From assembly GCA_013791585.1 (NCBI GenBank), contig VMTK01000061.1, positions 1 to 59,777 on the forward strand: a stretch of 59,777 bases of DNA, written 5' to 3'. A model generated the notes under the pieces. It worked only from the letters and a program-made list of their open reading frames with translations. It did no database searches and was not told the origin of the DNA. Position numbers and translations under genes: made by a program. Of the stretch, positions 1 to 59,777 are shown piece by piece. How positions within the stretch are numbered: position 1 is the stretch's first letter; each line of letters opens with the position of its first letter. Source of the stretch: Candidatus Falkowbacteria bacterium (lineage in GTDB: Bacteria; Patescibacteriota; Patescibacteriia; Patescibacteriales; VMTK01).

Positions 1-512
1 ACATCATGAAACAAAGCGATTATGGCGGCAAGGCCGTATTTCCATGAAGCCACCGGCTTTGACACCTTCCTGAAAGTCCAAGCAATATATAAAACAATGG
101 CGATTAAAACAATAATTATAGCCAAGACTGACTTGCGCTTAAGCTCTTGGCCGATTGACGGTCCGACAGAATCAAAGCGAAGCTCATCAATTTGATTTTC
201 GCCGCCCATGATATTGAGTTTTTCCAGTATAAGCTGGTGTTTTTCCTCGCTGATATCTTGAAAGCGCAAAATAACCCCGTTATCCCCTGACGGCTGGGCA
301 GTCAAACTGCCTAACCCCAAGTCTTTTAAATTTTCTTGAATTTCTGCCGCGGAAGGCCTGGCGCTTTTAAAATCAACTTCCAGCAAACTGCCGCCAGTAA
401 AATCAATGCCAAGATTAAGTCCCCAAGCGATTATTGCCGCCAAGGACAGAGCAACTAACAGCCCCGAGATGCTTAACCATATTTTTCTTTTTTGGATTAT
501 ATTATAGCTCAT
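1..512 (-). CDS. secF: SecF protein-export membrane protein, N-terminal part (gene runs off the window start)
   Basis: Not in the ORF track because it is partial. Minus-strand ATG at 512. My translation is MSYNIIQKRKIWLSISGLLVALSLAAIIAWGLNLGIDFTGGSLLEVDF...IGQELKRKSVLAIIIVLIAIVLYIAW. This is SecF-like and lies directly downstream of secD. Confidence 0.8.
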   Translation of the reverse strand, partial: MSYNIIQKRKIWLSISGLLVALSLAAIIAWGLNLGIDFTGGSLLEVDFKSARPSAAEIQENLKDLGLGSLTAQPSGDNGVILRFQDISEEKHQLILEKLNIMGGENQIDELRFDSVGPSIGQELKRKSVLAIIIVLIAIVLYIAWTFRKVSKPVASWKYGLAAIIALFHD

Positions 513-578
513 AGCTCATAACGCGTAACGCAAATTATTTAATCATTTAATTAACAATTTAATTAAATTTTAAACAAT

Positions 579-606
579 AACTCGTTAACCCGTTAACCCG
601 TTAACT
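579..606. repeat. GTTAAC-rich repeat, copy A1 (right-arm-only copy, GTTAACCC tandem)
   Basis: aactcgttaacccgttaacccgttaact followed by aattaat...ctttaat. It shares its core and right flank with the copies at 10003-10079 and 12139-12222. Confidence 0.6.
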
Positions 607-631
607 AATTAATACTTTAATTATTAAAAAA

Positions 632-2686
632 TTATATTTTCTTTACTCCCACCAGCCACATTCTCTTCTCCAGCCATTCTCCGCTAGCTAATCTTAAAAA
701 ATTCCTGGTTATAACTATGGCGCTGAACATGGAAATAAGCACGCCCAAGCCAAGAGTAATAGCAAAGCCCTTTATAATGCTGGTTGAAAATTGGATTAAA
801 ATAAAACAAGTTATTAAAGTGGAAACATTGCCGTCGCGGATTGAAGGCCAAGCGCGCATAAACCCTTCTTCAATGGCGCTGTCCAACGGCTTGCCTGATC
901 GCAGCTCCTCCTTAAATCGCTCAAAAATAAGCACATTAGCGTCAACCGCCATGCCGACAGACAATATAAATCCGGCCAATCCTGATAAAGTTAAAGTTAC
1001 CGGCCACAATTTAAAAATAGCGAGAATCAAAGCTCCGTAAATAGCCAGCGCGAAAACAGCCAGCAGTCCGGGCAGCCTATAAAATATAACCATGAAAATC
1101 GCCACTAAAATTAATCCGATGATTCCGGCTCTCAAGCTGTTGGCAACGGATTCCTGGCCCAAGCTGGCACCCACTGTCTGCTGATTTATCAAATGAATCG
1201 GCACCGGAAGCGCGCCGGCATTTAAGCGCTGGGCCAAAAGCTTGGCTTCTTGAATATTAAAATTGCCTGAAATCACGGCTTTGCCGCCGGAAATTTTTTC
1301 ATTGACAGTCGGAACGCTGATGGGATAGCCGTCTAAAAATATGGCTACCGGCTTATTAACATTTCTCTCGGTAATTTCTTCAAACATTTTCGCTCCATCA
1401 TTATCAAATTCCAAAGAAACTTCCGGCGAACTGTCGTTTGGATTAAATTGCACAACTGCTCTTTCCAGATTTTTGCCGGTTAATTCCGTATTCTTCCACT
1501 CATTAGCCGGGCCGAGAATATCTTCCTGGCTTAAAGTACGGATTAAAATATGGCTTACTTTGTATTCTTCCACCGCTCTTTCATCCTGCTTATAAATTAA
1601 ATGGTAGCCGAATTTAGTTTCCACAACATAAGAAATGGCGCCAACTTCCTGCTCAAACACAGTATCTTCAAACGGCTTTACCATAGCTCCCCGGCCAAAC
1701 CAGCCAAGGTCGCCGCCTCTTTCGCCGGCTCCGGGCTCGGTTGAATTTTCTTTAACTAAATTTGCAAAATTATCAGCCGTGGCCTTTTCTTTCAAAGTTT
1801 TTATTTTCGCGTACGCGTCTTCCTTGTTTAAGCCGTTTTCGCACATCTCGCCGCCTTCATAGCAAATCAAAAGATGCGCGGCTTTTACTTCTTTTTCTTC
1901 CTGATCGGTAAAAGGATCTTTTTTAATTCTCTTGTCTTCAACTTTGATAATTTCATAGCCTTGGCTTGTTCTGGCTAAATCAAGGCTGGTTTTTCCCGCT
2001 TCTACGCCGACGGCCATAGAAAATATTTCCGGGTTGTCTTTGGCGGTTATCCAGCCAAAATCCCCTTTGCTTTCTTTAGTGCTTTCATCTTGATTATAAT
2101 CTTCAGCCAAAGCGGCAAAATCTCCGCCGGATAAAACTTTTCCCAAAACTTCTTCTGCCTGTTTTTCCGCCGCAATATTAAAATCATTCAACTGATTTGT
2201 TTCTTCCTCTGTCAATTCCCTTGCCTGATCGCTTTCTTCTTTGAATTCCAGCAAAGGCGTCTCGCCTATCATTTGTATCGCTTCACTAACATCTTTTACC
2301 CCTGCCAATTCAACAATAACTCGGTAATCTCCGGCCGTAGTCCTGTTAACCTGCACCACCGGCTCGCTGACGCCGAACACATTAACCCGGCGCTCTATAA
2401 CATCCCGTACGCCTTCAACCGCGCTGCTTTTATCTTTTTCAGCAATCTGGGAAACATCCGCCTGGTAAATCAAATGCGTGCCGCCCAGCAAGTCTAAACC
2501 TAATCTAAAATTAATTTCTTTTGTTTGCGGCAGCGGCAAACCGAATTTATCAACCGCTTTGTTATAATATTGGCAGACATCCACTAAACTTGCGCCTATA
2601 GTAAGCAAAATTATCAAAACAAAAACCCAGCGGACTTTGCCCCGCGCGCTTGGCTGGAATAATTTTTGAAGTATATTGTCTGACAT
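632..2686 (-). CDS. secD: SecD protein-export membrane protein with parvulin (PpiC-type) PPIase modules inserted in the periplasmic head domain
   Basis: 684-aa ORF. The SecD P1 start is LGLDLLGGTHLIYQAD and the C-terminal SecD/F transmembrane core is GLAGFILSVGMAVDANVLIFERFKEE. The internal segment contains GDLGWFGRGAMVKPFEDTVF...FGYHLIY, a parvulin signature. Confidence 0.85.
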   Translation of the reverse strand: MSDNILQKLFQPSARGKVRWVFVLIILLTIGASLVDVCQYYNKAVDKFGLPLPQTKEINFRLGLDLLGGTHLIYQADVSQIAEKDKSSAVEGVRDVIERRVNVFGVSEPVVQVNRTTAGDYRVIVELAGVKDVSEAIQMIGETPLLEFKEESDQARELTEEETNQLNDFNIAAEKQAEEVLGKVLSGGDFAALAEDYNQDESTKESKGDFGWITAKDNPEIFSMAVGVEAGKTSLDLARTSQGYEIIKVEDKRIKKDPFTDQEEKEVKAAHLLICYEGGEMCENGLNKEDAYAKIKTLKEKATADNFANLVKENSTEPGAGERGGDLGWFGRGAMVKPFEDTVFEQEVGAISYVVETKFGYHLIYKQDERAVEEYKVSHILIRTLSQEDILGPANEWKNTELTGKNLERAVVQFNPNDSSPEVSLEFDNDGAKMFEEITERNVNKPVAIFLDGYPISVPTVNEKISGGKAVISGNFNIQEAKLLAQRLNAGALPVPIHLINQQTVGASLGQESVANSLRAGIIGLILVAIFMVIFYRLPGLLAVFALAIYGALILAIFKLWPVTLTLSGLAGFILSVGMAVDANVLIFERFKEELRSGKPLDSAIEEGFMRAWPSIRDGNVSTLITCFILIQFSTSIIKGFAITLGLGVLISMFSAIVITRNFLRLASGEWLEKRMWLVGVKKI

Positions 2687-2815
2687 GTTTTGAAATTAGA
2701 AACAAGAAATAAGAAAATAAAAAAACACTTTTTAGTGCGATTATATTAATTGCGTAATCCACAGTTTTAATTTTGTGTATTATTATTTTAAACCAAACTA
2801 AAATAAATTGCAACA

Positions 2816-2844
2816 TTGACAAGAATTAAAAAATATGCTAATGT
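2816..2844 (+). promoter_or_regulatory. sigma70-like promoter candidate (TTGACA-17-TAATGT)
   Basis: TTGACA at 2816-2821, a 17-nt spacer, then TAATGT at 2839-2844. It lies about 90 nt upstream of the 2934 ORF. Confidence 0.4.
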
Positions 2845-2933
2845 CCATAAAAGCTCATTAAAATAGTTTAATTGTTTTACAATCAAACTTAAATATAATA
2901 ATACGCAATTTTGTAAAAAAAAGGGGGGCAGCC

Positions 2934-3734
2934 ATGAAAAAATTATTTGTTATGTTAGGTGTTTTGGTTTTATTTGTTGTCTTTACAAAACAAATTTTAG
3001 CTGGAACATACGAAAGCTGGAGAGAAATAAACGGCAAACTGATTTATGAAAAAACGGAATCACACACAACAACAAAAACATACGACCTGCAACCGAGCGG
3101 AGTAAGCGCTGAAGATGCCGGAAAATTAATTAGAGGCGAACTTGATAAATGTACTGTGGAAGAAAAAAAATACAGCTATGGAATAAAACCAATTTGCATC
3201 CCGCAAGAAATAACAACAATAACCAAAAAAAGAATTACTTATGCAGATGGAAAATGGATTTCAGAAGACATTAATTCCAGTACAACAAAAAAAACTAGCT
3301 GGATTACGATAGTATTCTTCATAGTAATACCATTTCTGTTAATACTGTCATCCAGCATAATAAATCAAACTAAAAAGAGTATGGCAGGAAAAATTAAAGG
3401 AATGGGTGATTGGAAGCTTATAGTGTTCTATGGCGTAATCATTTTTACAATTGTCGTATACGGAAATAGTGATGCGTTTGGCTTTATTGCTCATGTTTTC
3501 CTTTTATTACTGCTGATCATAGGCCTCGTGGCTGGTGCTTACAACAGCATGAAACTTGCGATAATTGGATTTTCCTGTGGTGTTATTATCGCTAATTTTT
3601 CTGCCTATTATAATTACCGCCAGGAAATCATTGAATATTCAGCTTTTATATCTTTTGCTTTTTATACTTCATTTATTATAGCAAAAGCTGTAAAAGAAAT
3701 TCTGTTGTGGCGGGAGAAAAAACTCGCCGAATAA
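2934..3734 (+). CDS. hypothetical secreted/membrane protein (signal-peptide-like N-terminus, several C-terminal TM helices)
   Basis: 266-aa ORF preceded by a GGGGGG/AGG-rich RBS. The N-terminus is hydrophobic and there are 4-5 hydrophobic helices in the C-terminal half. No family recognised. Confidence 0.5.
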   Translation: MKKLFVMLGVLVLFVVFTKQILAGTYESWREINGKLIYEKTESHTTTKTYDLQPSGVSAEDAGKLIRGELDKCTVEEKKYSYGIKPICIPQEITTITKKRITYADGKWISEDINSSTTKKTSWITIVFFIVIPFLLILSSSIINQTKKSMAGKIKGMGDWKLIVFYGVIIFTIVVYGNSDAFGFIAHVFLLLLLIIGLVAGAYNSMKLAIIGFSCGVIIANFSAYYNYRQEIIEYSAFISFAFYTSFIIAKAVKEILLWREKKLAE

Positions 3735-3760
3735 ACGGTTTAATAATTCAAAAAACTCAC

Positions 3761-3805
3761 AAGCCCGGCTTATATTTCCATAATATAATGTCCGGGCTTT
3801 TTATT
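3761..3805 (+). terminator. rho-independent terminator
   Basis: The stem aagcccgg (3761-3768) pairs with ccgggctt (3792-3799) and is followed by a T-run. It lies just after the 2934-3734 stop. Confidence 0.6.
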
Positions 3806-3939
3806 TTTCTTACTTCTATGTTTTATTAACAATTCTGGCAATTTGACATTTTTAAAATAACAGATTAAGATAACACATTAAAGGAATAATCCTTTAATTG
3901 AACTTTAAAAAAAGCATAAGTTAAAAAAGGAGTTAAGCT

Positions 3940-3993
3940 ATGAAAGAGTTTCTTGCGAAAATTTTAATTGAAATAAGGAGGAAAATATTATGA
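3940..3993 (+). CDS. 17-codon upstream ORF (MKEFLAKILIEIRRKIL) coupled to the radical SAM gene
   Basis: AAGGAG lies 7 nt upstream of the ATG at 3940. The TGA stop at 3991-3993 overlaps the ATG of the next gene (TTATGA). The peptide is predicted to be an amphipathic helix. Confidence 0.25.
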   Translation: MKEFLAKILIEIRRKIL

Positions 3994-5483
3994 AAGTGCT
4001 TTTTGTATATCCAAATTTAGGATGGGGCGTATCTCCCTGCATGGGCATTGCGACACTCTCAGCTGTTCTCAAAAATAAATCACATAATGTTAAATTGATA
4101 TATCTAAATGAATTTATGGGGTTTCCGCTTGACTTAATGAAAATAAAAGGAACTATCGAAGATTACAATCCTGATCTTATTGGGTTTTCAACGACAACAA
4201 ATCAATTTACTATAGCCATAGAAGTTGCTCAGTTTATAAAACGAAAGGTTAATAAAAAAATTCCTATATTATTTGGAGGAATGCATGCGACTATGAATCC
4301 GAAGGAAACGCTTAACCATAGCTGTGTGGATATGATTATTTTAGGAGAAGGTGAAGAGGCGATTCTCGAGCTGGCAGAAAGGATGCAAAAAAATCAGGAT
4401 ATCAGCAAAGTTAAAAATCTATGGTTAAAGAAAGAAAAACAAATTATAGAAAATGGTCTGAGGCCTTATGTGTCTTTAGAAACATTGCCATTTATGGATG
4501 TTGCTGTAATGGATTATCAAAAAGTTATAGATCATCGCAATGGTTGGGTTGATGTGATGGTAACAAGAGGATGTCCAAGGAATTGTACATATTGTTTTAA
4601 TGATTCATACAAGGCGATGTATGAAAACACATGCGATAAGGCAGGAAAATATGTAAGAGTAGACGATTATTTTAAAACAATAGATGGTATTAAGGATATT
4701 CTAAACAAGTACGACAATATTAAAGCTATAAACTTTTATGATGATGATTTTCTGTTGCCACTTTCTATTATCAATTTCGTTAATTTATTCAAAAGAGAAA
4801 TAAATTTACCCTTTATGATAAATGCTCATGTCAATTCTATAACTGATAAGAATATATCTGCTTTAAAGCATTGTGGTTGCGATTTAATAAAAATTGGTCT
4901 GGAATCAGGTAGTTATCGAATAAGAAAAGATGTTTTAAATCGCCCTATAACTCTTAGGCAATTTATTGAAAAAATAAATATTATTAAAAAATATGGGGTT
5001 AAACTATTCACCTTTAACATGATTGGCTTGCCGACCGAAGAAAAAGAGGATGTATTTGAAACTTTGCGATTGAACGCACAAATACAACCAAATGTCGTAC
5101 GTATTGCGACCTTTTACCCTTACACGGGAACTTCAATTTATTTCTTATGTCAAAAACTGAATCTATTGCAAAAAAATCAGAGTGAAGGACACTTAACATA
5201 CTTCGAAAAGTCCATCTTGAATTTTGACAATCGTTTCAAGTTATTTTTACTAAAAATTCTAAGGTATTTTGATTGTTATTTAAACTATTTTAATACAAAT
5301 ATCTCCTTTTATTATGAAGATATGATAGATAGAATTAAATTGCTTTCAGATCCTGAACTCAATTCTGGTATTATACAAAAAAAACTTCAAAAAGAGATTG
5401 GAGCGATATCAAAAAATTTGTCTTCAGATGGAGTTCCGCACTATGTTAAAAAATTTACCCCTTATTATGCAGTTAGAATATAG
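3990..5483 (+). CDS. B12-binding-domain radical SAM enzyme (class B), orphan copy
   Basis: 497 aa. The N-terminus is a Rossmann-like B12-binding segment (LIGFSTTTNQF...GGMHAT). The CxxxCxxC motif is TRGCPRNCTYCFN. A strong AAGGAGG RBS precedes the gene. Confidence 0.8.
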   Translation: MKVLFVYPNLGWGVSPCMGIATLSAVLKNKSHNVKLIYLNEFMGFPLDLMKIKGTIEDYNPDLIGFSTTTNQFTIAIEVAQFIKRKVNKKIPILFGGMHATMNPKETLNHSCVDMIILGEGEEAILELAERMQKNQDISKVKNLWLKKEKQIIENGLRPYVSLETLPFMDVAVMDYQKVIDHRNGWVDVMVTRGCPRNCTYCFNDSYKAMYENTCDKAGKYVRVDDYFKTIDGIKDILNKYDNIKAINFYDDDFLLPLSIINFVNLFKREINLPFMINAHVNSITDKNISALKHCGCDLIKIGLESGSYRIRKDVLNRPITLRQFIEKINIIKKYGVKLFTFNMIGLPTEEKEDVFETLRLNAQIQPNVVRIATFYPYTGTSIYFLCQKLNLLQKNQSEGHLTYFEKSILNFDNRFKLFLLKILRYFDCYLNYFNTNISFYYEDMIDRIKLLSDPELNSGIIQKKLQKEIGAISKNLSSDGVPHYVKKFTPYYAVRI

Positions 5484-5520
5484 TTGTATTTTTTAAGGGC
5501 TTACGCTTAACAAAATAAAA

Positions 5521-5564
5521 AGAGCAGGACTTGTGATTAACCGCAAGCCCTGCTCTATTTTTTT
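5521..5564. terminator. bidirectional rho-independent terminator between convergent genes
   Basis: A 13-bp stem with one mismatch pairs agagcaggacttg (5521-5533) with caagccctgctct (5544-5556). An A-run lies upstream and a T-run downstream. Confidence 0.6.
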
Positions 5565-6040
5565 GCCAAGTCATACAATTCTGGCTTACCTTTGCCTTTG
5601 CGTTCAACTTTTAAACCAAAGTGTTTGCTTAAAAACATTCTCTGCTCACGAACCGTATTATTAGGAATAATTTTAAAGAACCCAAATTCTTGTGAATTCT
5701 CATCCGTGTGTATATTATTGGAAGTAATTTTAGACAGAAAAGCAATACCAATCGGCTGGCTAAAATAGTTTTCTAAAGTATATTCAATAATACCTATCAT
5801 TTTTTCAATTTTTATCTTTACCCCCAACTCCTCTTCAGCTACCCTCTTAACAGCCTGTTCTATCCTTTCACCTTTAAGAACAGTACCTCCTGGTATATGC
5901 CATTGCCCATTTAATGGTTCAATACTTCTTTTAGTAAGGAGCACCCCTTTATCACTTTGTATCACAACCTCTACACATAATCGCGGAACACGCGTATAGA
6001 TATGTTTAAATTCTGCAAAAGATAATTTTTTCGGTTTCAT
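5555..6040 (-). CDS. NUDIX hydrolase (GDP-mannose mannosyl hydrolase-like size and box)
   Basis: 161 aa. Nudix box GGTVLKGERIEQAVKRVAEEELGV. Confidence 0.65.
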   Translation of the reverse strand: MKPKKLSFAEFKHIYTRVPRLCVEVVIQSDKGVLLTKRSIEPLNGQWHIPGGTVLKGERIEQAVKRVAEEELGVKIKIEKMIGIIEYTLENYFSQPIGIAFLSKITSNNIHTDENSQEFGFFKIIPNNTVREQRMFLSKHFGLKVERKGKGKPELYDLAKK

Positions 6041-6147
6041 AAATTTGATATAAAAAAATTATTGGCATGTTTGCCGGCGGTATGATTATAATTCAAGAAT
6101 ATTTAATTTTTGCGACTTTAGTATTTTATGTTTCTTACTTCTTACTT

Positions 6148-9090
6148 CTACTTCCCACAGCACTTCTTAAACTTTTTCCCGCTCCCGCAAGGGCAAGGAT
6201 CATTTCTGCCAACCTTATTCCCGCTCGCGTCCTTAATTTTAGATTTTATTAAATCTATACTGTTTTCGTGTTTTCGTGTTTTCGTGTTTTCGCGCGTGCC
6301 GGTCCCGCTACTCGCCTCTACTTGTCTAAAGCCCGAAAAAGAAGATGTTCCATGCTCCATCACCTTTGCCGGCGCGCTAAACTGTTTTGCCCTGTCAGCC
6401 AGCCCGGGAGCTCTGAATTCTTGCACTTGGCCTACTTTAAAAATAGAATAAACAACCTGTTTTTGTATCAAGCTGTTAAGCTCGTTATACAAGTGATACG
6501 CTTCTTTTTTGTATTCAATCAACGGATCGCGCTGGCCATAGCCGCGCAATCCTATCCCCTGCCTCATGCCGGCCATCGCTTCCAAATGCTCTATCCATAA
6601 TGTATCAATTGATCGGATCAAAACCGCTTTTTCTATTTTTTCCCAATTTAAACCAGCTTGCTTAGCGCTGTTTTCTATTTTTTCATAATTGCTTTTTGCC
6701 AAGCCGGCTAAATGCTCAATAATGGCAGTCCTTGCCTTGACCGCGTTAAGCTTCCCCTGATTTTCAGTAAATTCAGCCAAATCGCTTTTTAATTTTTCTT
6801 CCACCGGAAAGATGGTTGAAGCAACTTGATAAATTTCTTCCAAATTCCAACCACTAACAACATCCCCCGCGGTATGAAAACCAACAACATGCTCAATCTC
6901 ACTCTCTATCATCCCTAAAATAATATCCGGCAAATCCTGACTGTCATCCTGAGGCGAAGCAGAAGAATTCCGTTGTTCATGTGATACATCATCTTTGCTT
7001 TCGTGTTTTTGTGTTTTCGTGTTTTCGTGTTTTCGTGTTTCAGTGTTTTCGTGTTTTGAGGCGAAGCCGAGTGTTTTCGTGTTTTCGTGTTCCGCAATCT
7101 CCAGTATCTCACGGCGTCTCTTGTATATACTCTCCCGATGCTTATTTATAACATCATCATATTCAACCAGATGCTTTCTGATGTCAAAATTATTGCCCTC
7201 AACTTTTTTTTGCGCCGATTCAATTGATCTGGAAACAATTTTATTTTCAATCGGCATATCTTCCGGAACGCGCAATGTCGCCATTAAATTTTTCATCCTG
7301 TCGCCGCCGAAAATGCGCATCAAATCATCTTCCATGGAAACATAAAATTGGGACGAACCCGGGTCGCCTTGCCGTCCGGCGCGGCCGCGCAATTGGTTGT
7401 CAATGCGCCTTGATTCATGCCTTTCCGTGCCAATCACATGCAAGCCGCCAAGCTCTTTCACTTTTTCTTCCAAAACAATATCAACCCCGCGCCCCGCCAT
7501 GTTAGTGGCGATTGTCACGGCGCCGAACCGTCCTGCCTCAGCTATGATTTTTGCCTCTTTTTCATGATGTTTGGCGTTTAAGATTTGCGCCTGCACGCCC
7601 TCGCGCGCCAGCATTTCGCCGAGCAATTCATTTTTTTCAATTGATATGGTGCCAACCAATACCGGCTGGCCTTTTTTATTTCTATTTTTTATTTCTTCAA
7701 TAACCGCTTTAAATTTTCCTTGTTCCGAGCGGTAAATCAAATCATTCATATCATTCCTCTGCATCGGCTTGTTGGTCGGAACTACCAATGTCTCCAAGCT
7801 GTAAATCTTGGAAAATTCTTCCGCTTCGGTGACAGCGGTTCCGGTCATGCCGGCTAATTTAGCATACATTCTAAAATAATTTTGAAAAGTGATAGTTGCC
7901 AAAGTCTGGCTTTCGCGCTGAATCGCCACGCCCTCTTTGGCTTCTATGGCCTGATGCAATCCTTCGCTATAGCGCCTGCCGCGCATTAAGCGGCCGGTAA
8001 ATTCATCCACGATTATAACCTGATTCTCTTGCACTACATAATCGCGGTCGCGCTTGAACAAAACATTCGCTTTTAGCGCCTGCTCAATATGGTGGACTTC
8101 GCGGATGCCGCCTGAAACATAAATATTCTCCACTCCCAGCCATTTTTCCATCTTGGTTATGCCGGCCTCGGACAGCGTGACAGCTCTCATTTTTTCATCT
8201 ACATTATAATCTTCATTCTCTTTTAATTTTTGCACCAGCTGGGAAAATTTAAAATATTTGTCGGTTGATTCTTCGGCCGGCGCGCTGATTATCAAAGGCG
8301 TCCGCGCCTCGTCAATCAAAATAGAATCAACTTCGTCAACAATCGCGTAATATAATTCGCGCTGGGACATCGCGTCCAAATTCGGCGCCATATTGTCGCG
8401 CAAATAATCAAAGCCGAATTCATTATTCGTGCCGTACAAAATATCGCAATCGTAAGCTTTTTTGCGCTCCACCGGCCTAAAATGCTTCAGCCGGTCGTCA
8501 TACTGGGAATCATCGCTAAAATCAGGATCATAAACCAAAGCGGAATCATGGATAATCACGCCCGTTGTCATGCCGAGCGAATGATAAACAGGCGACATCC
8601 AACCGGCGCCTATGCTGGATAAATAATCATTAACAGTCACCAAATGAACGCCTTTGCCTGCCAAAGCGTTTAAATACAGCGGCAATGTGGCAACCAAAGT
8701 TTTGCCCTCGCCGGTTTTCATTTCAGTAATCTGCCCGCGGTGCAGAATTATGCCGCCCATCAGCTGGACATCATAATGCCGCTGGCCCAATATTCTTTTC
8801 GCCGCCTCGCGAACAACCGCGAACGCCTCCGGCAAAATGGAGTCTAATTGAGAATTAAGATTTTGCTTACATTCTTTTTCTTTCTCTGAATCCCTAATTT
8901 CCAATTTCAAATTTCCAATTTCAAATTTCTTTTTTAACTTACCGGTCATCCCCTTCAACTCCTCATCGCTCATTTTTTCAAACCTGCTTTCCAGCCCATT
9001 AATTTCATCAACAATCGGCTGTAATGATTTAATTATTTTTTCATTCGGATCCCCGAATAATTTGCTAAAAATTTTCATATTAAAAAACAC
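6148..9090 (-). CDS. secA: preprotein translocase ATPase SecA with repeat-derived insertions
   Basis: 980 aa. Motor motifs are MKTGEGKTLVATLP, DEVDSILIDEARTPLIIS and TNMAGRGVDI. The C-terminal zinc finger is CPCGSGKKFKKCCG. The likely true start is MKIFSKLFG at 9078. Confidence 0.95.
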   Translation of the reverse strand: MFFNMKIFSKLFGDPNEKIIKSLQPIVDEINGLESRFEKMSDEELKGMTGKLKKKFEIGNLKLEIRDSEKEKECKQNLNSQLDSILPEAFAVVREAAKRILGQRHYDVQLMGGIILHRGQITEMKTGEGKTLVATLPLYLNALAGKGVHLVTVNDYLSSIGAGWMSPVYHSLGMTTGVIIHDSALVYDPDFSDDSQYDDRLKHFRPVERKKAYDCDILYGTNNEFGFDYLRDNMAPNLDAMSQRELYYAIVDEVDSILIDEARTPLIISAPAEESTDKYFKFSQLVQKLKENEDYNVDEKMRAVTLSEAGITKMEKWLGVENIYVSGGIREVHHIEQALKANVLFKRDRDYVVQENQVIIVDEFTGRLMRGRRYSEGLHQAIEAKEGVAIQRESQTLATITFQNYFRMYAKLAGMTGTAVTEAEEFSKIYSLETLVVPTNKPMQRNDMNDLIYRSEQGKFKAVIEEIKNRNKKGQPVLVGTISIEKNELLGEMLAREGVQAQILNAKHHEKEAKIIAEAGRFGAVTIATNMAGRGVDIVLEEKVKELGGLHVIGTERHESRRIDNQLRGRAGRQGDPGSSQFYVSMEDDLMRIFGGDRMKNLMATLRVPEDMPIENKIVSRSIESAQKKVEGNNFDIRKHLVEYDDVINKHRESIYKRRREILEIAEHENTKTLGFASKHENTETRKHENTKTQKHESKDDVSHEQRNSSASPQDDSQDLPDIILGMIESEIEHVVGFHTAGDVVSGWNLEEIYQVASTIFPVEEKLKSDLAEFTENQGKLNAVKARTAIIEHLAGLAKSNYEKIENSAKQAGLNWEKIEKAVLIRSIDTLWIEHLEAMAGMRQGIGLRGYGQRDPLIEYKKEAYHLYNELNSLIQKQVVYSIFKVGQVQEFRAPGLADRAKQFSAPAKVMEHGTSSFSGFRQVEASSGTGTRENTKTRKHENSIDLIKSKIKDASGNKVGRNDPCPCGSGKKFKKCCGK
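6262..6293. repeat. 8-nt tandem repeat (GTTTTCGT)x4 inside the secA 3' region
   Basis: gttttcgt gttttcgt gttttcgt gttttcgc. On the coding strand this encodes RENTKTRKHEN. Confidence 0.9.
6997..7096. repeat. 8-nt tandem repeat array (GTTTTCGT and variants, about 11 units, one 12-nt interruption) inside secA
   Basis: gctttcgt gtttttgt gttttcgt x3 gtttcagt gttttcgt gttttgag ... gttttcgt x2. This encodes HENTKT(L/R/Q)K repeats. Confidence 0.9.
8896..8929. repeat. AT-rich 16-nt duplication (aatttccaatttcaaa x2) inside the secA 5' region
   Basis: Seen directly. It encodes KKKFEIGNLKLEI. It is related to the intergenic atttcaaatttctaatttc repeats (reverse complement of about 17957-17990). Confidence 0.7.
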
Positions 9091-9191
9091 GCTTAAGCGT
9101 GATTAATTGCTATTTAATATTCAAATTATACACCTTGCTTAATAAAAAAACAACCCCCATTTTGCCAATAGCAAAACCCGATTCCCCGCCG

Positions 9192-9266
9192 CGTCGCAGT
9201 CTCTCAGCAGAGGACTGCGACGGTATGCCTATCCACCGCCACAGTCCCCTTTCGGGAGACTGTGGC
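9192..9266. other. two GC-rich bulged hairpins (family C copy 1 plus a companion hairpin)
   Basis: At 9192-9222, cgtcgcagtCTCTcagcAGAGgactgcgacg. At 9238-9266, gccacagtcccctttcgggagactgtggc. The first shares the loop CTCTCAGCAGAGGA with 21686-21714. Confidence 0.6.
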
Positions 9267-17419: not shown

Positions 17420-18001
17420 TCAAGAACAAGAAATCTCACGTCTTACTTTCTTTTGTTTTGCTAAAATTACTACTGCTTCATACGCTCCAAACAAGACGGG
17501 AACATAAAACAAATTGCCTAACAAAGTATTTCTAAAAAACGGCAAGGCCAAAGCATAGCACTGGATTAATCCCGCTATGCTTTTTGCGTACCATGGAGAA
17601 AATTGCCACACCGCCCAATTGGTAACAATGAAAAATATCACGGAGGCAACAATGCTTCCGGCCATAACGGTTTCAAAGCTTTTATGCTTTTTTATAACCA
17701 GCCCGAGCAGGCCGATAATCATATAGCTGCCGTAGACAGCCAAACCCAGCCGCCAATCATAAAAACCGATAAAAAAATCCCCGATCAGCATCGCTATAAT
17801 CGGCAAACCGATCGCGTAGTTCTTGCCCAGATACACTCCGGCAAACAGCGCGATAGCGGCAATCGGCGCGAAATTCCAGGCATGAGGCATTAATCTGCAC
17901 GCTACTCCCAGAAAAATCAGAGCGATTGAAATAATTAATTTTGTTTTGTTGGACATAGTTTTGAAATTAGAAATTAGAAATTTGAAATAATGAAAATGCA
18001 A
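17420..18001 (-). CDS. small polytopic membrane protein, candidate vitamin (cobalamin) transporter component
   Basis: About 178 aa from the likely start MSNKTK at 17956, with 5-6 hydrophobic helices. It is the last gene of the riboswitch-led operon. The function is inferred from context only. Confidence 0.45.
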   Translation of the reverse strand: MHFHYFKFLISNFKTMSNKTKLIISIALIFLGVACRLMPHAWNFAPIAAIALFAGVYLGKNYAIGLPIIAMLIGDFFIGFYDWRLGLAVYGSYMIIGLLGLVIKKHKSFETVMAGSIVASVIFFIVTNWAVWQFSPWYAKSIAGLIQCYALALPFFRNTLLGNLFYVPVLFGAYEAVVILAKQKKVRREISCS

Positions 18002-18043
18002 GAATATGAAAATATCTTTTCTGCCGCGGCAAAAATTGTAAAA

Positions 18044-18496
18044 TTAATCAATCTGCCCTTCCGCGTATTTCCACTCAACAACATCTCCATTCTGCAATTC
18101 ATAAGAGCTTGCGCCTACTTTCGCGTATTGGCCGTTAACCCAATACTGCCAATAATAACCGGAGTCAAAATCATTCCGCTTGCCGTTAATTGATTCAATA
18201 AACACGCCCATATCTCCGCCATAATCTTTGTAATTTAATTCTATATTATTTTCAGAAACAGCTTTTTGCAAAACCTCAAATACGGAATCATTATCCCCTA
18301 TCGCGATATCGCTGAATGTTTTAATGTCTTCATCGCCGAAATCAAAAATTAAGCTGGCGTATTCCTGCTCTTGTTCCTGCTGGCAGACAATCGGCTGGCT
18401 GTCTTGCACTGCCGGTTCTGCGGCGTATTGCTGGCCAAAAATGAATCCAGTGAAAAACACGGCGATTAGAATAATGATTTTAGCCAAAAATTTCAT
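18044..18496 (-). CDS. secreted DUF4430 / transcobalamin-C-terminal-like domain protein
   Basis: 150 aa with a signal peptide. The motif YWQYWVNGQYAKVGASSYELQNGDVVEWKY is typical of PF14478-type domains. Confidence 0.7.
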   Translation of the reverse strand: MKFLAKIIILIAVFFTGFIFGQQYAAEPAVQDSQPIVCQQEQEQEYASLIFDFGDEDIKTFSDIAIGDNDSVFEVLQKAVSENNIELNYKDYGGDMGVFIESINGKRNDFDSGYYWQYWVNGQYAKVGASSYELQNGDVVEWKYAEGQID

Positions 18497-18502
18497 GTTT
18501 CT

Positions 18503-18632
18503 ATTATTTAACTATTTTATTATTTTATTATTTTTATTATTTTATTATTTTTATTATTTTATTATTTTTATTATTTTATTATTTTATTATTTTATTATTT
18601 AATTATTTTTATTATTTAATTATTTTATTATT
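18503..18632. repeat. AT microsatellite, unit ATTATTTT (8 nt, occasional 9-nt units), about 14 copies
   Basis: Seen directly. It fills the gap between two minus-strand genes and runs into the last codons (KKRNNKIIK) of 18612-19112. Confidence 0.9.
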
Positions 18633-19112
18633 TCTCTTCTTTCTTAATTTTACCATAAAAAATATTATTAAACAACTTCCGATAACTATTTCTAAAATTA
18701 TCCACCAAAAAGGAATGTCCATTGCCGTAATAACAATCGGCACCTTAACTCCTGAAGCTGCTGTTAAGCCGGTATGATTAACCGGCCGGCTTACAACTGA
18801 AATATTATCATTGAATTTGCATGGAATCCAAGATTTAACAATAACAACAGCTATCCGGCTGCTGTTTGGCTCCAAAAGAAAATCAACGGGGCTGATAGTT
18901 ATCTTTCTTTTTAAATTGTCAGCGGAAACAGAATAAAACGCCGGTTCATCGCTTGGATTAATAATTAATATTTCTGTTTCCGCGGCTTTGCCGATTTCGG
19001 TTTTTATGTTTAGCTCTTTGGGCTTTACGCCAACGCCGATTGCCATAACGGATTTTGCGGCCGACAGCAAAAAGAAACAAATTAATATTAAAAATAGAGT
19101 ATTCTTTTTCAT
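18612..19112 (-). CDS. secreted Ig-like/PapD-like fold protein with C-terminal TM anchor
   Basis: 166 aa. Signal peptide, a beta-rich segment resembling the C-terminus of the 664-aa protein, then a TM helix and a basic tail. Confidence 0.5.
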   Translation of the reverse strand: MKKNTLFLILICFFLLSAAKSVMAIGVGVKPKELNIKTEIGKAAETEILIINPSDEPAFYSVSADNLKRKITISPVDFLLEPNSSRIAVVIVKSWIPCKFNDNISVVSRPVNHTGLTAASGVKVPIVITAMDIPFWWIILEIVIGSCLIIFFMVKLRKKRNNKIIK

Positions 19113-19144
19113 ACGCTTATTATAGAGGTTGGTGATTTTCTTGA

Positions 19145-19266
19145 TTTCTACCGACTTTTAAGTCGGGTTTTGGCGGCTTTAGCCGCCAAGTTTAGTGAAG
19201 CTAAAGCTTCACGAACCCGAGCTAAAGCTCGGTAGAAGTTAGCTTGGGTTTTAAAACCCAAGCTAA
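19145..19266. repeat. nested multi-hairpin palindromic element, copy B3, plus an adjacent 28-nt perfect palindrome
   Basis: tttctaccg-cgacttttaagtcg-ggcggctttagccgcc-gtgaagctaaagcttcac-gagctaaagctc-ggtagaag, followed by ttagcttgggttttaaaacccaagctaa. Confidence 0.8.
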
Positions 19267-19273
19267 CAAAAAG

Positions 19274-21268
19274 CTATCGCGCCCAGAATATTAATTCGCC
19301 TGTTTTAATGCCTGAACCAAAATAATTTTCTGGTATATTTAATTCCGCGTTTACTTCCTTGCTTTCACTCGCCGCAAGAGTATTGCCGAAATTTTGCCAT
19401 ATTTGATTATCAAGCCGTAAATTATTTAAAAATAATAAATCGCCGCTTACGGATGCCGTTATTGTCAAATCAACCGTGCCTGAATTAATAATATCCAATG
19501 ACTGGGACGCGGCATCGCCCGGCTTCATTTTTCCAAAATCAAGCCGGCTGGCTGAAATTTCAAAAATTATTGATTCGCCGGCAACATTGCTATTTTCTGA
19601 CTGGATAATCTCCACGGACAAAGCGATGTTCTGAGATATTCCATCGCCGACAAAAACTTCTTCCTGATTACTGCGGATAAAACTGTCTTTTTCAGCAAAC
19701 AAATTATAATAACCGTCAGGCAATACTGCCATTGCCTGTCCCGAAGCATCAGTTGTGTAATCCTGATCCCCGCCCTTGATGACAGCGTCTTGCAGCGCGT
19801 TCCATGCTTGGCCGTCAAAATATTCAACTGTCATAGCAATGCTCCGGCCTGTTGCTAAATTGTTTGCGCTTACCGACAACCTTGCCGGCTGCCACCCCCA
19901 TTCGCCGTAATACCACAGCACTTCATCGCCTTGAGATAATGTATAATCAGCCGCGCCGATTAACGGAGATTCATAATTCACAAAATACATCCAGCCAATC
20001 ATGCCTGAGCCGGATTCATTGTTTATTTGGCTTAAATAAGATCCAAAAGAAGAATCAGTAATAACATACGAATAGCCGCAAATTTCAGCCGCGTTCTCTA
20101 CGACTTCCAAAGCTGTATCGCCGGCAACATAAACATCGCAAATCATATTGTTCTGACCCTCTATTCTTAAATGATAATCGCCTGAATCCGCGGTCCAATA
20201 GCCAACAGGAAAACTTTTGCCGCTTAAAGCAATAACCGCGTAAGCAGTCATGGCTTTATTGTTCCATTCTGAAGTTCCCGGCTCTACCCACCAAAAACCG
20301 CCGCCAGCATCCTGAAGAGATTCTAAATGGCTGATCGGATTATTGTTGTTTTTGTCCCAATCAGCCGGATTCTGCCCGATTTTATACAAAGCGGAAATAA
20401 CCCAGGAATCAGAGCCGGAATCAGAATCTGTTCCCCAGTCAGACGCTGGATCATACGGAAAACCGCCGTCATTGTTTTGGCTTAATTCTAAATAGTTAAC
20501 CGCATTAACAATAACAGAATCCGCAACACTTATTCCAGCTTCAACTAATGCCATAATTGCCGCGGCCGTATCATTGGTATCGCTATCGCCGTTAACAGCA
20601 TAGCCCCAGCCGCCGTCAGTATTTTGATTAGACATTAAATAATTTTTTGCCGCCATTGCCTCGTTTGAATTAACTTCACCAACTGAAGCTAATGCTAAAA
20701 TTGACCAAATATCATCATTAAGCAAGCTTTCATCTCCTATTTGATTATTGTTTAAATAAGTTTTTAATTTAGCGACATAGTCAATATTGCCAAAGGTTTT
20801 AGGATTTTCTCCAACTGCCGCCAATGCCAAAATGGCTTTAGCGTAATCAGTTGCCGATGTTCCTGAAACATTGGTTAAATGATCAGTTGCTATATTGTCT
20901 GCTCCGGCGGCAGATAACGCCTGGGTAATCCACGCGTCTTGCGGCTGGGCTTGCAAATAGACAACAGCGCTTCCAATGTCGGCGACAGCCAAAATCGGAG
21001 AAAAAATTAATGCCAGCGCGATAAATAAACCCCGCACAAAAAAGTGTCGCCCCGACAATCCTGTCGGGATAAACTTGTCAGTGGCATTAGGCCACAGACT
21101 GCGACGATTTATTGCACCCCTAACTTCATTAACCCCATTAGATAATTTATCTAATACGTGATTAGATGCTTTTTTTGTGCGGGGTAAAAATAAAATTTTT
21201 GTTTTCATAAAAAAATCTCTCTTTTCCAAGAGAGAGCTAAAAATAACCGTAAAAAAACGGATATTCAT
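19274..21268 (-). CDS. large secreted transcobalamin-like protein: alpha/alpha-toroid repeats plus a DUF4430 domain plus Ig-like domains
   Basis: 664 aa. Toroid repeats are NQNTDGGWGY, SQNNDGGFPY and LQDAGGGFWW. The DUF4430 motif is GWMYFVNYESPLIGAADYTLSQGDEVLWYY. The C-terminal domains are beta-rich. Confidence 0.65.
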   Translation of the reverse strand: MNIRFFTVIFSSLLEKRDFFMKTKILFLPRTKKASNHVLDKLSNGVNEVRGAINRRSLWPNATDKFIPTGLSGRHFFVRGLFIALALIFSPILAVADIGSAVVYLQAQPQDAWITQALSAAGADNIATDHLTNVSGTSATDYAKAILALAAVGENPKTFGNIDYVAKLKTYLNNNQIGDESLLNDDIWSILALASVGEVNSNEAMAAKNYLMSNQNTDGGWGYAVNGDSDTNDTAAAIMALVEAGISVADSVIVNAVNYLELSQNNDGGFPYDPASDWGTDSDSGSDSWVISALYKIGQNPADWDKNNNNPISHLESLQDAGGGFWWVEPGTSEWNNKAMTAYAVIALSGKSFPVGYWTADSGDYHLRIEGQNNMICDVYVAGDTALEVVENAAEICGYSYVITDSSFGSYLSQINNESGSGMIGWMYFVNYESPLIGAADYTLSQGDEVLWYYGEWGWQPARLSVSANNLATGRSIAMTVEYFDGQAWNALQDAVIKGGDQDYTTDASGQAMAVLPDGYYNLFAEKDSFIRSNQEEVFVGDGISQNIALSVEIIQSENSNVAGESIIFEISASRLDFGKMKPGDAASQSLDIINSGTVDLTITASVSGDLLFLNNLRLDNQIWQNFGNTLAASESKEVNAELNIPENYFGSGIKTGELIFWAR

Positions 21269-21314
21269 TAGTTCTCTAACCTCGAAGAATTTAATGAATT
21301 AATAAAATAATATA

Positions 21315-21412
21315 AGCTATTACCAACTCGTTCTGGCTTATTTCTGAATTTTATCAGAAATTCACAGCTGCGGGACAGCGGAGGATTTTCACCTCGCTTC
21401 GGAAAGTAATAG
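21315..21412 (-). promoter_or_regulatory. cobalamin riboswitch-like aptamer (compact form)
   Basis: Minus strand reads GCUAUUAC-UUUCCGAAGCGAGGUGAAAAUCCUCCGCUGUCCCGCAGCUGUGA-AUUUCUGAUAAAAUUCAGAAAU-AAGCCAGAACGAGUUG-GUAAUAGC. It shows P1 closure, a conserved core and a B12-box-like AGCCAGAA. Confidence 0.7.
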
Positions 21413-21427
21413 CAATTGATTTATGAT

Positions 21428-21456
21428 TATTATATTCTAAAAATTTAAAATAGGCA
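21428..21456 (-). promoter_or_regulatory. sigma70-type promoter TTGCCT-17-TATAAT upstream of the riboswitch
   Basis: The reverse complement of 21451-21456 is TTGCCT. A 17-nt spacer follows. The reverse complement of 21428-21433 is TATAAT. Confidence 0.6.
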
Positions 21457-21486
21457 AGGGTTTATAAAGGATCTACTGATTGTTAG

Positions 21487-21610
21487 CTTCTACCGAGTTT
21501 TTCCTCCGGAGGCGGATCATCCTTTGGCTGAAACTCGGGTTTGTGAAGCTTTAGCTTCACTAAACTCGGCGGTTAAAACCGCCGAAACCCGACTTAAAAG
21601 TCGGTAGAAG
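21487..21610. repeat. nested multi-hairpin palindromic element, copy B4 (long form, same orientation as B2)
   Basis: The terminal repeats are cttctaccg and cggtagaag. The long hairpin is gagtttttcctccggaggcggatcatcctttggctgaaactc. Further hairpins are gtgaagctttagcttcac, ggcggttaaaaccgcc and cgacttaaaagtcg. It shares the 3' flank ttttttccgccaca with B2. Confidence 0.8.
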
Positions 21611-21685
21611 CAATTTTTTTTCCGCCACAGAGAAAAAATATAAAAAAGCCTATTAGAAACATGAAACCTCACGGCTTACCGCCGT

Positions 21686-21719
21686 GGCAGAATCTCTCAG
21701 CAGAGGATTCTGCCGTTTT
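21686..21719 (+). terminator. family C bulged hairpin copy 2, followed by a T-run (possible terminator)
   Basis: ggcagaatCTCTcagcAGAGgattctgcc then gtttt. It has the same loop and bulge as 9192-9222 but a different, still complementary, stem. Confidence 0.45.
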
Positions 21720-21745
21720 AAGAATTTTTTAGCCGACAACCCCTC

Positions 21746-21774
21746 TTGACACCTCTTGACACTTTATTTATACT
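21746..21774 (+). promoter_or_regulatory. promoter TTGACA-17-TATACT positioned for a leaderless transcript
   Basis: TTGACA at 21746-21751 and TATACT at 21769-21774. The ATG at 21781 lies 7 nt downstream of the -10 element and there is no SD. Confidence 0.5.
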
Positions 21775-21780
21775 TAAAAT

Positions 21781-22029
21781 ATGGAACAAGAAATAAAACC
21801 AAATTCAATATATACAACCAATGAAACGCAAAAGCTGTTAAAAATAAGCAACAGCACTATTAAGCGCATGCTTAAAAACGGCTTGCTAAAAGCCAACAAA
21901 GTAGGCGGGCAATATAGAATCCTTGGAAAGGAAATCTTGCGCTTAGTATCGCCTGAAGCGGAAAAGAAAGCGGTAAAATCATATTTAAAAATAAAAAAGC
22001 AAGTTGTGGATAAAATTAATAAATGGTGA
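21781..22029 (+). CDS. small helix-turn-helix DNA-binding protein (excisionase/MerR-type HTH)
   Basis: 82 aa. TTNETQKLLKISNSTIKRMLKNGLLKANKVGGQYRI. Confidence 0.7.
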   Translation: MEQEIKPNSIYTTNETQKLLKISNSTIKRMLKNGLLKANKVGGQYRILGKEILRLVSPEAEKKAVKSYLKIKKQVVDKINKW

Positions 22030-22090
22030 AATATAATCCGAATCTACGAATTTTATCCAAATACTGCAAATTACTACAAATTAAAACTAT

Positions 22091-23179
22091 ATGAGAAAAG
22101 CATTGATAACGGGCATAACAGGCCAAGACGGCTCGTATTTATCTGAATTACTATTGGCTAAAGGATATGAAGTCCATGGCATTATTAGGCGCGCCAGCAG
22201 TTTTAACACCGGCCGCATTGATCATCTCTACCAAGCTCCTTGTGAAAATAAAAGAAAATTTATTTTACATTATGGCGACCTGACTGACGCGACTAGTATT
22301 ATTAGGCTGATCAAAAAAATACAGCCGGAAGAAATATATAATCTGGGAGCGCAAAGCCATGTTAAAGTATCTTTTGAATCGCCTGAATACACCGCGAATT
22401 CAGACGCTATCGGAACGCTTCGCATGCTTGAAGCCATAAGATTGTTAGGATTAGAGCGCAAAACAAAATTTTATCAAGCTTCAACCTCTGAAATGTTTGG
22501 AGCCACTCCCCCGCCGCAAGATGAAAATTCTAAATTTTATCCAAGAAGCCCATACGGCGTCGCGAAGCTTTATTCCCACTGGATAACAATAAATTATCGC
22601 GAGGCATATAACATATTTGCTGTTAGCGGAATACTTTTTAACCATGAATCTCCAAGGCGGGGAGAAACTTTTGTGACTAAAAAAATAACAAGGGCTGCCG
22701 CGAGAATAAAATTAGGATTGCAAAAAAAATTATTTCTGGGCAACCTTAACTCAAAACGAGACTGGGGCCACGCGAAGGATTATGTTATGGCAATGCACCT
22801 TATGCTTCAGCAGGAAAAGCCCGATGATTATGTTATCGCCACGGGCAAGCAATATTCCGTCCGCGAATTTTGTGAATTCGCCTTTAAAGAACTGGGCATT
22901 GAAATAATTTGGCAAGGAGAAGGAATTTCTGAAAAAGGAATTGATAAAAGAACCAACGAAACAATAATTGAAGTTCATCCTGATTATTTTAGGCCGACTG
23001 AAGTAAGCTCTCTTCTGGGCAACCCGAAAAAAGCTAAAGAAAAATTAGAATGGAAAGCAAAAATTTCTTTTGAAGATCTGGTTAAAGAAATGGTCCAATG
23101 CGATTTAGAAGAAGCCAGAAGAGAATTGCACCTAAAAAATCACGGTTTTAAAATAAATAATAAACATGAAACCCATTAG
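22091..23179 (+). CDS. gmd: GDP-mannose 4,6-dehydratase
   Basis: 362 aa. [44 protein letters not shown], and the rest of the sequence is also typical of Gmd. Confidence 0.95.
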
Positions 23180-23234
23180 ATATTAAAAAATACCGCGGAA
23201 ACATAATTAAAATAATTTAACAAGTATAAATTCA

Positions 23235-24199
23235 ATGGATACTATGGGAAAAAAATCATCTAACGGGTTAAATAAAAATTCTAAAATTTATGTCGCGGGC
23301 CACCGCGGATTAGTCGGCTCGGCAATAATCCGAAGTCTTATCAAGCAAGGATATAATAATCTAATAACTAAAACCAGGCAAGAGTTAAATTTGCTTGACG
23401 CGCAAACTGTTGCTGAATTTTTTAAGAAAGAAAAGCCGGAATATATATTTCTGGCCGCTGCCAAAGTCGGAGGAATTATGGCAAACAAAACTTATCCGGC
23501 TGAATTTATTTTTGAAAATTTGACAATACAAAACAACATCATCCATAACGCTTATTTGAATAAAGTAAAAAAACTTTTATTTTTGGGCAGTTCCTGCATC
23601 TACCCCAAATTATCTCCTCAGCCGATTAAAGAAGAATATCTGTTAACATTAGAACTTGAACCAACCAATAAAGCTTACGCGATAGCCAAGATCGCGGGAA
23701 TTGTTATGTGCCAATCATATAATCGCCAATACGGAACCAATTTTATTGTGGCTATGCCGACGAATCTCTACGGGCCAAATGATAATTTTAATTTAGGCAC
23801 ATCGCACGTACTCCCCGCTTTAATGAGAAAATTTCACGAAGCAAAAAAAACGATAAAAAAGAAATTGAAATCTGGGGAACCGGCGTGGCAAGAAGAGAAT
23901 TTTTGCATGTTGATGATCTGGCAAACGCATGCGTATTTTTAATGAACAATTATAATAATTCTGATATAATAAATATTGGAACAGGTGAAGATTTATCAAT
24001 AGAAGAATTAGCGGAAATTATAAGAGAGATTGTTGATTTTAAAGGTAAAATAAAATGGGACTCTTCCAAGCCGGATGGGACGCCAAGAAAATTATTAGAT
24101 GTAAACAAATTACATAAACTAGGATGGAAGCATAAAATTAATTTAGAAAAAGGTATTACAAACATCTATCAATGGTATAAAGAAAACGTAAAAATATAA
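23235..24199 (+). pseudogene. fcl: GDP-L-fucose synthase (GDP-4-keto-6-deoxymannose epimerase/reductase) split by a frameshift in an A8 tract
   Basis: The two ORFs 23235-23942 and 23885-24199 together give a full Fcl ([14 protein letters not shown] ... [22 protein letters not shown]). The frames join if the A-run at 23843-23850 had 9 A's instead of 8. Confidence 0.85.
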
Positions 24200-24322
24200 C
24201 ATAATTTGAATGCCTCCCGTCATTCGCATGCGCCCCATCATTCGCATGATCGCCATTTGTAGCGGCGAGTCTACTCTGTTCATTCGTAGCGGGGCTCCCA
24301 AAGGGAAAACATAAAAATACTT

Positions 24323-25150
24323 ATGAATGGCACAAAAATAACCATTATCAGGCCTAAAAAAACATTCAGCTGGAATGACATAAAAGAAATCTGGCAGTAC
24401 AAAGAACTGCTCTACTTTTTTACTTGGCGCGATTTGAAAGTAAGATACAAACAAACCGCCGTAGGCGTTCTTTGGGCGATTTTTCAGCCATTTATGACAA
24501 TGGTAGTTTTCAGCATATTTTTCGGCAAATTGGCTCAAATGCCGTCCGACGGCATACCCTACCCTATTTTTGTCTATACAGGCCTGTTGTTATGGCAATT
24601 TTTTTCTTCCGCATTGTCAGAAACCAGCAGCTGCTTAATCAGCAATCAAGCGATTATAACCAAAGTATATTTTCCGCGATTAATCCTGCCAATATCATCC
24701 GTGCTTACTAAATTAGTTGATTTCGCCATAGCTTCTGTTATTTTAGTCGGATTAATGGCATATTACAATTACTTGCCTAACTTAACGGGACTTTTAATAA
24801 TACCTCTGCTTCTGCTGATAACATTTATGGCCGCGGTTGGCTTTGGATTATTTTTAGCCGCAGTTAATGTTAAATACAGGGATGTGCGCTATGCTTTACC
24901 GTTTTTTATCCAGATGATGATGTTCGTAACTCCTGTCATATACCCTGCCAGCATTGCCGGCAAATATTCATGGATCTTGGCGATAAACCCGATGACCGGG
25001 GTTATAAAAGCGGCCAGGGCCGCGATCCTCGGCAATGCTCCGATTAACTGGGAATTATTGCTTATTTCAGGAATTGCCTGCTTAATCATGCTGATTATCG
25101 GAGTAATATATTTTAAAAAAACAGAAAGATATTTCGCGGATGTGGTATAA
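24323..25150 (+). CDS. wzm: ABC-2 type polysaccharide exporter permease (Wzm/TagG/KpsM family)
   Basis: 275 aa with 6 TM helices. WRDLKVRYKQTAVGVLWAIFQPF. Confidence 0.9.
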   Translation: MNGTKITIIRPKKTFSWNDIKEIWQYKELLYFFTWRDLKVRYKQTAVGVLWAIFQPFMTMVVFSIFFGKLAQMPSDGIPYPIFVYTGLLLWQFFSSALSETSSCLISNQAIITKVYFPRLILPISSVLTKLVDFAIASVILVGLMAYYNYLPNLTGLLIIPLLLLITFMAAVGFGLFLAAVNVKYRDVRYALPFFIQMMMFVTPVIYPASIAGKYSWILAINPMTGVIKAARAAILGNAPINWELLLISGIACLIMLIIGVIYFKKTERYFADVV

Positions 25151-25209
25151 ACGATACTAATACGCTGATTAGCTATCATCATAACCTACGAATTATATTT
25201 ACAATATTT

Positions 25210-26514
25210 ATGAGCCAGCCAATAATATCAGTAAAAAACATATCTAAAAAATACAATATAACCCACCAGCAGGGCGGGTATGTCGCTTTGCGGGATGTTT
25301 TGACAAATATCGCGAAAAGTCCTTTCGCGTTTTTAAAACACAAGGCCAAGCAAGCGATTGGCAAAGCAGGCAAAGAAGAATTTTGGGCGCTGAAAGATAT
25401 TAATTTTGAAGTTAATAAAGGCGAGGCAATCGGCATTATCGGAGCCAACGGCGCCGGCAAATCAACTCTTTTGAAAATTTTAACCGGGATAACTCCGCCC
25501 ACAACCGGCGAAATTATAATGCGCGGCAAAGTGGCTTCCCTGTTGGAAGTCGGCACCGGTTTTCATCCGGAATTAACAGGAAGAGAAAATGTTTTCTTGA
25601 ACGGCGCTATTATGGGGATGGGGAAGAAGGAAATATCTGATAAATTTAACAGCATAGTTGAATTCGCCGGAATTAAAAAATTCATTGATACTCCCGTAAA
25701 ACGCTATTCTTCCGGAATGTATGTCCGGCTGGCATTTGCCGTTGCTTCGCACATGGAACCGGATATTTTATTGGTTGACGAGGTTCTGGCTGTTGGCGAC
25801 GCGGAGTTTCAGAAGAAATGTTTGGGGAAGATGGATGAGGTGACGAAACAGGCAGGCAGGACTATTTTGTTTGTTAGCCATAATATGGGGGCGATTCAGA
25901 AACTTTGTAAAAAATGTATTCTCTTAAATAAGGGGGAAATAATTAACGCCGGACCAACACAAAATGTTATTAACGCTTACTTGCACTCAGAAGTATGTTC
26001 GGCCGCATCAAAAGAATGGACAGATATAACTAAAGCGCCGGGTAACGATATTGTTCGTTTATGCGCCGTAAGAGTTAAACAAAAAGATAAAATAACAAAT
26101 GCAGTAGATATCCGGTTGCCAGTAGGAATTGAGATGGAATATGAAGTTATTAAACCAGGGTTAATGCTATCACCCAATTATCACTTCCTTAACGAAGACG
26201 GGGTATACGCTTTTGTCTCGGGTAATCAAGATCCTGAATGGCAAAAAAAATCTTATCAAAAAGGAAAATATATAAGCACGGCTTGGATTCATGGAAACTT
26301 TCTTTCAGAAGGAACAATGATGGTGGGAGCCGCCATCACCACTTTTAATCCTACTGTTGTTCATTTTTTTGAACAAAACGCGGTTTCTTTCCGTGTTATA
26401 GACAGTTTTGACGGTAGTTCAGCTCGCGGGGATTATATGGGGGCAATACCTGGCGTCGTAAGACCAATCTTGCGATGGACTACTCAGTTTAATGAAATTA
26501 ATAACAAAGTTTAA
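25210..26514 (+). CDS. wzt: polysaccharide ABC exporter ATP-binding protein with C-terminal glycan-binding-type extension (Wzt/TagH family)
   Basis: 434 aa. Walker A is GANGAGKST, the signature is YSSGMYVRLAF and Walker B is ILLVDE. A beta-rich C-terminal domain of about 180 aa follows. Confidence 0.9.
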   Translation: MSQPIISVKNISKKYNITHQQGGYVALRDVLTNIAKSPFAFLKHKAKQAIGKAGKEEFWALKDINFEVNKGEAIGIIGANGAGKSTLLKILTGITPPTTGEIIMRGKVASLLEVGTGFHPELTGRENVFLNGAIMGMGKKEISDKFNSIVEFAGIKKFIDTPVKRYSSGMYVRLAFAVASHMEPDILLVDEVLAVGDAEFQKKCLGKMDEVTKQAGRTILFVSHNMGAIQKLCKKCILLNKGEIINAGPTQNVINAYLHSEVCSAASKEWTDITKAPGNDIVRLCAVRVKQKDKITNAVDIRLPVGIEMEYEVIKPGLMLSPNYHFLNEDGVYAFVSGNQDPEWQKKSYQKGKYISTAWIHGNFLSEGTMMVGAAITTFNPTVVHFFEQNAVSFRVIDSFDGSSARGDYMGAIPGVVRPILRWTTQFNEINNKV

Positions 26515-26541
26515 ATATAATTATATTTTAAGTAAAAAAAT

Positions 26542-27315
26542 ATGAAAGTAGTTATACTATGTGGCGGGCTAGGAACTCGCTTAAAAGAAGAAACCGAATT
26601 TCGCCCGAAACCAATGGTTTATGTCGGTAATAAACCCATTCTATGGCATATTATGAAAATATATGCTCACTACGGTTTCAAAGACTTCGTATTAGCGTTG
26701 GGTTATAAAGGCGACATGATCAAAGAATACTTTCAAAATTATGAACTAATGAATAATGATGTAATGCTTGAACTGGGAAGACCGGAAAATCGCGTTGTCT
26801 ACCAAAACCATGAAGAAGTCGGATGGAAAGTTACTTTAGCTGATACAGGCCAGCTTGCGCTTAAAGGCTCAAGATTAAAACAAATAGAAAAATATATTGA
26901 CGGAGATGAATTTATGATGACTTACGGAGATGGCGTTGGAAATGTTGATATCTCGGCGCTATTAGAATTTCATCGCGATCATGGAAAGATGGTAACTATA
27001 ACCGGATCCATACCTAAGTCACAATTCGGAAAATTAGCTATACTGGAAAACGATACGGCAAACTTTACCGAAAAGCCTAAAGCCGATTCTTTTATAAATG
27101 GTGGCTTCTTTGTTTTTAATAAAGCTATCTTTAACCATCTTGTTGATGACGATAGTTGCGATTTAGAATATGGAGTATTAGAGAAGCTTTCGCGAGAAGG
27201 CCAGGTTAAAGTTTTCAGACATAAAGACTTTTGGGCAAACATGGATAATTTTAGAGATATGGAATATTTAAATAAGCTCTGGGACGAGGGAAAAGCGGAA
27301 TGGAAAATCTGGTAA
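26542..27315 (+). CDS. rfbF: glucose-1-phosphate cytidylyltransferase
   Basis: 257 aa. VILCGGLGTRLKEETEFRPKPMVYVGNKPILWHIMKIYAHYG. Confidence 0.9.
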   Translation: MKVVILCGGLGTRLKEETEFRPKPMVYVGNKPILWHIMKIYAHYGFKDFVLALGYKGDMIKEYFQNYELMNNDVMLELGRPENRVVYQNHEEVGWKVTLADTGQLALKGSRLKQIEKYIDGDEFMMTYGDGVGNVDISALLEFHRDHGKMVTITGSIPKSQFGKLAILENDTANFTEKPKADSFINGGFFVFNKAIFNHLVDDDSCDLEYGVLEKLSREGQVKVFRHKDFWANMDNFRDMEYLNKLWDEGKAEWKIW

Positions 27316-27345
27316 ATACACTAAGAAATAATTAATTAAATTTTT

Positions 27346-28422
27346 ATGGAAAATATTCAAAAAAAATTTAAAAATAAAAAAATTTTAATCACCGGGCATA
27401 CCGGATTTAAAGGAGCTTGGCTTTCTCAAATATTACTAAATTGGGGCGCTTGTATTACCGGCATTTCTTTAAAACCGACAACCAGCCCTAATTTATTTAA
27501 TCCACTAAAGATAAAAAATAAAATAAACAATTATTTTACGGACATTAGAGATTTTAAAAAAATAAAAGAAATAGTAAAAAAAGAGAAACCGGAAATTGTA
27601 TTTCATCTAGCCGCCCAACCGATAGTGAGAGAGAGCTACGATAGACCCTTATACACATTTGAAACTAATATTATTGGCACTGCTAATATTCTAGAAGCAA
27701 TCAAAGAAACAAATACGGTAAGATCGGCCGTAATAATCACTACTGACAAAGTCTATAAAAACAATGAATCAGGACGTCCCTTTAAAGAGGGTGACAAACT
27801 AGGAGGCGATGATCCTTATAGCGCCAGTAAGGCGGCTGCCGAAATAGTGATAGATTCCTATATTAAATCATTTTTTAATCCAACTGATTATAATAAAAAA
27901 CATAAGACTTTAATAGCTTCGGCAAGAGCCGGCAACGTTATTGGCGGTGGCGACTGGAGCGACGATCGATTAGTGCCTGATCTTATCAAGGGAATTTTTC
28001 ATAATAAACAAATTATTATTCGAAACCCAGATGCCGTTAGACCATGGCAACATGTTCTTGAACCACTTTATGGCTATTTATTATTAGCAACTAAGCTTCA
28101 GACCGGCAAAAAAGATTTTTCAGGAGCATGGAATTTCGGTCCAAACAACCAAAGCTTCCTAACAGTAGAAGAATTTACGAAGCTAGCTCTAAGAATATTA
28201 AACAAAGGAGTTTATGTTATAAAAAAGGATTTAGATAGTAAACATGAAAGTAAATTATTAAAATTAAATTCCAACAAGGCTAAAAAGCAATTAAATTGGC
28301 AACAAGAATTAAATATTAACAAAACCCTACAGTTAACTTTTGAGTGGTATAAAAATTTTTACAACAAAGAAGATATTATTGATGTCACCAATCGGCAAAT
28401 AGAATCTTTTTTTACTAAATAA
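27346..28422 (+). CDS. rfbG: CDP-glucose 4,6-dehydratase
   Basis: 358 aa. ILITGHTGFKGAWLSQIL, YSASKAAAE. Confidence 0.85.
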   Translation: MENIQKKFKNKKILITGHTGFKGAWLSQILLNWGACITGISLKPTTSPNLFNPLKIKNKINNYFTDIRDFKKIKEIVKKEKPEIVFHLAAQPIVRESYDRPLYTFETNIIGTANILEAIKETNTVRSAVIITTDKVYKNNESGRPFKEGDKLGGDDPYSASKAAAEIVIDSYIKSFFNPTDYNKKHKTLIASARAGNVIGGGDWSDDRLVPDLIKGIFHNKQIIIRNPDAVRPWQHVLEPLYGYLLLATKLQTGKKDFSGAWNFGPNNQSFLTVEEFTKLALRILNKGVYVIKKDLDSKHESKLLKLNSNKAKKQLNWQQELNINKTLQLTFEWYKNFYNKEDIIDVTNRQIESFFTK

Positions 28423-28423
28423 T

Positions 28424-29635
28424 ATGGAATGTAGAGCCTGCCATGCACCGATAATAAAATTTTTCTCTTTAGGCCAAATGCCTCTTGTTAATCTTTTTTT
28501 AAATAAAGAAGAGATTATCAATGAGAAAAGATTTGATTTAAGTGTCGGCTTCTGCCATAGATGCTATCTAGTCCAATTAATTAATGCCGTTGCTCCAGAA
28601 AAATTATTTAGTGATTATATTTATTTTTCTTCTACCTCAAAATTTTTTTTGGAGCACTGCAAAGAAACGGCTGAGCAACTTACTAAAAAGTTAAAATTAA
28701 ACTCTAAAAGTTTAGTGTTAGAAATTGCTAGCAACGATGGAGCCCAGTTACAATTCTTTAAAAACCTAGGAATAGAAGTATTAGGAATAGACCCGGCGAA
28801 GAATATTGCCGAAGTAGCAAACAAAAAAGGCATTCCGACTATTTCTGAATTTTTTAATTATAAATTTGCAAAAAGACTAAAAGAAGATAAAAATATCCAG
28901 GCGGATTTAATTTTTGGCGCTAACGTTCTAGCCCACGTACCGGAAATAGTGGATTTCGTAAAAGGAATAAAAATAATTTTAAAACCAAATGGTACGGCAG
29001 TCTTTGAATTTCCCTACCTTAAGGGACTGCTAGAGAAAAAATTCGATACTATTTATCATGAACATGTTTTCTACTATTCACTTATAGCTTTAAAGAACCT
29101 TTTTAAAAAAGCTAATTTAGAGATATATGATGTTGAGATAACGCCAATGCAAGGTGGGTCTTTGAAAATCTTTGTTTCTCATCCGAATAATTTTAGAATT
29201 AGCGCTAATGTCAAAAATCTAATTAATAAAGAAATACAAGATGGTTTTGATAAAATAGAAACTTTTAAAAAAATGAACGAAGATGTCCTAAATTTAAAAA
29301 ATGAACTTACCTTATTACTGAAAAAACTAAAAAGTGAAGGAAAAAAAATAGCCGCTTACAGCGCACCCGCTAAAGGAAATATTTTATTAAATTATTTTAA
29401 TATTAACGAAAATTATCTTGATTTTATTGTAGATAAATCAGAGGCAAAACAAGGGCTATGCACACCCGGCACTCACCTATTAGTTCATCCGCCAAAAAAA
29501 ATTAATCAAGACAAGCCAGACTATCTATTAATACTATGCTGGAATATCGCTGACGAAATTATAAAACAACTAGAGGATTATCATAATGCCGGCGGTAAGT
29601 TTATTATACCAATACCCGACATAAAAATAGTATGA
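28424..29635 (+). CDS. NDP-hexose C-methyltransferase (zinc-ribbon plus class I SAM MT plus C-methyltransferase C-terminal domain, TylC3-like)
   Basis: 403 aa. N-terminal CRACHAP...CHRC, then LEIASNDG, then a C-terminal domain ending in GGKFIIPIP. Confidence 0.75.
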   Translation: MECRACHAPIIKFFSLGQMPLVNLFLNKEEIINEKRFDLSVGFCHRCYLVQLINAVAPEKLFSDYIYFSSTSKFFLEHCKETAEQLTKKLKLNSKSLVLEIASNDGAQLQFFKNLGIEVLGIDPAKNIAEVANKKGIPTISEFFNYKFAKRLKEDKNIQADLIFGANVLAHVPEIVDFVKGIKIILKPNGTAVFEFPYLKGLLEKKFDTIYHEHVFYYSLIALKNLFKKANLEIYDVEITPMQGGSLKIFVSHPNNFRISANVKNLINKEIQDGFDKIETFKKMNEDVLNLKNELTLLLKKLKSEGKKIAAYSAPAKGNILLNYFNINENYLDFIVDKSEAKQGLCTPGTHLLVHPPKKINQDKPDYLLILCWNIADEIIKQLEDYHNAGGKFIIPIPDIKIV

Positions 29636-30165
29636 AATTTAAAAAAACAAAATTAAAAGGTCTTTATATCATTGAACCTGAACCAAGGATTGATGAAAGG
29701 GGTTATTTAATGCGTACTTTTTGTAAAGAAGAATTAAATAAATATGGCTTACAATTTACAATCGTCCAAGTAAACCAAACCTTAACAAAGAAAAAAGGCA
29801 CCGTCCGCGGAATGCATTTCCAGACACCGCCAAAAGCCGAAGATAAAATTGTTCAATGCTTGCATGGGGCTATTTACGACGTAGCTATCGATTTACGTGC
29901 CGACTCCCCTACTTATGGTAAATGGGTTGCGGAGGAATTAAACGAAGACAATAAAAAAATGTTTTTTATACCAAAAGGATTTGCCCATGGTTTCCAATCC
30001 TTAACTAATAATTGCGAAGTTCAGTATTTTATGTCAGAATTTTATTCACCGGAGCACGCATCTGGCGTTCGTTGGGATGATTCTATATTTAATATAAAAT
30101 GGCCGATAAAAAATCTGAGTTTATCTGAAAAAGATAAAAACTGGCCTTTAGCAAAACAAAAATGA
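29632..30165 (+). CDS. NDP-4-keto-6-deoxyhexose 3,5-epimerase (RmlC family)
   Basis: 177 aa cupin. RGMHFQ...KIVQCLHGAIYDVAIDLR...GFAHGFQ. Confidence 0.85.
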   Translation: MKFKKTKLKGLYIIEPEPRIDERGYLMRTFCKEELNKYGLQFTIVQVNQTLTKKKGTVRGMHFQTPPKAEDKIVQCLHGAIYDVAIDLRADSPTYGKWVAEELNEDNKKMFFIPKGFAHGFQSLTNNCEVQYFMSEFYSPEHASGVRWDDSIFNIKWPIKNLSLSEKDKNWPLAKQK

Positions 30166-31046
30166 AAAAAATTCTATTAATTGGTAAAACCGGTCAGATA
30201 GGAAGAGAACTAATAAAAGATTCAGCTTCTTTTGATTTTGAAATTATTAGTTTTAATAGAAATAAATTAGATGTTAGTAATGCAACACAGATAAAAGAAA
30301 AACTAGAGGAAACTAAACCAGATATTTTAATTAATACATCAGCTTATCATGTTTTACCTCAATGTGAAGAAAATCCAATTAATGCTATGGCAATTAATTT
30401 TATTGCCGTGAAGAATATGGCGGAAATTTGCAATGATATGAATATTAAATTTGTAACATATAGCACTGATTACGTATTTAACGGAAAGAAAGATTCACCT
30501 TATTTAGAAAATGACGAAACAGATCCTTTGCAAGTCTATGGCTTATCAAAATTAGCAGGTGAATATGCGGCTCTAAACTTAAACCCAAATAAAACTTTAA
30601 TTATCAGAACTAATGGACTATACGGCGGAAAAACCGGAAGTTCGGAAAAAAATGGTAATTTTGTTTTAAATATAATAAAAGAAGCTGATGGAAAAAAAGA
30701 AATAGAAGTTAGCTCAGAACAAATTGTTAGTCCTACTTATGCCGGTGATTTAAGTAAAGCTACTCTTAAATTATTAAAGCAAGAAAATGAAACAGGTGTG
30801 TATCATTTAGTAAATGAAGGCTTATGCAGTTGGTCTAAATTTACTGAAGAAATTTTTAAAATAGCAAAAATAGATACGATAGTTAAACCAGTAGTTAGAA
30901 ATAAAATTATTGGGCAACTACAACGTCCAAAATTTACCGCCTTATCCAATACTAAAGCAAAATCTCTAGGGATAGAACTTCCATCTTGGCAAGATGGATT
31001 AAAATCATATTTTAATTTTTTAAATAACAACGAGGATGAAAGCTAA
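30162..31046 (+). CDS. NDP-4-keto-6-deoxyhexose reductase (RmlD family)
   Basis: 294 aa. ILLIGKTGQIGREL, YGLSKLAGE. The start overlaps the upstream stop (ATGA). Confidence 0.8.
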   Translation: MKKILLIGKTGQIGRELIKDSASFDFEIISFNRNKLDVSNATQIKEKLEETKPDILINTSAYHVLPQCEENPINAMAINFIAVKNMAEICNDMNIKFVTYSTDYVFNGKKDSPYLENDETDPLQVYGLSKLAGEYAALNLNPNKTLIIRTNGLYGGKTGSSEKNGNFVLNIIKEADGKKEIEVSSEQIVSPTYAGDLSKATLKLLKQENETGVYHLVNEGLCSWSKFTEEIFKIAKIDTIVKPVVRNKIIGQLQRPKFTALSNTKAKSLGIELPSWQDGLKSYFNFLNNNEDES

Positions 31047-32040
31047 AATTAAACCAAGAATTGATTTAGAAAATAGGACAAAATTAGAAACGGTTATACC
31101 GCTTAGTGTTCCTTTTATCATTTTTGTTGATCCAAGCGATTTATGCAATTTTCGGTGTAAATTTTGTCCTAGCGGAGACATGGCTTTGATGAAAAAAATA
31201 GGCAGAAGTCTTCAGGTTATGAATTTTGAACTATATAAAAAAATCATAGACGATATTTGCGAATTCGAAAAACCCATTAAAGTTTTAAGACTTTATAAAG
31301 ACGGAGAACCACTATTAAATCCGCATTTTGCCGAGATGGTACGATATGCTAAAGAGAAAAAATGTGCCGAGAGAGTAGACACTACAACCAATGCTTCATT
31401 ACTTAACCCAAAAATAAATCTAGAAATTATTGAAGCCGGTCTTGATCGAATTAATATCTCCATAGAGGGCGTTAATGCCGAACAATATTTAGAATTTTCA
31501 AATTATACGATAAATTTTGATAAGTTAGTTGAAAATATACGCCATCTTTATGAAAACAGAAAAAACTGCGAAATAATAATAAAGATACCTGGAGATAATT
31601 TATCTGAAAATGATAAGGAAAAGTTTTATGAAATTTTTGGCGAAATGGCTGACGGCGTATCTATCGAACACACGATGTCATGCTGGCCTGAATTTGATTT
31701 AAAAGGAATTGAAGTTAATCAAGAATTTGGCATATACGGGCAAAAAATAAAAGAAGTTCAGGTTTGTCCCTATGTTTTCTATTCTTTTTCAATTAATTCC
31801 GATGGTCTAGCTAGTCTATGCTTCCTAGATTGGTCAAGAAAACTTATTATTGGTGACGCGAAGAACGAAAGTGTTATAGATATATGGAATGGAAAAAAAC
31901 TTTTAGAATATCAAAAAATGTTTTTACGTAAAGAAAGAAAAAAACACCTCTTCTGTGGTGAGTGTGGTCAAATGTCTCACGGACTGCCTGATGATATTGA
32001 TAATTATGCAGGTGAATTATTAAAAAGGATAAAAAAATAA
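31036..32040 (+). CDS. radical SAM / SPASM-domain enzyme
   Basis: 334 aa. CNFRCKFCP cluster. C-terminal Cys-rich motifs are CPYVF...SLCF...CGECGQ. Confidence 0.75.
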   Translation: MKAKIKPRIDLENRTKLETVIPLSVPFIIFVDPSDLCNFRCKFCPSGDMALMKKIGRSLQVMNFELYKKIIDDICEFEKPIKVLRLYKDGEPLLNPHFAEMVRYAKEKKCAERVDTTTNASLLNPKINLEIIEAGLDRINISIEGVNAEQYLEFSNYTINFDKLVENIRHLYENRKNCEIIIKIPGDNLSENDKEKFYEIFGEMADGVSIEHTMSCWPEFDLKGIEVNQEFGIYGQKIKEVQVCPYVFYSFSINSDGLASLCFLDWSRKLIIGDAKNESVIDIWNGKKLLEYQKMFLRKERKKHLFCGECGQMSHGLPDDIDNYAGELLKRIKK

Positions 32041-33219
32041 ATGAAAAAATTAAATTTAAAACCATACACTTCTCTCTCTTTATTATTGCAAAAAGATGAG
32101 CTAGATCTTTTGGAAAAGATATTATCTTCTAATTGCGAACTGCAACCAAAAAAAATAAATAAACCCGTAATACTTTATGGCGCTGGTAGCTTAGGCAGAA
32201 TGGCGAAAAAATTTTTTAATTATTTAAACATACCTTTTTTATATTTAGTAGATAAAAATGCTAATCAGCTAAAAAAAGATAAGTTTTGGCAAAACACAAA
32301 AATTATCCACCCTGATGATGTTGATGAGATAGATAAGAATAAATGTTTACTTGTAATATGCATTGTCACCACCCCCCTTATTGCTTTACGTGATGAATTA
32401 AAAGATAACGGTTGGAAAGATACGGCTTTTTTTTATGACGTAGCTGAAAACTATTGTGACAAATATCCTTTAAACAACGGCTGGTTTCTTGGAAAAATTG
32501 ATAATAAAGAAAAAAAACTAATAACAAAAGTATATTCTAGTTTAAGCGACAATGTTTCACGCGCCTATTATCTACAATTTTTAGCTTGGAGGAAACTAAG
32601 AATAGAATTATTATTTAGTAACTTAGAAATAAATAATGACAATCGTTTTTTTATCCCAGAGATAATGAACGCTTTGCAGAAAAATGAAATTTTTGTTGAT
32701 TGCGGAGCTCATCACGGGTCTGTTACGGAAAAATTTCTAAAAATAGTTCATAACAAATATAAAAAGATTTATGCGATTGAACCTGATCGTGATAATCTTG
32801 AGATGCTTGAAAACAGGCTGAAAGATATTTCTATCATCAAAATTATAGAATGCGCTTTAAGCGACAAAAACGGTGAAGAAATATTTTGTCAAGGATTTGA
32901 TTTCGCTTCTAAATTAAGCCGGCTCGGCAAGGATAATGTAAAAATCGCCACTATTGATAATTTAAATATTCCCGCTACTTTCATTAAAATGCATTTGGAA
33001 GGCGGTGAACTAAACGCATTAAAAGGGGCAGTAGATACGATACGAAAATATCGTCCAATTATGGCCGTCACTATCTATCATAATTCCGATGGAGCTTGGA
33101 GAATACCGCTTTTTTTAATAAGTAATACGAAAAATTACAAATATTACATAAGACTACATTCATGGGGTGGGACGGGGGCTGTATTTTATGCTATCCCAGA
33201 AGAAAAAATTAAAATTTAA
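32041..33219 (+). CDS. FkbM-family methyltransferase with N-terminal extension
   Basis: 392 aa. FVDCGAHHGSVTEKF ... IKMHLEGGELNALKGA. Confidence 0.75.
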   Translation: MKKLNLKPYTSLSLLLQKDELDLLEKILSSNCELQPKKINKPVILYGAGSLGRMAKKFFNYLNIPFLYLVDKNANQLKKDKFWQNTKIIHPDDVDEIDKNKCLLVICIVTTPLIALRDELKDNGWKDTAFFYDVAENYCDKYPLNNGWFLGKIDNKEKKLITKVYSSLSDNVSRAYYLQFLAWRKLRIELLFSNLEINNDNRFFIPEIMNALQKNEIFVDCGAHHGSVTEKFLKIVHNKYKKIYAIEPDRDNLEMLENRLKDISIIKIIECALSDKNGEEIFCQGFDFASKLSRLGKDNVKIATIDNLNIPATFIKMHLEGGELNALKGAVDTIRKYRPIMAVTIYHNSDGAWRIPLFLISNTKNYKYYIRLHSWGGTGAVFYAIPEEKIKI

Positions 33220-33231
33220 ATAGAAAATTAT

Positions 33232-33975
33232 ATGCTCAAAAAAAACTTAATCTTCGATTTAGGCTTTCACAACGGCGATGATACGGATTTTTATCTACAA
33301 AAAGGATTTACTGTGGTAGCGGTTGAGGCGAATACAAATTTAATTAAAGAAGGTATCAATCGTTTTGGCAAAGACATTGAATGCAATAAATTAATCTTAG
33401 TAAATAAGGCAGTTTCTAATAATAGAGGGGTACAGAATTTTTATATACACCCCAATAAATCCGATTGGAGCAGTTGCGATAAAAATATGGCAGAGAGCGA
33501 TGGTTCACAAGCAAAAGTTGTTTCTGTCCAAACTGTCTCTTTTAACGACCTATGCCGAGATTTTGGTACTCCTTTGTATGCTAAGGTTGATATTGAAGGC
33601 TGTGATTTAATTGTTGCAAAGCAACTTTATCACATAAAAGAAAAACCGCGATATGTTTCATTTGAGATATCAAAACGAGACTATGCGGGAATATTTTCAT
33701 GGCTTTATGTCGCGGGATACAAAAAATTTCAACTAGTTAATCAATTGAACAATATTAACAGGAAGAAAGACCCGACTCAAAAAATATTTGAGGGAAAAAA
33801 CATTGATTACCAGTTTACAAAATATTCATCTGGTTTTTTTGGCAAAGATTTACCAGAAAATAAGTGGCTCTCCTACGATGAAGCCATTGACCATTATCTT
33901 AAATATAAAGAGCTAAAAATCATTGATAATCAGGAATTATCCTTGGGTTGGTTGGATCTACATGCCATTTTATGA
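33232..33975 (+). CDS. FkbM-like methyltransferase
   Basis: 247 aa. IFDLGFHNGDDTDFY, VVAVEAN, KVDIEGCDL. Confidence 0.6.
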   Translation: MLKKNLIFDLGFHNGDDTDFYLQKGFTVVAVEANTNLIKEGINRFGKDIECNKLILVNKAVSNNRGVQNFYIHPNKSDWSSCDKNMAESDGSQAKVVSVQTVSFNDLCRDFGTPLYAKVDIEGCDLIVAKQLYHIKEKPRYVSFEISKRDYAGIFSWLYVAGYKKFQLVNQLNNINRKKDPTQKIFEGKNIDYQFTKYSSGFFGKDLPENKWLSYDEAIDHYLKYKELKIIDNQELSLGWLDLHAIL

Positions 33976-33996
33976 ACGGGGAATAAAAAAAATAAT

Positions 33997-35613
33997 ATGC
34001 CTGTAAAAATTTTGTTTATTATCCCTCCATATTTTAATATAGAAGATTTTTTGAATCCAAAAAACAACCAAACTCTTCCTGTTTTTACAATTCCTTACGG
34101 TATTCTTTCCATGGAAGCTTACATTAAAGCTAATGCGACAAAGGAGGTTGCTGTTGAACTTTTAGATCTCAACACAGAGGCTTACAAAATTGCTAAAAAT
34201 AACCTGAATGCCACTAATATTCAAAAGGACCTAATGAGTATTGTTTTAGAAAAATTGCAGAGTCCAACAGACATAGTGGGAATTTCTGCACTTTTTAATA
34301 ACAGCTACGAATACTTAAAGGAATTAACCTACACAATAAAAAAAGCACCTATGCCTCCGTTATGTATCGTCGGTGGAGGGCTCGCTTCAAACTTATATCA
34401 AAGAGTATTAAATGATTTCCCGTTAATAGATGGTGTCTGTTTTGCTGAAGGCGAAATTCCTTTGATTGATTTAATTAATTCAGACAATTTTCCCCATCTT
34501 TTAAATGAACACCCCTCTTGGATAACAAAGGAAACCTTAAAAGACGGAAAAATCCCCAGAGCTTCTTATGTAGAGAATCTTGACAATATTCCTATGTCTG
34601 ATTATAGCCTTGTAGATTTAAATAATTACAATGGAAGATCTTTGGATAAACAATATTGTAATCAAAATAACAAAAGAGAAATATCTATCCATACTTCAAG
34701 AGGTTGTCCGTTTAATTGTGTTTTTTGTGCTAATTCTTCCGTTCATGGTAAAATGATTAGATATATGAGTGAAAAAAGAGTTATTTCAGAAGTGGACAAT
34801 ATGATTAACAATTTTGGCATGAATGTTTTATTAATAGAAGACGATCATTTTTTGTCTAACAAAAAAAGAGCGGCTAGAATTTTAGCCGAATTGAACAGAC
34901 GAAACATTAGAATAGAATTTCCAAACGGAATAGCTGTGCATGCTATAGATGAGGAAATAGGTAAATTACTAAAAGAAGCCGGGGTGACTACGGTACAATT
35001 AGCGGTTGAGTCATGTTCTGATTATGTGTTGGAAAAAATTATAAATAAGCCCCATAGAGTTTTTCAAATAAGAAAAACGACAAAGATATTAAAGGAAAAT
35101 GGAATTTTTGTTCATGCTTTCATTGTTCTCGGATTACCAAACGAGATGGATGAACACAGAAAGGAATCATTGGAAATCATAAAAGAAATTGGTTTTGACT
35201 GGGTTTATTTTTTTATTGCGGCACCTATTGCGGGTAGCAGACTTTATAAAGTTTGTGTTGAAAATAATTATCTAGTTGAAAAAGATTTCAAAAACCATAT
35301 TGTTTCCAAAGGATCAATTAAGGCCCCAGGAGTTGATCCCGATGAGATCGAAAAAATCGCATATAAAATGAACCTTGATGTAAATTTTGTTAATAATTCT
35401 AATGTTTTACTGGGTCTTTACGATAGAGCTTTGCCCTATTTTATTCATATTTCTAATAAATATCCTAAACATGCTTTGGCACACTATGTACTTATGAATA
35501 TTTATAAACAAAAAAAAGAAGATGATTTATCAAAAGAACATCATGATATTTATTTGAGCATACTTAAGAAAAGTAAAGGATGGAAAACATATGCCAGCGA
35601 ATTTAATTTATAA
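33997..35613 (+). CDS. B12-binding-domain radical SAM enzyme (class B)
   Basis: 538 aa. N-terminal B12-binding-like domain (IVGISALFNNSYEY...VGGGLAS). Cluster motif SRGCPFNCVFCAN. Confidence 0.8.
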   Translation: MPVKILFIIPPYFNIEDFLNPKNNQTLPVFTIPYGILSMEAYIKANATKEVAVELLDLNTEAYKIAKNNLNATNIQKDLMSIVLEKLQSPTDIVGISALFNNSYEYLKELTYTIKKAPMPPLCIVGGGLASNLYQRVLNDFPLIDGVCFAEGEIPLIDLINSDNFPHLLNEHPSWITKETLKDGKIPRASYVENLDNIPMSDYSLVDLNNYNGRSLDKQYCNQNNKREISIHTSRGCPFNCVFCANSSVHGKMIRYMSEKRVISEVDNMINNFGMNVLLIEDDHFLSNKKRAARILAELNRRNIRIEFPNGIAVHAIDEEIGKLLKEAGVTTVQLAVESCSDYVLEKIINKPHRVFQIRKTTKILKENGIFVHAFIVLGLPNEMDEHRKESLEIIKEIGFDWVYFFIAAPIAGSRLYKVCVENNYLVEKDFKNHIVSKGSIKAPGVDPDEIEKIAYKMNLDVNFVNNSNVLLGLYDRALPYFIHISNKYPKHALAHYVLMNIYKQKKEDDLSKEHHDIYLSILKKSKGWKTYASEFNL

Positions 35614-36946
35614 AAAAAGTAAAATTTTACATATTACCCCCCACCTTGGCGGTGGCGTAGGCAGAGTGCTTTTGAACTATTTTGCACACACTAAAGAGAG
35701 TAAATCTTTTGTGCATCAAGTTGCTTGCTTGGACTATGCGAACAAAGAAGCTATTGAAACGGCAAAAAATATTGGGCTGAAATTGTTTGACAAAATGTCT
35801 AGCAAAAAGAATTTTTTGCTAAAAATGATAGCTGAAGCCGATATAGCCCTTGTTCACTGGTGGAATCATCCCTTATTATATGATTTTTTAGTACGCACCT
35901 CCTTACCTTCGTGTCGCTTAATTATGTGGAGTCACAACTCTGGATTTAACGCGCCTTATGTATTTACTAAAAAAATTCTTGCATATCCCGATATATTTGT
36001 TTTTACCACGCCCATTAGTTTCGAAACAAAAGAGATTCAAATACTCTCTAATAAGCAAAAGCAATCATTAAGAGTCGTCTGGTCAACAGCAGGCGTAGAT
36101 CATGTTAAATCGGTCAGACCTAAAGCACACAAAGGATTTAATATAGGATATATTGGCACTGTTGATTATGTAAAACTTCATCCAAATTTCTTAAATATAT
36201 GCAATAAAATTAATATTCCAGATGTAAAATTTATTGTATGTGGCGGATCAAATGAACAAGAAATAAAAAAAGAAGCCGAAGCTATGGGCATTGCGGATAA
36301 ATTCATTTTCACAGGGTTAATTTCTAATGTGACTGAATATTTATCAATTTTTGATATTTTTGGATATCCTTTGGCCTCTCATCATTATGGCACTTGCGAT
36401 CAGGTGCTAGCAGAAAGCATGGCGGCAGGCGTCGTCCCAGTTGCATTGCCAAATCGTATGGAAAAATATATGATTAAAGACGGGGTTAGCGGTATTGTAG
36501 CCAAAAACGAAAACGGCTATATCAATGCAATTCAAAAACTTTATGCTAATAAGGCATTAAGAAAATTACTATCAAAAAATGCCAGAGAATATGCAATAAA
36601 AACTTTTTCTGTAAATAAAATGGCAAAGGAGTGGGAAGTAATTTTTAAAGAAGCATTGACAATGCCTAAAACTAATAAAAAATGGAATATTTTAAAAGAT
36701 GATAATAACATAACTGCAAAAGATGTATTTTTAGAATCATTGGGTAGCTATAATAAAGTCTTTGCGAATTATTGTAGCGCAAAAACAGAACTGGAAAAAA
36801 TAAATACTACTAAAAAAATAATAAATCTTAATAAATCAGCCCTCTGGCAAGCGAGCTCAAAAGGTACTGTGCATCAGTATTATTCTTTTTTTTCAAATGA
36901 TAAACACCTTGCTATTTGGAGCAGACTAACAAAAAATGATAATTAA
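35591..36946 (+). CDS. GT-B glycosyltransferase (GT4-like)
   Basis: 451 aa. ILHITPHLGGGVGRV, with the EX7E-type motif LAESMAAGVVPV. Confidence 0.7.
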   Translation: MPANLIYKKSKILHITPHLGGGVGRVLLNYFAHTKESKSFVHQVACLDYANKEAIETAKNIGLKLFDKMSSKKNFLLKMIAEADIALVHWWNHPLLYDFLVRTSLPSCRLIMWSHNSGFNAPYVFTKKILAYPDIFVFTTPISFETKEIQILSNKQKQSLRVVWSTAGVDHVKSVRPKAHKGFNIGYIGTVDYVKLHPNFLNICNKINIPDVKFIVCGGSNEQEIKKEAEAMGIADKFIFTGLISNVTEYLSIFDIFGYPLASHHYGTCDQVLAESMAAGVVPVALPNRMEKYMIKDGVSGIVAKNENGYINAIQKLYANKALRKLLSKNAREYAIKTFSVNKMAKEWEVIFKEALTMPKTNKKWNILKDDNNITAKDVFLESLGSYNKVFANYCSAKTELEKINTTKKIINLNKSALWQASSKGTVHQYYSFFSNDKHLAIWSRLTKNDN

Positions 36947-36957
36947 TTTTTAAAACT

Positions 36958-37713
36958 ATGCCAGACAATCAACTAGAACAATTTAAATTAGAAGCGACAA
37001 AAAGAGCAAAATCATATCAAAACAATGAATCTTTACAAAAAGCATACCAAGTTTTTTTGGCACAACTAGTAAAGGCTAAATATGCCTATAATTTTTTTTG
37101 GTTAGGAGTACCTATTATTCAAGCTCCACAAGATTTGCAAGCCTTGCAGGAAATAATTTGGGAGGTTAAACCGGATCTTATTATTGAAACAGGAATAGCC
37201 TGGGGAGGCTCGATTCTTTTTAATGCTTCCATGCTAACGTTACTTGAATCATGCGGTAAAATAAAGAACGGCGAAGTATTAGGAATAGACATTGACATTC
37301 GTAAACATAATAAAAAAAATATACTAAAACATCCAATGAGTAAAAAAATTACTATGCTTGAAGGCTCAAGCATTGACAAAAAAATAATACAGACAGTTAT
37401 AAAGTTTGCAAAAGATAAAAAAAAGATTTTAATTATGCTAGATAGCAATCACACTCATGACCATGTCTTGTCAGAACTTAGAGCTTATGCACCGTTGGTC
37501 AATTTAGGTAGCTATATTATTGTGCAAGATACTGGGGTAGAAGATTTGCCAGAAGGATCAACGTCTGATAGGCCATGGAGAAAAGGAAACAACCCTAAAA
37601 CAGCGGTTTGGGAATTCTTAAAAGAAAATAAAAAATTTAAAATTGATAAAAATATTGAATCAAAACTTATACTTACTGCTTCGCCAGACGGATTTTTAAA
37701 AAGAATAAAATAA
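36958..37713 (+). CDS. CmcI / cephalosporin-hydroxylase-family methyltransferase (sugar O-methyltransferase type)
   Basis: 251 aa. PDLIIETGIAWGGSILF ... MLDSNHTHDHVLSEL. Confidence 0.75.
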   Translation: MPDNQLEQFKLEATKRAKSYQNNESLQKAYQVFLAQLVKAKYAYNFFWLGVPIIQAPQDLQALQEIIWEVKPDLIIETGIAWGGSILFNASMLTLLESCGKIKNGEVLGIDIDIRKHNKKNILKHPMSKKITMLEGSSIDKKIIQTVIKFAKDKKKILIMLDSNHTHDHVLSELRAYAPLVNLGSYIIVQDTGVEDLPEGSTSDRPWRKGNNPKTAVWEFLKENKKFKIDKNIESKLILTASPDGFLKRIK

Positions 37714-37726
37714 TTCAACAAAAAAT

Positions 37727-38878
37727 ATGGATAATGATAAAAATAAGTCAGAAAAAAAACCATTTTTTAGCGTAGTAATTCCAACAAAAAATCGTAGCTT
37801 CTTAGTCGGCTATGCGATTGAAAGCATCTTGCTACAGACGTTCAAAAATTTTGAATTAATAATCGCAGACAACGATGATACCGATGATACAAAAAATGTG
37901 GTTGCTATGTTCGATGACTCTAGAATTCGTTATTATCGAACAGGAAATTTATCAATGCCAGACAATTGGGAATATGGGTGTACAAAAATAACTGGCAAAT
38001 ATCTTCTTGTTATTGAAGATAAAATGGCGTTAAAATTAGATTCTCTCCAAAATATTTTTAATGTTATTCTTGAAAAAAAAGCAGAAGTTATTAAATGGCA
38101 ACATGATTATTTTGTTGAAGATACTGGCATGGTCCACTCATTCCCGGAAAAATTTAAAGCTCAATTTTTCGATTCAGACTCAATTGTTAAAAGTTTTTTA
38201 GATATAAACTTTGATTTTTTTACGCCCCGTGCCCCGTCTGGCTACGATGTATGTGTTTGCAGAAAAATCGTTAAAATAATACAAGAAGGAGCGATGAAAC
38301 GTCTGTTTATACCGGTATCGTGTGATTTTATGATGGGACTACAAATTTTAAATACGGTTGATAAAATATTTGTAATGCCTGATATGCTTACAACAATGGG
38401 AGGTTTAAAATATAGCTCCGGCGGGTCGTATAAAAGAAAGAATGGTAGCAATGAGCAATTTCTGAAAGAGCTAAAGATACAAGAAGCAGATTTATATAAA
38501 AACACTCCAATAGTTGTACGTACATTAAGTAACGCACTCTTGAATGATTATATTAATTTAGCTAAGATTATCGGGGGCAGATTAAACAAATTTCAATTAA
38601 ATAAATTTAATTATTTTATAAGCATTTACGATCAATTGCAGTCGCCAAGCGAAAACTTTGATATAAAAAAAGAGTTAAACGTTTGGGAGGAAACACTTCT
38701 CAAACAGGACGATGCATTTATCGCTAAAATCCGAAAAGAAATTGATTTGATTAAAAATAAAAAACAGCCGAATAATTACTTTCTTAAATTTATAACAATT
38801 CTTAAACTAATGATAAGAAAAATGTGGAAAAAACCAAAACATGCTTCCATCTTAGATTATATTAAACAAAAATTATAA
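37727..38878 (+). CDS. GT2 glycosyltransferase
   Basis: 383 aa. FFSVVIPTKNRSFLVGYAIESILLQTFKNFELIIADND. Confidence 0.8.
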   Translation: MDNDKNKSEKKPFFSVVIPTKNRSFLVGYAIESILLQTFKNFELIIADNDDTDDTKNVVAMFDDSRIRYYRTGNLSMPDNWEYGCTKITGKYLLVIEDKMALKLDSLQNIFNVILEKKAEVIKWQHDYFVEDTGMVHSFPEKFKAQFFDSDSIVKSFLDINFDFFTPRAPSGYDVCVCRKIVKIIQEGAMKRLFIPVSCDFMMGLQILNTVDKIFVMPDMLTTMGGLKYSSGGSYKRKNGSNEQFLKELKIQEADLYKNTPIVVRTLSNALLNDYINLAKIIGGRLNKFQLNKFNYFISIYDQLQSPSENFDIKKELNVWEETLLKQDDAFIAKIRKEIDLIKNKKQPNNYFLKFITILKLMIRKMWKKPKHASILDYIKQKL

Positions 38879-38996
38879 ATAATAAAAAATTTATAAAAAT
38901 AGTCTACATGAAGATTAAATCTATGAAACCTTTTTTGAAAACAAATAAAGTTAATAATAAATAAATCGCCTTTAAAAAATATAATTAAAAAAGTTT

Positions 38997-39749
38997 ATGA
39001 TCTACCAAAAAATAAAAGACAATATTAAATATATATCCAGAAAATATTTTCAATATGATTTGAGCACCATCAGAACGAAACTCGACCAAGATTTTTTTGA
39101 TCAAAAAAATCTTTTATCTAGTGCGCAAGTAAAAACGATTTTTGATGTGGGGAGTCATATTGGACAAACCACGCGTAAATACAAAAAATTATACCCTAAA
39201 GCTAACATACATGGCTTTGAACCATACCCAGAAATATATAAAAAATATATTGATTCAACTTGTGGGGACAAAAAAATTTACTCCAACAACTTTGCTCTTA
39301 GTGACAAAAACGGTGAAGCTAAATTTTTTGTCAATAATTTTCATGGCACTAATTCCCTGTTATCAAACAATAAAGAATACACTGACGCAATAGATTCTTA
39401 TAAACCGCTAAAAACCATGCGAGTCAAAACTGAAACATTAGATGATTATTGTAAAAAAAATAAAATAGAAAAAATAAATATCTTAAAAATGGATGTTCAG
39501 GGCGGAGAGTTACTAGTACTTAAGGGCTCAAAAAAAATGCTTTCTGAGGGTAAAATTGACCTTATTTATACAGAAGTGGAATACGCTCGCATTTATAAGA
39601 ACCAGCCACTTTTTAAAGATTTAGAAATATTTTTGAAGCAGTATAATTATAGTTTATACAAAACCTACAATTTAGCATATTTAGATGATAACACGCCACT
39701 TGCTGGTGATGCTATTTTTATCCATAATGGTATAAAAAATAAACTCTAA
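38997..39749 (+). CDS. FkbM-family methyltransferase
   Basis: 250 aa. IFDVGSHIGQTT, GFEP, LKMDVQGGELLVLKG. Confidence 0.8.
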   Translation: MIYQKIKDNIKYISRKYFQYDLSTIRTKLDQDFFDQKNLLSSAQVKTIFDVGSHIGQTTRKYKKLYPKANIHGFEPYPEIYKKYIDSTCGDKKIYSNNFALSDKNGEAKFFVNNFHGTNSLLSNNKEYTDAIDSYKPLKTMRVKTETLDDYCKKNKIEKINILKMDVQGGELLVLKGSKKMLSEGKIDLIYTEVEYARIYKNQPLFKDLEIFLKQYNYSLYKTYNLAYLDDNTPLAGDAIFIHNGIKNKL

Positions 39750-39775
39750 TTATTATATTAAAACTCAACAATACA

Positions 39776-40846
39776 ATGAAAAAAATTCTTCTAGTGCTTG
39801 AAAGTGAAGCATTGTCTAATAATGTACTTTTTGAAGTGAATGATGTCAACAACTTAAATGAGCCATGGAAATATTTAAAGAGAAAATTAAAAGAGTTAGA
39901 TTATGATCTTAAAACTGCTGATAATAATAAAATAGATGACTGTGATTGGATTATTTTTGTAGATACACGTTGCCTTGGTATATTTGAAAAAAAAGTAATA
40001 AGAAGAGTAATAAATTATTTAAAAAAAATATTCAAAAAAAATATTCAAAAAGAGAGAGACGTTTATCAGGAGTGTATTAGAAAAAACCTGCAAAATAAAA
40101 TGGTTTTACTTCTCCAAGAGGGAGAAGCAGTAATTCCATATAATTATTCCAAAGAATATCATGAACGCTTTGATTATGTCCTTACATGGAATGACGATCT
40201 GGTTGATAATAAAAAATATTTCAAAATCTACCCCCTAGTAGCCAACAAAAAACCATTGAGAAATAACACTTCTTTTTCTCAAAAAAAACTTTTAGTAAAC
40301 ATATCAACAAAAAAAAGTTCACCTTTCCCGAAGGAATTATACTCTGCAAGAAAAAATGCTATTCTATTCTTTGAAAAACATTGTCCAAATGACTTTGATT
40401 TATATGGTGGTAGATGGGATTGGCCAACAAATAGATGGGAAAAAAGATTCCCTATACTTATCAAAAAATATAAAAGTTATCGAGGATTTACAAACGATAA
40501 AATCTCCACTCTATCTCAATACAAGTTTTCCTTGTGCTATGAAAATTTTGATGGGGCAAACGGCTACATAACTGAAAAAATATTTGATTGTTTTGTAGCA
40601 GGAACCGTTCCAATTTACTGGGGAGCGAATAATATTAGCAAATATATAGACAAAAATTGTTATATAGATCGCAAAAAATTTAAATCAAATACCGAATTAT
40701 ATATTTTCCTAAAAAAAATTACAGAAAAAGAATATAATGAATTTATGAAAAACATTGATAATTTTCTAAATAGCTCTAATTACAAAAAGTTTCTTCAAGA
40801 AAATTTTGTAAATATTATTATTAAAACTTTAAAAATAACGAAATAA
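39776..40846 (+). CDS. GT10 alpha-1,3/4-fucosyltransferase
   Basis: 356 aa. YKFSLCYENFDGANGYITEKIFDCFVAGTVPIYWG is the GT10 signature. Confidence 0.85.
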   Translation: MKKILLVLESEALSNNVLFEVNDVNNLNEPWKYLKRKLKELDYDLKTADNNKIDDCDWIIFVDTRCLGIFEKKVIRRVINYLKKIFKKNIQKERDVYQECIRKNLQNKMVLLLQEGEAVIPYNYSKEYHERFDYVLTWNDDLVDNKKYFKIYPLVANKKPLRNNTSFSQKKLLVNISTKKSSPFPKELYSARKNAILFFEKHCPNDFDLYGGRWDWPTNRWEKRFPILIKKYKSYRGFTNDKISTLSQYKFSLCYENFDGANGYITEKIFDCFVAGTVPIYWGANNISKYIDKNCYIDRKKFKSNTELYIFLKKITEKEYNEFMKNIDNFLNSSNYKKFLQENFVNIIIKTLKITK

Positions 40847-40849
40847 AAT

Positions 40850-41695
40850 ATGAAACTGATTAAAAAAATTATTAGATTTATTATGAGACGAGAAGAATAT
40901 TATCCAAATAGATACATTTTATTGTATTACATATTAAAAGAAATACAAAAAATCATGATTAAAATCATTCCCGGGAAAAGAAAATCTTTTCTAAAAAATG
41001 ATATGTTCAATTGGTCGCTTTACCACATCCATTACAAAGGAGAATTACTAGTTGTTGGAAAAAATTCTACTATTGACCTACAATCAAATGATTATCATTT
41101 CGAAAACAACAAATTAATTAAAAATAATAAAACAATAAAACCACTACACCCAAATCATCAGTTACTTTACGAAACAATAATACAGCTACATCCGACAAGT
41201 ATTTTCGAAATGGGTTGTGGTACTGGTATGCATTTAAATAATCTGCAAACGCTCCTTCCCTCTGCAAATCTTTACGGTATGGACGTTTCCGAAAAACAAA
41301 TAATACAATTAAGGAAAAACTATCCTTTTTTAAATGCATCTATTAAAGTAGCTGATGCCACCACTCCCTTTCCAAAAAATTTTCTACCCAAGTCAGATTT
41401 AGCTTTTACCCAAGCCGTAATCATGCATATTCATACAGGAGAAAAACATTTAACTGCGCTTGCTAACCTATTTAATTCTGCTAAACACCATGTTATCCTG
41501 ATGGAAAGCTGTAAAAATCATCCCATGATGGAAAATATTAAAAATTTATTTTCTAAAAAAGAAATCAATTGGGGAAAAATAAATTTCTACTACAAGATAT
41601 TAAAGATAAAGGGAAACCCAGCCTGCATAATATGCTCAAACCAAACTTTAGACTACCCAGTATTAAAAGACTATAATTTTTTATTAAACCGTTAA
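40850..41695 (+). CDS. class I SAM-dependent methyltransferase
   Basis: 281 aa. IFEMGCGTGMHLNNL. Confidence 0.7.
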   Translation: MKLIKKIIRFIMRREEYYPNRYILLYYILKEIQKIMIKIIPGKRKSFLKNDMFNWSLYHIHYKGELLVVGKNSTIDLQSNDYHFENNKLIKNNKTIKPLHPNHQLLYETIIQLHPTSIFEMGCGTGMHLNNLQTLLPSANLYGMDVSEKQIIQLRKNYPFLNASIKVADATTPFPKNFLPKSDLAFTQAVIMHIHTGEKHLTALANLFNSAKHHVILMESCKNHPMMENIKNLFSKKEINWGKINFYYKILKIKGNPACIICSNQTLDYPVLKDYNFLLNR

Positions 41696-41715
41696 AAATA
41701 AAATAATTTACAAAT

Positions 41716-42693
41716 ATGAAACATTTTTTAGCACGGATCAAAAACAAAATATTAAATACATTTTTTAAAAATTATCAATTTACAAAATTTATGCCTAGTA
41801 CATTTTTAATAGAAACGGTACTGGGATGCAATTTAAGGTGCCCGGGGTGCAGTTGGGGAAATAAAACCATCAAAAGAAAAAGCGGTTCAATGAGCTTTGA
41901 GCAATACAAAATAATAGCAGACAAAATTAAACCTTATGCAAAAAGAGTGTACTTAATAAACTGGGGAGAACCCTTGCTTAACAATGATATAATTAAAATT
42001 ATTAATTACACTTCTCATTTTGCTAAAGCAAGTATTAGTACAAATGCTCAATTATTAACTCCGGAATTAGCGGAAAAATTGATAAATTCTGGACTTCATG
42101 ATTTAATAATTTCCATTGACGGAATTACCCAAGAAGTGTACGAAAAATATAGAAAAGGAGGGAGCGTAAAAAAAGCCATTGAGTCTCTTGAACTTTTAGA
42201 CCAAATCAACAAAACTAATGGAAACAAGGTTAAACTAATTCCCCAGTTTATAGTCTTCAAACATAATGAACATGAAATGGAAGAATTTGAAAAAAAATGT
42301 CATCAGCTTGGCTTAGAGCCATATTTTAAAGAACCTTATATCCAAAAAAATTCAGGAGTAGAAATTTCTTCTATAGAAAGATATAAACGAAAACATTATA
42401 AAGATTTAAATACACTTCGAAAAGTCATGAGAGGTTGTATTGATCTTAAAAGCACTATGACGATACTTCTTGATGGCACCATTGTTCCATGTTGTTATGA
42501 TTCACATGGCCAAATAAAGTTTGGGAATATATTTAAAGAAGAATTGTTGGAAATCTGGGATGGTTCTATTTCTACTAATTTTAGAAAAAATCTATATAAT
42601 GGAAATACTCCGTCTTTTTGTGTCAACAACTGCTTATTGTATAATTACGATAACAAAAATAATATTGCCAGCAACAATAATAAAAACCAATAA
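41716..42693 (+). CDS. radical SAM / SPASM-domain enzyme
   Basis: 325 aa. GCNLRCPGC. C-terminal motifs CIDL...VPCCYD...FCVNNC. Confidence 0.75.
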   Translation: MKHFLARIKNKILNTFFKNYQFTKFMPSTFLIETVLGCNLRCPGCSWGNKTIKRKSGSMSFEQYKIIADKIKPYAKRVYLINWGEPLLNNDIIKIINYTSHFAKASISTNAQLLTPELAEKLINSGLHDLIISIDGITQEVYEKYRKGGSVKKAIESLELLDQINKTNGNKVKLIPQFIVFKHNEHEMEEFEKKCHQLGLEPYFKEPYIQKNSGVEISSIERYKRKHYKDLNTLRKVMRGCIDLKSTMTILLDGTIVPCCYDSHGQIKFGNIFKEELLEIWDGSISTNFRKNLYNGNTPSFCVNNCLLYNYDNKNNIASNNNKNQ

Positions 42694-42714
42694 ACCAAAT
42701 AATTTTATTATTAT

Positions 42715-43428
42715 ATGTTAAAAACATTAATCAAAACAATTGTACAACTTCTTGGATATTCAATTAATAAAATAAATAAACCAATAGTCAAGCAAGACTA
42801 TGATAAAGATTATTTTATCAAAAAACTTTCAGAAAACTACAAAAAGAATAATATTGTAAAACTTCACTTTGGTTGCGGTCCACGCATACTAAAAACTTGG
42901 ATAAATATAGATTTAACTTACTGTCACTATAAAAAATATTTAAAATCTTATACCAACAAATATTATCCAAAAAATATTAGAGGATCAAAAGATGATTTTT
43001 ACGAAATAGATATAACAAAAACAAGCCTGCCATTACCAAATAATTCAGTTGATGTTATTTTTCATGAAGACTTTATGGAGCACTTATCGCAAAAGGGGCA
43101 AGTACTATTCTTAAGTGAAACATTAAGAGTTTTAAAAAGTGGAAGTATTCACAGAGTAAATACTCCAAATCTTTTAACATCAATGGATAATGATTCTGAC
43201 TTTACAAAAGGATTTAACGGAGTATTTATTCACGAATGGGATAAACATAGGCATATAAATATTTTAACACCGAAAATTTTAGAAGAAATGGCTCTAACGG
43301 TTGGTTATTCAAAAGTGATATTCACCACCCGAGATAATAGCACTTCAAAATATATTCCATTAGAATATCGTCCCGATCCGATAAGTAGATCCGATAATGG
43401 AAATATATTTGCAGATTTAGTAAAATGA
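42715..43428 (+). CDS. class I SAM-dependent methyltransferase
   Basis: 237 aa. LHFGCGPRILKTWINID, IFHEDFMEHL. Confidence 0.65.
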   Translation: MLKTLIKTIVQLLGYSINKINKPIVKQDYDKDYFIKKLSENYKKNNIVKLHFGCGPRILKTWINIDLTYCHYKKYLKSYTNKYYPKNIRGSKDDFYEIDITKTSLPLPNNSVDVIFHEDFMEHLSQKGQVLFLSETLRVLKSGSIHRVNTPNLLTSMDNDSDFTKGFNGVFIHEWDKHRHINILTPKILEEMALTVGYSKVIFTTRDNSTSKYIPLEYRPDPISRSDNGNIFADLVK

Positions 43429-43467
43429 TATACAAATATTATCAATCGAAAAATTTTTAACTACACT

Positions 43468-44103
43468 ATGAAAAATGAATTAAGCAACTTAAAATTTTAT
43501 TTCCCGCGCTTGTATTTTTTATATATTGTAATATTCAAAAACTACATTAAAAAAGACCTATCCCCTCGCCCATGGATCACGGCCGAAGCTATTGAATGGT
43601 TAAAGCAAAACTTAAAAAAGGATATGAAAATTTTTGAGTATGGCGCTGGCGGCTCAACCCTATTTTTATCAGCTCTAACTAAAAAGGTGGCAAGTGTTGA
43701 GCATGATCCGATTTATTATATAACCCTAAAAGATAAAATTAAAAAAGACAACATAAAAAATTGTGAACTATTTTTTTCACCGCCTGCCAATAAAATACTA
43801 AAGGACATTCTTTGCGCAAGTACCGAAGAAAAATATAAAAACATGAATTTTAAAAAATACATTAAAACAATCGATAAGTATCCGAACAATTATTTTGACC
43901 TGGTTTTTATTGACGGCAGAGTGCGAAGCGGCTGCATCATTAACGCCCTGACAAAAATTAAAAATAACGGTTATCTAATGCTTGATAATTCCGAACGAAC
44001 AGAATATGCGGCTGGAAAAGAAAAACTAAAAAAGTATCCACATCAAATATTTTCTGATAACCAACAAGAAACAACTATCTGGCAAATTAATAAAAACTTA
44101 TGA
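43468..44103 (+). CDS. class I SAM-dependent (O-)methyltransferase
   Basis: 211 aa. IFEYGAGGSTLFL, VFIDG. Confidence 0.6.
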   Translation: MKNELSNLKFYFPRLYFLYIVIFKNYIKKDLSPRPWITAEAIEWLKQNLKKDMKIFEYGAGGSTLFLSALTKKVASVEHDPIYYITLKDKIKKDNIKNCELFFSPPANKILKDILCASTEEKYKNMNFKKYIKTIDKYPNNYFDLVFIDGRVRSGCIINALTKIKNNGYLMLDNSERTEYAAGKEKLKKYPHQIFSDNQQETTIWQINKNL

Positions 44104-45008
44104 AAAATGCTTTAGCGCCAATTTGTTTATTTGCATATAATCGTCCTTGGCACACAAAACAGATGATTGAGGCTTTAGTTAAGAATGAATTAGCCAATGA
44201 AAGTGAACTCTTAATTTTTTCTGATGGCCCAAAAGACGACGAATCAAAACAAAGGGTAGCAGAAGTTAGATCGTATTTAAAAAATATTACTGGTTTTAAG
44301 AGTATTACGATTATTGAAAGAACTAAAAATTATAGTTTAGCTAAATCAATCATATCTGGCGTAACTGAAGTCATTAATAAATACGGGAAAGTTATAGTCA
44401 TGGAAGACGATTTAGTAAGCTCACCTTATTTTCTAAAATACATGAACGAAGCGCTTGATCTTTATGAAAGCGAAGAGAAAGTAATAAGCATTCATGGTTA
44501 TATCTATCCAGTTAAAGCTAAGCTCCCTGAAACATATTTTATTAAAGGCGCTGATTGTTGGGGCTGGGGAACATGGAAGCGAGGATGGGCTTTATTTGAA
44601 GCTGACGGACAAAAATTACTAAATAAACTAAGAGAAAAGAAGTTAACTAAAGAATTTGATTTTAATAATTCGTTTGACTATACTGGGATGCTAGAAAATT
44701 ACATTAAAGGTAAAAATAATTCATGGGCAATCAGGTGGTACGCAAGCGCTTTTTTACAAAATAAATTAACTCTATGCCCGGGTAAATCACTAATAAATAA
44801 TATTGGGCTTGATGGCACCGGTACGCATTGTACAGAAAATAATAATGATTTTAATGCTGATATTTATCAAAAAGAAATAAAATTAAATAAAATATCCATA
44901 GAAGAAAATAAATTAGCTAAAAAAATTATTTCAAAATATTTTGAATCCATAAATCCTGGCTATAAAGAAAGAATTATCAATAAAATTAAAAAAATATGGA
45001 AAATATAA
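44100..45008 (+). CDS. GT-A fold glycosyltransferase
   Basis: 302 aa. APICLFAYNRPWHTKQMIEAL ... VIVMEDDLV (DxD-type motif). Confidence 0.6.
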   Translation: MKNALAPICLFAYNRPWHTKQMIEALVKNELANESELLIFSDGPKDDESKQRVAEVRSYLKNITGFKSITIIERTKNYSLAKSIISGVTEVINKYGKVIVMEDDLVSSPYFLKYMNEALDLYESEEKVISIHGYIYPVKAKLPETYFIKGADCWGWGTWKRGWALFEADGQKLLNKLREKKLTKEFDFNNSFDYTGMLENYIKGKNNSWAIRWYASAFLQNKLTLCPGKSLINNIGLDGTGTHCTENNNDFNADIYQKEIKLNKISIEENKLAKKIISKYFESINPGYKERIINKIKKIWKI

Positions 45009-45823
45009 AGAAATACCGAAAAGTCATTAAAGAATTTATACCGCCATTAATATTGCGAGCTATTCAGAATAAAAATAAAAAATACGGTTTTTTTGGTAAT
45101 TATTCATCGTGGTCGGATGCCCAAAAAAAAACTACCGGTTATAATTCTGATAATATCTTAGAAAAAGTCAAAGCCGGAGCGCTTAAAGTAAAGAATAACG
45201 AAGCGCTCTACGAAAGAGACGGAATAATTTTTGATAAAATCGACTATTCTTGGCCGCTGCTGGCTCATCTATTATGGATTGCTTCAAAAAATAATGGTCG
45301 ATTAAATTTAATTGATTTTGGCGGATCGCTTGGCACTACTTATTTTCAAAATAAAAATTATTTTGAAAACTTAAAGGAACTAAAGTGGAATATTGTTGAG
45401 CAGAAGAATTTTGCAGATTGCGGAAAAGAATTGTTTGAAGACAATAACTTAAAATTTTTTTATACAATTGAAGATTGCCTATCTAAAGAAAATTCTAAAA
45501 TTATTTTAATTTCCAGCGTACTGCAATATCTATATAATCCGTATGAATTTTTAGAAAAAATAATTAACCTAAATTTTGACTACATAATTTTTGACAGAAC
45601 GACATTTATAAAAAATGATGATAGGATTACGATTCAAAAGGTACCGCCAAAAATTTATGATGCAAGTTATCCCTGCTGGCTATTTAATCAGGCTAAATTT
45701 TTAAAAATCCTAAAACGAAATTATAAATTGATAGCCGAGTTTGATGCCCACATAGGAACTAAAATTTTATTAAAAGATACCACTGCAACATACAAAGGTT
45801 TCTGTTTTAAAAAAATTAAATAG
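44996..45823 (+). CDS. methyltransferase of the TIGR04325/LIC12133-like family
   Basis: 275 aa. YGFFGNYSSWSDAQ at the N-terminus, then LIDFGGSLGTTY. Confidence 0.6.
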   Translation: MENIKKYRKVIKEFIPPLILRAIQNKNKKYGFFGNYSSWSDAQKKTTGYNSDNILEKVKAGALKVKNNEALYERDGIIFDKIDYSWPLLAHLLWIASKNNGRLNLIDFGGSLGTTYFQNKNYFENLKELKWNIVEQKNFADCGKELFEDNNLKFFYTIEDCLSKENSKIILISSVLQYLYNPYEFLEKIINLNFDYIIFDRTTFIKNDDRITIQKVPPKIYDASYPCWLFNQAKFLKILKRNYKLIAEFDAHIGTKILLKDTTATYKGFCFKKIK

Positions 45824-47377
45824 ATGATAGTTAGCAACAATAAAAATGGACCGGTAATACTTGTCGCCAAAGATGTAATTTACACCTTTCCTTTCGGCTA
45901 TGCTTACCTATCTGGCTACCTTTTAGAAAAAAACGAAGATGTACAAGTTTTATTCCGTCCTAATAAAAGATCCGGTTATAATCAATTCGTAAAAGATATA
46001 ATTGCCCAGAAACCTTTACTTGTCGGTTTTGGCACCCTTTACCCGGATTTATACGACATTGCTGAAATAATAAAAATATTTAAAAAACTAGGATGTGACT
46101 TTCCGCTAATTATTGGCGGACAGATGGTCACCCCCACTCCGCAATTCGCCATGGAAATAACCAATGCCGATATTGGCGTAATAGGTGAAGGAGAAATTAT
46201 ACTGTATGAACTTGTGCAGGCGTTGCGTGAAAATAATAACTTGCAAGACGTAAAAGGAATTATTTTTAAGAAAGAAAATAAATATATCACTACCGATCCA
46301 GGAGAATACATAAAGGACATGACAAAACTGCCTGCGGTTCCTTATGATTTATTCCCATCAGAAAAATGGATTGACATTGGACGATTTTACATTGATTATA
46401 GTCAACCACATTGGCTATATAATGATCGCGTAGTCGCTATTCATGGAGGCCGAGGTTGCCCATTTAACTGCAATTTTTGCTATCACCATAGCCCTCCCCG
46501 CTATCGAACAGTAGCTAATATGTTTGAAGGGATGGATAAATTACTTAAAAAATATGACGCTAATATGCTCTATTTTGGAGACGATTTAGTCTTAGCTTCT
46601 CCTACTAGAGCTAAAGAATTAATTCAAGCAATTAAAAATTTAAAAAGAAAAATAAGCTATTCTGTTTCGTGCCGTTTTGATATTCTTGAGCGACTTGATG
46701 ATGAGATTCTTGAAGAGATGAAAAATACAGGCTGCCGTATTATGGGTCTGGGGGTAGAATCTGGCTCACAAAAGATTCTGGACATAATTGATAAAAGAAT
46801 AACGGTTGAGCAAATAAAAAAAGGATTACGCCGCTTAAAAACTATTGGTATTTTACCTTCAGTTTCAATTATGGTCGGCCAATATACTGAAACGATTGAC
46901 GACGTACAAAAATCTATGGATTTAATGTTGGAAACGCTAAGACATGATAAAAATATTAATTACGCTTTTACCATCACTACCCCCTTTCCTGGAACTAAAC
47001 TCTATGACATTGCCATGAAAAAAGGTTTAATTAAGAGCCATCTTGATTTTTATAATAAATTCAAACTAGCTACCGATATTAGCCGTCTCTCTGTTAATTT
47101 ATCTGCCATGAGCGATAATGAGGTCGTTGAGATGCGCAATAAATTAGAAGAAACTTATAGACAAGAAAAAAAGAAATTAATTGGAAAAAAAGTTGAAATA
47201 GTAGAACGAACACGGTATTTTGCATTTCGCGTTTACAGGAAATTAGATAAAATAATAATTAGTAAATTTCCAGATAATTTAATATTTAATTTAATAAAAA
47301 AAATATATCATAAATGCCATAATTACGTCCAACTATTATTAGACAAATTAAGATTATATTTATTAGATATAAAATAA
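45824..47377 (+). CDS. B12-binding-domain radical SAM enzyme (class B)
   Basis: 517 aa. LVGFGTLYPD...IGGQMVT is the B12-binding-like domain. Cluster motif GRGCPFNCNFCYH. Confidence 0.8.
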   Translation: MIVSNNKNGPVILVAKDVIYTFPFGYAYLSGYLLEKNEDVQVLFRPNKRSGYNQFVKDIIAQKPLLVGFGTLYPDLYDIAEIIKIFKKLGCDFPLIIGGQMVTPTPQFAMEITNADIGVIGEGEIILYELVQALRENNNLQDVKGIIFKKENKYITTDPGEYIKDMTKLPAVPYDLFPSEKWIDIGRFYIDYSQPHWLYNDRVVAIHGGRGCPFNCNFCYHHSPPRYRTVANMFEGMDKLLKKYDANMLYFGDDLVLASPTRAKELIQAIKNLKRKISYSVSCRFDILERLDDEILEEMKNTGCRIMGLGVESGSQKILDIIDKRITVEQIKKGLRRLKTIGILPSVSIMVGQYTETIDDVQKSMDLMLETLRHDKNINYAFTITTPFPGTKLYDIAMKKGLIKSHLDFYNKFKLATDISRLSVNLSAMSDNEVVEMRNKLEETYRQEKKKLIGKKVEIVERTRYFAFRVYRKLDKIIISKFPDNLIFNLIKKIYHKCHNYVQLLLDKLRLYLLDIK

Positions 47378-47378
47378 T

Positions 47379-48353
47379 ATGAAAATCATTGAAAAAATTT
47401 TATCAAGACAAGAATTTAAAAATAATCCACCCGTTCTTTTAGATATCGGAGCTTCGGGTAAAATATATGAGCCATGGAGAGAAATAGCTAAATATTCTAT
47501 TTGTATAGCATTTGATGCGGATGAAAGAGAGATGAAAGAAATAACTATTAAAAGTGGCTACAAAAAACTCTACATTTACAATAAAATTGTATCTACTGAT
47601 AACGACAATAAGGAAGCAAAATTTTATCTTACTAAATCCCCTTTCTGCTCTAGTTTATTAGAACCAGATCAAAAAAGTTTAGATGACTGGAATATTTCTA
47701 ATTTATTTAATATTACAAAAACCGTTGAGCTTAAGACAACAAATTTATTAGATGCATTAAAAGAACTTGGAATTAAACAAATAGATTGGTTTAAAACAGA
47801 TTCCCAAGGCACAGACCTTCGAATCTTTCACAGTCTTGGTGATGAAATAATAAACAAAATTATCATAGCCGATTTTGAACCCGGCTTAATTAGCGCTTAT
47901 AAAAACGAAGATAAATTATTTCATCTTTTATCCTATATGGAAAAACTTCCTTTCTGGATTAACGAGCTTAACTTACCTCAAGCTATTAGAATTAATAAAA
48001 AAATAAAAGAAACTATTCTTGATAAAAAAATAGGATATAACTCTGATAAAATATTAAATTTAGTGCTAAAAAGCTCTCCGGCTTGGGGTGAAGTATCATT
48101 TATTAATTCCTTTAAAGACGGGAGCGAATTTAGTTCGCGAGACTATCTTCTGGGCATTGCCTTATCTTGCGCAAAAAAACAGTTTGGTTTTTCGTTGGAG
48201 CTGGCCGACGGGGGCGAGAAAAAATTTAACGACTTGTTCTTTACTGAGATAAAAAATGATATCCTAAACGAAATAGAGGTAAAAATAGAAAGACTAAAAT
48301 TTAAAATGCCCATATATAGAATTTTTAGAATAATTAAAAACTTAATTCGCTAA
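47379..48353 (+). CDS. FkbM-like methyltransferase
   Basis: 324 aa. LLDIGASGK, AFDADERE, IDWFKTDSQGTDLRI. Confidence 0.55.
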   Translation: MKIIEKILSRQEFKNNPPVLLDIGASGKIYEPWREIAKYSICIAFDADEREMKEITIKSGYKKLYIYNKIVSTDNDNKEAKFYLTKSPFCSSLLEPDQKSLDDWNISNLFNITKTVELKTTNLLDALKELGIKQIDWFKTDSQGTDLRIFHSLGDEIINKIIIADFEPGLISAYKNEDKLFHLLSYMEKLPFWINELNLPQAIRINKKIKETILDKKIGYNSDKILNLVLKSSPAWGEVSFINSFKDGSEFSSRDYLLGIALSCAKKQFGFSLELADGGEKKFNDLFFTEIKNDILNEIEVKIERLKFKMPIYRIFRIIKNLIR

Positions 48354-48354
48354 T

Positions 48355-49359
48355 ATGATAAACTTTTGTACATATTTTGATTCAAACTATTTGCTTCGGG
48401 GACTGGCTATGTATTATTCTTTAATCAAGCATTGTCCGGATTGCTATTTATATATCTTTGCCTTTGACGATAAATGCCTAAAAACACTTTTAATCCTTAA
48501 CTTGCCTCGAGTTATCGTTATTTCTTTAGAAAAATTTGAAGATAAACAATTACTATCCGTAAAACCTACTCGCAGCAAAGCGGAATATTGCTGGACCTGC
48601 ACACCCTCAACTATCCTTTACTGCCTTAAAAAATTTAACCTTGAAAGTTGCACCTATCTTGACGCTGATTTAATGTTTTTTGATTCTCCGCAAATCTTAT
48701 TAAATGAACTAGGAAATGATTCTGTCTTAATTACTGAACATCGCTATCATCCTGAACACGATAAAACTTCTTACAGCGGCAAATATTGTGTCCAGTTTAT
48801 GACATTCAAGAATAACTCCATGGGACTTAAGGTCTTGACATGGTGGCGAGAATCCTGCTTGGATTGGTGCTACGCCAGATTTGAAGATGGTAAATTCGGC
48901 GATCAAAAATATCTTGATGACTGGTTAAAAAGATTTGAGGGCATTAAAGTTTTACAAAATCATGGCGGCGGGGTTGCTCCTTGGAATGTTTTAAATTATG
49001 ATTTTTTTACTAAAAATAATTTTCTTTACGGACGAAGAATTAATAATCACGAAGAATTTAAAATTATCTTCTTTCATTTCCATCACACCAATATCTATAA
49101 TTTATTTAACTTAATAAAAGCAACATACTTTGAACCGGTCAATAAACCCTCTGAACTATTAGCTTATAGATACTATGAAAAATACCTTAGGCTCGCTTAC
49201 AAAACAATTAAACAAATTAAAATTAGTTTAGATATAAATTTTGACAAAAAATCAGACTATTTATTTATAACGCTTAAAGAGAAAAGTCCGGCTATTGTTA
49301 AAAAAATTTATCGCTATATAAAATATGCTCAAAAAACTAACAGTGGGAACAAAAAATGA
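48355..49359 (+). CDS. GT-A fold nucleotide-diphospho-sugar transferase (GT8-like)
   Basis: 334 aa. INFCTYFDSNYLLRGLAMYYSL ... YLDADLMFF (DxD). Confidence 0.55.
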   Translation: MINFCTYFDSNYLLRGLAMYYSLIKHCPDCYLYIFAFDDKCLKTLLILNLPRVIVISLEKFEDKQLLSVKPTRSKAEYCWTCTPSTILYCLKKFNLESCTYLDADLMFFDSPQILLNELGNDSVLITEHRYHPEHDKTSYSGKYCVQFMTFKNNSMGLKVLTWWRESCLDWCYARFEDGKFGDQKYLDDWLKRFEGIKVLQNHGGGVAPWNVLNYDFFTKNNFLYGRRINNHEEFKIIFFHFHHTNIYNLFNLIKATYFEPVNKPSELLAYRYYEKYLRLAYKTIKQIKISLDINFDKKSDYLFITLKEKSPAIVKKIYRYIKYAQKTNSGNKK

Positions 49360-50032
49360 ATATTCAAGATTGGAATGGCTTGAAAAAACCTTAAAAAAAA
49401 TTCCTCAAAAATCAAGAATATTAGACGCTGGTGCCGGAGAATTAAAATACAAAGATCTTTGCGAACATTTAAAATATGTTTCTCAAGATTTTGGAAAATA
49501 CGATGGAGCAGGAGACGGAATAGGAAAGCAGACGAAAGAATGGAATAATTCTATATTAGATATTATTTGCGATATAACTGATATTCCGGAAAAAGATGAT
49601 TCGTTTGATGCTATTATGTGTATAGAAGTATTTGAACATTTGCCTGACCCGATTTCAGCAATAAAAGAATTTTCAAGACTACTTCAGGAAGAAGGCCATC
49701 TCATAATTACGGCCCCTTTTTGCAGTCTTACGCATTTTTCTCCATATCATTTTTACACTGGTTTTAATAAAAATTTTTATGTTAACCATCTTAGTGATTA
49801 CGGCTTCAAAATAATTGATATCCAACCGAATGGAAATTATTTTGAATATATCGCTCAAGAGCTAAGAAGACTTAATAGTGTAGCTAAAAAATATTCAAAC
49901 AAAAACTTAAAAATATACGAAAAACTTATGATTAAAACTTTTCTTTATTCACTGGAAAAATTATCTAAGAATGATCATGGTTCCAGTGAATTACTGAATT
50001 TTGGCTACTTTGTACATGCTATTAAAAAATAA
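49325..50032 (+). CDS. class I SAM-dependent methyltransferase
   Basis: 235 aa. ILDAGAGELKY, AIMCIEVFEHLPDP. Confidence 0.7.
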   Translation: MLKKLTVGTKNEYSRLEWLEKTLKKIPQKSRILDAGAGELKYKDLCEHLKYVSQDFGKYDGAGDGIGKQTKEWNNSILDIICDITDIPEKDDSFDAIMCIEVFEHLPDPISAIKEFSRLLQEEGHLIITAPFCSLTHFSPYHFYTGFNKNFYVNHLSDYGFKIIDIQPNGNYFEYIAQELRRLNSVAKKYSNKNLKIYEKLMIKTFLYSLEKLSKNDHGSSELLNFGYFVHAIKK

Positions 50033-50038
50033 TTTTAT

Positions 50039-50464
50039 ATGACTAAAAAAATAAAAGTTAAAAACTCGGGAATTATTAAACTGCAATTTTTTGATGATTT
50101 TCCTGATGGCAATTTAGTTATCGGCGAAGCTAAAAAAAACGTCCCCTTTAACATCAAAAGATTTTATTATATTAATAATTTATTTAATAAAAAATCACAC
50201 CGTGGTTTGCATGCACATAAAAAACTCGAGCAGATTATTTTTTGTGTAAATGGGCATTTTACTTTATTACTTGATGACGGCGAAATTAAACAGAATATTT
50301 TAATAGATGATCCATATAGCGGTATTAGATTAGGTCCAAAACTTTGGCATCATATGACTAAATTCTCGTCCGATTGCGTAATTTTAGTCTTGGCTGATGA
50401 TTATTATAAAGAAAGTGATTATATAAGAAATTATAATAAATTTTTGGAATATATAAAAAAATAA
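50039..50464 (+). CDS. NDP-4-keto-6-deoxyhexose 3,4-ketoisomerase (FdtA/WxcM cupin)
   Basis: 141 aa. PFNIKRFYYI...HRGLHAHKKLEQIIFCVNG. Confidence 0.8.
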   Translation: MTKKIKVKNSGIIKLQFFDDFPDGNLVIGEAKKNVPFNIKRFYYINNLFNKKSHRGLHAHKKLEQIIFCVNGHFTLLLDDGEIKQNILIDDPYSGIRLGPKLWHHMTKFSSDCVILVLADDYYKESDYIRNYNKFLEYIKK

Positions 50465-50467
50465 TAT

Positions 50468-51553
50468 ATGCGAGTTCCATTTTTTAACTATACTAGACAA
50501 CTAAAATCAATAGAAAGAGAGATTAATCAAGCAATTAATAAAGTTTTAAATTCCGGCCGACTAATTTTAGGAGATGAAGTTAAAAATTTTGAAAACAGTT
50601 TTTCTAAATATATTGGCGTAAAATATGGAATTGGCGTAAATTCCGGAACTGATGCCATAAAAATTGCTCTTCGCGCCTTAGATGTGATGCCCGACGATGA
50701 AGTCATAACAGTTTCCAATACTGCCGTGCCGACTATCAGCGCTATTAGGGAGCTTGGGGCAATACCAGTATTTATTGATATTAAATATGACTCTACTATT
50801 AACGAAAGTAAAATCAAGAAAGCAATCACTAAAAAAACAAAAGTTATTTTGCCTGTTCATTTATACGGCCAAGGATGCAATATGCCTGTTATTTTAAAAA
50901 TCGCCAAAAAACATAACTTAAAAATAGTTGAAGATTGCGCTCAGGCGCATGGAACAAAAATAAACAACAAGAAGACCGGAGCATTCGGACACATAAGCTG
51001 CTTTAGCTTTTACCCGACTAAAAATTTAGGCGCTTACGGGGACGCCGGAATTATTTTAACTTCAAACAAAAAATTGGCGGAAAAATGCCGCGCGCTAAGA
51101 ATGTATGGAATGAAGCAAGGATACTATTCTCATTTTGAGGGATACAATAGCCGCTTAGACGAATTACAAGCAACGATACTTAATGTTAAATTAAAACATC
51201 TTGATAAAAATAATAAAAAACGGCAAAAAATAGCTACCCTTTATTTAAATAAAGTCAAAAACAAAAAGATAACCTTGCCTGATATTTCTAATATTAATGA
51301 ACATGTGTTTCATCTTTTTGTTATCAGAACAAAAAATAGAGCAAAACTTATAAAATATTTAACTGCTAAAAATATTGGCTATGGCATCCATTATCCACTG
51401 CCCATACATAAACAAACCGCTTATAAATTTCTAGAGTCTTCTAATCTATTAAACACTGAAAGCTATGCCAAAGAAATTATTTCTCTGCCAATATTCCCTG
51501 AACTATCAAAAAAAGAGGTAAATTATATTATTAAAACATTAAATTCATTTTAA
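50468..51553 (+). CDS. DegT/DnrJ/EryC1-family PLP sugar aminotransferase
   Basis: 361 aa. GDEVKNFENSFSKYIG, SFYPTKNLGAYGDAG. Confidence 0.9.
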   Translation: MRVPFFNYTRQLKSIEREINQAINKVLNSGRLILGDEVKNFENSFSKYIGVKYGIGVNSGTDAIKIALRALDVMPDDEVITVSNTAVPTISAIRELGAIPVFIDIKYDSTINESKIKKAITKKTKVILPVHLYGQGCNMPVILKIAKKHNLKIVEDCAQAHGTKINNKKTGAFGHISCFSFYPTKNLGAYGDAGIILTSNKKLAEKCRALRMYGMKQGYYSHFEGYNSRLDELQATILNVKLKHLDKNNKKRQKIATLYLNKVKNKKITLPDISNINEHVFHLFVIRTKNRAKLIKYLTAKNIGYGIHYPLPIHKQTAYKFLESSNLLNTESYAKEIISLPIFPELSKKEVNYIIKTLNSF

Positions 51554-51554
51554 T

Positions 51555-52403
51555 ATGATCATAGTAAAACTCTACGGCGGTCTTGGCAACCAAATGTTCC
51601 AGTACGCAACTGCTAGACGCCTAGCCATAAAAAATAATACTGAATTAAAAATTGACAGCGCGGATTTTCAGTCAAACAATTATAGGGCTTATGGCCTGAA
51701 TTTTTTTAATATCAAAGAAAATATTGCCGGCCGAAAAGAAATAAATAAAATAAATAATAATTGGCAAAAATTATTAAATGAATTCAGGTCCGCCGATAAA
51801 CAAACAATAATAAAAAACTTTAATTATAATTATAATAAAAGCATATTGAACCTTAAAAATAATAAATATTTAGACGGACATTGGCAAAGTGAAAAATATT
51901 TTTTAGATATCAAGAATATAATTCTAAAAAATTTTACTTTAAAAAATCCCCTCTCAAGCAAAGGACAAGAGATTAAAAAACAAATCGCGGAAAAAAAATC
52001 AATCTCAATCCATGTACGGCGAGGCGATTATATTAATTCACCTAAATTTTCAAAAATTTATAACTTGCTAAATTTAGAGTATTACCGAATAGCAATTAAA
52101 AAGATAAGCGAGCGATTAGAAAATCCTACTTTTTTTATTTTTTCTGACGACACTGAATGGGCGAAAAATAATTTAGTTATTAGCAACTCCGCTGTTCATG
52201 TTAGTCAATCACAACTACCGGCTCACGAAGAACTATTTTTAATGAGTAAATGCCGCCATAACATTATTGCTAATAGCTCATTTTCTTGGTGGGGCGCATG
52301 GCTTAATCAAAATCCTGATAAAATTGTAATCGGCCCGAAAAAATGGTTTAAATTTTGTGATAATGATCGCGAAATCATGCCTAAGAACTGGATAAAATTA
52401 TGA
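51555..52403 (+). CDS. GT11 alpha-1,2-fucosyltransferase
   Basis: 282 aa. LYGGLGNQMFQYA, SIHVRRGDY, SSFSWWGAWL. Confidence 0.9.
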   Translation: MIIVKLYGGLGNQMFQYATARRLAIKNNTELKIDSADFQSNNYRAYGLNFFNIKENIAGRKEINKINNNWQKLLNEFRSADKQTIIKNFNYNYNKSILNLKNNKYLDGHWQSEKYFLDIKNIILKNFTLKNPLSSKGQEIKKQIAEKKSISIHVRRGDYINSPKFSKIYNLLNLEYYRIAIKKISERLENPTFFIFSDDTEWAKNNLVISNSAVHVSQSQLPAHEELFLMSKCRHNIIANSSFSWWGAWLNQNPDKIVIGPKKWFKFCDNDREIMPKNWIKL

Positions 52404-53875
52404 AAATACTATTGATACAACCTCCTTTTTACGGTTTCCAAAATATAATAAGTAACCGACTATATCTCGGCCTTGCTTATTTAGGCGCAGTCTTAGAAAA
52501 AGAAAAACATGAAGTATTAATTTTAAACGGTGAATTATATTTTGATAAAATAAAAGGAGTTAACGAAAAAATTACAATCAACGCGGATGATTATGGTAAA
52601 AAATTTACTCGCGATCATTATGTTTATCAAAAAATATTAAAAGACATAAGCGAATTTAAACCCGACATTATTGCTATTTCTTTTATGACTGCCGTGTCAA
52701 CATCGGCTTATTATTTAGCGCAATATATAAAAAAATCATTGCCGGATGTTCCCTTAATTGCAGGCGGTATTCATCCGACTCTAGTGCCAAACGAACCATT
52801 AAAAAATAATTTTGATTTTACTGTACGTGGTGAAGGAGAAATTACTACTGTTGAATTAATAAACTATATTAACAATAAAAAAGATATAGAAAAAATAACC
52901 GGTATTTCTTACAAAAAAAACGGACAAATAGTATGTAATGAAGATCGGCCATTAATCACGGACTTAGATACGCTCCCATTCCCAGCTTTTTATTTAATGA
53001 AAGATTATAAAAAAAATACTCATTCCTGCAAAGGCATTATCACTTCCCGAGGATGTCCTTTCGCATGCACTTATTGCGCTTCTAAACTGCTATGGACGCA
53101 AAAAGTCCGTTTTAGATCACCGCAAAATGTGGTTAATGAAATAATTGACAGGCACAAAAAATATAATATAACATCTTTTGCTTTTCATGATGACACATTT
53201 ACTTTAAGACAAAGCTATGTAAAAGAATTCTGCCAGTTAGCATTATCCTTAGATTTCAAAATTACTTGGCACTGCGATACGCGCGTAGACACTATTGATT
53301 TACCGCTATTAAAACTAATGCATAAAGCAGGATGCCGCCATATTTATCTCGGATTGGAAAGCGGCAGCCCGAAAATACAAAAATTAATTAAAAAAAATAT
53401 AAACACCGAAAAGGTTAAACAAGCGATAATCCTATCCAGACGCGCTGGAATTGAGACAACGGTTTATTTTATGGCCGGTTTTCCAGACGAAACCGAAGAA
53501 GATATTAAACTCAGTATCAAGGCCATGAAGGAGCTATCGCCTGATTATGTAATTTGGAGCATATTAACGCCCTACCCCGGCACGGAGGTTTGGGAAATTG
53601 CTAAAAAACAAGGATTAGTAGATATTAATAACTGTGATTGGGAAAAATATTTCCACCATTATAATCAAGGTTGTTTTTTTAAAACTATTCCGGAAGAAAA
53701 ATGGAATAGCTTGATTGAGAGTATTCGCCGAGAAGAACAAAAAATAAACAACCAGCTAACTTTGCTAAAAACTAAAAAAAATATTAGAAATAAATTATCA
53801 CAAATTTCGTACGCCCTGCATAACCCTAAAAAATTGTTTAAATACATCAGCAAAAAAATATGCCTCCAAAAGTAA
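52400..53875 (+). CDS. B12-binding-domain radical SAM enzyme (class B)
   Basis: 491 aa. IIAISFMTAVSTSAY...AGGIHPT is the B12-binding-like domain. Cluster motif SRGCPFACTYCAS. Confidence 0.8.
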   Translation: MKILLIQPPFYGFQNIISNRLYLGLAYLGAVLEKEKHEVLILNGELYFDKIKGVNEKITINADDYGKKFTRDHYVYQKILKDISEFKPDIIAISFMTAVSTSAYYLAQYIKKSLPDVPLIAGGIHPTLVPNEPLKNNFDFTVRGEGEITTVELINYINNKKDIEKITGISYKKNGQIVCNEDRPLITDLDTLPFPAFYLMKDYKKNTHSCKGIITSRGCPFACTYCASKLLWTQKVRFRSPQNVVNEIIDRHKKYNITSFAFHDDTFTLRQSYVKEFCQLALSLDFKITWHCDTRVDTIDLPLLKLMHKAGCRHIYLGLESGSPKIQKLIKKNINTEKVKQAIILSRRAGIETTVYFMAGFPDETEEDIKLSIKAMKELSPDYVIWSILTPYPGTEVWEIAKKQGLVDINNCDWEKYFHHYNQGCFFKTIPEEKWNSLIESIRREEQKINNQLTLLKTKKNIRNKLSQISYALHNPKKLFKYISKKICLQK

Positions 53876-54891
53876 CAGTATTAATGCCGGTTTATAACGG
53901 TGAAAAATATTTGCGAGAAGCAATTGAAAGTATTCTTAATCAAAGTTTTAACGATTTTGAGTTTCTTATTATTAACGACGGTTCAACTGACAACAGCGTA
54001 AGCATTATTAAGTCTTTTCCGGATAAAAGAATTAAATTAATTGACAATAAAATTAATTCCGGTTTAATATCCGCTTTAAATCAAGGTCTGGATTTAGCTT
54101 TAGGCGGCTACATAGCCAGAATGGACTGCGATGATATTAGTTTAAGCAACAGGTTGCTTGAGCAAATAAAATTCATGGATAAAAACTCAAAAATCGGCGT
54201 ATTGGGCAGTTGGGTAAAAGTACTGCATAAACAAGGCAATTTTATTGATCACTACTATGTAAAACACGAGGACATAAAAGCTAATCTTATTTTTAATACT
54301 TCTCTCGCTCATCCCGCGGTTATGCTGCGTAAATCCATAATTGATAAGCATAAAATAAGATATGACTGTAATTACCGGCATTCTGAAGATTATGAATTAT
54401 GGACTAGACTGATTGACCTTACGCTTTTTGCCAATCTGCCTAAAGCGCTATTCCATTATCGGAAGCACGAAAACAGCATTTGTTCAACCGAATCAGAAAT
54501 TCAAAATAAAAACGCCGTTGATATAAGATTGAAACAAATAAAAAAAATCGGCCTAATGCCGACTGACGCAGAGATTAAAATTCACCTTACTGGAATTATT
54601 TTAAAAAATAACGATGCGGTAAAAACATTGAAAGAGATTGAAATTTGGCTAATGAAAATTAAAAACGCTAATCTAAAATCTGGATATTGCGCAAAAAATT
54701 CTTTAAATAAAATATTATTTAATCGCTGGCATAATATAGCTTATGCAAATCTTAGAAACAATAATGGAGTATTAAAAATATTTTTCCAATCTCCTCTAAA
54801 TCAAGTTCGAGGCCAACTTAAAATAAAAAGATATTTATTATTACTCTTAAAATATATTAGAATTTTTTTTATAAAACCTGATAAACGATAA
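53860..54891 (+). CDS. GT2 glycosyltransferase
   Basis: 343 aa. VTVLMPVYNGEKYLREAIESILNQSFNDFEFLIINDGSTD. Confidence 0.85.
   Translation: MPPKVTVLMPVYNGEKYLREAIESILNQSFNDFEFLIINDGSTDNSVSIIKSFPDKRIKLIDNKINSGLISALNQGLDLALGGYIARMDCDDISLSNRLLEQIKFMDKNSKIGVLGSWVKVLHKQGNFIDHYYVKHEDIKANLIFNTSLAHPAVMLRKSIIDKHKIRYDCNYRHSEDYELWTRLIDLTLFANLPKALFHYRKHENSICSTESEIQNKNAVDIRLKQIKKIGLMPTDAEIKIHLTGIILKNNDAVKTLKEIEIWLMKIKNANLKSGYCAKNSLNKILFNRWHNIAYANLRNNNGVLKIFFQSPLNQVRGQLKIKRYLLLLLKYIRIFFIKPDKR

Positions 54892-59777: not shown

Follow-up and report, generated by a model that had tools for sequence, protein, structure and literature searches.

We analysed a 59,777-nucleotide stretch of DNA (hereafter the window) from a Falkowbacteria-like Patescibacterium (CPR), in which a four-gene operon on the minus strand, led by a cobalamin riboswitch, lies between a phosphoglycosyl transferase gene and a Wzm/Wzt glycan island. 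In the reading that we favour, with confidence only slightly better than even, this region comprises two adjoining units, a general B12-scavenging cassette and a Wzm/Wzt glycan locus whose radical SAM enzymes (rSAMs) would use the imported cobalamin. The observations at hand are the gene content, the riboswitch, fold and family assignments and synteny statistics. The assignment of the window to its source stems from SecA, whose best matches are Falkowbacteria/Patescibacteria metagenome-assembled genomes (59-74% identity).

A predicted cobalamin uptake cassette

A first-pass annotation had proposed a riboswitch-controlled B12 import operon lying between the transferase and the island. Both its location and its candidate function are borne out by the following features:

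15906..17270, plus strand: polyprenyl glycosylphosphotransferase (initiating transferase); PF02397 209.9 bits, TIGR03025 378 bits for a cut-off of 295.6
17420..17956, minus strand: DUF6580 membrane protein, 178 residues from ATG, last cassette gene; PF20221 166 bits
18044..18496, minus strand: small anchored DUF4430 protein, 150 residues, transcobalamin beta-domain-like; PF14478 70 bits
18612..19112, minus strand: conserved member of the cassette, 166 residues, with an Ig/MSP-like fold behind a signal peptide, anchored in the membrane at its C-terminus
19274..21268, minus strand: intrinsic-factor/transcobalamin-like surface protein, 664 residues, first cassette gene (Pfam, structure model, Foldseek)
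21216..21235, minus strand: terminator-like hairpin and U-tract, in the interval between aptamer and first-gene body
21285..21446, minus strand: cobalamin (AdoCbl-type) riboswitch aptamer; Rfam RF00174 and RF01482
21429..21457, minus strand: promoter-like site TTGCCT-17-TATAAT immediately upstream of the aptamer, consensus match only

The riboswitch matches RF00174 at positions 21308-21446 of the minus strand with 32.7 bits, for an Rfam gathering score of 31.5, and RF01482 over 21285-21427 with 43.4 bits, for a cut-off of 50. Although this score is weak, it gains support from AdoCbl riboswitches with higher scores (52-71 bits) at the equivalent position in six related genomes (L083, L087, L089, L093, L107, L102) and from the conservation of the riboswitch core in our alignment (A3). 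The hairpin at 21216..21235 is likely its expression platform.

The 664-residue protein is composed of a signal peptide, an alpha/alpha toroid, a DUF4430 (SLBB) domain and C-terminal Ig-like domains. In a Foldseek search with its structure model (pLDDT 83.7), the 15 best PDB matches were all to intrinsic factor, transcobalamin or haptocorrin, with E-values of 1e-10 to 7e-8 and alignments spanning both domains. Burroughs et al. 2007 (PMC1796856) predicted 'transcobalamin-like' SLBB proteins in bacteria, and the architecture described there corresponds to the one seen here, in which a toroid is followed by a beta-grasp domain and a signal peptide and further Ig-like domains are present. However, the identity to intrinsic factor, transcobalamin and haptocorrin is ~15%, the orientation of the domains deviates in the model (high rmsd), two to three additional Ig-like domains are present at the C-terminus, and the putative bacterial binder is encoded together with a membrane transporter in a cassette of four genes. 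The DUF4430 domains of the cassette show a weak sequence match to transcobalamin beta-domains, and the 150-residue protein, which matches haptocorrin 4KKI with an E-value of 0.0025, is a candidate B12 binder. The 166-residue Ig-like anchored protein is conserved in 18 loci.

When compared with solved structures, the DUF6580 profile (A1) has a sole, weak match (6FNP_A, E 3.7e-4), to ECF-CbrT from Lactobacillus delbrueckii, a vitamin B12 transporter of the ECF type (PDB 6FNP; eLife 2018, PMC5997447). In its model (pLDDT 94), the small DUF6580 membrane protein has the predicted helical fold of ECF S-components, RibU, FolT and ThiT being the top Foldseek matches with E-values above 0.09, and it is found under cobalamin riboswitch control with B12-related neighbour genes. 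Unlike CbrT, to which it is very distant in sequence, it belongs to Pfam family PF20221 and has no EcfA/A'/T module nearby, with no ECF energising module in the window; its partners are extracellular, namely the DUF4430 and transcobalamin-like binders. It is a candidate B12 S-component or transporter. BtuM works alone, and by analogy DUF6580 may do likewise or use a shared module encoded elsewhere. Altogether, these data support the assignment of the operon as a riboswitch-controlled cassette for cobalamin capture and import, with B12 binding and transport as the predicted activities of its proteins.

The glycan island

The island consists of a core-like head (gmd, fcl, wzm and wzt) followed by a variable, low-GC body of ~32 kb (31% GC vs 39-40% in the core). 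Apart from the class-B-type rSAM genes listed below, its features include:

21781..22029, plus strand: HTH_17 (excisionase/MerR-like) DNA-binding protein, first island-side ORF; PF12728, precomputed annotation
22091..24199, plus strand: gmd and fcl (GDP-fucose synthesis); TIGR01472 571 bits
24323..26514, plus strand: Wzm/Wzt-type ABC-2 glycan exporter; PF01061, PF00005
26542..31046, plus strand: CDP-hexose branch; TIGR02623 317 bits, TIGR02622 474 bits, each exceeding its cut-off; Pfam
31036..32040, plus strand: radical SAM/SPASM protein 1, lacking a B12 domain
41716..42693, plus strand: radical SAM/SPASM protein 2, lacking a B12 domain
51555..54891, plus strand: module of GT11 fucosyltransferase, rSAM D and GT2 glycosyltransferase, with overlapping reading frames
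54869..56677, minus strand: membrane protein of ~600 residues with ~11 transmembrane helices, without a family match, adjoining the preceding module
59181..59777, no strand given: transposase gene fragment at the right island end (zinc-ribbon transposase-like ORF; MULE/Transposase_mut annotation in L108)

A frameshift at a run of eight A (A8, 23843-23850) divides the fcl gene, a split that other assemblies share, and all assemblies break at the transposase fragment. The CDP-hexose branch codes for a glucose-1-phosphate cytidylyltransferase, a CDP-glucose 4,6-dehydratase, an NDP-hexose C-methyltransferase and RmlC-like and RmlD-like enzymes. Building blocks derived from GDP-fucose, CDP-hexose and 3-amino sugars are encoded in the island body, along with three class-B rSAMs, two SPASM rSAMs and no fewer than 12 SAM methyltransferases. 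The two SPASM rSAMs add to the four rSAMs listed in the first-pass annotation. With its Wzm, Wzt and sugar-nucleotide genes, its many glycosyltransferase and methyltransferase genes, its low-GC variable body and an initiating phosphoglycosyl transferase, the locus resembles ABC-transporter-dependent glycan loci of O-antigen type, from which it differs by its Patescibacterium host, its unusual load of five radical SAM genes and its abundance of methyltransferases.

The class-B-type radical SAM genes

Four intact ORFs, each with a B12-binding domain and a radical-SAM core, share the motif (T/S/G)RGCP(R/F)xCxxC, as the first-pass annotation had reported. They are given here with the gene that precedes the first of them:

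2934..3734, plus strand: 266-residue protein with a signal peptide and ~4 transmembrane helices, without a family match, partner upstream of rSAM A
3990..5483, plus strand: rSAM A, 497 residues, outside the island; PF02310 65.8 bits, PF04055 77.8 bits, TRGCPRNCTYC
33997..35613, plus strand: rSAM B, 538 residues, after two FkbM methyltransferase genes; PF04055 77.1 bits, PF02310 29.5 bits, SRGCPFNCVFC
45824..47377, plus strand: rSAM C, 517 residues, followed by an FkbM-like methyltransferase gene; PF02310 41.9 bits, PF04055 83.4 bits, GRGCPFNCNFC
52400..53875, plus strand: rSAM D; PF02310 64.7 bits, SRGCPFACTYC

All four score between 77 and 98 bits with PF04055 (Radical_SAM); A, C and D clearly exceed the PF02310 gathering score of 32.1, of which B falls slightly short. 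Their description as paralogous holds at the superfamily level but no closer, with pairwise identities of 22-30%, and their grouping with the glycan island is valid for three of them. The genes for rSAMs B, C and D sit amid glycosyltransferase, sugar-nucleotide and methyltransferase genes, with ORFs that overlap or nearly abut, but rSAM A and the 266-residue protein are encoded elsewhere, in an insertion of low GC content (30.8%) that separates SecDF from NUDIX/SecA. This gene pair recurs in independent assemblies and was not found next to SecA in 80 related genomes.

The chemistry of these enzymes is a guess, since none of them reaches a curated NCBIfam cut-off. GenK and GenD1 of gentamicin are cobalamin-dependent class B radical SAM methylases, a group whose targets are sugars or other unactivated carbons. 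Like these two and like MgmA, TokK and CysS, the window proteins possess an N-terminal B12-binding domain and a CxxxCxxC radical-SAM core, and their genes have sugar-nucleotide and methyltransferase genes around them; unlike them, they occur in a Wzm/Wzt cell-surface glycan locus rather than an antibiotic cluster and have homologues fused to glycosyltransferases. B12-dependent MgmA (9CCB) is the closest solved relative of rSAM A and aligns over both domains of A, C and D, and over the radical-SAM core alone of B; rSAM D also matches CysS, OxsB and TokK.

For the cores of B, C and D, the best solved match is AprD4 (6FD2), the sugar-acting radical SAM diol dehydratase of apramycin, which has a B12-like N-terminal domain. 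AprD4 and ArsL fall among B12-rSAMs in sequence networks yet bind no cobalamin (PMC12931638). The window rSAMs could similarly harbour degenerate Rossmann domains and make no use of cobalamin, in which case a mobile or hypervariable glycan segment would merely have come to lie beside a cassette serving ribonucleotide reductase. The PF02310 score of rSAM B, the HTH_17 and transposase genes at the island ends, the low island GC and the NrdJ/BtuR synteny of the cassette in relatives (see below) are consistent with such a coincidence, but we deem it unlikely: A, C and D score well over the PF02310 cut-off, and the AprD4 alignments are limited to the core and leave out the N-terminal domain, through which the true B12 enzymes MgmA, CysS, OxsB and TokK do align. 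In addition, the AprD4 family model (NF033070) yields 65-108 bits for B, C and D vs a cut-off of 500, and the independent proximity of DUF6580 and class-B rSAM genes in four other genomes (see below) is hard to explain without B12 use. Judging from their sequences, rSAMs A to D are of the class-B type, with cobalamin as the predicted cofactor and sugars as putative substrates.

A 2026 review of B12-rSAMs (PMC12931638) nowhere mentions glycans or polysaccharides. The best partial NCBIfam matches of the window enzymes include ApyD (RiPP), HpnJ and ladder-lipid (lipid) and BchE (tetrapyrrole) enzymes. Together with the location of rSAM A outside the island, beside a membrane protein gene, these matches might suggest that the substrates of the class-B rSAMs are not glycans but peptides, lipids or cofactors, their position in the island being incidental. 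We find this very improbable overall, although it may hold for rSAM A, as the matches are far below the cut-offs, rSAMs B, C and D are tightly embedded in glycan genes, and we saw no precursor-peptide-like context. Moreover, the GT11-rSAM-GT2 module is conserved in L149 (47, 60 and 47% identity, respectively), and homologues of rSAM D are fused to GT2 in L150, to GT4 in L151, and also to TylF-type methyltransferases. The conserved module and the glycosyltransferase fusions support a link of the rSAM D family with glycan synthesis. The ~600-residue membrane protein has a 38% identical neighbour at the L149 module and is possibly a GT-C-like transferase or ligase.

Relation between the cassette and the island

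The cassette is conserved across Patescibacteria. A census of 94 DUF6580 loci identified DUF4430 in the neighbourhood of 66, the adenosyltransferase BtuR in 24, the class II ribonucleotide reductase NrdJ in 15 (the latter two by Pfam) and class-B rSAMs in 4. The first-pass annotation had viewed the uptake operon, the transferase and the island as a syntenic supply-and-consumer supercluster, that is, as one selected, co-inherited unit in which B12 import chiefly feeds glycan decoration. The gene order of the window fits this proposal, as does the conservation of the transferase-cassette adjacency in L081 (about 95-96% identity). So does the situation in L088, L099, L100 and L105, where DUF6580 or the whole cassette lies 31-1149 nt from class-B rSAM genes amid glycosyltransferase genes; a rough placement test for this proximity gave p ~0.002. 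We nevertheless consider a dedicated supercluster rather improbable. Among the conserved neighbours of the cassette, NrdJ and BtuR predominate, the transferase is found near DUF6580 in a single one of 27 close loci, and in L149-L151, three glycan clusters rich in class-B rSAMs, DUF6580 was not found within 10 kb. Furthermore, the transferase gene is convergent with the cassette, which is itself divergent from the island, and the riboswitch controls the cassette alone, not the transferase or the island. At 39.1% GC, the cassette is core-like, and it is equipped with a promoter, a riboswitch and a terminator of its own. A hairpin repeat that occupies intergenic sites in the core genome is found on either side of the cassette and inside it but does not occur in the island. 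The low-GC island is a transcription unit separate from the cassette.

In our preferred model of two adjoining units, the first would be a core-genome scavenging cassette that the riboswitch shuts off at high B12. The intrinsic-factor/transcobalamin-like surface protein and the small DUF4430 protein would catch extracellular corrinoid, and import would proceed via DUF6580, with its ECF S-component fold and distant kinship to the B12 S-component CbrT. The second would be an ABC-transporter-dependent glycan locus whose class-B rSAMs most likely modify sugars, or the lipid-linked glycan as it grows, by radical chemistry; our favoured guess is methylation at an unactivated carbon. The host is described as a tiny-genome Patescibacteria (CPR) bacterium. 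To our knowledge, Patescibacteria lack cofactor synthesis, and domain and family searches of the window ORFs detected no corrin biosynthesis gene, in agreement with the first-pass annotation. We infer that B12 synthesis is absent from the genome, in which case the rSAMs would obtain cobalamin by import alone. The dependence would be one-way, with the glycan enzymes needing the cassette and the cassette providing a general B12 supply, and the adjacency of the two units in this species lineage would be mere neighbourhood. In relatives, the cassette usually lies next to NrdJ and BtuR.

The proposed dependence of glycan decoration on scavenged cobalamin is partly supported, by the riboswitch-controlled cassette, the class-B type of the rSAMs, the rSAM D module and fusions, the placement of the organism in Patescibacteria and the four adjacent loci in other genomes. 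As a B12-sensing uptake cassette lies beside an island with probably B12-dependent rSAMs, the surface sugars of this bacterium plausibly depend on scavenged B12.

The cassette and its genomic setting

The SecA protein encoded in the window (6148-9090) shares 59-74% identity with SecA of Candidatus Falkowbacteria and of other Patescibacteria metagenome-assembled genomes. The same organism is also represented in assemblies GCA_018899775.1 and GCA_018900375.1 and in the metagenome contig ERZ27247111 k141_130875, of whose 117,181 nt the window represents the final 59,777. The 10 kb to the left of the window harbour genes for SecF, ClpB, a P-type ATPase, DivIC and an NYN protein, and no B12-related genes. 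Patescibacteria generally lack cofactor synthesis, and this genome would be expected to lack cob/cbi genes.

The first-pass annotation had pointed out that four class-B-type radical SAM genes occur in this stretch together with a putative B12-capture operon (hereafter the cassette), located between a polyprenyl glycosylphosphotransferase gene (15906-17270, plus strand) and a glycan island (from 21781). This arrangement is correctly described and is clearly not due to chance. Elsewhere, the periplasmic region of SecD (632-2686, minus strand) is interrupted by two PPIC-type peptidyl-prolyl isomerase domains, so that a translocon subunit is, unusually, fused to a folding catalyst. Between the genes for DNA polymerase III delta' and the phosphoglycosyl transferase, 14659-15606 (minus strand) encodes a protein that combines Fic/DOC and HTH_3 domains and is 99% conserved in the sister genome L081.

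The cassette is headed by a cobalamin riboswitch (21308-21446, minus strand), which passes the RF00174 gathering score only marginally (32.7 vs 31.5; Rfam clan CL00101), while the AdoCbl model RF01482 scores 43.4 bits over 21285-21427 for a gathering score of 50. In six other loci (L083, L087, L089, L093, L102 and L107), the orthologous cassette likewise has an RF01482 riboswitch, of 52-71 bits, in this upstream position, and the aptamer core is conserved in the riboswitch alignment, A3. The aptamer is flanked by a promoter-like site (21457-21429) on its upstream side and by a terminator hairpin with a U-tract (21235-21216) on its downstream side. Together, these features make the riboswitch call secure despite its marginal score; a chance match, which the weak score might suggest, is ruled out by the orthologous riboswitches and the conserved core.

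The four genes of the cassette are as follows.

19274-21268, minus strand: gene 1, 664-aa protein with alpha/alpha toroid, DUF4430 and Ig-like domains (Pfam)
18612-19112, minus strand: gene 2, anchored Ig/MSP-like protein, conserved
18044-18496, minus strand: gene 3, small anchored DUF4430 protein with a weak PDB match to haptocorrin (E 0.0025)
17420-17956, minus strand: gene 4, DUF6580 membrane protein, characterized with a profile of homologues (A1) and a model

Modelled with AlphaFold from 32 homologues, the 664-aa protein reaches a mean pLDDT of 83.7. The model's best 15 PDB matches in Foldseek are human intrinsic factor, transcobalamin and haptocorrin (E 1e-10 to 7e-8, 360-450 aligned columns), the low TM-scores being accounted for by a different relative orientation of the domains. 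The succession of a toroid and a DUF4430/SLBB beta-grasp domain is the two-domain architecture of transcobalamin/intrinsic factor-like binders, and a bacterial toroid-SLBB architecture has been predicted computationally (Burroughs et al. 2007, PMC1796856). We regard this protein as a candidate cobalamin binder, for which the support comes from riboswitch control and from synteny with BtuR and NrdJ (see below).

The DUF6580 protein, named 'DUF6580 family putative transport protein' by NCBI, is a small, all-helical membrane protein of approximately 180 residues with an S-component fold. The called gene is the 178-aa form starting at ATG; an exact-match search with the 193-aa ORF starting at TTG gave no match. 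Searching with profile A1 (32 homologues) yielded a sole PDB match, 6FNP chain A (E 3.7e-4, 23.6 bits), for which the single-sequence E value is 0.18; 6FNP is the vitamin B12 transporter ECF-CbrT (PMC5997447). Of the nine best Foldseek matches of the model (pLDDT 94), eight are S-components, with TM-scores of 0.46-0.62, probabilities of 0.57-1.0 and E values of 0.09 or above, and the model most resembles the ECF S-components RibU, FolT, ThiT and PanT. Pfam and NCBIfam scans revealed no EcfA/EcfA'/EcfT partner module within the window, and we found no mention of DUF6580 in the literature searched. Genes 2 (166 aa) and 3 are separated by a tandem array, (TATTATTT)n, of approximately 16 copies (18498-18633), at or near which other assemblies of the organism and of its sister species break (L081, L116).

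Class-B radical SAM proteins and the glycan island

The ORF list and the Pfam and NCBIfam scans confirmed that the four class-B-type genes are intact. Two further radical SAM genes of the island lack the cobalamin-binding domain.

3990-5483, plus strand: rSAM A, PF02310 (65.8 bits) and PF04055, motif TRGCPRNCTYC
33997-35613, plus strand: rSAM B, PF02310 (29.5 bits, marginally below the cut-off) and PF04055, motif SRGCPFNCVFC
45824-47377, plus strand: rSAM C, PF02310 (41.9 bits) and PF04055, motif GRGCPFNCNFC
52400-53875, plus strand: rSAM D, PF02310 (64.7 bits) and PF04055, motif SRGCPFACTYC
31036-32040 and 41716-42693: radical SAM/SPASM genes without B12 domain (Pfam/NCBIfam scans)

The radical SAM core scores 77-98 bits with PF04055 in rSAM A-D, each of which has the CxxxCxxC [4Fe-4S] motif. 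A B12-binding-like domain had been ascribed to all four proteins, and all four match PF02310, the N-terminal Rossmann-like cobalamin-binding domain; rSAM A, C and D exceed its gathering score of 32.1 bits, and rSAM B scores marginally below it. The term 'paralogous' is appropriate only in the sense of distant members of one superfamily, as indicated by pairwise identities of 22-30%, which rule out recent duplication. None of the four proteins reaches a curated NCBIfam cut-off (BchE, HpnJ, HpnR, PhpK, ApyD, MgmA, BzaD, AprD4 and others), the best case being rSAM D with BchE (214.5 bits, cut-off 481); all other pairs score lower. Among the nearest solved structures is that of the B12-dependent glutamine C-methyltransferase MgmA (9CCB), whose alignment with rSAM A, C and D spans both domains; for rSAM B it covers the radical SAM core only. 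AprD4 (6FD2) is also among them, aligned across the radical SAM core only. AprD4 is a sugar diol dehydratase that binds no cobalamin, and AprD4 and ArsL illustrate that a B12-like domain alone is no proof of cobalamin use (PMC12931638). Cobalamin use by rSAM A-D should therefore not be taken for granted, and we describe them as probable cobalamin users, with indirect support from the adjacency of DUF6580 to class-B rSAM genes in other genomes (see below).

rSAM A does not belong to the island: it is located 16.3 kb to its left, in an insertion of its own. This segment of 30.8% GC, shared with the gene for a 266-aa membrane protein, lies between SecDF and NUDIX/SecA. A set of 80 related genomes shows no homologue of rSAM A beside SecA; in 13 of the 80, the distance between SecDF and SecA is below 2 kb.

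The island encodes an ABC-2 permease and ATPase pair (PF01061 and PF00005, 24323-26514), which together with the glycosyltransferases and the transferase at 15906-17270 identifies a Wzm/Wzt locus. Its glycosyltransferases belong to families GT1, GT2, GT10 and GT11, those of GT10 and GT11 being fucosyltransferases. Further genes are for GDP-fucose synthesis, a CDP-glucose pathway with an NDP-hexose C-methyltransferase, FdtA/DegT amino-sugar synthesis and at least 12 SAM methyltransferases. Directly upstream of rSAM C, an ORF without Pfam match (44996-45823, plus strand) corresponds to NCBIfam TIGR04325 (methyltransferase, LIC12133 family; 240 bits, cut-off 80).

Homologues of rSAM D are 51-74% identical to it. 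A Falkowbacteria locus (L149, JAZDLN010000033.1) retains the order GT11-rSAM-GT2 and the gene for a membrane protein of approximately 600 residues, with identities of 47, 60, 47 and 38%, respectively, and codes for four class-B rSAMs within 21 kb. In L150, rSAM and GT2 form a single 843-aa polypeptide with GT11 upstream, and in L151 (JBGGHJ010000147.1) an rSAM::GT4 fusion is found inside a Wzm/Wzt cluster with further rSAMs. Fusion to a TylF-type methyltransferase also exists in the rSAM D family. Fusions of these kinds point to the glycan itself as what this family acts on. In the sugar-rich context of the island, the simplest proposal for its class-B rSAMs is that they methylate unactivated sugar carbons by radical chemistry; epimerization, dehydration or other radical reactions are further candidates. 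The clusters of L149 and L151 contain two to four class-B rSAM and further rSAM genes within approximately 21 kb, with carbamoyltransferase, asparagine synthase-like and PMT_2 genes, and multi-rSAM glycan loci recur at least there.

In the same locus as the two fucosyltransferase types, the GDP-fucose synthetase gene fcl (23235-24199) is split into pieces of 235 and approximately 85-104 residues by a frameshift in an A8 homopolymer (23843-23850). Two further, independent assemblies have this split as well, so that fcl is either a genuine pseudogene or contains a phase-variable tract or a slippage site. At the right end, a 152-aa ORF (58663-59121, minus strand) is similar to the soluble C-terminal portion of the 602-aa membrane protein (54869-56677). 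It seems to be what is left of a second copy truncated by the neighbouring transposase (59181-59777), at which all contigs carrying the island end.

Neighbourhood of the cassette in related genomes

A census of the genes within approximately 10 kb of DUF6580 covered 94 non-redundant loci in species-representative genomes, almost exclusively of Patescibacteria, with NrdJ and BtuR identified by Pfam. The neighbours include DUF4430 (66/94), the BtuR/CobO adenosyltransferase (24/94), a transcobalamin-like protein (20/94), the class II ribonucleotide reductase NrdJ (15/94), glycan genes (14/94) and class-B rSAMs (only 4/94). Many Patescibacteria have the order class II ribonucleotide reductase (with a TSCPD domain)-BtuR-AdoCbl riboswitch-four-gene cassette, as in L083 (3770-6735) and at equivalent positions in L082, L084-L087, L089, L090, L093, L097, L107 and L164. 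B12 supply and a B12 consumer in DNA precursor synthesis are here joined in one compact unit, which is, from the census, the ancestral and common arrangement of the cassette. That the supply genes adjoin an AdoCbl consumer strongly supports the assignment to B12 uptake; the same synteny shows that glycan synthesis is not the cassette's dedicated purpose. The sister genome JAZDKT01 was not among the matches of an NrdJ scan of species-representative genomes.

These data bear on the proposal that cassette and island form a dedicated supply-consumer supercluster. The two adjoin each other in the window, but the proposal is weakened by the scarcity of class-B rSAM neighbours in the census, by the organization of cassette and island as separate transcription units and by a break in composition, and we consider it improbable. 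The GC content is 39.1% in the cassette, which is core-like, 38.6% in the island head (gmd-fcl-wzm-wzt) and 31% in the island body, and the boundaries of the island are an HTH_17 gene on one side and, on the other, the transposase where every assembly breaks. A multi-hairpin palindromic intergenic repeat of approximately 95 nt, resembling a REP or MITE element, is present in the core part of the window at ~13379-13470, 17296-17389, 19145-19241 and 21484-21610 (CCGAGCTTTAGCTCGG, GTGGCTTTAGCCAC, GTGAAGCTAAAGCTTCAC and CCGACTTAAAAGTCGG). Four copies compare with none expected by chance; three flank or interrupt the cassette, and none is in the island. Its core, used as a probe on metagenome contigs, retrieved 25 loci, none of which overlaps the window or contains NrdJ, BtuR or rSAM genes.

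The transferase-cassette adjacency recurs only in L081, a 95%-identical relative. DUF6580 or the cassette lies beside class-B rSAM glycan genes in four other genomes, at distances of 31-1149 nt.

L099: GT4-DUF6580-GT4-rSAM
L100: GT4-DUF6580-GT4-rSAM-rSAM, then GT2, PMT_2 and a third rSAM
L105: methyltransferase-rSAM-DUF6580, with a 31-nt gap
L088 (Falkowbacteria UBA12426): GT2/PMT_2-rSAM-cassette, then one unassigned ORF and a SPASM rSAM

This closeness has p ~0.002 in a rough uniform-placement test. Some Patescibacteria have a real tendency to place the DUF6580 transporter gene beside class-B rSAM glycan genes. In L099, L100 and L105 DUF6580 stands without DUF4430 or riboswitch, and it looks as if a transporter copy had been recruited into a glycan operon. 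Merely coincidental neighbourhood, with rSAMs that do not use B12 at all, has the precedent of AprD4; against it, the four loci are striking, and we hold it to be unlikely, if somewhat less so than the dedicated supercluster.

We thus lean, by a modest degree, towards a general B12-scavenging cassette that supplies the glycan-tailoring rSAMs and others. Repressed through its riboswitch, it would serve probable cobalamin-dependent glycan-tailoring enzymes among other clients; its adjacency to the island would be specific to this lineage, with some other Patescibacteria co-placing DUF6580 and rSAM genes. The earlier suggestion that glycan decoration depends on scavenged cobalamin accordingly keeps in its favour the putative B12 supply, the glycosyltransferase-linked rSAMs and the DUF6580-rSAM adjacencies, but loses the idea of a dedicated supply.

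Meaning for Patescibacteria

The cobalamin riboswitch, transcobalamin-like SLBB proteins, the ECF S-component fold, class-B rSAMs and Wzm/Wzt loci are already known kinds. In the literature searched, three points are apparently undescribed: that DUF6580 may be a B12 transporter resembling CbrT, the cassette of four genes in Patescibacteria, and the linkage or fusion of class-B rSAMs to glycosyltransferases within surface-glycan loci. Our searches found nothing on Patescibacteria with cobalamin and radical SAM or on cobalamin-dependent radical SAM with O-antigen, and nothing useful on the Candidate Phyla Radiation and ribonucleotide reductase.

A broader reading, which we offer tentatively, joins B12-rSAM tailoring of surface glycans in Patescibacteria, DUF6580 B12 transporters of S-component fold and a B12-conditional surface coat. 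The rSAMs, some of them fused to or translationally coupled with glycosyltransferases (GT11-rSAM-GT2), would use radical chemistry to decorate the glycans of the cell surface, for instance with C-methyl branches, an enzymology not known to be described for surface polysaccharides. DUF6580, a so far unrecognised transporter family fed by bacterial intrinsic factor-like binders, would have been recruited straight into glycan operons in some lineages, and the coat of the episymbiont would be conditional on B12 from the host or the community.

Probable functions emerge for two DUF-named families: B12 transport for DUF6580, and for the DUF4430/toroid proteins a role like that of intrinsic factor, as its counterparts in bacteria. 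The glycosyltransferase-linked class-B radical SAM enzymes, in turn, may offer sugar chemistry that is still unexplored. With their minimal genomes, Patescibacteria rely on other cells, and their surface is what hosts and phages meet. If three to four glycan-tailoring enzymes do need imported B12, the structure of that surface would be tied to a cofactor made only by the community, a concrete and testable dependency.
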